Of a stretch of DNA of 39,220 nt, positions 1 to 39,220 are shown piece by piece. Numbering within the stretch: position 1 is the stretch's first letter; each line of letters opens with the position of its first letter. The translations under genes and the position numbers were made by a program. Below the pieces are notes generated by a model. That model was not told the origin of the DNA. It did not search any database and saw only the letters and a program-made list of their open reading frames with translations. Origin of the DNA: a virus (Duplodnaviria > Caudoviricetes); IMG/VR virus record IMGVR_UViG_3300019877_000004, positions 1 through 39,220 of that record; one strand, given 5' to 3'.

Positions 1-153
1 ATTCCAGAATTTACGAACCAGCTCTTTTCTGTCTCGTCCTTCAAGAGGGCCATTAAAGGCCCACATCTCGAATTCTTCTTTTAGTGTATTATGATCTTTT
101 TTCGTATATGACATTAAATAAGCAAAGAGAAAGACTGGCGCACCAAGCAACAA
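1..153. repeat. Terminal direct repeat, left copy (circular or circularly permuted genome overlap)
   Basis: 1-153 matches 39068-39220 except G127 vs T39194. Confidence 0.97.
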
Positions 154-179
154 AATGCACATTCCCCAAATGACGATTA

Positions 180-851
180 TCATCTAACACCTATCCTCTG
201 TTGAAGCTCTTTCATTTTGCTATAGGCTTGCTGCTTCCCAGCATTGCTAAAATCACCCTGTTGAGCATAGGGCGCGCTTCCTACTCCGCTTGGTTGGTAA
301 TAGGGGTTTCTACGATTAGCATCGACCTTGTCCTGTATAGTAGATTGCTTCTGTTCCGGCAAATGAAGCCCAAGGGCCTTTATATTCTTATAGACAAGCT
401 TTTGCCTTTCAAACCCATCTGGCATATCTAAGATCGCTTCTGCAAGCTCAGGGTCGTGCATTGCGAATTTCTCCGCATGCCCTAGAACATCCGAAAAATC
501 AGGATTGTTTTTAAGCCACGCCTCTTGTCTCTCCTTATAGATAGCTGTTTGGACAGCTTTTTGAATCTCTGATTGAGTCTCCTGCCTAGACTTTTCACCA
601 AATTTAGCCAGTTTCTTATCTAGCTTCTTGTGATCGACATAAGGTTCATCATCATTTTCCTCTGTATCATGGGCCTGTTGTTGACGACTCATTGCCTCTT
701 GGGCAGCTCTTTCAGCGTGCAAACGAGCTTCACGCTCCTGCTCAAGCTGTCGGTGGTACTTTGCTTCAAGCTGTCTGAAGTTATACTCTTTGTCATTCCG
801 TTTTTCTTCGGTTTGCTGTTGCTTTTCTTCGGTTTGTGTGGGTATTGTCAT
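180..851 (-). CDS. Probable capsid scaffolding protein
   Basis: Charged coiled-coil 223 aa, SD GAGGA, lies upstream of the major capsid gene across the circular junction. Confidence 0.7.
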   Translation of the reverse strand: MTIPTQTEEKQQQTEEKRNDKEYNFRQLEAKYHRQLEQEREARLHAERAAQEAMSRQQQAHDTEENDDEPYVDHKKLDKKLAKFGEKSRQETQSEIQKAVQTAIYKERQEAWLKNNPDFSDVLGHAEKFAMHDPELAEAILDMPDGFERQKLVYKNIKALGLHLPEQKQSTIQDKVDANRRNPYYQPSGVGSAPYAQQGDFSNAGKQQAYSKMKELQQRIGVR

Positions 852-862
852 AAATATCCTCT

Positions 863-878
863 GTCCATAACGCAGGAC
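863..878 (-). promoter_or_regulatory. RNA hairpin GTCC-TGCGTTAT-GGAC abutting the scaffold SD
   Basis: Same loop as the hairpin at 38901-38918 but with a different stem. Confidence 0.5.
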
Positions 879-898
879 TGCGAGTTAAAGGGTTACAA

Positions 899-932
899 GG
901 CGCATTAAACAAAAATCTATATTTGGTGTCAA
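899..932 (-). promoter_or_regulatory. Sigma70-type promoter for the scaffold gene
   Basis: TTGACA-N17-TTTAAT followed by GCGCC. Confidence 0.65.
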
Positions 933-933
933 A

Positions 934-1419
934 GTGAAACTTGATAGACTAGAAACACATGATAGATATAAGCACTTTACAGGACAAAACTTCAGCATCG
1001 AAGAATGCTGCCAAGACATGATCAATAAAAGGCCATTTGGCGATCATGCTTTTTATATATTTGCCCATTCAAGGACCGACGATGATGGGTTCAATAAGAG
1101 ATTAATCTGGCAGCCACGGCTTACAAAGCCAAAAGCCCAGACTAATTCAATGCTCTTTAAGGCATATCCTGGATCAGATGAGCTAAAAGTCCTATGGATT
1201 ATTCCGTCAAAAGAGCTTTGGCCCCAATATGAAAAGGGAAAGGTAACGGCAAGTAGCATTGTTATTAAAAGCATAGATGACTTCCAAAACAAGATCGAAG
1301 AGCTGGAAAGACCAGAGCCCGACGATCTACCCGATGCCGCAATTGACGCCATCTACAAGAACATTTCGCAGTCGGCAAAGACTAAAAAACTAGGACTAAT
1401 CATCCCTGATTTAAGATGA
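934..1419 (+). CDS. Hypothetical phage protein
   Basis: 161-aa ORF, GTG start, protein-like composition, no recognised domain. Confidence 0.75.
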   Translation: MKLDRLETHDRYKHFTGQNFSIEECCQDMINKRPFGDHAFYIFAHSRTDDDGFNKRLIWQPRLTKPKAQTNSMLFKAYPGSDELKVLWIIPSKELWPQYEKGKVTASSIVIKSIDDFQNKIEELERPEPDDLPDAAIDAIYKNISQSAKTKKLGLIIPDLR

Positions 1420-1490
1420 CTAGAATTTGGGAGACGTTTATCCTATGGCCTATTCTTCATTAACCTATAAACCAAAAAGGAGTAAAGGAA

Positions 1491-1997
1491 ATGAGATATC
1501 TCTTATGTGCGTTAACATTAATGTGTGGGATCTGTATCAGTAAGCCAATCTTGGCATCAAGCAACGAGGAATCGTATAAATACATTTCAGGAGGCGCTAA
1601 CTTTATCGACAAGGCACCATGCCTATCTGTTGGATATAGACAACGATGGGAAGGAAACTTAGGATGGGATTCTGCCATTACATATGCCACACTTGGTGTA
1701 TCACATCATTTTAGTTGGCATGGTGTTGTTCATTACTATCTTAACGATGACAAAAATGCTCCCTATATTGGCGTTGGAGCACGTATCGGAGAAATGCTAT
1801 ACAATGCAGATAGACGTTGGATGGGAATGATTTCCGCGGATTATGTTATTGGAAAAGTACTAATGTCAGAAGGACATAGCAGCCATTTCGTTGAGATGCA
1901 CATTGCATCACCTACAGGATGGAGAGATCACACAACACATAATAAAGGCGTAAATGCCTCTCCTTTTGTGTTTCTTACCTATGGAGTAGCATTCTAA
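1491..1997 (+). CDS. Small outer-membrane beta-barrel protein (moron)
   Basis: Signal peptide, Gly/aromatic amphipathic strands (APYIGVGA), C-terminal YGVAF beta-signal, strong SD. Confidence 0.7.
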   Translation: MRYLLCALTLMCGICISKPILASSNEESYKYISGGANFIDKAPCLSVGYRQRWEGNLGWDSAITYATLGVSHHFSWHGVVHYYLNDDKNAPYIGVGARIGEMLYNADRRWMGMISADYVIGKVLMSEGHSSHFVEMHIASPTGWRDHTTHNKGVNASPFVFLTYGVAF

Positions 1998-2155
1998 CGC
2001 TGATGATATGGGTCCATTGCGCTATTATCTAGCGCATACTTTTCAGAACGAGAAAAAGCACCACGGGGACAACATCCCCGTGGAACCCTTTCAGTGCTAC
2101 ACGCTTGTACTAGGGAACCACACAAAAAAAAGAACAGAACAACAAAAACACGCAT
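1994..2155 (-). CDS. Putative 53-aa lipoprotein MRVFVVLFFFLCGSLVQAC...
   Basis: Hand-translated; AAGGAG SD, hydrophobic core, lipobox-like VQAC; stop overlaps the stop of the convergent beta-barrel gene. Confidence 0.5.
   Translation of the reverse strand: MRVFVVLFFFLCGSLVQACSTERVPRGCCPRGAFSRSEKYALDNSAMDPYHQR
2018..2044 (+). terminator. Intrinsic terminator of the beta-barrel gene
   Basis: TGCGCTA-TTATC-TAGCGCA followed by TACTTTT. Confidence 0.5.
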
Positions 2156-2209
2156 AGCACTCCTTAAGGTTGTGCTAGATCATGTCAAAAGTCGTCATTT
2201 AAGAACAAT

Positions 2210-2239
2210 AAAAAAGACCGCCCCATAGGAAGAGCGGCC
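2210..2239 (-). terminator. Intrinsic terminator
   Basis: GGCCGCTC...GGGCGGTC followed by T6 on the minus strand. Confidence 0.65.
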
Positions 2240-2271
2240 ACACCATATCATGAGATTGCTATTGAAAACTT

Positions 2272-2460
2272 CTAGACAGTCCCACAGATATTACGCTCTA
2301 GGACTTCAAGCCTGTTATGCAATTCTACATAATTCTTTGCAAGCTCTCCGTGTTTTGCAAACAAAGATTTTCTAACTTTATTATTACTCTCTCTGACTTT
2401 CGCAAGCTCCTGCAAGAATTCCTCAAGCTCACTCTTCTCGAAAAGGTCTAGTTGAATCAT
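2272..2460 (-). CDS. Small coiled-coil hypothetical protein
   Basis: 62 aa MIQLDLF..., SD GGAG. Confidence 0.75.
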   Translation of the reverse strand: MIQLDLFEKSELEEFLQELAKVRESNNKVRKSLFAKHGELAKNYVELHNRLEVLERNICGTV

Positions 2461-2496
2461 ATCCCTACTCCACTTTATATTTTTATCTTACAAATA

Positions 2497-2537
2497 TTCC
2501 GACATCCACTTTGTCTGAATCAAAGAGGATGTCGGAA
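2497..2537. repeat. Long intergenic inverted repeat (possible terminator or stabiliser of the portal operon)
   Basis: TTCCGACATCC-A-CTTTG, 7-nt loop, CAAAG-A-GGATGTCGGAA. Confidence 0.7.
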
Positions 2538-2565
2538 ATGATAAAAAAACGCAAGAGTATTCGTA

Positions 2566-2736
2566 TTATGCGAGAGCTTTAGGCGGTTTGCCAAGAGTCT
2601 TAGTCTTGGCTGGCTGAGCGAACGAGACGTCTTTTAACTTGCCCATAGGGTTGCGATGACCTGTCCCATAAGAGTCACCCATACCCTTTTTGCTATTCGA
2701 TGTGTGAAATGTCTTGGGAGTTGCTTTCTTTTTCAT
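2566..2736 (-). CDS. 56-aa basic protein MKKKATPKTFHTSNSKKGMGDSYGTG...
   Basis: Hand-translated, SD GAGGA, last gene of the portal operon. Confidence 0.7.
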   Translation of the reverse strand: MKKKATPKTFHTSNSKKGMGDSYGTGHRNPMGKLKDVSFAQPAKTKTLGKPPKALA

Positions 2737-2962
2737 AATCATCCTCTGGAAATATGCTGTGTTCTGAAAATATGGTATCCCAAAAGAGGGAGGCGCAGCT
2801 TAAATCGTATTCGCCATCCCACCAATGGGTCATGTCGCAATCAAGAAATGACTCATCCCAGATCGGCCAGCTCTCTAATAAGTCACCGCTCTCGACCTCT
2901 CGTCGAGTAATAAGGGAACCCATATTAAGCGGAAACAGATCCGAGAAAAGCACCCACCTCAT
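2693..2962 (-). CDS. Degenerate DUF551-like protein
   Basis: MRW...FP and MTHWW motifs; ATGA overlap with the upstream gene. Confidence 0.5.
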   Translation of the reverse strand: MRWVLFSDLFPLNMGSLITRREVESGDLLESWPIWDESFLDCDMTHWWDGEYDLSCASLFWDTIFSEHSIFPEDDYEKESNSQDISHIE

Positions 2963-3216
2963 TGCTGAACGTCAATCGGTAGATTAGTTCGACGGCCTAC
3001 GTAGACCATTTCACGTTTTTCTTGTGGGAGAGCCTCAACTACATCCTTGGCACCACTCATGTGCCCAACTGGCTGTCTTTGTCCTACACCATAATGCGAT
3101 CCTGCATTTGTGTAGCAGCTTGTTCTCTCATCGTATTCAGGCATGCGAAAGTCCCAAGGAGCCTGTTTTTTTTGCTCTTGTTTAGGTTGTAGAGGGCCCT
3201 TAAATCCTGTCTTCAT
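2959..3216 (-). CDS. Hypothetical protein in the portal operon (start revised to ATG 3216)
   Basis: MKTGFKGPLQ...; SD AAGGGG. Confidence 0.7.
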   Translation of the reverse strand: MKTGFKGPLQPKQEQKKQAPWDFRMPEYDERTSCYTNAGSHYGVGQRQPVGHMSGAKDVVEALPQEKREMVYVGRRTNLPIDVQQ

Positions 3217-3266
3217 ATAGTATACCCCTTGAGTATAAGTCGCCTGGCTACGCACCAGGCAACAAG

Positions 3267-3488
3267 TTAGTTTCTGAAACCGTCCTTACGAGGATGAGAT
3301 TTCACTTTTTCATTTGATTTCATCTGCTGAGATTTGATTGCTTCGCTTGTATCTTCATAACGAGACACCTGCGCTACGCCCTCGGCAGAAGAAAATGACT
3401 TAGTCTTATGCGGACCATCGGGAAACACTGCGTCTTTCCCTTTAGCACCAGCCCAAAAGCTGTGGTCATCAATTCTTTGTCCTGACAT
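3267..3488 (-). CDS. Hypothetical protein after the portal (start revised to ATG 3488)
   Basis: MSGQRIDDHSFWAG...; SD AAGGA; avoids overlap with the portal. Confidence 0.7.
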   Translation of the reverse strand: MSGQRIDDHSFWAGAKGKDAVFPDGPHKTKSFSSAEGVAQVSRYEDTSEAIKSQQMKSNEKVKSHPRKDGFRN

Positions 3489-3504
3489 TTTATTCCTTCC
3501 TTTT

Positions 3505-5634
3505 TTAAATGGCCATTTCAAGGTTCTGAGGCGCCTCTTGCGGCTGACCCCCACCTTGATTACCCATTATACTAATAAAAAAATCATTTGCAAGAGAGGT
3601 TTGCTTTGCCTCAGCCTTTTCTACGTTCTCCTTCTGCTCATTTGCATAGTCAAACGACTGAATGCTGTTCAGCTTTAAAGACGTCTCAATCTCTCCATAT
3701 TTAGCTATTACATCAACAAGCTTCTCAAGGGCTTCCATCTTCGCCTTTGTTGCCATAGCGCGATTCTGTGTGATTTCTGATAGACGCTCTTCGAATAGAC
3801 CGATGTCGGCCTCAGCTCTTCCATGCCTTTCTCTAGCCATCGCCATATTAGCGGTTGCCTTTGTATAGAGTTCTTTAAGCTTCGCATCTTCGAAGGCGTG
3901 TTGTAGGTTTTGGGCCTCCTCGTTAACCGCGGCAGCCTGCTGCTCCTGTTGTTTCAAGAACTCAACGGCCTCTGCTTTTCCGGTGATGTTTAACTTAGGA
4001 ACGATCCTAGAAGGAGGGAACACCTCTCTTCCAAAACGCTCATTAACCTCAAACATCTGTTGGGCCTGTAAGTTCTGCTGTGTTGGTGTCAGATCGCTTT
4101 CGGCGACAATAACCTGATATTTAGAGAATATACGGCTATAGAAGTAAGGTGAGGGCTCTTCACCTAGATAAAGTTGAACCTTTTCCGCGTTCCAATTATT
4201 TAAAACAAGGCTTATAGTACGCTCTCCAAGCAGTTTATCTGAAAAGTCCCATTGGTCAAAATACTTCTGAAACACCATCAAGTTAGCAGCTGATTTAAGC
4301 AATGAGGTCAGGGCTGATATTTGCTTGTCGTTTTGACCAGCCCAGTTCTCCATATTGATACCGGAGGTATTATAGATAAGGTCGGACATTTGTTGCGCCA
4401 ATGCCAAATCTGACTCTGGAACTGCGCTAGGAACAATTTTCTCAACATCTGTTAGCTCATATCCCTCGTTAATGAGGATATCCCAACCTTGGCCAGACTT
4501 CTTAAGGTTGTCCTCGTTAGCAACAGCCCCCACCTTACGTTTCCAGCCAGCGTTAATTGTAGCCGCAGCGATGTCGTTATTTTGTATTACTTTATAATTG
4601 AAAAGAAACTGAGGGTCGCGCATAGTGCGCACCAACGATCTTACGCGTAAATCAAATTGGCTAATGTGTGGCTCATAGTTCCAATAATAGGGGACAAAAG
4701 GACATCCCTCGAATCCAAGAGGATTCTTTCCTTGATACATCAACTGATCGTTAAGAACGACGGCAAGCTTCCAACATGGTGCATCAACGCTAACCTCTTC
4801 AAGATCTGGGATGTTATATAGAATAGCCTCTAAATGCGCATCATCACCTGCGAAGTCAAAGAATTGATTCCTAGTCTTGCTGTAAAGGCGTTTTTTCTTT
4901 TCGCGCCACTTGTACCACACATAGCTAACAACCATTAGATCGTTGCGCGCCATGTTGTAGTTCTCAGGCAAAAAATAGAACCTACCATATGTTTGAGGGG
5001 TTCCAGCCATTGGCCTAACCATGTTTATCTTATCAGGAAAGCGCTGTTCAGCCTCTTGCTTAGAAATATACTCCTGACACCATATAAACGAGGCATCTGA
5101 CATGTCAGGGTTACGGAAATAGGGGTCAACCATGAATGAGTTATATTCCCATATCTTCATCTTGAGATCACCCTGAGCAACATCATCCCCAGTGAAATCA
5201 AGATATGGCTGCACAAGCACCATTCCAGATACGGCCGACAACTCCTTTGCCTTTGATCGCAACTCATGAAGGTTGCCCGCGTTCATAACATGCGTCATCA
5301 AACGCGTATATTGGTCTGTCGTTTGGCTGTCGCCCCCCTCTGTCGGTACATATGAGAACGTCTTACGGTGTTGGCGCTCATACCCTGTAATCATGTTCAC
5401 AGGCTGTTGGATGAGATTGAAATAATACTGCTGTTGCGATGTAGTGGGGCTAAAATTAAAGAAGCGGTTTACGAACGACTGGGAACCGGCATAGAAAAGC
5501 GTGTCGATGTTGGATTGATTCCATCGCGATTGTTCAATAGGTTGAAACTTTGAATAGAGATTATCAAGCCATTGACGAATATTGCCTTGGGAAGGCTCTT
5601 GGTTGTTATTCCATGGGGGGTAATAGAATGTAAT
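3505..5634 (-). CDS. Portal protein, P22-like (709 aa with proposed ATT start)
   Basis: Motifs FNLIQQPVNMITGYE, PFVPYYW, SLVRTMRDPQ...N and a C-terminal coiled coil; frame open 78 codons upstream of the GTG at 5400 to an ATT preceded by GGAGG. Confidence 0.85.
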   Translation of the reverse strand: MTFYYPPWNNNQEPSQGNIRQWLDNLYSKFQPIEQSRWNQSNIDTLFYAGSQSFVNRFFNFSPTTSQQQYYFNLIQQPVNMITGYERQHRKTFSYVPTEGGDSQTTDQYTRLMTHVMNAGNLHELRSKAKELSAVSGMVLVQPYLDFTGDDVAQGDLKMKIWEYNSFMVDPYFRNPDMSDASFIWCQEYISKQEAEQRFPDKINMVRPMAGTPQTYGRFYFLPENYNMARNDLMVVSYVWYKWREKKKRLYSKTRNQFFDFAGDDAHLEAILYNIPDLEEVSVDAPCWKLAVVLNDQLMYQGKNPLGFEGCPFVPYYWNYEPHISQFDLRVRSLVRTMRDPQFLFNYKVIQNNDIAAATINAGWKRKVGAVANEDNLKKSGQGWDILINEGYELTDVEKIVPSAVPESDLALAQQMSDLIYNTSGINMENWAGQNDKQISALTSLLKSAANLMVFQKYFDQWDFSDKLLGERTISLVLNNWNAEKVQLYLGEEPSPYFYSRIFSKYQVIVAESDLTPTQQNLQAQQMFEVNERFGREVFPPSRIVPKLNITGKAEAVEFLKQQEQQAAAVNEEAQNLQHAFEDAKLKELYTKATANMAMARERHGRAEADIGLFEERLSEITQNRAMATKAKMEALEKLVDVIAKYGEIETSLKLNSIQSFDYANEQKENVEKAEAKQTSLANDFFISIMGNQGGGQPQEAPQNLEMAI

Positions 5635-5664
5635 GGTGCCTCCAAAAGAAAGAAATATCTTTAA

Positions 5665-5698
5665 GGCTCACCATACATAAAACTTTTAATTATATCAA
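5665..5698 (-). promoter_or_regulatory. Promoter for the portal operon
   Basis: TTGATA-N17-TATGGT-GAGCC; closely resembles 24365-24398. Confidence 0.65.
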
Positions 5699-5712
5699 TA
5701 AGAGAAAGTAGG

Positions 5713-5907
5713 CTATTTTGGAGGCGGTGGCAATGGCATCCAATGGGTTACGCCTTCGATATAAGATCCTTCGAAGCATTCACAGGAACAAAACCAGCTT
5801 TTTATTGGAGATAAATACCCAGTATAAATACCCTCATCACAAAAAGCCAAAACACGGTCATGTCCATCAGGCAATTTATCCTTAACACTAATCCATTCCA
5901 TTTTCAT
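5713..5907 (-). CDS. DUF551 family protein
   Basis: WISVKDKLP...VTHWMPLPPPP. Confidence 0.85.
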   Translation of the reverse strand: MKMEWISVKDKLPDGHDRVLAFCDEGIYTGYLSPIKSWFCSCECFEGSYIEGVTHWMPLPPPPK

Positions 5908-6131
5908 TCCTTGGGTGGTGGTGGTAATGGCATCCAGTGTGTTGGTTTAGAATATGTCGTAAATGGAATTCCCCATTCATTTTCTGGCATTCTTTTATAA
6001 TCAGGGTGGCTTGCTAAGAAAATGTCTACTTCATCCCATGTTTGTGCAACCCAACACCTTTCTTCGTCTGTCACAAGAACATCTTTACCTGAAGGGGCTT
6101 TCTTATCTTTAACACTTATCCATTCACTCAT
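5904..6131 (-). CDS. DUF551 family protein
   Basis: WISVKDKKAP...THWMPLPPPP. Confidence 0.85.
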   Translation of the reverse strand: MSEWISVKDKKAPSGKDVLVTDEERCWVAQTWDEVDIFLASHPDYKRMPENEWGIPFTTYSKPTHWMPLPPPPKE

Positions 6132-6370
6132 ACGTCCTCAGGGGGTTTTGGTAAAGGCATCCAGTTAGTTACCTCATGTCCTTCCATTCCCCACGTAAGA
6201 TCGCCCGAGGTCACAGCATTGCTTTGATCTTGATCGCTCATCATTTCCCACATTCCTTGATACTGTCGTGCGATGGATAGTGGTGATGGTTCTCCACCTT
6301 CCTTTTTTGCAAAAACTATGCAATATTCATATGGTTCGGGCAACCTATCCTTAACGCTAATCCACTCCAT
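6128..6370 (-). CDS. DUF551 family protein (start revised to ATG 6370)
   Basis: MEWISVKDRLP...VTNWMPLPKPP; TAATG coupling to the upstream micro-ORF. Confidence 0.85.
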   Translation of the reverse strand: MEWISVKDRLPEPYEYCIVFAKKEGGEPSPLSIARQYQGMWEMMSDQDQSNAVTSGDLTWGMEGHEVTNWMPLPKPPEDV

Positions 6371-6417
6371 TATATATTCCTCGGTGGCCAGACTGGTTTT
6401 TGGCATTCAGCACACAT
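6370..6417 (-). CDS. 15-aa CxxC micropeptide MCAECQKPVWPPRNI
   Basis: SD AAGGAG-N5-ATG; paralog at 7652-7705. Confidence 0.65.
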   Translation of the reverse strand: MCAECQKPVWPPRNI

Positions 6418-6419
6418 AA

Positions 6420-6842
6420 TCACTCCTTGGGAAGAGCTTCGGTAATTTCCCTTAACATATCAATATTTTCTAAATAATACTTCTTAAATCCCTCAAGATC
6501 TTCTTTAATATCTGATCTAATTCTTCCATTTAAAGGATTTTTATCCTGCAAAAGATCTAATAGTATATCCACTGTATTTTGTGGGATAATTTGTGCAACC
6601 TTTGTTTTTGTGGATTGAGAAATCCCTGCTAATCCATAAACCATCTCATTAAACATTCTTCCGTATAAACTGACCATTAAGGAGACATAACCATCTGGAT
6701 TGGTAAGGTCTGGAGTTAAATCTAACATTCTTCTGAGTTCAGATATCATCTTTGTGTGAATCAACTTAAAATTAACATGTACATATTCAGAGAGTTCTTT
6801 CTGTTTTTCTACATCTTTATAGTATTCTGCAAATTTATCCAT
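6420..6842 (-). CDS. Hypothetical protein
   Basis: 140-aa helical ORF with SD GAGGA. Confidence 0.75.
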   Translation of the reverse strand: MDKFAEYYKDVEKQKELSEYVHVNFKLIHTKMISELRRMLDLTPDLTNPDGYVSLMVSLYGRMFNEMVYGLAGISQSTKTKVAQIIPQNTVDILLDLLQDKNPLNGRIRSDIKEDLEGFKKYYLENIDMLREITEALPKE

Positions 6843-6854
6843 CTATCTTATTCC

Positions 6855-6947
6855 TCATCTTCCTTTTCCTTCTTGATAGTGCATTCGAATTACCCATAAA
6901 AACGAATAAATTGCTAGCAGTGTCATAGTTACACTTCTACCCATCAT
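6855..6947 (-). CDS. 30-aa hydrophobic peptide MMGRSVTMTLLAIYSFLWV...
   Basis: Hand-translated; ATGA overlap with the upstream ORF. Confidence 0.35.
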   Translation of the reverse strand: MMGRSVTMTLLAIYSFLWVIRMHYQEGKGR

Positions 6948-7099
6948 TTCTTATTACTTCTCTTCTTTTTTATCTTTTTAATGTCGTTTTTCAAAATCCT
7001 TATCTCGCTGATCAATAGTCCCCAAGCGACAGGGAAATTGGAAATTTTTTTCTTATGACTTACCATATAACGAAGTTGGTGTAGATTATCTTTTTTCAT
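6944..7099 (-). CDS. 51-aa Lys-rich protein MKKDNLHQLRY...
   Basis: Hand-translated; SD AGGAG. Confidence 0.55.
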   Translation of the reverse strand: MKKDNLHQLRYMVSHKKKISNFPVAWGLLISEIRILKNDIKKIKKKRSNKK

Positions 7100-7107
7100 T
7101 GTCTCCT

Positions 7108-7143
7108 AAAAAAGCCTGCTTTGGGGCCTCCAGGTTGCAGGCT
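7108..7143 (-). terminator. Terminator-like hairpin
   Basis: AGCCTGC...GCAGGCT followed by a T run; long 17-nt loop. Confidence 0.5.
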
Positions 7144-7281
7144 ACCTAACAAAACACACATAAACACACCCTCCATTTTTAAGGGACGCATGCGCGTTTA
7201 AGTAACCCTATGGCTTTGTCAAACGAAGGGGGCCGTTAACGGAGAGGCCATACACGTTCCGCGCTTGGAAGATTTTATATT

Positions 7282-7452
7282 TCATTTATCAAAATATCGT
7301 TTATAGTGTTCGCCAATTTTGTCTAGCTCTTGGACAAATTGTTTCCAGGAAAAACCTGCATCTAGATAAGCATCTACCCCAGAGAGTGATCTTGCGTTCT
7401 CTTTGAATTCCAAAGTCTTAGACTCATGTTGTGATAAGTATTCTTCAATCAT
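7282..7452 (-). CDS. 56-aa chimera: AlbA_2/Schlafen-like N-terminus fused to a phage gene C-terminus
   Basis: MIEEYLSQHESKTLEFKENARSLSG + VDAYLDAGFSWKQFVQELDKIGEHYKRYFDK; ExxxLEFK motif. Confidence 0.6.
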   Translation of the reverse strand: MIEEYLSQHESKTLEFKENARSLSGVDAYLDAGFSWKQFVQELDKIGEHYKRYFDK

Positions 7453-7487
7453 CCAAGTCAGCCCTTTTAAGTTGTCTAACTAGGAAA

Positions 7488-7655
7488 TTAACACGGAAGA
7501 AGACGGAAGTCAAGTATAGCCGTCCATAACGCATCCGCCCACAAAGTAGGCTCAATATCTGGATGTGAGTTCACAAGATCGCATAAAAGACCATAGGCCT
7601 TCTGTGTGTTTTCTTGGTCGTCTTCTAGAGAGGGCCTTATTCTTAAATCACTCAT
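7488..7655 (-). pseudogene. N-terminal part of a phage gene interrupted by an insertion
   Basis: MSDLRIRPSLEDD...IEPTLWADALWTAI then runs into promoter-like DNA; rejoins 7377-7282 in frame if 7378-7514 is removed. Confidence 0.55.
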
Positions 7656-7705
7656 ATTATCCTAAGTGGCCATTCAGGTTTCTTTACTTGGCATTCAGCG
7701 CACAT
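7652..7705 (-). CDS. 17-aa CxxC micropeptide MCAECQVKKPEWPLRII
   Basis: SD AGGAGG-N5-ATG; ATGA overlap with the next gene; paralog at 6370-6417. Confidence 0.65.
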   Translation of the reverse strand: MCAECQVKKPEWPLRII

Positions 7706-7725
7706 GACTACCTCCTAAATCTACT

Positions 7726-8010
7726 CTAACTCGTTTCCTTTAATTCTTCCCTATTTCCCCATCTTAGCTCAAAGCAAATACCTTCAGGTTGTTCTTCGTA
7801 AATCCTAGAAGGACGTACTCTGAGTTGATAAAATGGGAAGTTATGTGAATTCAATTGGTTAGATTCTTTCATGCATTGCAGTAGTAGATGGATAAGTCTT
7901 ATCTGATCACTCAAATCTCCATTGTAGAAAACATTCTCTACAATGATAACTTTTTTTTCGTAACACATTCCTAAATCTGAATCGTCAGTAAAGGCTTTTG
8001 GTATCTTCAT
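7726..8010 (-). CDS. Hypothetical protein (start revised to ATG 8010)
   Basis: AGGAGG-N4-ATG, MKIPKAFTDD... Confidence 0.7.
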   Translation of the reverse strand: MKIPKAFTDDSDLGMCYEKKVIIVENVFYNGDLSDQIRLIHLLLQCMKESNQLNSHNFPFYQLRVRPSRIYEEQPEGICFELRWGNREELKETS

Positions 8011-8040
8011 TATACCTCCTTTTGGCAATATCGAGAAAAC

Positions 8041-8121
8041 TCATCTTGGTGCTTTTATAATAAATGTTATCACTATTACCGCCCAACATACCATAAATAT
8101 TATTTCTGATAATTCAGTCAT
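8041..8121 (-). CDS. 26-aa single-pass membrane peptide MTELSEIIFMVCWAVIVITFIIKAPR
   Basis: Hand-translated; SD AGGAG; hydrophobic core with basic tail. Confidence 0.55.
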   Translation of the reverse strand: MTELSEIIFMVCWAVIVITFIIKAPR

Positions 8122-8199
8122 GCTTCTCCTAAAGTGTGAAGCATGCAAGGATATAGTCTTTATCTCTTCATCAACACCAAGAGATTATGCGTTCATATC

Positions 8200-8255
8200 A
8201 TTTATACCTATTTATACCCATTTATACCTGGAATTGAGTGTAAATGTGTATAAAT
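8200..8255. repeat. Phased 10-bp repeats: 3x ATTTATACC plus 2 inverted GTRTAAAT
   Basis: Copies at 8200, 8210, 8220; inverted copies at 8238, 8248. Confidence 0.75.
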
Positions 8256-8363
8256 CATTCGCCAAAATCCCCATATCGATTCCATAAGTTGTTTTGCCTT
8301 TTCTATTGATGAATGCGGCATTCCGCCTTCGAATTCCACTTCTAATACATACTCACAATCCAT
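8208..8363 (-). CDS. 51-aa hypothetical MDCEYVLEVEFEGG...
   Basis: Hand-translated; SD AAGGGAG; C-terminus runs into the repeats. Confidence 0.4.
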   Translation of the reverse strand: MDCEYVLEVEFEGGMPHSSIEKAKQLMESIWGFWRMIYTHLHSIPGINGYK

Positions 8364-8381
8364 TTCTTCTCCCTTGGCATA

Positions 8382-8612
8382 CTATCTTGATAATGCCCTT
8401 TCAAATGCGTGATACATTAATGTCTTTACATCATCTTCAGAAACAGTAGGAAAGGCGCTATATATACCGCTCTGTATCGCCTCCATCACTTCTTCGGTCC
8501 GGATAGGGCCGCTACAACCATCTCCGGACTCCATCATCTCGTGAAAGGCACATTTTACCCCCTCCTTAAGAGCTTCTAGTATTTCTTCTTTGCTTGGCTG
8601 ATTATTTAACAT
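8382..8612 (-). CDS. Hypothetical protein
   Basis: 76-aa ORF immediately after the terL stop. Confidence 0.65.
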   Translation of the reverse strand: MLNNQPSKEEILEALKEGVKCAFHEMMESGDGCSGPIRTEEVMEAIQSGIYSAFPTVSEDDVKTLMYHAFERALSR

Positions 8613-9902
8613 CTAAAACCTACTCCCTGTTGATCCATATTTATTCTGTTGCCATTCTCTAGCTCTTTGTTGATCTCTTGCTTCGTCATATACCGATATC
8701 CTGTGTGTGTAGGCTGCATAACGTGCCGCATCTATGCAATGGTCGTCTTTCTTTAACGGCTCATCATAGCCCTTCTCGGACTTTTTAGGGTCCCAGACGT
8801 ATGATTCTACCTCGCGTATCATATTTTCGCAAGCCTCACAGATGAGTATAGATCCCTTTTGTACTTCTGATACCATGAAGTTGATGCCGTTAAATACATC
8901 ATTGTTAGCATCTATTACATGAAATCCCCTCTTGCGTAGCTCAAGTTTAAAGGCTGCAGCGCTTGGGTCTACATATACGCTTTTAACCCCATAAGGCTCT
9001 AGGAATGCCTGTACATCATCACCATACTCGCTATTAGTCTTCTGGCGCCCCTTCTTCTTTGAGTCCCATACATATTCTTTCTCAAACCATCGCTGGGGTC
9101 CTGTCTGCGTATAACGCCCTGTATTCACACCCATGAGCATACATGCGAAGTTATTCGACGTGCCATAGTCAATACCAGCTACCCAATATTCGGCAGCAGT
9201 TGGGGGGCGTTTAACAACGTGTATCTTCTTGTCGAAGAAGTCGAAGATAGCCCCTTCAGCTAGGCACCAAAGGCCTAAGTAATTGCGCTTGTAGAATACG
9301 CCGGATAAGCTATCTCTTATGCGCTGCTTATACGATTGATCGACGAATGGGTTGTCTTCCAAGGTGAAGTGCAATGCATAATAATTAGGGTCACCGGCCT
9401 CTGCCTTATCAATCCACTCTTTAAGCTTGTGGTTCGGGTGTGAAGGGTTCATGCTTGCAAACCCCATGCTATACGGATTACTTAATCGCGTATCGATCAT
9501 GTCGATAATGCTCTCAGGATATAGTGTCATCTCATCGCAATAAACTAAACTGAAGGTTTTTCCCTGAAAAGAGCCGATCGCGCCCTCATCTCTCGCACCT
9601 AAAGTTGTTATCACTTTATCGCGAAACATAAGCTGTCTCTTACCTGCATACCATGTGCAAAAGGGCCTGAAAACCTCTAGTTGTGGTGATTCTAGAAGCA
9701 AACGAATGGCGTTCTGATAGATAGTGTCGCTTGAATGACCCACCATAAATATCTGCGAATCTGGGCATTGTGTGCAGGCGTGCATGAAACGAAATAGTGT
9801 TCCCACAGTCTTGCCAGAGCGAACCGAGCCATGCGCTAGGTTCCAATGAGCTGTTGAGTTTTTTAGAAACTCGATCTGCTTGCTCGATAAGGGTTTGTCC
9901 AT
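8613..9902 (-). CDS. terL: Terminase large subunit (PBSX-type), probable start ATG 9902
   Basis: Walker A GSVRSGKT, Walker B VYCDE, SMNP coupling motif, nuclease GIDYG, YVDPSA, DDHCIDAARY. Confidence 0.95.
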   Translation of the reverse strand: MDKPLSSKQIEFLKNSTAHWNLAHGSVRSGKTVGTLFRFMHACTQCPDSQIFMVGHSSDTIYQNAIRLLLESPQLEVFRPFCTWYAGKRQLMFRDKVITTLGARDEGAIGSFQGKTFSLVYCDEMTLYPESIIDMIDTRLSNPYSMGFASMNPSHPNHKLKEWIDKAEAGDPNYYALHFTLEDNPFVDQSYKQRIRDSLSGVFYKRNYLGLWCLAEGAIFDFFDKKIHVVKRPPTAAEYWVAGIDYGTSNNFACMLMGVNTGRYTQTGPQRWFEKEYVWDSKKKGRQKTNSEYGDDVQAFLEPYGVKSVYVDPSAAAFKLELRKRGFHVIDANNDVFNGINFMVSEVQKGSILICEACENMIREVESYVWDPKKSEKGYDEPLKKDDHCIDAARYAAYTHRISVYDEARDQQRAREWQQNKYGSTGSRF

Positions 9903-9909
9903 AAATGGC

Positions 9910-9938
9910 AATATAATATAAGAGGTATAAAAGGACAA
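9910..9938 (-). promoter_or_regulatory. Promoter predicting a leaderless terL mRNA
   Basis: TTGTCC-N17-TATATT-N7-ATG, no SD. Confidence 0.5.
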
Positions 9939-9963
9939 CGGACAAGCAAAAAAGGAGACTGTT

Positions 9964-10239
9964 ATGCGCTATGTTGTGACCGGAAAACGCATCCTGGTAG
10001 TTGTTGAAAAGGCTGAAACGAAAACGGCAAGCGGACTAATCATGCCTGACAATAACAAACTGCCTACCTATGCAACTATTTTTTCGATTGGAGCAGAGGC
10101 CGAAGGGCCTTATACGATAGGAGATAGAGTTCTTTTGTCAAGCCGCTATGCGGGTACTATAGTCCCGCCTTCAGATGAATCTAACGGAGATTGGCGTGTC
10201 ATTACAGAAAATGACATTGTGGTAATAGTCTTTGAATAA
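9964..10239 (+). CDS. groES: Co-chaperonin GroES (Cpn10)
   Basis: RILVV..ETKTASGLIMP mobile loop, GDRVL..YAGT, ENDI; SD AAGGAG. Confidence 0.88.
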   Translation: MRYVVTGKRILVVVEKAETKTASGLIMPDNNKLPTYATIFSIGAEAEGPYTIGDRVLLSSRYAGTIVPPSDESNGDWRVITENDIVVIVFE

Positions 10240-10257
10240 TAAAACCAAAGGAAAGAT

Positions 10258-10515
10258 ATGAACTTAAACGATTCAAGACAACAAGCCATTGTCGCGCTAT
10301 CTACAGTTGCAGTTGTTGCTGTTGTGTTTTTAATTGCCTACGCTTTCCATGTTTCAATAGAGCGTGAAAAAGAAAAGACATATATAAAAAGTTTGGCCTG
10401 GGGCGCTCATTTCATACCCCATCCAAGAGACCCTTATGTTCCGCCAGCGCCAAATCCAATTGGGCCTAATGGCGCATCCTTAAAAGGAGTTGATGAGACA
10501 GATGTCGGAAGTTAA
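10258..10515 (+). CDS. Membrane-anchored protein with Pro-rich tail
   Basis: One N-terminal TM segment; PHPRDPYVPPAPNP. Confidence 0.65.
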   Translation: MNLNDSRQQAIVALSTVAVVAVVFLIAYAFHVSIEREKEKTYIKSLAWGAHFIPHPRDPYVPPAPNPIGPNGASLKGVDETDVGS

Positions 10516-10687
10516 ACAACCACCTGTTACTGACGAGATACTCCAACAACTAAAGCTAATGGTTGAGTCCATAGAAGGCTTACCATCTCATGCTATGGCA
10601 AGCTACATCACGCATTATGATTTCGTGGCAGCGATTGGTCTCCTGGTAATGCTATACGAAAGCAAGACAGGGCCAAAAAATGAGTGA
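10490..10687 (+). CDS. Hypothetical protein
   Basis: About 62-65 aa in the operon; exact start uncertain (10490, 10493 or 10502). Confidence 0.65.
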   Translation: MMRQMSEVKQPPVTDEILQQLKLMVESIEGLPSHAMASYITHYDFVAAIGLLVMLYESKTGPKNE

Positions 10688-11024
10688 AGAATATGAGTTG
10701 GTCAAACGCATAAACCACGCCATGCCAAGTGATGCAATAAGGACGGAGGTGTTAGCCGTCTTGGTTAGCTTCGCTGCCTGTCTTGCAATTTATGCAGGCG
10801 AAAGTATGGAGGGCGAAGATCTTGAGCCTGAGCTATGGCTCAGTATAACCGTTGTGTTTAGCTGCATAATGCCTCTTTTTATGCCTTATGCAAAGGTTGA
10901 TATCGATATCGAGCACTTCTTGACTAAAGAATGGGAAGAGCACGCCGAAGAAGATGTATATCGGAAAATTAAGGAGATCTTGGTTAAGCTCAACGACATG
11001 ATTAAGAAACATGAAGAGGTATGA
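10680..11024 (+). CDS. Hypothetical protein with two hydrophobic segments
   Basis: 114 aa, overlaps the previous stop. Confidence 0.65.
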   Translation: MSEEYELVKRINHAMPSDAIRTEVLAVLVSFAACLAIYAGESMEGEDLEPELWLSITVVFSCIMPLFMPYAKVDIDIEHFLTKEWEEHAEEDVYRKIKEILVKLNDMIKKHEEV

Positions 11025-11029
11025 CGCGC

Positions 11030-11485
11030 CTATTCCTTTTCTTCCTGAAGGTTGTTAAGCTGGTGTATCAACGCGTTAAAATTCTTAGCGGCTGTCTCGC
11101 TCACGTTCACCTCTTCGACCGTTTCGCGCTGGTTCAGCCTTTGTTTACCAAGCCATATTAATAACGTATTATCGCCATCTTTAGTAAGTCCCAACGCTTT
11201 AGCATACTGGTGCGATCTTAATATTGATTCACCAGTTTGTTTCTTTTTAGTTGAATACTCAGTAAAACAAATCCCATGCTTCTCCATTACTTTATCGTAA
11301 AATGTATTAGGGTGCATGTCGAAATAAGAGGCTACTTCGGTACCCAAGCAACCTGCGATGAGTAACTCATCTGCTTTAGCCCAATCGATAACTTTAGTAG
11401 GGCGACCTATTGCGTCGCATCCTTTGGGAAAACGTCGTTTAATACGCTTATCGGGTTTGCCTGTCTTCTTTGCTATATGTTCCAT
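11030..11485 (-). CDS. terS: Probable terminase small subunit
   Basis: GRPTKVID, HTH-like region, GDNTLLIWLGKQRLNQ motif typical of TerS; near terL. Confidence 0.75.
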   Translation of the reverse strand: MEHIAKKTGKPDKRIKRRFPKGCDAIGRPTKVIDWAKADELLIAGCLGTEVASYFDMHPNTFYDKVMEKHGICFTEYSTKKKQTGESILRSHQYAKALGLTKDGDNTLLIWLGKQRLNQRETVEEVNVSETAAKNFNALIHQLNNLQEEKE

Positions 11486-11492
11486 AGAGTCC

Positions 11493-11627
11493 TTATTTCT
11501 TCTTCTTCATGGCTTTCTTGCCAGCTTTAACGGCTTTGTCGCGCTTCTTATCTTCTTTTTCTAGGCCTTTTAACCCTTTCTCGACAGTTTTTGTTTGCTT
11601 TTCGATCTTACGTATTTGTTTGTCCAT
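11493..11627 (-). CDS. 44-aa Lys-rich protein MDKQIRKIEKQ...AMKKKK
   Basis: Hand-translated; directly upstream of terS. Confidence 0.65.
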   Translation of the reverse strand: MDKQIRKIEKQTKTVEKGLKGLEKEDKKRDKAVKAGKKAMKKKK

Positions 11628-11731
11628 TTGTCCCATCCTTTAGAGTATAGGGTTGTTTATCTTTTTATTTAAAACAAGGGAGAAATAAGAGCAACACTTT
11701 TTTTAGTGGATGCACATGCGTATATTTACCC

Positions 11732-11761
11732 TTGCGTATAAATACACGTTCGTGTTATATT
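11732..11761 (+). promoter_or_regulatory. Promoter with palindrome in the spacer
   Basis: TTGCGT-N18-TATATT with TG extension; ACACG-TT-CGTGT inverted repeat. Confidence 0.5.
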
Positions 11762-11893
11762 GGATCTATGCGAGTACGGCGATTAACCTCTGCACGTAAT
11801 ACGACAGGCGGCTAAAGCGTGGAAAGTATATACACAAAAAAAGAACGAAACATGTGTATGTTAACGCAATGTGTACAAAAAAGGAGAAAAATA

Positions 11894-12133
11894 ATGTATA
11901 TGGATGAAGATTTTGCACCTATTTATGCGTGCGATGAATGCGACAATAAGGTATTCTTGTTGATGGATTGTCGTAAATTAGTGGAGGAACTAGTGGGTCA
12001 GGCTTATGGAGATATCTCTTTTAACGCGTCGCGTTTTGATGGGTTACTTGAGGATTTATGTTCGCAATTAGATGTTAGGTTCCCTTATCAATCGCAGCTC
12101 AAGATTGCTAAATTTGTGAGACCGCATGGATAA
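11894..12133 (+). CDS. Hypothetical protein with CxxC (start revised to ATG 11894)
   Basis: AAGGAG-N7-ATG; CDEC. Confidence 0.7.
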   Translation: MYMDEDFAPIYACDECDNKVFLLMDCRKLVEELVGQAYGDISFNASRFDGLLEDLCSQLDVRFPYQSQLKIAKFVRPHG

Positions 12134-12287
12134 GAAGGCGCGTTGTGGTTTGGTGATAGACAGGGAGCTATTGATAAAGCTCAAGTACCTGTGTTTGCAG
12201 GAGGGCGTCACAATTAGCAAGATGCTTGAGACGCTATTTCTTGAGAGGTTGGAAAGGGAAAAGGATAAGAAGGTTATTTCTTCTTAG
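12126..12287 (+). CDS. Ribbon-helix-helix DNA-binding protein, 53 aa
   Basis: Hand-translated MDKKARCGLVIDRELLIKLKYLCLQEGVTISKMLE...; RHH pattern. Confidence 0.7.
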   Translation: MDKKARCGLVIDRELLIKLKYLCLQEGVTISKMLETLFLERLEREKDKKVISS

Positions 12288-12417
12288 GGATGTCTTTGCC
12301 TGCTTTACGTGCTACATTTAAAGCGATTGCAACTGCCTGTTTTTGAGGTTTGCTTTTCATTTCTTCTTTTATGTTGGCACTGATCGCTTTTTTTGATCCA
12401 CTTTTTTTTAGGGGCAT
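12274..12417 (-). CDS. 47-aa basic phage protein MPLKKSGSKKAISANI...KPQKQAVAIAL
   Basis: Hand-translated; SD GAGGA; widespread small phage protein motif. Confidence 0.8.
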   Translation of the reverse strand: MPLKKSGSKKAISANIKEEMKSKPQKQAVAIALNVARKAGKDIPKKK

Positions 12418-12426
12418 TTTTCCTCT

Positions 12427-12705
12427 TTATTCGAATGTTTCTGTTATTGATAGAGGAGTAATGGGCATCCAATGATCGCTCATGTCTATGTTAAGTGAAT
12501 TTCCACTAACGCTTCTCCACTTAAGTATTCTTCCTTGTTCTTTTGGGATGTCATCTACTTTTAGAGGGTATTTGTGCGCTGGCATTGGTTGTTTTTCCAT
12601 TCGGCAAATGCAATATATTCTCTTTTTTCCTCTCCATACAATAACTAGTTTTCCTGTTTCTGGTCTGTTTTTGGAAAGTGATGTCCATTTTTCCTCTTCT
12701 TTCAT
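12427..12705 (-). CDS. DUF551-like protein
   Basis: WTSLSKNRP...DHWMPI. Confidence 0.65.
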   Translation of the reverse strand: MKEEEKWTSLSKNRPETGKLVIVWRGKKRIYCICRMEKQPMPAHKYPLKVDDIPKEQGRILKWRSVSGNSLNIDMSDHWMPITPLSITETFE

Positions 12706-12715
12706 TCTTTCTCCG

Positions 12716-12916
12716 TTAAAGTTTGAGTAGGTTCGCTGATTCTTCAGGGTTTAGCTTAGGTATCTGTTCGGCTTTTTGATTTACTTCTGTTTTGCTGTTT
12801 CCATCGGTGTCGGTGAAATTGAATGTGCAACCAGTGAGGCAGCAAAGAAAACAGATGAGTAGGCAAAAGAAAAAGAGGTAGACCGTTTCTAGGGCTATCG
12901 CCATTGTTTCTCTCAT
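12716..12916 (-). CDS. Putative lipoprotein
   Basis: Hydrophobic stretch followed by lipobox LTGC. Confidence 0.65.
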   Translation of the reverse strand: MRETMAIALETVYLFFFCLLICFLCCLTGCTFNFTDTDGNSKTEVNQKAEQIPKLNPEESANLLKL

Positions 12917-12917
12917 G

Positions 12918-13334
12918 TTACTCCCATCCTAAAAGTTGAGCGTGTTTCTTGTTTTCCTTAAACCAGTCCTTGTCTACCACAATAAGCTTTTGTTGTGGGT
13001 AATATTTTCTGAAGCGCTTGATTTTGGTTTTACTTTTTGGGTCCATATACCCTTTGACTTCGACCCAGTGGTGAGAACCGTCGGCGTTGTAGATCTTAAA
13101 ATCGGGAAGATATGATCGCGTCCCGCGTTTGATCTTTTCAAACCAAAAGGTTTCGGGCTCGTATTCCCACCATTGAATTGAATCCGTTGAGACAAGAAAG
13201 TCTAGGTATTTAGCATAGTTTGCTTCCCATGCACTGCGAAAGTAGTATTCATGGCCATTGATGATACGCCATCCAGATTTGGCTCGTGGGCGTTGTCGCA
13301 TTTGCTGATATGCTTCGATGCTGATGACAACCAT
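12918..13334 (-). CDS. PD-(D/E)xK endonuclease (DUF1064/resolvase-like)
   Basis: FRSAWE, YLPDF, VEVKG. Confidence 0.8.
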   Translation of the reverse strand: MVVISIEAYQQMRQRPRAKSGWRIINGHEYYFRSAWEANYAKYLDFLVSTDSIQWWEYEPETFWFEKIKRGTRSYLPDFKIYNADGSHHWVEVKGYMDPKSKTKIKRFRKYYPQQKLIVVDKDWFKENKKHAQLLGWE

Positions 13335-13390
13335 AAAATTTATCCTTTATGGTTTTAGATATCAATTTCCTTTTTTTTTGTCTCTCTTTT

Positions 13391-14218
13391 TTATAAAATT
13401 GTGGTTTTTCTTCTGCTTTTGCCTGTGAAGTTGAAATATATGGCAGTTTTGAGGCGATCGCTAAGAGCTTCACCACAATATTTTGCAAGCATGTCGGCGT
13501 TTAAGTTGGTTGTTAGGATGGTTCCTTTGTCTGTCCATTGCGTTCTTCTATTGATTAGTTCCATAAGAAAAGCCATGAAGGTTGGTGTGGTTTCGGTTGT
13601 CCCGAAATCGTCGATCACAAGAATGTTGCAGTTTTGTAAAGAACTTGACCAATTCATTGCTTTGGATTGGTCCAGCCATTCCTCATACAATTGCCTTTGA
13701 GTCTTAAAAATGGCGGAAGGGTTTTTCCTTGTAAATAGTTGGCATGTTGCCATTGCTGAATAGGTTTTTCCCGTTCCTGGGTCCCCGTACATAACAATTA
13801 GGCCGTTAGGATGCTTGCAAAATTTCCTAAGGCAATCTATTTTAGAAGCGTCTTGTTGGAGGTTGTCAAACTTTACCTTATGATGGATATCGCCAATACC
13901 GTTTGTTTCGCAAAATAAAGGCCATAGAATCGCTTCTTTTTGTGTGGGTGGTGTGGTGGTAGCCCTATGGCTAGAAAAACGATTGTTGGAACCGCAAAGG
14001 CCATTGTGGCAAATCCACACTCTGCGGTTGTCTGTTGGTGGGTCATAGTAAGGCGCTCCGTGCTCTGTTCCTGAGCAGATTGAGCAACATATTTCGGTAG
14101 ATAGAGTTGGTTCCTCAAGCTTTCGGTAACCACCCAACACAGCCATAAGTTCAACGATTTTTCCTTCGTTTTCCTCTGATAAAAACTGTTTTTTTGCTAT
14201 GGTGCTTAGGGTTTTCAT
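13391..14218 (-). CDS. DnaC/IstB-like AAA+ helicase loader
   Basis: GDPGTGKT, LVIDDFG, TILTTNL, DRL; N-terminal Cys cluster. Confidence 0.88.
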   Translation of the reverse strand: MKTLSTIAKKQFLSEENEGKIVELMAVLGGYRKLEEPTLSTEICCSICSGTEHGAPYYDPPTDNRRVWICHNGLCGSNNRFSSHRATTTPPTQKEAILWPLFCETNGIGDIHHKVKFDNLQQDASKIDCLRKFCKHPNGLIVMYGDPGTGKTYSAMATCQLFTRKNPSAIFKTQRQLYEEWLDQSKAMNWSSSLQNCNILVIDDFGTTETTPTFMAFLMELINRRTQWTDKGTILTTNLNADMLAKYCGEALSDRLKTAIYFNFTGKSRRKTTIL

Positions 14219-15291
14219 ATACTATTTCTCATTCCCTCTCTTATTAGGTCAGCTGCTTTCTGATCATCAGAGCAAGGAGCAAACTTCCTTGTTTTCTTTG
14301 CCTTCATCCCTTGTTCAATCTTATCAAATTTGATGCGCAGGTACCCAGCTGGGTTTTTTGTCATAAGCTTTGAGCTCCAACCATTCCAGTCGCCCCGGAT
14401 TTCGTTATCGGCAAGAGCCCATTCCAAAACAGCTATGATGTTTGCTGGTGCTCTTTTGTCTTTAACAAGCATCTCCTCTATGGAGGTGAGCCATGAGGTT
14501 AAATCATTGGGTGGTTGATAGTCGCTCTTTGCCGCAAACATCTTTTCCTTAACTGCCTTGCAGACTGCATGAGTTAAGGGCGTGAAGGAGACTTGCTTTT
14601 TCTTTTTCTTTAAGGATGGCTCGCACGCGCAAGCGACGTCAGTCGCTTCCCCCCCTTGAGGGGAGGGGGGTGTTTTAGTCTTCTTTGTAGAAGTCTCTGT
14701 AGTAGTATATGTATTTGTCTGACGTTTAAACGCATGTCCCCCGACGTTTGAATGTACCGGGTCTGACGTTTGAACGTCACACCCCTGGCGTTCAAAAAAG
14801 GATATTTGGGCTATTTTTGTCGGGTTTATTTTTATGAAAAGCACGTTACCAAGCCGCAATCCATCACCAACTTCGATGGTCCGATAGTCTCTTATGATTA
14901 GACCTAATTCCTCTAACCGAGCAAGACTGTCTTTAACCTGTCTTTCGGTAAAACCAAATTGATCAGCTAGCGCTTTCTTGGATTTTTGTAACGCATCGCC
15001 GCGGAACTTCTTTTTAAGTCCAATTGCCTTTCCTGTTGCTTCATCTTTTACATAAGTTGGTCGATACCAATAGACGATCTCAGAAAGAAGGGTTATTGAG
15101 ACCAGGTCTACTTTACCATTATCGAATCTAATATGTTCATACCAGGTATGGGGGATTACGTTTCCTTCGAAATGAAGCTTGCCCATTTCATAGACTTCAG
15201 GGGGCACAGATGATGTGGTTGTTCCAGAGTGACTATCAAGGATATTTTCTTGTTGTGAAAAAGGGCTGGCAATGCTATTCTGATGTTGCAT
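14215..15291 (-). CDS. Replication initiator (lambda O / replisome organizer-like)
   Basis: GNVIPHTWY winged-helix N-terminus, Thr/Pro linker, internal iterons, coupled to the DnaC-like gene. Confidence 0.8.
   Translation of the reverse strand: MQHQNSIASPFSQQENILDSHSGTTTSSVPPEVYEMGKLHFEGNVIPHTWYEHIRFDNGKVDLVSITLLSEIVYWYRPTYVKDEATGKAIGLKKKFRGDALQKSKKALADQFGFTERQVKDSLARLEELGLIIRDYRTIEVGDGLRLGNVLFIKINPTKIAQISFFERQGCDVQTSDPVHSNVGGHAFKRQTNTYTTTETSTKKTKTPPSPQGGEATDVACACEPSLKKKKKQVSFTPLTHAVCKAVKEKMFAAKSDYQPPNDLTSWLTSIEEMLVKDKRAPANIIAVLEWALADNEIRGDWNGWSSKLMTKNPAGYLRIKFDKIEQGMKAKKTRKFAPCSDDQKAADLIREGMRNSI
14719..14798. repeat. Replication origin iterons, 4 copies at 22-bp period
   Basis: CTGACGTTTAAACG 14719, CCGACGTTTGAATG 14741, CTGACGTTTGAACG 14763, CTGGCGTTCAAAAA 14785. 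Confidence 0.8.
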
Positions 15292-15423
15292 TTAAACCTC
15301 TAGTGATGTGGAGTGTTAAATGAGTGTGTGGTACCCGCTGCTATGGATACATTACACACGCTCATGTGCCTTGTGTTGTAATCTATAATAGGATAAACAG
15401 CAAGTAGAACAAGAAAGAGGCAG

Positions 15424-15460
15424 GCCCGCAGATGTAAAAGTTTGCGGGCTGTTTGCTTTT
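15424..15460. terminator. Possibly bidirectional terminator between the Cro-like gene and the initiator
   Basis: GCCCGCAGA/TTTGCGGGC stem with pyrimidine-rich tails on both strands. Confidence 0.5.
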
Positions 15461-15512
15461 ATGATATAGAGAGAAACTTGACCTCTCTTATTGGCCCCAT
15501 AGGCAATTGTGC

Positions 15513-15734
15513 TTATGGGGTTTTTTCATAGAAGCGGCGGATCATTTCCATGACGTCGACTTTCTTTTCTGTGACTTTGTCGATTAAGAAAGCTACTTTT
15601 CCGCTTGGTGATCTGTTGCCTGTTTTTAGGCGATAGAAGTGATCTCTTGTGATGCCTAGCATCTCCGCGAATTTCTTATCTGTGAACGATTTATCATTTT
15701 TCTTTTTAAAAAAAACATATTCGTCTAAATCCAT
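15513..15734 (-). CDS. Cro-like XRE helix-turn-helix regulator
   Basis: FAEMLGITRDHFYRLKTGNRSPS. Confidence 0.85.
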   Translation of the reverse strand: MDLDEYVFFKKKNDKSFTDKKFAEMLGITRDHFYRLKTGNRSPSGKVAFLIDKVTEKKVDVMEMIRRFYEKTP

Positions 15735-15760
15735 GGTTGTACCTTTGTGTTGGTATGGTC

Positions 15761-15789
15761 AGTGTATATTCAACGCCGATAAACGTCAA
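15761..15789 (-). promoter_or_regulatory. Early leftward promoter
   Basis: TTGACG-N17-TACACT. Confidence 0.75.
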
Positions 15790-15803
15790 TAGATGCGTAT
15801 GTG

Positions 15804-15832
15804 TTGACTTTAATAGCCGTATATGGTACGAT
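15804..15832 (+). promoter_or_regulatory. Early rightward promoter
   Basis: TTGACT-N17-TACGAT with TG extension. Confidence 0.75.
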
Positions 15833-15899
15833 AGTGTCTGTTTTGGGAAGCTACATGTGTGGCACGCCAAAGGAATAAAATAACAAAAGGAGAAAAAAG

Positions 15900-16730
15900 A
15901 TGAGTTTCTTACCACAAGGATATCAGGCGCCTAAGGGTGCTAGCTATTACACTAAGATCGCAGAAGGTGAAAACCGGGTGCGCATCTTATCAAAGCCTAT
16001 TTTCGGATGGGAGGACTGGCATGATAAGAAGCCGGTTAGATACCGCATGGATAACAAGCCTGTAAAGTCATACGACCCAAAGAAACCGGTGCGTCATTTT
16101 TGGGCGTTTATTGTGTTCAACCATCAAGAAGAGCAGATACAGATCATGCAGATCACGCAAGCGACGATACGCAAAAGCATTGAGTCGTTGTGTAATGACA
16201 AGGATTGGGGTTCTCCTTACGGCTATGACATTAAAATCATGAAGACGGGTGAAGGTACTGATACCGAGTATGCAGTCAACCCTGTGCCTCATAAACCCAT
16301 AGATCCGTATATCGTCACATGCTTCAACGAAAGGCCGATTAACCTAGAAGCGTTATTCGACGGGGAAGATCCGTTTACGGTTGATGGTGGCAAGTTTACC
16401 AAGATGGCGTCTGTTGAGGATGACGGACCATCAGTGCATGAGGCTAAGCTAGTGCCAAGTAAGAAGATCGTGGACATTAAGGACAAAACGGCCAGAAAGC
16501 AGGAGATAACTGACGTAGAAGCCGAACAAATTGGTGAACTGCTTTCTGAATGTTCAGAGGATTTTGTGGCGACTGTGCATGACTTTATGGTTAAGCAAGA
16601 AATAAGCACCTATCGCGATTTCCCTAGAGAGGCATACGATAGACTTAAGAAGAAAGCTTTGATAGAAAAGGCAAAAGTGTATAATAAAAATATAAACACA
16701 GAGGCGCAAAATGACCTTTCAGCTGATTGA
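15900..16730 (+). CDS. ssDNA-binding/annealing protein (gp32-like OB fold inferred)
   Basis: GENRVRIL and YDIKIMKTGEGTDTEYAVNP patterns; precedes the exonuclease. Confidence 0.55.
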   Translation: MSFLPQGYQAPKGASYYTKIAEGENRVRILSKPIFGWEDWHDKKPVRYRMDNKPVKSYDPKKPVRHFWAFIVFNHQEEQIQIMQITQATIRKSIESLCNDKDWGSPYGYDIKIMKTGEGTDTEYAVNPVPHKPIDPYIVTCFNERPINLEALFDGEDPFTVDGGKFTKMASVEDDGPSVHEAKLVPSKKIVDIKDKTARKQEITDVEAEQIGELLSECSEDFVATVHDFMVKQEISTYRDFPREAYDRLKKKALIEKAKVYNKNINTEAQNDLSAD

Positions 16731-17577
16731 CCTAAAGCAAGGTACCCAAGACTGGTTAGACTTTAGGAAACAACACATAGGGGCGAGTGACGCCCCTGTG
16801 ATTATGAATGAGAGCCCATGGAAAACGCCATACAAATTATGGCAAGAGAAGCTTGGTTTGTCTAACTCACAATACACAAGCGCTGCGATGCGTCGCGGTA
16901 TTGATTTAGAGGAAAGGGCGAGACAGAAGTATATCGAGATGACAGGTATACATGTAGAGCCGGCCGTTGCTAAGAGTTTAGAACATCCTTTCATGGTGGC
17001 AAGCTTTGACGGGATATCTAAAGATAACAAGAGTATCGTAGAAATCAAATGCCCAGGGGAGGAAGACCATGGTTTGGCGGTTAATAACAAAATTCCAAAA
17101 AAGTATATCTATCAACTTATCCAGCAAATGCTCGTTGCCGACGCGAACAGAATCCATTATTTTAGCTATCGTAGCGATGGTGATGTTGCTCTGGTCGATC
17201 TATCTTTGTCAGATGTAAAAGAAGAGGCCAAGAGATTAATCACAGAAGAGAAGCGTTTCTGGAAATGCCTTCAGAACTTCGAAGAGCCGGCTTTAATAGA
17301 TAGAGATTACATCAAGATGGATAGCCAAGAATGGGCTAAATTGATGAATAACTTCCAATTGAGCAGAGAACAACGAAAGTTATTTGAAAGCGAAGAAGAT
17401 AAATATATGGAACAATTAATAGCCATGGCCGAGGGAAGAAATTGTAAGGGGGCTGGTTTTACCTTAACGCGCTATATGCGAAAAGGGACAGTTGAATACG
17501 CAAAGATCCCAGAGATCGAAGGTGTTAATTTAGATGCTTATCGCAAGAAACCAGTTGAGTGTTGGCGGATTATTTAA
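16711..17577 (+). CDS. YqaJ / lambda-exonuclease family protein
   Basis: WL..R...IGASD, RGIDLE, ASFDG, VEIKCP, Q..QQM. Confidence 0.92.
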   Translation: MTFQLIDLKQGTQDWLDFRKQHIGASDAPVIMNESPWKTPYKLWQEKLGLSNSQYTSAAMRRGIDLEERARQKYIEMTGIHVEPAVAKSLEHPFMVASFDGISKDNKSIVEIKCPGEEDHGLAVNNKIPKKYIYQLIQQMLVADANRIHYFSYRSDGDVALVDLSLSDVKEEAKRLITEEKRFWKCLQNFEEPALIDRDYIKMDSQEWAKLMNNFQLSREQRKLFESEEDKYMEQLIAMAEGRNCKGAGFTLTRYMRKGTVEYAKIPEIEGVNLDAYRKKPVECWRII

Positions 17578-17965
17578 GAATACTCGCGGCTATCTGTTCG
17601 GAGTCAATACCTGCATATGAAGCAAGTTCATAGAGCTTGCTTGTGTAATAAGGGCTATCGGAATCCTTTAGCTCTTTTAGCATTTTTAGCTCATCGGGAT
17701 GAACATATACCGCGTCTTTGGGTATTTTGGCCTTTACCGTGGCCGCTGTAATGATTTCGCGATGTGGATCAATAGGAACGTATAGTGATGGCATTCCTTC
17801 AGGAATGACCTTTACATGTCGGTATTCGATATGGTTACCCATATGCATTTCGCCATCGGTATAAACACATTCGATACGCCTGATGCATTTTTCATCGAAT
17901 TCAAAGGTGACCAAGCGATCTGGATACATTTTCTTAAAGGCATCTTGTGCTTCGTAATAGTTCAT
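17570..17965 (-). CDS. Hypothetical protein, possible fibre assembly chaperone
   Basis: 131 aa directly after the tailspike; SD GAGGA. Confidence 0.6.
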   Translation of the reverse strand: MNYYEAQDAFKKMYPDRLVTFEFDEKCIRRIECVYTDGEMHMGNHIEYRHVKVIPEGMPSLYVPIDPHREIITAATVKAKIPKDAVYVHPDELKMLKELKDSDSPYYTSKLYELASYAGIDSEQIAASILK

Positions 17966-17980
17966 GAATGATCCTCTTTT

Positions 17981-19351
17981 TCATACTTGATAGGTTAGAT
18001 TATAATCAAAAGTAGTCGCTGTGTTGACAATAGTCAGCAAAGCGGCTGTTTTTGTGGAACCGTTCTGTATAATGGCTCCAGTTATAGCATTTAAATTCCC
18101 TTGGAGCATTGTAGATGTATAGCCAGCTGTCCAAGTGTAACCAGCTGAACTGAAGTCAAATGGACCTATAGGATTACCATTAGTTTGGTTCTTAATGGTT
18201 GCCGGGAAACCGCCTACGCTAACATTTCCTGTAGCAGAAGTGATCGCTGATAGGGCAACAATAGCAATGATATGCATGATATTGCCGATCTGAGTATAAT
18301 AACCATTTTGGGCTGTGTATGTTGGCGTCCCTGCACCTGATGAGCCAAAGATGGTCGGTGTAAAGGTTCCTGTTAAATAGGTCGACATAACAGTTGTTCC
18401 ACCATCGAAGGAAATTCCGCCTACGTCAAAGTTTCTTGCTGTTTGAGTTGTGGTATTAATTAAAGAGCTTGTATCTATAAAAGATATTCCAGCGTTTCGT
18501 AATGTTCCGGCTCCTGTTATCGCATTAGTGTTCGTTGAGGCTATGGTGCTCAAAGATAGTGCCAAAGTGCAATTTACACTAATGGAAATAGCAGATCCAG
18601 ATCCAGAAGAGACTGCTGATTGTATTAATAAACAATTGGACCCAGTAGATCCATGAGTTATTCCAGTTGAATTTGTAAAACCAGAATATATTTCTGAATA
18701 ATGAAATTGAATAATCCCGGTGTTACTGCTTGTCCAAGGAAATTGGAAATAAGACCAAAAGGAATATAGAATGCCAGCAGCGCTAGAAGAAACTGTAGAA
18801 GCCGTGGATGAGGCTCCACTATTTAGAAAGGTTGAATTTATAATATAGAGAGGTCCACCACCGCTGTGGGCAACTAAGGTTATTCCTGTCGTTCCGATAT
18901 CCCCAGTACTATTCAAAATGTTTATACCAGACGTTGCGCTTGAAGATGAGAATGTGATTCCTGTATTGTTTGTGCAATTTAAGCAACAGCCAATCAGGTT
19001 CACTACAGATGCGGCCGATCCTGTAACAGCCAATAATGCAGCCGAATTAGTCTGTAATTGAATACCAGAAATGGAGACAGAGCCAATGGCGGTGAAGGTG
19101 CATGTTCCGCTGATAATAACCTTACCCGTTTGGTTTGCAGAAGAATCGCTTCCATAGGCCGTTAAGTTAACACCAGCTTTTAGAGTAAGGTTTTCTGTAT
19201 ATGTTCCTGGGCGTATAAAGATTGTGTCACCGCTCGACGAAGATGTTAGGGCCGCTGCAATCGTTGTGTGTGTACCATTAGCGGCTGACCCATCTACGAT
19301 GAACTTGGCTGGTCCATAGTTATTTGTCCCTAAGGCATGTGTAAATGTCAT
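17981..19351 (-). CDS. Tailspike/fibre with pectin-lyase-like beta-helix
   Basis: TIAAAL...GDTIFIRPGTYTENL cap; Ser/Thr/Gly/Ile beta repeats; C-terminal GTFTP...GYYTQIGN tip domain. Confidence 0.75.
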   Translation of the reverse strand: MTFTHALGTNNYGPAKFIVDGSAANGTHTTIAAALTSSSSGDTIFIRPGTYTENLTLKAGVNLTAYGSDSSANQTGKVIISGTCTFTAIGSVSISGIQLQTNSAALLAVTGSAASVVNLIGCCLNCTNNTGITFSSSSATSGINILNSTGDIGTTGITLVAHSGGGPLYIINSTFLNSGASSTASTVSSSAAGILYSFWSYFQFPWTSSNTGIIQFHYSEIYSGFTNSTGITHGSTGSNCLLIQSAVSSGSGSAISISVNCTLALSLSTIASTNTNAITGAGTLRNAGISFIDTSSLINTTTQTARNFDVGGISFDGGTTVMSTYLTGTFTPTIFGSSGAGTPTYTAQNGYYTQIGNIMHIIAIVALSAITSATGNVSVGGFPATIKNQTNGNPIGPFDFSSAGYTWTAGYTSTMLQGNLNAITGAIIQNGSTKTAALLTIVNTATTFDYNLTYQV

Positions 19352-19361
19352 ATCATATTCC

Positions 19362-20294
19362 TTATGCTATTAACCATGTTCCTATCACTGAGACAGCATA
19401 AAAAAATCCGTCGGTGGCATTAAAACGCAATGTAAGACTATCCCCAATTGCTGTAGAGGTTGCGGTTCCTGCGGCAGCTGTTATAAGAGAACCAACGCGT
19501 ATTTTCTGGGCTGTAACGGACTGGATAACGAGTGCGTTTGCTGTTGTGCATACGTAGATGAATAGATCACCATCTGCCAAACCGGCACTTGCTGGAAGCG
19601 TTCTAGTAACGGCTGCTGTTACGAATTCGCCTGTGTTTAGGGAGCTTGTTGCGCTTGATCCTACTTGTGAAAAAGGGGGAGATTTAACAGTTAGTGTGCT
19701 TCCTGATCCAGACGTCTTACTTCCCGAAAGGCCTAAGATGTTCCAGTTATTAGCAGTAGGCGATAGGGCGCCTCCTGAGTCGCCAGTTATCGTCTTACCG
19801 GCACCAGTAGAGCTTAATGTGACAAATCCTGTTACGGCGACAGCAAAATCCGTGCTGCTGAAGTTAGAAATTCCAAGCTTTGTTATATCGGCGGCTGCAA
19901 TTGCTTGGCTTCGTTGAACGTTTACAGTTAGAGTATTTCCTGCGCCTGCTGTCGAGACAGGGTTGGTTCCGGCTCCCGTTACCGAGCCGAATATATTCCA
20001 GTTACCAGCAAGTGGGCTTATCGCGCCTCCGCTGTCACCAGTTATTGTTTTGCCTACAGATGATCCGTTGACGACTAGTGTGATGTTTGGTGTTGAGTAA
20101 CCAATTGTGATTGAGCTATCTGTTGAGGTTATAGACCCTACGTTTATATGGGTGCTACCGGCGTTTAAAGCTGTTGACCCAATCCAGAGTTTGCCATTTG
20201 TGATTAAACCGTTTGATTCGGAAGCATTCTGATTATCAATAGAAGAAAAATCACCGTTTTTTGCGAATACTACATCATTGTCAAAGCCTGCCAT
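19362..20294 (-). CDS. Tail fibre protein
   Basis: Duplicated GKTITGDSGGA(I/L)SP.A.NWNI; Gly/Ser/Thr-rich. Confidence 0.7.
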   Translation of the reverse strand: MAGFDNDVVFAKNGDFSSIDNQNASESNGLITNGKLWIGSTALNAGSTHINVGSITSTDSSITIGYSTPNITLVVNGSSVGKTITGDSGGAISPLAGNWNIFGSVTGAGTNPVSTAGAGNTLTVNVQRSQAIAAADITKLGISNFSSTDFAVAVTGFVTLSSTGAGKTITGDSGGALSPTANNWNILGLSGSKTSGSGSTLTVKSPPFSQVGSSATSSLNTGEFVTAAVTRTLPASAGLADGDLFIYVCTTANALVIQSVTAQKIRVGSLITAAAGTATSTAIGDSLTLRFNATDGFFYAVSVIGTWLIA

Positions 20295-20297
20295 ATT

Positions 20298-20849
20298 TTA
20301 CAGTCCTATAAATGTATATAGAGCAACACCGCTCCAATTTATTGTTTGGGCCGCATATCCTACACCATTGATAAGGATGTTTGCTCCCGACACTGTAATG
20401 CTAGCATTAGCTGATGTCATTGTTCCTTCTTCACCAACAATCCTGTCCACAGTACCACATATATTTGATGCAGCTCCGTCAAAACGAACAGCTCCAAAAA
20501 GGCTATATCCAGCACCAAGAGATCCTGTTGTATTATATGCCGAAATGCGCGCTTCGATAGCATATGTTCCCGTTGCAGTTGGTGTGAACGTAATCATAGG
20601 AGAAGTAATTAACCCTACAGTTGTAACCGTTCCTTGCAATCTATTGGTAAGTTGAATAGTTAGGGTATTGCTACCCGATGAGCCGTCGGTACGAACGCCG
20701 TTAACGTTGTTTGCTGTAGTATCATTACCTAGAACGTTTAAGATGTTAGCCGTTGGGATTGCTGGGCTATTAACATCGGTTACATATGAGGTAGCTACTA
20801 TAGGAGGTACTGGGCCTGATGAAGTGCTTATAATCCCTGCTTGGCTCAT
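20298..20849 (-). CDS. Virion/tail fibre-associated protein
   Basis: Beta-rich 183 aa; shares the G...NTLT motif with its neighbour. Confidence 0.65.
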   Translation of the reverse strand: MSQAGIISTSSGPVPPIVATSYVTDVNSPAIPTANILNVLGNDTTANNVNGVRTDGSSGSNTLTIQLTNRLQGTVTTVGLITSPMITFTPTATGTYAIEARISAYNTTGSLGAGYSLFGAVRFDGAASNICGTVDRIVGEEGTMTSANASITVSGANILINGVGYAAQTINWSGVALYTFIGL

Positions 20850-20859
20850 TACATCTTAC

Positions 20860-21192
20860 CTATTGTTGAATGATATATTGCGATACCAAATATACCGATC
20901 CTGTTCCTGCTGATCCTTTGACTAATATTTGGGTTCCTTGCGGTAAAGCAGGGTAGGCAGCATTAAGTCCTGCTTTACCTTCATCATAGAGCCAAAAAGA
21001 TGAAGCTGGGGCTACGTCCATATCGTTAATACCATCTATTGATATCGTCACAAGGACAGTAGAGTTATTCACTAGCTTGCATATATAGGAGGGGTGTAGA
21101 AGAGGAGTGCCTAAAGCTTGATACGAACCTGTGAAGGTTGCTGAGTCAATTGTCCTCAATGTTTCCCATGCTATACGTTGTGAATAACTCAT
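20860..21192 (-). CDS. Small beta-sandwich virion protein
   Basis: 110 aa in the fibre operon; SD GGAG. Confidence 0.65.
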   Translation of the reverse strand: MSYSQRIAWETLRTIDSATFTGSYQALGTPLLHPSYICKLVNNSTVLVTISIDGINDMDVAPASSFWLYDEGKAGLNAAYPALPQGTQILVKGSAGTGSVYLVSQYIIQQ

Positions 21193-21205
21193 CTAGTCTT
21201 TCTCC

Positions 21206-21436
21206 TTAACAGCAGTTGTCTTCAACGTGAATCACTTCATCTGAAGCCGTTTCTTGTTCTGGACTTTCCTCTTTCTTCTCTTCCTGTGCTCGTACTTGAT
21301 CTTCTACCAACCCAATATACTTTTGAAATTGGAAGATCATTTCCTTAGCTTCATGTAACTGGGTGTCCATATCGCAATAGAAGTGTCCTGTCTTTCCATT
21401 TACGATACACTCTAGTCTAGTGCAGTTTTTTAGCAT
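21206..21436 (-). CDS. Acidic hypothetical protein, possible fibre chaperone
   Basis: 76 aa; SD AAGGAGG overlapped by hairpin CCTTGG-CATA-CCAAGG. Confidence 0.65.
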   Translation of the reverse strand: MLKNCTRLECIVNGKTGHFYCDMDTQLHEAKEMIFQFQKYIGLVEDQVRAQEEKKEESPEQETASDEVIHVEDNCC

Positions 21437-21495
21437 CTAAAACCTCCTTGGTATGCCAAGGTCTGTTTACATACTTTAAAATTTTAACTCAACTA

Positions 21496-24339
21496 CTAGT
21501 TCATCACCCATCCGATTACTGTGATGTTCGATGTTGTTGTGGTCGCACCAGCGCCGTTCGTAAATGTCAATGTTGACTGACCGGCAGCGTTTACAACGCT
21601 CTTCAGGGATACGGCTGAACCAGTTGTTGTACCAAACCAGGTATACATAATATCTGTTGAAGCACCTGTAATTGTTGAGTTATTGATCACCAAAGCTTGA
21701 TCAGCAGATGCCGCAATCGAAACACCACTAAAGGCTACCTTAAAGTGTCTGTTGTTAGCTGTTTGAGGGCTTGCGCCTGCCACTACATCGGTTGGTGTTA
21801 CTAAGATACCGCCAACAAGTGACGCGATATCTGGTACTGTCACCCCGCTTGAGGTTGCACTTAAGCAGCGTCCTGTTCCTGATGCTGTGTTGATAGTAAG
21901 TCCAACAGCTGTTCCAGAGGCTAGTGTCATGGTTGTAGGGCCATTGTGAGCAATTGTTGTAGTCACTTGACCAATTATCACGGCGTGAGCTGCAACGCCA
22001 GTTGCGATATTTACGGCACCTGCACGAGTAGCTCCTGAGGCCAACAAGTTGAATGTTTGTGTACCGGCGGAAGCTGCACCGTTCATGATGTTCAAGGTTG
22101 TGCTTGCACCAGGTGTTGTACCATTAAGAATGTTAACTATGTTAGCGCCTGCGTTAGATGTACCGCATAGAACTTGAACTGTTTGGCCGGTTGCGTTTGT
22201 AGCAGCACCGACGGTGATTGTTCCTGTTCCTGCTGTACCGCCTAGTGTGATCGTTCCTGAGGTTAGCGCGTTACCGATCGTCACTGATCCAGTTGTTTGG
22301 GTATTACCGATCGTGATTACGTTTGCAGCCGTTCCCCCGATAGCAATTGTCTTAGCGCCTGTTCCACCAGTACCGATATTAACGGCCATCGCGTTTGTTC
22401 CTGTGGCCAGGTTAAACACTTGAGTACCGCCTGAGGCGTTACCAGAGAATACGTTTACTGTTTGTGTACCAGCTGATGGAGCGCCACCAAGGATTGTTAC
22501 GGTGTCATCTTGAGCCGAGTTACCACCTGCGATTGTAGTTACACGAGCTGCTGCTGGGGCTACGTTAGCTATTCCAACAGTAGTTACACGCGCATTGCTA
22601 CCTAGGGCTAATATACCAACGCCTGCTGAACCAGAACCAGACAGAATATTAACCGTTGAGTCACCAGCCGATGCACCATTTGCGATGTTGATAGTTTGAG
22701 CCGTGCTGTTAATTCCGTTACCCATGTTCACGGTCAGTCCACCAGCGATTGTGTTACCCAAGTTAAGAACTTGTGTACCGCCTGTGGCTGTTCCTGAAAG
22801 GATACTTACTGTTTGTGTGTTAGCTGAAGGAGCGCCGTTAAGAATATTAACAGTATCGTTCTGGGCTGAGTTCCCACCTGCTATTGTGATTGTTCTTGCG
22901 GCAGCTGGTGCTACGTTACCGATACCGATAGTAGTTACGCGGGTATTGCTACCAAGAGCTAATACGCCTGCGCCTGCTGTACCTGTTCCGGAAAGGATGC
23001 TTACGGTGCTGTTAGCACCTGAGTTTCCGTTAGCAATGGATACTGATTGAGCAGTTGTATTAATACCATTTCCGATAGTGATTGCGTTACCATCAACACC
23101 ATTACCGATTCCGATTGTTTTTAGACCACCTAGGTTTGCGATCGCAATTGTCTGTGCTGCTGTCGATGCAGAAATCGTGATGGTACCTGTTTGAGCACCT
23201 GTACCACCGACAGAAATTGTGCCGGTAATCATACCAGCACCTATTGAGACAGAGCCCGCATTTTGCACATCGGCGATTGTTAATGTTGTAGCGCCAGATC
23301 CGTTTGCGATTTTTAGAGCGTTCGAACCAGAAGATGAGCCAAGAACCATATCTCCTGTTTGAGCTGTACCGCCAATTGTTATTGATCCAGAAGTGGTCGC
23401 TGCGCCAACAGTATAGATAGAAGTTGCTGCGCCGTTTAAGGCGAAGTTACCTGTACCCACTAGAAGAGAGATACCAGATGTTGATGAAACGCTACCGAGA
23501 GTAAGTACATTAGAAACTGCGCCCGTTCCGATATTGACTGCTTTGGCTGAACCAGCACCACCAGCGATATTAACGGTGGTTGCGCCAGTGCCCGCGCCGA
23601 TCGCTACAATGTTCGTTCCTGAAGAAGAACCAAGGGTCATTGTGCCCGTTTGAGCGGTTCCACCGATTGTGATTGTTCCGGTTGTGGTAGAGGCACCAAC
23701 TGCATAAGTTGAAGTGGCTGCACCATCAAGAGCAAAGTTACCTGTACCAACCGACAAAACAATCGCAGCTGCGCCGCCTGTATTACCGATTGTGGTGACA
23801 ATACCGCTTCCGTTTCCGATCGTGGTTGTGTTGTTTGATGTGAGTGTTGTGAATGCACCAGCTGCCGGTGTTGTTCCGCCAGTTGCCGGAGGAGCAGCAA
23901 AAACAGCTGCTAGGTTACTTGGTTGAATGGCTAGCGCTGTTACGCCGGGCACGGTGGCTGTTCCTGCCACGGCCTGCGCATCGGTTGATAGGTTAGTGAT
24001 ACCAGTAACGCCAGTTTGTGCGATATTCGCGCCAGCCAACACCAAAGATTGTCCGTAGTCATAAACGGCCTTTGCATAAGGAACCAGAGTTGTCGATGCT
24101 TGGTCTGTTACAACGTTAGAGGATAGTTGGACAATACCTGGAGTAGTTGTCGTAGCATAAGCGTTACCGCCAGACTGCCAGGTTTGACCGTTATAGATAT
24201 ATTCTGTTGGAGGAGTGGTAGAGGTGTCAAAATATTGTTGTCCCAAATCACCTCTAAAAGTACTTGCTGGAGCACCTTGGCCAGATACAGCACCTTGAGG
24301 AACGCTTACAAAACCTGCTAAACCATATGCAAAAGGCAT
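21496..24339 (-). CDS. 947-aa beta-solenoid fibre/adhesin
   Basis: ATTTTPGIVQLSS tail-fibre repeat; long Gly/Thr/Ala/Asn repeats with internal duplications; SD AGGAG. Confidence 0.75.
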   Translation of the reverse strand: MPFAYGLAGFVSVPQGAVSGQGAPASTFRGDLGQQYFDTSTTPPTEYIYNGQTWQSGGNAYATTTTPGIVQLSSNVVTDQASTTLVPYAKAVYDYGQSLVLAGANIAQTGVTGITNLSTDAQAVAGTATVPGVTALAIQPSNLAAVFAAPPATGGTTPAAGAFTTLTSNNTTTIGNGSGIVTTIGNTGGAAAIVLSVGTGNFALDGAATSTYAVGASTTTGTITIGGTAQTGTMTLGSSSGTNIVAIGAGTGATTVNIAGGAGSAKAVNIGTGAVSNVLTLGSVSSTSGISLLVGTGNFALNGAATSIYTVGAATTSGSITIGGTAQTGDMVLGSSSGSNALKIANGSGATTLTIADVQNAGSVSIGAGMITGTISVGGTGAQTGTITISASTAAQTIAIANLGGLKTIGIGNGVDGNAITIGNGINTTAQSVSIANGNSGANSTVSILSGTGTAGAGVLALGSNTRVTTIGIGNVAPAAARTITIAGGNSAQNDTVNILNGAPSANTQTVSILSGTATGGTQVLNLGNTIAGGLTVNMGNGINSTAQTINIANGASAGDSTVNILSGSGSAGVGILALGSNARVTTVGIANVAPAAARVTTIAGGNSAQDDTVTILGGAPSAGTQTVNVFSGNASGGTQVFNLATGTNAMAVNIGTGGTGAKTIAIGGTAANVITIGNTQTTGSVTIGNALTSGTITLGGTAGTGTITVGAATNATGQTVQVLCGTSNAGANIVNILNGTTPGASTTLNIMNGAASAGTQTFNLLASGATRAGAVNIATGVAAHAVIIGQVTTTIAHNGPTTMTLASGTAVGLTINTASGTGRCLSATSSGVTVPDIASLVGGILVTPTDVVAGASPQTANNRHFKVAFSGVSIAASADQALVINNSTITGASTDIMYTWFGTTTGSAVSLKSVVNAAGQSTLTFTNGAGATTTTSNITVIGWVMN

Positions 24340-24364
24340 GACTAAACTCCTGTTTGTGTCTTTA

Positions 24365-24398
24365 GGCTCACAATGAATTAATTATTTAATATAGTCAA
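24365..24398 (-). promoter_or_regulatory. Promoter for the fibre operon
   Basis: TTGACT-N17-CATTGT-GAGCC; resembles the portal promoter. Confidence 0.6.
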
Positions 24399-24424
24399 TA
24401 CACAAATCTTTATTTCCCTTTCCG

Positions 24425-24453
24425 TTGACTTTAATTACAAACAGTGATATCAT
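24425..24453 (+). promoter_or_regulatory. Promoter for the accessory operon
   Basis: TTGACT-N17-TATCAT with TG extension; shares GTTGACTTTAAT with 15803. Confidence 0.75.
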
Positions 24454-24467
24454 AAGGCTAATAGGAT

Positions 24468-24764
24468 GTGATACATATGACTAATAAAAAATTTGAGTTT
24501 TATACCGTAGCCGAGCTGGCCGTTGTGCTAAAGGTGCACGTCAATACGATTTATCATGCTGTTCGCGTGGGTCGTATCAATGCACTACGAGTAAGCAATA
24601 GCAAGAAAGCCCCTATACGTATATTGAAGTCCGAAATAGAGCGTATGATGGCATATGATGGTGATAAGCTAATCGATAGGATGGTTCAGCAACGTATTAA
24701 GGAAAGAGGGCCTAGGAAGGCCCCCTCCATAGCAACGGGAGTTGAAAAAAAGGGAACAAGCTGA
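24468..24764 (+). CDS. HTH_17 (excisionase/MerR-like) DNA-binding protein
   Basis: FYTVAELAVVLKVHVNTIYHAVRVGRINALRV. Confidence 0.85.
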   Translation: MIHMTNKKFEFYTVAELAVVLKVHVNTIYHAVRVGRINALRVSNSKKAPIRILKSEIERMMAYDGDKLIDRMVQQRIKERGPRKAPSIATGVEKKGTS

Positions 24765-24808
24765 ATTATGCAGATTAAATTAATCAATGCAACGAAATAC
24801 GAGGAAAG

Positions 24809-25099
24809 ATGGCTACTATAAGCCCACGCGACTGGCACAACGTTATTTACTCAATCCAACTTAACAAAGAAGACTTTGGGGTATGGCCCGAGTACGATAA
24901 TGAGAGATTCATAAATGCGCGTGAAGATCTTTTGATGGGGTTTAAACACTTCCAAACGCGAATGGGTGAAAGTACTAGTGAAGAATACAAACTGAAACAA
25001 CGAAAGATAACACAGCGAAAAGATATGATAAGAGGCATTCGAGATCATATCTACGAGGTTGCTTTGGATAAAAGAAACAAAAGAAAAGGGGAAAGGTAA
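24809..25099 (+). CDS. Hypothetical protein
   Basis: 96 aa, SD GAGGA. Confidence 0.65.
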   Translation: MATISPRDWHNVIYSIQLNKEDFGVWPEYDNERFINAREDLLMGFKHFQTRMGESTSEEYKLKQRKITQRKDMIRGIRDHIYEVALDKRNKRKGER

Positions 25100-25100
25100 G

Positions 25101-25949
25101 ATGAAAATGAAAAACTGGAAGATCTACTTAGCAATTGCAATACCTTTTTTTGTTTTATTGATTTCCTGTTTCAACATAATAAGACCTGGAAATGTTGGAG
25201 TCGTTGTGGATCTTTTAGGAGATAAAAAAGGGGTAGAAGAAAAAGAATTGCATGTTGGAATGCACTGGATAGCTCCTTGGAAAAACGTCTATTCATTTCC
25301 AATTTTTGAACAAAACCATACTTGGGAAGGTGATGAAGATGGGTTTAATTTCCAAACCACCGAAGGGATGGCAGTATCAGCAGATGTCGGGATTACCTTT
25401 CATTTAAAACCCGAAGCAATACCTATTATTTTTCAGAGATATCGAAGAGGAATGCCAGAAATTACGGATATATTTATTCGTAATTTCATTCGAGATGCAG
25501 TTAATAAATCTGCCTCACGTGTAAATATTGAGGACCTGTACGGAAGTGGTAAAGAAGCGTTCTTTGATAACGTAGAAAAACACGTTAGAGAAGACTTGTC
25601 TCCTATTGGAATCGAAGTAAGTAGAATATACCTTATAGGTAGATTTCACTTTCCTCAAACAGTAATAACCGCCTTAAACGCCAAAATCGAAGCCAACCAA
25701 AGAGCGCAGCAACGAGAAAACGAGCTAAGAGAAGCTGAGGCCGAAGCAAAGAAACAAATAGCACGAGCCGAAGGTCAGGCAAGATGTGCTGTGGTACAAG
25801 CGGAATCAGAGTCCGAAGCCAATCATCTGCTTTCAAAATCTGTTACAAAAGAATTAATACAATGGCAAGCGGTTCAGAAATGGGATGGCAAGCTTCCTTC
25901 TGTTACTGGGGAGAGCGTCCCGTTCATACAAATAAAAGGAGATAAATAA
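25101..25949 (+). CDS. SPFH / Band 7 (prohibitin-like) membrane protein
   Basis: N-terminal TM, IRPGNVGVVV, AEAEA coiled coil, KWDGKLP; start revised to ATG 25101. Confidence 0.9.
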   Translation: MKMKNWKIYLAIAIPFFVLLISCFNIIRPGNVGVVVDLLGDKKGVEEKELHVGMHWIAPWKNVYSFPIFEQNHTWEGDEDGFNFQTTEGMAVSADVGITFHLKPEAIPIIFQRYRRGMPEITDIFIRNFIRDAVNKSASRVNIEDLYGSGKEAFFDNVEKHVREDLSPIGIEVSRIYLIGRFHFPQTVITALNAKIEANQRAQQRENELREAEAEAKKQIARAEGQARCAVVQAESESEANHLLSKSVTKELIQWQAVQKWDGKLPSVTGESVPFIQIKGDK

Positions 25950-25950
25950 A

Positions 25951-26232
25951 ATGAATGAAATGATAATTTGGTTTATGGGTGTACTGGCTACAATAATCGT
26001 AAGTGTCATCGGATTTATAGGTAAGGGAATCTACAAAAGACTTGATAAAATCGACGAAAGATTCGATAAGGTTTATGAACGATTCGATAAAGTAGACGGT
26101 GAAATCAAAGGAATACGAAACGACCTACACGCTATCGACAAGAGACTCTATGGTGTTGAGGTTATTCTACATACACAAGATTGCTGCGTAATGAAAGAAG
26201 ACAAGAGCTTGAAAAAGGCAGAGGGACAATAA
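25951..26232 (+). CDS. Membrane-anchored coiled-coil protein (XhlA/CCDC90-like)
   Basis: N-terminal TM then heptads RLDKIDE RFDKVYE RFDKVDG; ends DCCVMKEDKSLKKAE. Confidence 0.7.
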   Translation: MNEMIIWFMGVLATIIVSVIGFIGKGIYKRLDKIDERFDKVYERFDKVDGEIKGIRNDLHAIDKRLYGVEVILHTQDCCVMKEDKSLKKAEGQ

Positions 26233-26233
26233 G

Positions 26234-26335
26234 ATGGGAACATTTGTATTGATTTGCGTAGGGTTGTTTTTTATAGGGAAAGGAGCTTGGTTTTTATATT
26301 TGATGTTAGGAAACCCATTCAACGTACCTGATTGA
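26234..26335 (+). CDS. 33-aa hydrophobic peptide MGTFVLICVGLFFIGKGAWFLYLMLG...
   Basis: Hand-translated; starts 1 nt after the previous stop; SD GAGGG. Confidence 0.55.
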   Translation: MGTFVLICVGLFFIGKGAWFLYLMLGNPFNVPD

Positions 26336-26340
26336 TGCGA

Positions 26341-28050
26341 CTAATCTTCGCTATTTTTTATCTTTTCGTTAAACTTACCCAGGGCCTCTATACGCTCTCG
26401 TTCCTTTTCAAGAACCTCGAATTGTTTTTCTGCCTTTGCAAAATCACCTTTCTTAAGATCATTTAATCCTTTCTCCCATGTAAGCGCAAGCTGAGGCTTA
26501 TCCAACAGCATGTTAACAAGACCATTATAAGCAGACTTTAGCTTATCGATGCCTAGCTTACCAAATGCAATCTTAGGAGAAATTACATATAAAGCGCCTG
26601 TTTTTGCTAAGTCCGACCACCCTTTTTTCTTTGCTGCCTTTAGCATGGAGTGGGGTTTTTCTGAACTTAGCATATCTGCCATCAATCCTTCAAAACGCTT
26701 AAAGTTGGCTTCACCCATAGCGCGTTTGAATGGACGAGCCTGATTCTCGCTTTCGAATATCTTTCGTCCCTTTTTGAATTGCGGGCCCTCTTTGAATAGG
26801 CTGTCGATGAATGTGTCGATAGACTCGGCGTCTGATATATCAGCCCATTGCTTGTTCGTTTCTTTAAATAGCTGGCTAAACTCAGATCCCGGATATTCCT
26901 TCTCAATCGTATCTGCAATGACCCGATTATATTCTAAAAGTGCATCTTTTTTTGCTCTGTTATAAGCTTTGGACTCACCAGGAGAGAAGTACTCGCTAAG
27001 AGATTTGTTGTTTTCTCTATATTTCGCGACAAGACCCGAAGGTCCAACTTCAGCTGATGGTGTTTCTTTTATGAAACCAGTGATGAACTTCTTCAAGTCT
27101 TTTTCATATTCACTCGGCGCGAATCCTGTGGTTTTTCTTTCCGATATCTTTTTTGCCAAAGATTTCTTGACGCTATCTGTATGGATCTTATCAGGAATGG
27201 ATTCGGCTAATTCTTGAACATCTTTGAACTTTTTAGCTATTTCGCTTTTAAATTTAGGATTGTCACTTATAGCTGCGCGCGTGTCTTCTATAGGGCTCGT
27301 AGCAAGTATATCTTCCGAAATATTGCGGAAATCTTCTTCCAATTTCGAGTTGATCTTTTCTATTTTTCCTTCTGAAACAGCGCGAGGCTCTTTCAGTTTC
27401 TCATATTGTCTTTCGGGTAATCCAGAAGGTTTTTTCTTTGTTAGAGAAACTTCTGCTTTTGGAGTTTTTGCCCCTGCCACGCCACCGACAGCCAATGCTA
27501 GTGGATCAGCGAAGACTTCTGGAACACCAGCCTGCTGCAATCCGTATGATGTTGCTGTGGCCGCTACTCCTGCTGTTCCTTTTTGAGATATCGAGCCTGG
27601 CTGTGCCTTAGCGGACATTGAACCTAACCGTAACAACTTCTGGTACCATTCCTTTGGTTCTAATGGTGCTCCTGTTCGTTCCTCTACTTCTCGCCCTATG
27701 TTAGAAACAGTTGGTATCATTCCAAGCATTTTTTGACGAGCCTGTTCATAAGACTCATCATCAAACTGACCACCTTGTTCTTCGGCTAGTTGTCTTAACT
27801 TATGGAATTCTTCCGGGGATAAATCGCTCTCACCCATGGCTAATAATTGAAACAAACCTGCTGCAAGACCGGGTCCTGTACCTTCAGCTATCCCTTGTGG
27901 GATTTGAAGAGCTGTCCGTGCTAAAGATTTCCCAGTAGATTCCTGCTTTTCTTGAGGTTGTTTTTTCTTTTCAGTTTCAATTGGACGAAACGAGGAGGGG
28001 AATTTTTCTTTTTTTTTCTCAATAGGTATAAATGAAGATGGCATCGTCAT
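26341..28050 (-). CDS. Probable internal virion/ejection protein (large)
   Basis: Helical 569 aa with Gly/Ala hydrophobic patches; third gene after the tail module, as in P22 gp7/20/16 order. Confidence 0.6.
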   Translation of the reverse strand: MTMPSSFIPIEKKKEKFPSSFRPIETEKKKQPQEKQESTGKSLARTALQIPQGIAEGTGPGLAAGLFQLLAMGESDLSPEEFHKLRQLAEEQGGQFDDESYEQARQKMLGMIPTVSNIGREVEERTGAPLEPKEWYQKLLRLGSMSAKAQPGSISQKGTAGVAATATSYGLQQAGVPEVFADPLALAVGGVAGAKTPKAEVSLTKKKPSGLPERQYEKLKEPRAVSEGKIEKINSKLEEDFRNISEDILATSPIEDTRAAISDNPKFKSEIAKKFKDVQELAESIPDKIHTDSVKKSLAKKISERKTTGFAPSEYEKDLKKFITGFIKETPSAEVGPSGLVAKYRENNKSLSEYFSPGESKAYNRAKKDALLEYNRVIADTIEKEYPGSEFSQLFKETNKQWADISDAESIDTFIDSLFKEGPQFKKGRKIFESENQARPFKRAMGEANFKRFEGLMADMLSSEKPHSMLKAAKKKGWSDLAKTGALYVISPKIAFGKLGIDKLKSAYNGLVNMLLDKPQLALTWEKGLNDLKKGDFAKAEKQFEVLEKERERIEALGKFNEKIKNSED

Positions 28051-29324
28051 TTTATTCTATATCCTGCTGGCAAAGTTCCAACTTCATTAGCGTTTACCGT
28101 TCCAACGACATTTCCATCCGCATCCATCACTTGGACTCTGGAAGCGTCCTCAGCTTCTTTTTCTAGAGAAGACATTTGATTTTCATTATCTAGATTTAGG
28201 TACTCATCATATAGACGATGAGTCTCATCTTGGATTAACATTGTAGCCAATTCATCAGCTTTCTCTTGAGGAATCCCTTCAAGAGTGTATTTCTTATAGA
28301 CTTTGTCTAGGGCGTTTTCGTATGCGGTATCCATTTCATTATTTAATTGAAGCATTTTTATTATTCGTGAACGCCCTTCTTCGCTATTCAGAAGTCCAGG
28401 ATATTGCTTCATATAGGAAACAAGGTCGAAATTTGTTACGCGTGAACCAAACGCATCTTTAGCACGATTCTGAAATCGAGAAATAATTTTTACCCATTCT
28501 TGAACTTCAGGAGAAACAACACCGGCCAATTGAGCGGCCCCATAAGGTTCTCCGCTTTCCGGATTAATAATTAAACTCTCTATGCCCTTCGGAAGTTTCT
28601 TGTTTAATTTGTCAAGACGCTTGAAATCCGCTGCATCTCTTTTGTCATTATATAGAGATGTTTTATTCTTTAAAAAGATGTCTGAATTTTCTTTTCTCCA
28701 TTGATTACGGGTATCTTTCCAATCCTTTAACGAATATCCTTGTGGTGGTTTAGTAAAATCAGGCCATTCAATATCTTTAGGGAGTTCCCCATTTTTCATT
28801 TGCGGTATTGGTTTTTCTGTTGATGCTTCTTTTTGTTTTTCCTTACCTGTAAAAGCTTCTTCTCCTGGGAAAAGTTGATTAACATCTCCTTGTCTTTTGG
28901 AAATATCAAATAGGTTTTCAGCTAATTTGGTCTTTGCTCCAGTAGGCATAGCCTGCCATAAATTGGCCGCCTTCTCGCCATAATTTTCTTTTATAGTTTT
29001 GTAAGTCTTCTTGTCCTCTATTTTCTCAGATTCTTCCTTCTTGGACTTTTGCTGACCTTCCAGAGACATCTTTTGTTGAAGCAAACTTTGCTCTTGTTGG
29101 CCTTTTAAATGTTGTCCCAAAAGTAGTTTACGAGTTTCTGGATCTAATCCTGTCGTATCTATGCCTAGTCGTTTAGCTGCTTGATTCGCAGCGGTCTCTT
29201 CTCGTTGATTAGCAAGTTTGGAAAAATACTGATTCACCGCCGAGGGGATCGCCTGTCCAACGCCCGTTAGGAATTGAGAAGCGGCTGAAGGGGGCTCTGC
29301 GGCCTGTTGATAGATCTGTACCAT
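28047..29324 (-). CDS. Probable internal virion/ejection protein
   Basis: Helical 425 aa; position. Confidence 0.6.
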   Translation of the reverse strand: MVQIYQQAAEPPSAASQFLTGVGQAIPSAVNQYFSKLANQREETAANQAAKRLGIDTTGLDPETRKLLLGQHLKGQQEQSLLQQKMSLEGQQKSKKEESEKIEDKKTYKTIKENYGEKAANLWQAMPTGAKTKLAENLFDISKRQGDVNQLFPGEEAFTGKEKQKEASTEKPIPQMKNGELPKDIEWPDFTKPPQGYSLKDWKDTRNQWRKENSDIFLKNKTSLYNDKRDAADFKRLDKLNKKLPKGIESLIINPESGEPYGAAQLAGVVSPEVQEWVKIISRFQNRAKDAFGSRVTNFDLVSYMKQYPGLLNSEEGRSRIIKMLQLNNEMDTAYENALDKVYKKYTLEGIPQEKADELATMLIQDETHRLYDEYLNLDNENQMSSLEKEAEDASRVQVMDADGNVVGTVNANEVGTLPAGYRIK

Positions 29325-29339
29325 TTCGTTGCTCTCCCT

Positions 29340-29960
29340 TTATTGTCTAGAACCTAACATTCCTGATGCAAAACCACCAACTCCGCCCGCCGCCGCACCT
29401 CCTGGCCCACCCGATAGAAGTCCACCAATAGCCCCTGGTATTGCTCCACCAAGGCCGCCTAGAAAGCCACCCCATGCGCTTGGCTTCTGCTGCTTATCGA
29501 CTAAAAATTGCTCATAGGGCCTCTGTGAAAGGAGATTGCTACCTAATCCCATCAATTCTCTGATGGCTTGTTGTTGGAGTGACTGTCTCCTTGATTGGAG
29601 GTCTTGAGCAAAATTTGATGAAGCTTGTGACATATCATTTTGAAAGCCGCTGCTTTGTCGAGATCCAAAACTTCCTTTGCCACCCATGCCACTAAAACGA
29701 GATGCAATGTTGCCTTGCTGCGCATTAAACTGTCTAAAGGCAGGCGCTTCCATCTCGTCAAATATTCCTTCTTCCCCGGCACCCAAGCGCGATAGATAGC
29801 TTTCAGGAGAAACATGCTGAAATAGTTGTTTGAATAGGCTCATCATCTCAGGCGTGAAGTTTCCTAGTTGCCCAAGCTTCATGCCCTTTGGGGTTATGTT
29901 TCCTACTGTTGAACCTGTGGGACCTTTCCCAGAGAATGGGTTTGATAGACCGTATGACAT
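29340..29960 (-). CDS. Probable ejection/pilot protein (start revised to ATG 29960)
   Basis: Gln-rich core with Gly-zipper C-terminus; GAGGTG-N6-ATG. Confidence 0.65.
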   Translation of the reverse strand: MSYGLSNPFSGKGPTGSTVGNITPKGMKLGQLGNFTPEMMSLFKQLFQHVSPESYLSRLGAGEEGIFDEMEAPAFRQFNAQQGNIASRFSGMGGKGSFGSRQSSGFQNDMSQASSNFAQDLQSRRQSLQQQAIRELMGLGSNLLSQRPYEQFLVDKQQKPSAWGGFLGGLGGAIPGAIGGLLSGGPGGAAAGGVGGFASGMLGSRQ

Positions 29961-30027
29961 GTTTAACACCTCGCGTGTCTTGTTTCCTTTACTATAGCGT
30001 AAAGATAAATTTATTACCTATGTTTTC

Positions 30028-30516
30028 TTATGGCTGTCCGATCCACTCTATAACCAGGGTTCCGGATGTAAGAGCAGGGGCGCCAGCGCCAACATTGAAA
30101 CGGATGCTATCTGAAGTTGTTGACGCTCCATCGACTTCAACCCAGAATGTGATTTGTCCCGCTATTGCTACGTTTGTGGCAGGTATGAGCCCATACCATG
30201 ATGTAACGCTAAGATATGTTCCAAAGAAGCGTGTGAAGCCTGCAATGGTGTTTATCTTAAATCCTAGTGGTATGGTAGCTGTCGTAGTGAATGTGTACAC
30301 TTGACGCAAGCCTTGTTGTCTTTGGCTAGAAACGAACCATGTTTCGCCATTGATAGCAGGAGAATTTATAGTAAATATGCCTATAGTGCGTGTGTTAACG
30401 GCATTGCTGGTGTCGATGTATGACTTGTTAACCTCTACAGTAAGTTGATTAAGTTCAGCAGGGAATTCTCTTGAAGTGCGCAGATAGGGCATCTGGTTTA
30501 CAATGTTCGAACTCAT
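30028..30516 (-). CDS. Tail-associated virion protein
   Basis: 162 aa, helical N-terminus and beta C-terminus, after the nozzle gene. Confidence 0.6.
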   Translation of the reverse strand: MSSNIVNQMPYLRTSREFPAELNQLTVEVNKSYIDTSNAVNTRTIGIFTINSPAINGETWFVSSQRQQGLRQVYTFTTTATIPLGFKINTIAGFTRFFGTYLSVTSWYGLIPATNVAIAGQITFWVEVDGASTTSDSIRFNVGAGAPALTSGTLVIEWIGQP

Positions 30517-30528
30517 ATGTTAATGCCT

Positions 30529-33500
30529 TTATACAAGTAGTTGAGATGGTGATACGTCTAACACAAAGCTGTGAAGTTCTATCTCGGCAAATTGTGAATC
30601 GGGCGCTACAATAACACCCACTCCACCTGAAGTATAAAGTGTGAATGCTGTGGAATCGACGTCAATCGTGATTGTTGTTGCTGTTGTTGAGATGATGTTA
30701 TAGTTGTTTGGATTTGCTAAGGAAGAATCAAAATTCAGCTGCGTCATGCCTTGCACACCGGTTATCTGTATTAGATCATCCGCACTTAAAGTGTTAACGG
30801 CATTCAAAACACAAGGATATGCTTGTGAAGCACCTGTAATAGTCACAAAGATATCTCCAGGGGTAAGAGAACGCATTTGATCTTCTGAGAGTGTAATAGC
30901 AACTTGTACAGTATCGCCAATCAATGAGGTGTTTTTTCTATGCCATATTTGGTCTTGTTGAATTGCAGTAGGGGTTTGCAAGTTTATGTTAGATGGTGTT
31001 AGGCCTATATTAATGCTTTCTGGGCATGTATAGAGTATCGTGCTATAAATCAAGGAACTATTAACTACGTTACCGCTAGGAACGATAGGGCCATCGTTAT
31101 ATGCACTAGACGCGTTTTGACTTAAAAATATAAGCAAACTTACTTGAGCTTTTTCAGTTGCTTCTAGAAGATATTGCTGAGGGCCAAGGCGTGTTTTTCT
31201 ACCCATATCCCAAGCCAAAGGAAATTGCTTTGTTTGGATAAATGGAACGTACATACGGGTGATTAATCCAGATCCTAGATATGTCGGAGATCCCAACAGT
31301 GTAGGGTTTAGTATGAATGTATCTTTGGTGGCAGAAGTCACAGAAAATATCTTATTGTTGACTTGGGCAGAAACGGTTCCCAGGCATTCCGAAATGATAA
31401 TGAAATCACCGTTATTTAAACAGTGATCATAACAAGTAACGGTGCTTCCAGAGAAACTGGTAATTGCAAGTGAGGACTCTTCCGTTGTTCCATCATCTCT
31501 AGTAAACACAAACCCTTGTTGATTTCCTGCAATGACGATAGGAGCCAGTAGAGTGGTAGAGCCAGCATTCCAGGGTTCATTCCATTGACGCCATGAATGA
31601 AATTGATTTCCGATATTTAACCAGGTGTATCCTGTGCGTCTTCGGAATAGTCCATACGTAGTATATGTCTCATCGAAAATACCCCATGAATTATCCCTAT
31701 AGTTATATTGTAATGTCTGATTTGGATAAAGGTATGTTGCATTTGCAGTCGCTACAGGATAAGTAAAATAGGCCCATTCCGTGATGAAATCCCGAAAAGC
31801 AGTTATGCGTTCTGCACCATTATCAAGTTGCTTAATCTGAAAAGTTTGATCAGGGATCTCAAGATCTAGTCGTTGAGATTGTGTTTGACTTGTGATTATA
31901 AAACCTCTGAAACCGCGCGTCATCACCCCTTGGTCCATATTGATGATCGAGAATGTGCTGCTTGTTCCGAACTCCGAGTTAACGAAAAAGAAGTTAAATG
32001 GCACAAGATCGCTACCAGAATAAATAAGCTTAGCTTGAAGACCAGAAAAGCCTAAGATCACCACATCTTCATTTAAAGAAGCCGAAACGATGGGTTGATC
32101 GATGCCAGCCTTGACAAACCCACCAAAACCAAAGACATCTTCGAAATATGCAGGAGCGTTTGCTACCTGATTATCTGGAACCAAGAAGGGGGTAAATATT
32201 GTTTGAGAGGATATGGGATCACCGGTGAAGGAAGAAGTATAATACGGAGTTCCATTCTGACTATAGATTATCGTATCTCGAAGATATATTTGGCTGTTGG
32301 GTGATGATGTTTGAACGACTGGCCCAAAGAAAAGAAGCCTATCCTTGAAAGGTAAAATCATCCTAGCGCCAACCAAGTAGTATTTGGCCGCTGGAAGATT
32401 GGATATTGAAAATATTGAATTAGATAATGGTGGAGCGAAATTGACCCATCCATGCCCACCATTTAGTGTAGGGCTTGTAGGGTTACCGTTCGTTGGATCA
32501 CCATCAAAAAAACGTAGGCTGTCTTTTGTTACGTCTGCACGATTTGTTAGATACTGTGCAATGCCGCCAGTTGTATAAGCGCCTCCTAAGGTAGCATTAG
32601 GAAAGACAACCGTCACAGTGTTTGCGTTTACAACAACCGTCACATATCCTGTTTGATAATTGATTCCAGTTATACCGTTGACCTCATTTATATAAACGAA
32701 ATCCCCTACAACCAACCCATGAGCTACAATTGTAAGATTGGCAGTTGCAGGAGGCCCAGGAACAAGTATGGCGACACCTGTAATGTTCTTGTATTGCATA
32801 CCGATGTTAGTGATCGAGAAAGGTATCGTTATGCCGTTTGTAGCCCACAAGGCACCTTGATAATTAGTGGTCCAAAATTGCTGATAATTGGCTCCATTCC
32901 ATGTAGTTGGTGTCGGGGTTGTCTTTGGAATATAACTAACAGGCATTCCAAGAGTTGATGGGTTCTTGTAGAAACTAACGTCGTAGGCTATGTTAGGGGC
33001 GGTTTGCGTGATATAATAAGAATATACCGTATCGAATGCAAGAGTGCGCGGGAAGTCAATATCTGTTGCCTCTTCTTCTTCTAAACCCATTACAGGGAGA
33101 GCTGGATGGTAAATAAAAACAGCTGTGTAGGAACTCCCCGCTTGCGCTGGGATTGTAATAACGCCCGTCGCATAATTGATGGTGTTGACTCCACCTGTAC
33201 CTGTAGGTGTTAAATATCCGTCTAGTGTCGGATCGGTAAAAGGCCCTCCAGGTCCAGTCAACGTAACAGTACCCGGAACAATATTTCCATGAGATTGAAG
33301 TCCGAAACCAGTAAGTAAATTACCAACACCACTTCCGTTTAGGGTTATGGTTGTCGAGCCAGAGTTATAAGAGATAGAGGTTGAGTTAAAAAAACGTTGT
33401 AGGCGTACTAAGAGAGATGTTCCACGCTTTCTTTTTACACGACCACGCCATTGATATGCGTTAATTAATCTTGGAAATGAGTCATTGTCGATCACGAATG

Positions 33501-33558
33501 CTGTTACATCATTCCTTAAACCGCGATTTATAGGTCCGACAACGATCTTATGACCCAT
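30529..33558 (-). CDS. Tail nozzle / tubular protein B-like, with inserted E1-FCCH-like modules
   Basis: 1009 aa; RGRVKRKRG N-terminal motif, FKDRLLFF, YNYRDNSW propeller-like motifs. Confidence 0.7.
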   Translation of the reverse strand: MGHKIVVGPINRGLRNDVTAFVIDNDSFPRLINAYQWRGRVKRKRGTSLLVRLQRFFNSTSISYNSGSTTITLNGSGVGNLLTGFGLQSHGNIVPGTVTLTGPGGPFTDPTLDGYLTPTGTGGVNTINYATGVITIPAQAGSSYTAVFIYHPALPVMGLEEEEATDIDFPRTLAFDTVYSYYITQTAPNIAYDVSFYKNPSTLGMPVSYIPKTTPTPTTWNGANYQQFWTTNYQGALWATNGITIPFSITNIGMQYKNITGVAILVPGPPATANLTIVAHGLVVGDFVYINEVNGITGINYQTGYVTVVVNANTVTVVFPNATLGGAYTTGGIAQYLTNRADVTKDSLRFFDGDPTNGNPTSPTLNGGHGWVNFAPPLSNSIFSISNLPAAKYYLVGARMILPFKDRLLFFGPVVQTSSPNSQIYLRDTIIYSQNGTPYYTSSFTGDPISSQTIFTPFLVPDNQVANAPAYFEDVFGFGGFVKAGIDQPIVSASLNEDVVILGFSGLQAKLIYSGSDLVPFNFFFVNSEFGTSSTFSIINMDQGVMTRGFRGFIITSQTQSQRLDLEIPDQTFQIKQLDNGAERITAFRDFITEWAYFTYPVATANATYLYPNQTLQYNYRDNSWGIFDETYTTYGLFRRRTGYTWLNIGNQFHSWRQWNEPWNAGSTTLLAPIVIAGNQQGFVFTRDDGTTEESSLAITSFSGSTVTCYDHCLNNGDFIIISECLGTVSAQVNNKIFSVTSATKDTFILNPTLLGSPTYLGSGLITRMYVPFIQTKQFPLAWDMGRKTRLGPQQYLLEATEKAQVSLLIFLSQNASSAYNDGPIVPSGNVVNSSLIYSTILYTCPESINIGLTPSNINLQTPTAIQQDQIWHRKNTSLIGDTVQVAITLSEDQMRSLTPGDIFVTITGASQAYPCVLNAVNTLSADDLIQITGVQGMTQLNFDSSLANPNNYNIISTTATTITIDVDSTAFTLYTSGGVGVIVAPDSQFAEIELHSFVLDVSPSQLLV

Positions 33559-33562
33559 GTGA

Positions 33563-34138
33563 TTAATATCCTATTGCCAGGTATTGCCAAACCGTCCCAA
33601 CTGTAGTGGCGGCTGTTGTAAAAGACGCAGCTGTCTTTGCTATTACAGATGGAAAATTTATACCAGCACCATTAGTTACAGGAGTAATAAATACACCTAA
33701 GGTGGCATTAGGAAAAGCAGCAGCATAAGCAGTCACTACAGGGTTTGGATTATTTCCTATAAAAGTTCCACCTTTGATAATCATCCCACCAAAGAGAAAG
33801 GTGCTGTAGGATGCTACGCTTGTATTGTAATATTGCGTTGAGCTTTGAGCAGCATTTCCTGAATAGTAAAACAGCTCTGGTAGAGAACCTATACCCGCAT
33901 TTGGAGCCATCGTTTTAATGAATAATTGCGGAGGGCTTACAGGTGGTACAGGAACATAACTTGTGTCTATGTTGAAGTGAATTGCTTTATGCTCACCTCC
34001 ATTGTTTACGGCAAGAGTGATATGATCCACGGCAATAATATCTTGTATAGAATTAGTGTTTTCCTCCATTAGAGGTTGATCGGATGATGGGTTATTCGGG
34101 CCATCTGGAGTATTTCGATTGTATTTGAAGTTCGTCAT
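33563..34138 (-). CDS. Short tail fibre-like protein
   Basis: GMIIKGG...AFPNA...YLAIGY C-terminal fibre tip pattern. Confidence 0.6.
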   Translation of the reverse strand: MTNFKYNRNTPDGPNNPSSDQPLMEENTNSIQDIIAVDHITLAVNNGGEHKAIHFNIDTSYVPVPPVSPPQLFIKTMAPNAGIGSLPELFYYSGNAAQSSTQYYNTSVASYSTFLFGGMIIKGGTFIGNNPNPVVTAYAAAFPNATLGVFITPVTNGAGINFPSVIAKTAASFTTAATTVGTVWQYLAIGY

Positions 34139-35340
34139 ATGGATGTTCCTCCGATGTTGTTTAAACCATTCTGTCCGTTGTTGATTCCTTGACTATAAAT
34201 CGTCTGCGTGCGATCATTTGTCCACTGACGCTGACTGCGTTTCCAAACAAGTAGCTCCTGCTCTTTGAAGAGGGGTTCATAGAATTGGAATTGTTCTACG
34301 TCGCCAGTGTCAGATAGTATTTTTCTAGCTGCGCCACGCGCAATGTATTCAGCCATGTAGCCGAAGGGGATAGCGGCTTCAGTGTTGAAGAAAGCGGCAG
34401 GGGACAGATAAGCATCCATCTCTATGAGATATTGCCTATCTGGTGGCGAGCGTAGTGTAAGAGTGTTATTGTAATATAATATGGACCGTGGAAGACCTGT
34501 TTGGAAATAATAATATTGGCAATAGATTGTCACCCCTGAAGGGATAGCTGTTGGGAAATACACATTAGTGGCAACACCCGTAAGATAATTGATGGTATTT
34601 TGCGTGGTTGTATAGCCGTTAACTAATGCTGTGTTCCCATACGGTGCCGACCCCGGGGTCATGAGAAGGCCAAGATTAATGTTACTAGTCAGGAATTGAC
34701 CACTGTCACTGACAACAATGTTGCTTCCGTCTGTATTGGTTGCTGTGAAATAAACAGCAGGAAAGATACTCGTGGTGGGGATCGCGGTATTGATCGTTGT
34801 GCCAACAGGTGGATCGACATTAGCGGCTGTGGCAATAATGCCTGTAATGTCCACGTGCCCTCGCAATATTGCGTTAACTGGATTATTCAATGGGGTTTGA
34901 TTTCCAGGGGACAAAGGTACGGTTATGGTATATGGACCAGTGGTCCCATTACCTTGAGTAAAGGTGGCCGCATTTTGTGTGACATTCGGCCAGACATTGA
35001 AGAAATTATTCTTTTGTGTCTGCAATGGTGTTTGGATGCCGTTTATGTAAGCCGGGGAGACAAATCCCTGGTAAACAGGATATGATGCAATGCTTGGTTG
35101 CGCATTAACACCTGTTGTTTGGGTCTGTAAGTTGTATAAAGGCATGTTGTAGCGATCAACTCCAGGTTGTGTCTGGAATTGATATGACGTTTTCAAATCG
35201 AAGACTTGCATGCGCGCGTCGACATCTGCGATCCAAAACCTGTTAATATAGTCAATCAACAGGTCATCGGTTATGTCTGCATTCGAAGGGCTCTTGATTA
35301 TCCTACGGACGTAGGTAATAATATCTTGCAGTAGATTAAT
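34135..35340 (-). CDS. Head-tail adaptor / tubular protein A-like (401 aa with proposed ATT start)
   Basis: Frame open 27 codons upstream of TTG 35259 to ATT, with AGGAG 6 nt before; extension gives the adaptor-type helix LQDIITYVRRII...DLLIDYIN. Confidence 0.7.
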   Translation of the reverse strand: MNLLQDIITYVRRIIKSPSNADITDDLLIDYINRFWIADVDARMQVFDLKTSYQFQTQPGVDRYNMPLYNLQTQTTGVNAQPSIASYPVYQGFVSPAYINGIQTPLQTQKNNFFNVWPNVTQNAATFTQGNGTTGPYTITVPLSPGNQTPLNNPVNAILRGHVDITGIIATAANVDPPVGTTINTAIPTTSIFPAVYFTATNTDGSNIVVSDSGQFLTSNINLGLLMTPGSAPYGNTALVNGYTTTQNTINYLTGVATNVYFPTAIPSGVTIYCQYYYFQTGLPRSILYYNNTLTLRSPPDRQYLIEMDAYLSPAAFFNTEAAIPFGYMAEYIARGAARKILSDTGDVEQFQFYEPLFKEQELLVWKRSQRQWTNDRTQTIYSQGINNGQNGLNNIGGTSI

Positions 35341-35341
35341 T

Positions 35342-35890
35342 TCATGCTCCTAAGAATATCGATTTTTGTGTAGATACTGGCAACGCATCCAGACGTTGAA
35401 CTGTCGATTCAGCAGACATAGTGCCATAATATTGACCATGTCCATCTGAATTTGTTGCTTTATCGACCATTTTTAAGGTGTGATATTTACAACGCTTAAT
35501 CTGTTCTGCAACATATCTGGGGGCCCAAACCTTCTTCGCCACAGGCACTTTCCACCATTCGGCAGGCATGCCAGGGAAAGGCTTTGTCCACATATCGATG
35601 TCTTCACCGATGATCTCGTTGTTTTGAGCTTGAAAGAGAACGTACTCCTTCTGGAATTCGTATTCTTTGCGATAGGCATCGTTAAACTTTTCCTTACTTC
35701 CGATTGCACGATGTGGCTTAATGTAAATCTCTCCATCTTTTTGATTAGGATGTTGCGGAGCAACTTCCTTTATAGGAGCCCTGTTAAGTGTGTCGAGGTC
35801 AAGAGACCTAATAACCTTCTCCTGTACCTGAAATTGCTCTTCCATTTTAACAAGTTCTTGTTGGCCTTCCACGTCTACTTTTGGTTTCAT
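35342..35890 (-). CDS. Hypothetical protein in the head-tail region
   Basis: 182 aa; SD AAGGAG. Confidence 0.75.
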   Translation of the reverse strand: MKPKVDVEGQQELVKMEEQFQVQEKVIRSLDLDTLNRAPIKEVAPQHPNQKDGEIYIKPHRAIGSKEKFNDAYRKEYEFQKEYVLFQAQNNEIIGEDIDMWTKPFPGMPAEWWKVPVAKKVWAPRYVAEQIKRCKYHTLKMVDKATNSDGHGQYYGTMSAESTVQRLDALPVSTQKSIFLGA

Positions 35891-35907
35891 ATGTAAATCA
35901 CTCCTTT

Positions 35908-36570
35908 TTAGTTCGGTGATATGTTGATAAAGCTTCCAGGGATGTTTGTAGAGGTCTGCACTGGACCTGTAGATGATGTAATCCCATTGTTGATATCTCC
36001 AACGGCTAGCACCTGGGCTGCGGTTTGAGGCACATTTGATAGAGATGCAACGCCTCCTGATGCATAAGCAGAAAAACCAGCTGTTGCTATAGTTACAGTA
36101 AATGATGTTGAGGAAACAGTTGCGATTGTGCCTACGAGAGTATTGATTTCAGTCATTCCTCCAACGCCACTAAATACCACTAGAGCACCTCTGTTGAAGT
36201 AGTTATTTGCAGTTACCGTGATTGAGGATGGGGTATTAACGACTATGTTCGTTATATCTGCTGTGTATGGGGTGGGGATAAAGGCATTCGCTTGCCTGGA
36301 GTCCATATCAGTAACTAAATCTGTAGAGGATGGGAGTGAAATTACATAAGATGGCTGCTCATTGAGCTGATATGACCCAAAAATTGGCGGTATGATTAGT
36401 CTTATAAGTTGGCCTATCACGTAATTATGATCCTCTGAGGTCGTTATTTGTGTCGTTAGACCCCTAGTAATAGCAGAGACATCAAAACGGCTTGGTTGAT
36501 AGAATTGAGGCTCTATTGGCACGTTTGCGTATGGTGGTACTGGATAAGAAATTACGCCTGTCAAGGTCAT
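35908..36570 (-). CDS. Virion protein with two E1-FCCH-like modules
   Basis: HNYVIGQLI and GALVVFSGVGGMTEIN...TAGFSAYASGG. Confidence 0.7.
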   Translation of the reverse strand: MTLTGVISYPVPPYANVPIEPQFYQPSRFDVSAITRGLTTQITTSEDHNYVIGQLIRLIIPPIFGSYQLNEQPSYVISLPSSTDLVTDMDSRQANAFIPTPYTADITNIVVNTPSSITVTANNYFNRGALVVFSGVGGMTEINTLVGTIATVSSTSFTVTIATAGFSAYASGGVASLSNVPQTAAQVLAVGDINNGITSSTGPVQTSTNIPGSFINISPN

Positions 36571-36595
36571 CTAGTTGCCTCATTTCTAAAGGGGA

Positions 36596-36624
36596 GATAG
36601 GGGCCCTCGGAAGGGCACCCTATC
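36596..36624 (-). terminator. Strong hairpin after the capsid genes (terminator or stabiliser)
   Basis: GATAGGG-GCCCT-CGGA-AGGGC-A-CCCTATC on the + strand. Confidence 0.6.
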
Positions 36625-36669
36625 AGAACAATTCTCAAAATGCATTAACTAAAGATTTAATTCAATGTA

Positions 36670-37797
36670 TTAAGGAATGCTCATATCATGTAGGAACGCT
36701 TCCCAGAAAATTACATTCCCTGCAGCCCCTACAAGCACTGATGTTGTCAGGTTCGTACCTGCTCCAATACCTACAATGAAACCTTGAGATGTGTTATTGA
36801 CGAACGCGCCACGGATGGCAGGCCCGTTAATAGTATTCACCTCAGTTGTTCCAATTGGTTCAAATACAGGAGGAGGATAAAGAGCTGAACCAGCCGATAT
36901 CAATTGTCCACCAGTGTTTACATCGCCAACAGCTACGATTTGAGGAAGGGATCTTCCTGCCGAACCTGCAAAGGTTACGTTGCTATTGAATGCTGTATAA
37001 GCAGTAGAATCGATATTGACCACAACAGTGTTGTAATCCGTTACCGCGATCACGTATCCATAGATCGGAGATCCAGGAGTTGGTGGGTTTGGCAATGAAT
37101 TCAACTGGGTTGTTGCCCAATCACTAGGAATACGGAACGCAACTTCTTGACCAACACGGAAGTTATGTGCATCCGTTGTATCAATTGTTGTGGTTGATCC
37201 TGTTGTGATTGCACTGATTACTGTGGTTCCAGGGAAATACAGGTAAGGGTATAAGACCTTCTTAACCGTAGCTCCTGATGGAGACCCAGATAATGCAGTG
37301 TAGTTCGATTGGTTGGTGTTCCAAGGGATTGTGAAGGTTGTTAAACCTGTCACGGTCACTGTAAAAGGAACGCCCTGGATTTGCTGCATACCTGTTGTAG
37401 TAGACTGATAAAGACCCTGGAAAACGACCACGTCACCACTTGTTAAACCGTGGTTAGTTGTGGTAGTAACGACCGCAGGATTTGCCTTGGTGATACCACT
37501 GATTGCTAAAGTAGGTCCATATTGAAGAAGTTGACCTGCTGCAAATGTGCTAATACCGTTAGCAATAACAGTGTCCCATATAATGGCAGGAGTTGCGTTA
37601 TATCCTTGTTGGATAGCAAATCCCTGTCCCATATTAGCATCCCATTGAGCTGCAACGACGTTTTGTGAAGTTGCTGCTGCGTTGGATGTTGTGTAGTTCA
37701 TAATTCTTACAAAATCAGGCTGGAAAGGCAGATTAACAATCTGCGCTCCGCCTGTAGATGTAAATCTACCTTTTGCCGCTCTTGAATATTCAGTCAT
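36670..37797 (-). CDS. Capsid decoration / minor capsid protein with E1-FCCH-like modules
   Basis: Immediately after the MCP; ISGITKANPAVVT...HGLTSGDVVVF. Confidence 0.7.
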   Translation of the reverse strand: MTEYSRAAKGRFTSTGGAQIVNLPFQPDFVRIMNYTTSNAAATSQNVVAAQWDANMGQGFAIQQGYNATPAIIWDTVIANGISTFAAGQLLQYGPTLAISGITKANPAVVTTTTNHGLTSGDVVVFQGLYQSTTTGMQQIQGVPFTVTVTGLTTFTIPWNTNQSNYTALSGSPSGATVKKVLYPYLYFPGTTVISAITTGSTTTIDTTDAHNFRVGQEVAFRIPSDWATTQLNSLPNPPTPGSPIYGYVIAVTDYNTVVVNIDSTAYTAFNSNVTFAGSAGRSLPQIVAVGDVNTGGQLISAGSALYPPPVFEPIGTTEVNTINGPAIRGAFVNNTSQGFIVGIGAGTNLTTSVLVGAAGNVIFWEAFLHDMSIP

Positions 37798-37798
37798 C

Positions 37799-38779
37799 TT
37801 AAACCCCCAAGTTGCTTAAGCGTGTGCTTAAGAGGTTTCTGATAGCTGTATCTTGAGTCAACGCTTGCGCTTGAGCGAATTTAACCGCTAGCGTAGCATT
37901 CTGAGCCAACATACCTGAATAGTTAGGATCACGATAGATCAAGCGCATTGAGTAGCCGTCTTGGTCGATGTGTGTGATGGCCTGTTTTCCTAAAACGGTG
38001 TTGTAGTAAACATCATTTAAGGTTCCTGAGCTGTTTGTAGCTGCGTTTCTTGCAACCGGAGCCTCGGAGCTTGTCAAAATACGGATATTGTAAACAGATC
38101 CATATTCTGATGGCAACGCAGATGCGTTTGTGGGGTAGTTCCACTGAGAGAGGAATCCACTACCAACTAGAGCATCGAAATCGCCTTGTAGCTCTGTTGA
38201 GGACAGCATAAAGTATGCTGAACGCACAGGGCCGGTACCGAAACGATCCATACCTTCGATACCGCTCATGAATTTATAAGCGTTATTTGTATCTAGGGTT
38301 GCTGCAACGAGACTGAAATCGGAAATCCCTAAGTTTGTAGGGTTGAATCCGTTAGATCCGCCACCAGCGTTGATTTGAGATGCGGCAGAAACGATATAGT
38401 CCCTAAGGATCAAATCTTCTGCTTGTCTCATAGCAACAGCTAGACGCTCAGACACCCATGCTAATACACCCTCTTGGTCTTGGAGAACAACTTGTTCGTT
38501 GATGATACAGCCAGTACCGAAGAAAGCCATTTGTGCATCGATGATGTCGCGTTGTGGAATTTGTGCTGGGGGGTCAATCCCAGAATTTCCCAACTGGATT
38601 GTTGGGGGAGTTAACGCCCTAGGGCGCATAAAACGGCAAGTTGTACCACCATTTGATGGTAGACTTACCTTATCACATACTGTGATGTAGTTCATTGATG
38701 GGGTTGGGACATAGAGCATCGCAGGCGCAAGCGACTGGAGGATCATCGGGCCCAAATTACCCGTGGTCGTAATTGACAT
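37799..38779 (-). CDS. Major capsid protein (N4-gp56 family-like)
   Basis: 326 aa; LPSNGGTTCRFMR, EYGSVYNIRI, VLGKQA patterns; downstream of the scaffold. Confidence 0.85.
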   Translation of the reverse strand: MSITTTGNLGPMILQSLAPAMLYVPTPSMNYITVCDKVSLPSNGGTTCRFMRPRALTPPTIQLGNSGIDPPAQIPQRDIIDAQMAFFGTGCIINEQVVLQDQEGVLAWVSERLAVAMRQAEDLILRDYIVSAASQINAGGGSNGFNPTNLGISDFSLVAATLDTNNAYKFMSGIEGMDRFGTGPVRSAYFMLSSTELQGDFDALVGSGFLSQWNYPTNASALPSEYGSVYNIRILTSSEAPVARNAATNSSGTLNDVYYNTVLGKQAITHIDQDGYSMRLIYRDPNYSGMLAQNATLAVKFAQAQALTQDTAIRNLLSTRLSNLGV

Positions 38780-38929
38780 CTCAAACCTTTTGGTCTGTAT
38801 GTTTAATACGATATGATGATCGGTAGACGAGCCTAACTTACGTCAATTTTCGATCATATCCAATGGAGGGGAGCGATTTCCTCTAACGCTATGAATGTAG
38901 TGCCCTTAACGCAGGGCAAGAGCGTAATA
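38780..38929 (-). ncRNA. Structured 5' leader of the major capsid gene
   Basis: Stems TGCCCT/AGGGCA, GAGG/CCTC, GATATGATCG/CGATCATCATATC, GACG/CGTC in 150 nt of non-coding DNA. Confidence 0.55.
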
Positions 38930-39220
38930 TTACCTATACATTTTTTTCTTTATATTGGCAACCTGCGATTTATTTAGCCCTTTTTCTTGAGCATACAGGT
39001 TAATCATCATCCCTAAAGCATCCTCTAGATGATCGGTGACAAAGACGGGGTGTTTAGGATGCCTTTCATTCCAGAATTTACGAACCAGCTCTTTTCTGTC
39101 TCGTCCTTCAAGAGGGCCATTAAAGGCCCACATCTCGAATTCTTCTTTTAGTGTATTATGATCTTTTTTCGTATATGACATTAAATAAGCAAATAGAAAG
39201 ACTGGCGCACCAAGCAACAA
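38930..39220 (-). CDS. 106-aa membrane-anchored protein spanning the circular junction (starts at 183)
   Basis: MIIVIWGMCILLLGAPVFLFAYL...; ATG 183-181 overlaps the scaffold stop (ATGA). Confidence 0.7.
   Translation of the reverse strand: MLLGAPVFLFAYLMSYTKKDHNTLKEEFEMWAFNGPLEGRDRKELVRKFWNERHPKHPVFVTDHLEDALGMMINLYAQEKGLNKSQVANIKKKMYR
39068..39220. repeat. Terminal direct repeat, right copy
   Basis: 152/153 identical to 1-153. Confidence 0.97.

Follow-up and report, generated by a model that had tools for sequence, protein, structure and literature searches.

Which bacterium does a tailed phage infect when its genome carries pieces that resemble the chromosomes of environmental chlamydiae? 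This question is raised by the window, here meaning the whole stretch of 39,220 nucleotides that was analysed. The original prediction suggested a host among the Chlamydiota from three resemblances, namely a small protein at 25951, a beta-barrel at 1491 and a short fragment around 7452. All three features are present at these positions, and each pointed to Chlamydiota against the control groups, which covered two phyla and left out Verrucomicrobiota, Planctomycetota, Babelota and Patescibacteria. The host hypothesis is thus supported, and we predict with a probability of about 0.87 that the window is a short-tailed dsDNA phage of an environmental Chlamydiota host, because the captured DNA, the barrel, the Cys-tail gene, the dif sites in relatives and an integrated relative (G290) agree.

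Gene content and circularity of the phage genome

The 39-kb sequence of the window represents a whole podovirus genome, and its map is circular. The full podovirus gene set and the circularity that had been claimed for it are confirmed by matches for portal, large terminase subunit (TerL), capsid and nozzle and by a terminal repeat:

1..153, no strand: left copy of the terminal direct repeat (an overlap of the assembly), differing at one position from 39068-39220
180..851, minus strand: likely capsid scaffold, by position only, no family match
3505..5400, minus strand: P22-like portal (Pfam PF16510, E 3.5e-48)
5713..6406, minus strand: three DUF551 genes of a variable region (domain match)
8613..9938, minus strand: TerL (family match)
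9964..10239, plus strand: GroES-like co-chaperonin (family match)
11030..11485, minus strand: likely terminase small subunit, by position, no family match, homologues in relatives
12918..15734, minus strand: early module with Holliday-junction resolvase-like protein, DnaC-like loader, replication initiator and Cro-like HTH
15900..17577, plus strand: SSB-like protein and YqaJ exonuclease, recombination (family matches)
17981..24339, minus strand: likely tail fibre or appendage genes with Gly/Thr-rich repeats, kept in relatives, window copies without family match
24468..24764, plus strand: HTH_17 excisionase-like regulator (domain match)
26341..29969, minus strand: three likely ejection proteins, by position only (after the nozzle), no family match
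30529..33558, minus strand: podovirus tail nozzle (predicted structure, pLDDT 83)
33563..37797, minus strand: likely adaptor and head/tail accessory genes with E1_FCCH-like domains
37799..38779, minus strand: N4-gp56-family major capsid protein of the HK97 lineage (above the cut-off of NCBIfam TIGR04387)
39068..39220, no strand: terminal direct repeat, right copy, of the 153-nt repeat

One ORF reads through the junction of the map, and a separately assembled contig from run X1, which may be the run that yielded the window, extends 15.4 kb beyond base 1 (the letters of this extension are not shown). The IMG/VR record carries the label "linear" and a CheckV completeness figure of 99%. The predicted nozzle model matches the tail nozzles of A4, SU10, Pa223, VP1, T7 gp12 and P22 gp10 with E values from 8e-18 to 4e-8. 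No tape-measure or sheath family was found among the 58 ORFs scanned, and a single weak 53-residue PHROG match to "major tail protein" lies inside the nozzle gene. With portal, TerL, capsid and nozzle present and tape measure and sheath not detected, the window belongs by its genes to Caudoviricetes, with a predicted podovirus morphotype. A homologue of the putative scaffold was found in 84 of 94 relative loci, and in 53 of 83 it is located upstream of the gene for the capsid within a distance of 1 kb.

The replication initiator and DnaC-like loader span 13391-15291, and the YqaJ nuclease gene occupies 16711-17577; against plasmids, YqaJ gave distant proteobacterial matches only. The same 58 ORFs, the longest of 1009 aa, gave no family match to an integrase, an endolysin or lysozyme, or a lysis cassette, remote homologues still being possible, and the window contains no tRNA genes.

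Chlamydial sequences in the window

Five features of the window have counterparts in chlamydial chromosomes:

1491..1997, plus strand: 8-stranded outer-membrane beta-barrel of a chlamydial family (model pLDDT 80.6; OprF barrel Z 9.2)
7375..7517, minus strand: captured chlamydial DNA, a conserved upstream element with the opening 25 codons of a Schlafen/AlbA_2-RecG_C gene that encodes 446 aa
8197..8260, minus strand: captured palindromic element, located in chlamydial chromosomes 5' of an AAA_16 ATPase gene
25059..25949, plus strand: SPFH/band-7 membrane protein (domain match)
25951..26232, plus strand: small TM-coiled-coil protein with a Cys-Cys tail, of a chlamydial family

The fragment proposed at 7378-7514 turned out to be a nucleotide match to chlamydial chromosomes over 7375-7517, with identities of 87% over 143 nt in G094, 85% in G028, 80% in G100 and 77% in G239; 24 of the 25 amino acids of the captured start are identical to the chlamydial copy. 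Matches inside the element occur in 19 of 250 Chlamydiota genomes (22 with any match), compared with none in 201 Pseudomonadota and 121 Bacteroidota genomes, and plasmids gave no match. The DNA searches spanned 7180-7720 and 8000-27000, with two candidates scored per genome, and as the best identity is only 87% the actual host genome has not been found. A metagenome-wide exact search for the element returned four stretches: the window itself, one short contig, and two from a single organism. The RseP flanking these two is 55% and 40% identical over its full length to those of two chlamydial genomes and only partially matches three others. No viral contig contained an exact match of the upstream motif. 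A sigma-70-type promoter at 7375-7517 was considered and received no support from a consensus scan.

The element at 8197-8260 is a putative second captured chlamydial operator, new here relative to the clues of the original prediction. It matches 6 of 200 Chlamydiota genomes at 82-94% identity, and, unlike the chlamydial loci, the window does not contain the coding part of the AAA_16 ATPase. A hairpin at 8180-8280 is weakly above shuffles (z -1.8), and no RNA holder is listed. The genes to which the two captured elements belong are mobile; in PADLOC, the matches of the AlbA and AAA genes were only partial.

Searches for the barrel gave homologues in 16 of 181 Chlamydiota genomes and nothing in the three control sets (0/41, 0/71 and 0/71), in agreement with the resemblance proposed for it. 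The gene is also present in relative L016, while Foldseek returned no match at E 0.001 or better (best about 0.01). The protein at 25951 matched 9 of 251 Chlamydiota genomes and 0 of 131 controls; its Cys tail, the feature originally noticed, was indeed found in chlamydial chromosomes, in three of the nine genomes, the other six matching by coiled-coil repeats only. Plasmids gave no match to it, the ESM Atlas placed it in generic TM-coiled-coil clusters with no chlamydial label, and tblastn with five chlamydial TM-coiled-coil genes matched 1 of 94 partial loci. Global homologue searches for these two proteins returned one relative and the query itself. The SPFH gene is 65–66% identical in nucleotides and 45–60% in amino acids to chromosomal genes of three chlamydial genomes, and the family is also common in phages (phrog_200). 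G771, the closest relative, carries the barrel as well as a tandem of small genes that shares 50% identity with one in a chlamydial chromosome. The entry for L167, out of step by one codon, was left out.

Relatives, dif sites and alternative hosts

The family of the window is uncultured, with 257 or more matches to the capsid in IMG/VR and no cultured close relative (the best capsid match among phage records is 22%). A chlamydial-type dif site is present in four of five complete relatives, and nine distinct sites were found among 94 partial loci, compared with none in the reversed control; no integrase family was detected among the scanned ORFs of relatives. This dif form occurs as one exact copy in each of five chlamydial genomes and in none of five others. 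Among the rows of the PMC3025954 supplement sharing its left arm, 14 of 19 are chlamydial and five come from other phyla; the arm occurs in Thermodesulfovibrio, Syntrophobacter, Desulfococcus, Zymomonas and Acidobacterium. Sixty of 80 viral loci carrying the arm have no core gene in common with the window. The window itself has no dif site (best score 15.8, with shuffles reaching 18.2).

The integrated relative G290 is a 35.7-kb element without integrase, located in a chlamydial chromosome between 17-bp dif-type repeats with chlamydial flanks. It is distant from the window (portal 25%), and a quick tree places it on a long branch that is not part of the tight family; its SSB-like and YqaJ proteins are 53% and 35% identical to those of the window, which does not contain its att 17-mer at up to three mismatches. 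The portal tree has no outside outgroup and so cannot show a chlamydial clade. One further contig (G129:C25) has a TerL at 73% and a transposase, and lacks the head block and host flanks; a capsid-like match in G159 (E 3e-4) was rejected, as phage context was absent.

With a dif-like site and no integrase, the relatives fit the pattern of IMEX elements, as does G290 with its dif-type repeats; such elements recombine by host XerC/D at dif and include CTX, VGJ, TLC, GGI and dif-type DJR phages (PMC5357621, PMC12715192). Dependence on XerC/D is predicted for the relatives. The window, lacking the site, does not fit, and the examples described in the consulted parts of these sources are non-tailed phages and islands.

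MAG bins point elsewhere. Close capsid relatives are present on 14 MAG contigs, 13 of which were binned outside Chlamydiota, and two of these 13 (G003 and G004) lack the dif site, the barrel and the Cys-tail gene; together with the non-chlamydial occurrences of the dif arm, this would suit a free-living diderm host (Bacteroidota, Nitrospirota, Acidobacteriota or deltaproteobacteria) or a Patescibacterium, the chlamydial matches being relics of rare transfers. However, none of the 14 contigs exceeds 41 kb, they are dispersed over the family tree, and they were assigned to archaea as well as to four or more bacterial phyla. Chlamydiota are indicated by four separate loci within the window itself. 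Matches consistently in another phylum, named beforehand as contrary to a chlamydial host, were not what we found. With archaea and so many phyla among them, the bin labels were dropped as host evidence and are read as mis-binning, and we regard a free-living host as improbable. Slightly less improbable, though still unlikely, is another bacterium of the same amoeba or ciliate (Legionellales-like, Holosporales or Babelota), which could have supplied chlamydia-like DNA through a mobile gene pool shared by endosymbionts. The mobile type of the captured genes and the single Legionellaceae bin are compatible with such a host, as is a shorter form of the AlbA upstream element in 3 of 41 genomes of the proteobacterial order of G002. 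Those copies, however, match over 31–38 nt only, the gene behind them is about 50% identical with 15 of 25 starting amino acids shared compared with 24 of 25 for the chlamydial copy, the barrel is missing from the same 41 genomes, and the exact dif form is absent from G430 of that order.

Short foreign-looking inserts within a metagenome contig could also arise from an assembly chimera involving the phage of an unrelated host. This explanation has almost no weight for us: an 8.8-kb contig from run X1 covers 5400-9000 with one difference from the window, 151-nt pieces identical to 7389-7539 and 7561-7711 are present in a second study (X2), though they extend just 22 letters beyond the junction, and the same gene families occur in relatives.

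Known systems and a proposed life cycle

P22/APSE-type podoviruses have in common with the window the P22-like portal, the nozzle fold and a lambdoid-style early region, and APSE infects an endosymbiont; the window differs in its N4-gp56-family capsid, the lack of an integrase and the absence of a detected lysozyme. P22-like temperate phages (Lederbergvirus) have their own integrase and lysis cassette, a combination not seen among the 58 ORFs. N4-like phages (Schitoviridae) have genomes of about 70 kb and a giant virion RNA polymerase, and only the capsid family is shared with the 39-kb window and its ORFs of up to 1009 aa. A tailed phage whose host is an alphaproteobacterial symbiont living in a cryptomonad was reportedly described by George et al. 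in 2023; it resembles our proposal in tail, endosymbiont and protist, and differs in host phylum. Particles resembling phages were reportedly seen in older microscopy of Neochlamydia and of chlamydiae from clams.

The characterised chlamydial viruses are small ssDNA phages. Chlamydiamicrovirus (Gokushovirinae, Microviridae) shares the host class predicted for the window, but consists of tailless 4.5–5 kb ssDNA phages of Chlamydiaceae, compared with 39 kb of dsDNA with portal, terminase and nozzle (PMC4589997, PMC5010888). There are earlier hints of tailed phages reaching environmental chlamydiae: chlamydial plasmids bear phage-group genes including tail tip protein L (PMC7846284), and a Protochlamydia island holds a terminase gene (PMC5010888). 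As far as these sources describe them, they are fragments with no podovirus family, whereas the window is a complete genome. Unclassified viruses infecting Chlamydiales in protist single cells were predicted by iPHoP (PMC12644861), the same three-tier idea and host order; they are mentioned there in a single sentence with no genome description, and may overlap with our family. No published description of a complete tailed chlamydial phage was found in the literature searched, subscription papers being outside its scope.

The location inside protists is inferred from chlamydial biology, and the eukaryotic host could be an animal. The virion would attach to the chlamydial envelope via its fibres, probably when the bacteria are in their infectious, extracellular stage, and would then be carried into the eukaryotic cell and replicate in the dividing bacteria. 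The chlamydial DNA pieces were likely gained by recombination during replication in a chlamydial host. Dif-bearing, integrase-less relatives would integrate or resolve dimers by host XerC/XerD, and the window phage would be lytic or episomal because it has no detectable dif site. It is a guess that small membrane proteins bring about exit from a host that has little peptidoglycan, and equally a guess that the barrel serves in superinfection exclusion.

These results lead us to speculate, at slightly better than even odds, that the whole family of about 40 kb (hundreds of IMG/VR contigs with capsids 82–94% identical) represents a major group of tailed viruses, so far undescribed, whose hosts are environmental chlamydiae. 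Such a group would be temperate via host XerC/XerD at dif and without endolysin, and would carry membrane genes and regulatory DNA from one chlamydial chromosome to another within eukaryotic cells. Spacers from the CRISPR systems of environmental chlamydiae matched nothing in the account given in the consulted part of PMC5010888, and a widespread tailed family would be a concrete target for them. It would also provide a path by which genes enter obligate intracellular bacteria, with the dif site usable as a sequence marker of host assignment and lifestyle, and would allow a direct test in amoeba co-culture of how a tailed phage enters, persists in and leaves a bacterium that lives within another cell.

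Genome completeness and gene content

The reading of the window as a tailed phage, made originally from its gene set and circularity, is borne out: this is a real, complete podovirus. CheckV completeness is 99% (on the single IMG/VR record), the terminal repeat measures 153 nt with one mismatch between copies, and one open ORF crosses the junction of the ends. A contig from X1, a sequencing run that is the possible source of the window, extends 15.4 kb beyond base 1. When the circle is closed, a likely scaffold gene falls 467 nt ahead of the capsid gene, an order that 53 of 83 relatives keep, with the two genes no more than 1 kb apart. Family matches among the 58 ORFs scanned include portal, TerL, a replication initiator, a DnaC-like loader, YqaJ, GroES and SPFH; the capsid protein belongs to the N4-gp56 family, and the fold of the 1009-aa protein resembles podovirus nozzles by predicted model and structure comparison. 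None of these 58 ORFs matched an integrase, endolysin, sheath or tape-measure family, and no lysis family was detected in the window or in two sets of 91 ORFs of its relatives (mostly from 144 ORFs of at least 105 aa without a window homologue); lysins that family scans miss could be encoded in either.

Three structural genes (30529-37797) contain beta domains above the Pfam cut-off that resemble E1_FCCH of ubiquitin-activating enzyme. A second X1 contig of 34,498 nt, possibly another family member, partly matches window 5489-5574.

DNA and proteins shared with Chlamydiota

We consider it highly probable (about 0.87) that the window is a phage of a chlamydial host. The original prediction rested on three resemblances to environmental chlamydiae, a captured fragment near 7378-7514, a small beta-barrel and a coiled-coil protein, and database searches support all three.

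Window features shared with Chlamydiota
1491..1997 (+), outer-membrane barrel
7375-7517, captured chlamydial DNA
8197-8260, captured palindrome
25951..26232 (+), small TM-coiled-coil protein with Cys-Cys tail

The captured DNA corresponds to the first 25 codons of a chlamydial Schlafen/AlbA_2-RecG_C gene (446 aa) together with the element upstream of it; the window lacks the rest of that gene. Identity is 87% over 143 nt in G094, 85% in G028 (a 258-kb contig), 80% in G100 and 77% in G239. Matches occur in 22 of 250 Chlamydiota, with one genome left unscored, and are reduced to 19 because three fall outside the element, compared with none inside it in 201 Pseudomonadota and 121 Bacteroidota (one weak match per set, outside the element). 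In the proteobacterial order of G002, 3 of 41 genomes contain 31-38-nt matches, and their genes are ~50% identical to the chlamydial ones. An exact metagenome-wide search recovered, besides the window itself, a single short contig and a pair of contigs, both from one organism, that have chlamydial flanks. A promoter scan made no call on the element.

Searching with window 8000-27000 gave matches in 14 of 200 Chlamydiota. Six of these have the palindrome, directly upstream of an AAA_16 ATPase start in five; three match the SPFH gene (65-66% nt identity), two a short small-gene stretch and two low-complexity sequence; the remaining one is G129, whose contig is described below. Each of the two captured pieces represents the 5' regulatory region of a mobile chlamydial gene, runs in the direction of the phage minus strand, and could serve as a promoter or repressor decoy; the palindrome also occurs in relatives L002, L082 and L087. 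A small basic ORF (12298-12390, minus strand) is 82-93% identical over 30-56 nt to chlamydial chromosomes G191 and G160.

Homologues of the barrel are present, in chromosomal settings, in 16 of 181 Chlamydiota (best 35-37%, E 1e-22 to 1e-27) versus 0 of 41, 0 of 71 and 0 of 71 genomes in three control sets. The predicted model shows a leader helix together with eight long strands, and in structure comparison it best resembles 8-stranded outer-membrane barrels (OprF: Z 9.2, rmsd 3.1, 103 aligned); Foldseek gave E of about 0.01 only. The coiled-coil protein matches 9 of 251 Chlamydiota, with the Cys tail common to G100, G132 and G244 and the coiled coil only in the other six, versus none of 131 Pseudomonadota. 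Its family profile matches 3 of 5 complete relatives, and G771, the window's nearest relative, has tandem small genes with ~50% identity to a tandem in the G244 chromosome.

Relatives in chlamydial genomes and metagenome bins

A capsid-like match was found in 8 of 400 Chlamydiota. In G290, a 35.7-kb element with the same layout as the window is bounded by 17-bp direct repeats within a 137-kb contig, and these repeats read as dif-type sites (dif being the chromosomal site of host XerC/XerD).

Integrated relative
G290:C1 41,995-77,722 (L175, L174, L115, L116), tailed prophage between 17-bp dif-type repeats, no integrase seen

The flanks include kdsB-pyrG-ruvX, and the PyrG is 73% and 62% identical to those of two chlamydial genomes versus 53-55% for three others. 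The element is only distantly related to the window, on a long branch of a quick portal tree; a SocA-type antitoxin cassette is present twice at its right end. A 15.9-kb contig, G129:C25 (L230), carries TerL (73% aa identity to the window), tail genes, a transposase and a HicB-like gene; TerL adjoins the nozzle gene directly, the head block is absent, and the contig looks like a decaying prophage of a close relative. A lone capsid-gene relic lies in a low-GC chlamydial chromosome (G176:C4 208,722-209,393, L113).

The chief result against a chlamydial host is the scatter of binned relatives. Fourteen contigs of GTDB genomes have the capsid, all of 41 kb or less, one in a Chlamydiia bin and two in archaeal bins, and capsid-bearing MAG contigs are dispersed over the portal tree. 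We infer that the non-chlamydial labels reflect mis-binning of free phage contigs. Capsid relatives were present in 257 of 260 candidate IMG/VR stretches (best 80 at 82-94% identity), with no close cultured relative (best match 22%). Capsid matches in L087-L094, L005 and L010 extend over ~1.2-1.4 kb versus 0.98 kb, consistent with intron insertions.

A complete tailed chlamydial phage was not found described in the open literature covered. In the portions available, PMC5010888 reports a chlamydial CRISPR, spacers without matches and a terminase gene in an island, PMC8242063 more widespread CRISPR in chlamydiae, PMC7846284 phage-group genes on chlamydial plasmids, and PMC12644861 predicted Chlamydiales viruses that may overlap with this family; those of PMC11338181 and PMC7734683 contain nothing relevant.

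dif sites and the proposed infection cycle

The dif pattern occurs as one exact copy in each of five chlamydial genomes and in none of five others. It conforms to published chlamydial dif sites, and 14 of 19 rows with the same left arm in the available part of PMC3025954 are Chlamydiae. A profile trained on 12 of the sites it scores places chlamydial-type dif in four of the five complete relatives, as well as in G154 and G257, phages from chlamydial bins.

Chlamydial-type dif in free phage genomes (central hexamer different in each)
L222:16877
L224:9738
L226:3330
L228:7086
L121:484
L109:1933

The same profile found no dif in the window, G771 or contigs of G003, G004, G129 and G308. The 94 partial loci contain 9 distinct exact matches to the dif pattern and 0 to its reverse; IMG/VR-wide, ~1000 stretches carry the pattern versus ~130 for the reverse (L250-L369). 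The form is not exclusive to this family, because 60 of 80 flanked dif-bearing viral loci have no core gene in common with the window. Some dif-bearing stretches are short contigs of 4-5 kb, possibly microviruses. PMC12715192, in the part available, describes IMEX (elements using host XerC/D at dif) among non-tailed phages.

The gene inventory and the shared chlamydial DNA are the observed part of the proposed mechanism, and we infer the later steps. The phage would adsorb through its fibres, probably onto the extracellular stage; the parallel here is with chlamydiamicroviruses, small tailless ssDNA phages of Chlamydiaceae. The genome would then be ejected through the nozzle and replicated by the initiator and DnaC-like loader, and the YqaJ system may pick up host DNA. 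In dif-bearing relatives, host XerC/D could mediate integration or dimer resolution; the 28-bp layout of the XerC/D site is given in the available part of PMC5357621. Integration may be host-specific or rare, because the central hexamers vary among relatives. ParA-type ATPase and ParB-like genes occur in relatives (L220:2942-3595, L226:2400-2882, L228:3577-4035), as does a ParA-type ATPase gene in G771, a hint of plasmid-like maintenance. The window, having no dif, would be lytic or episomal.
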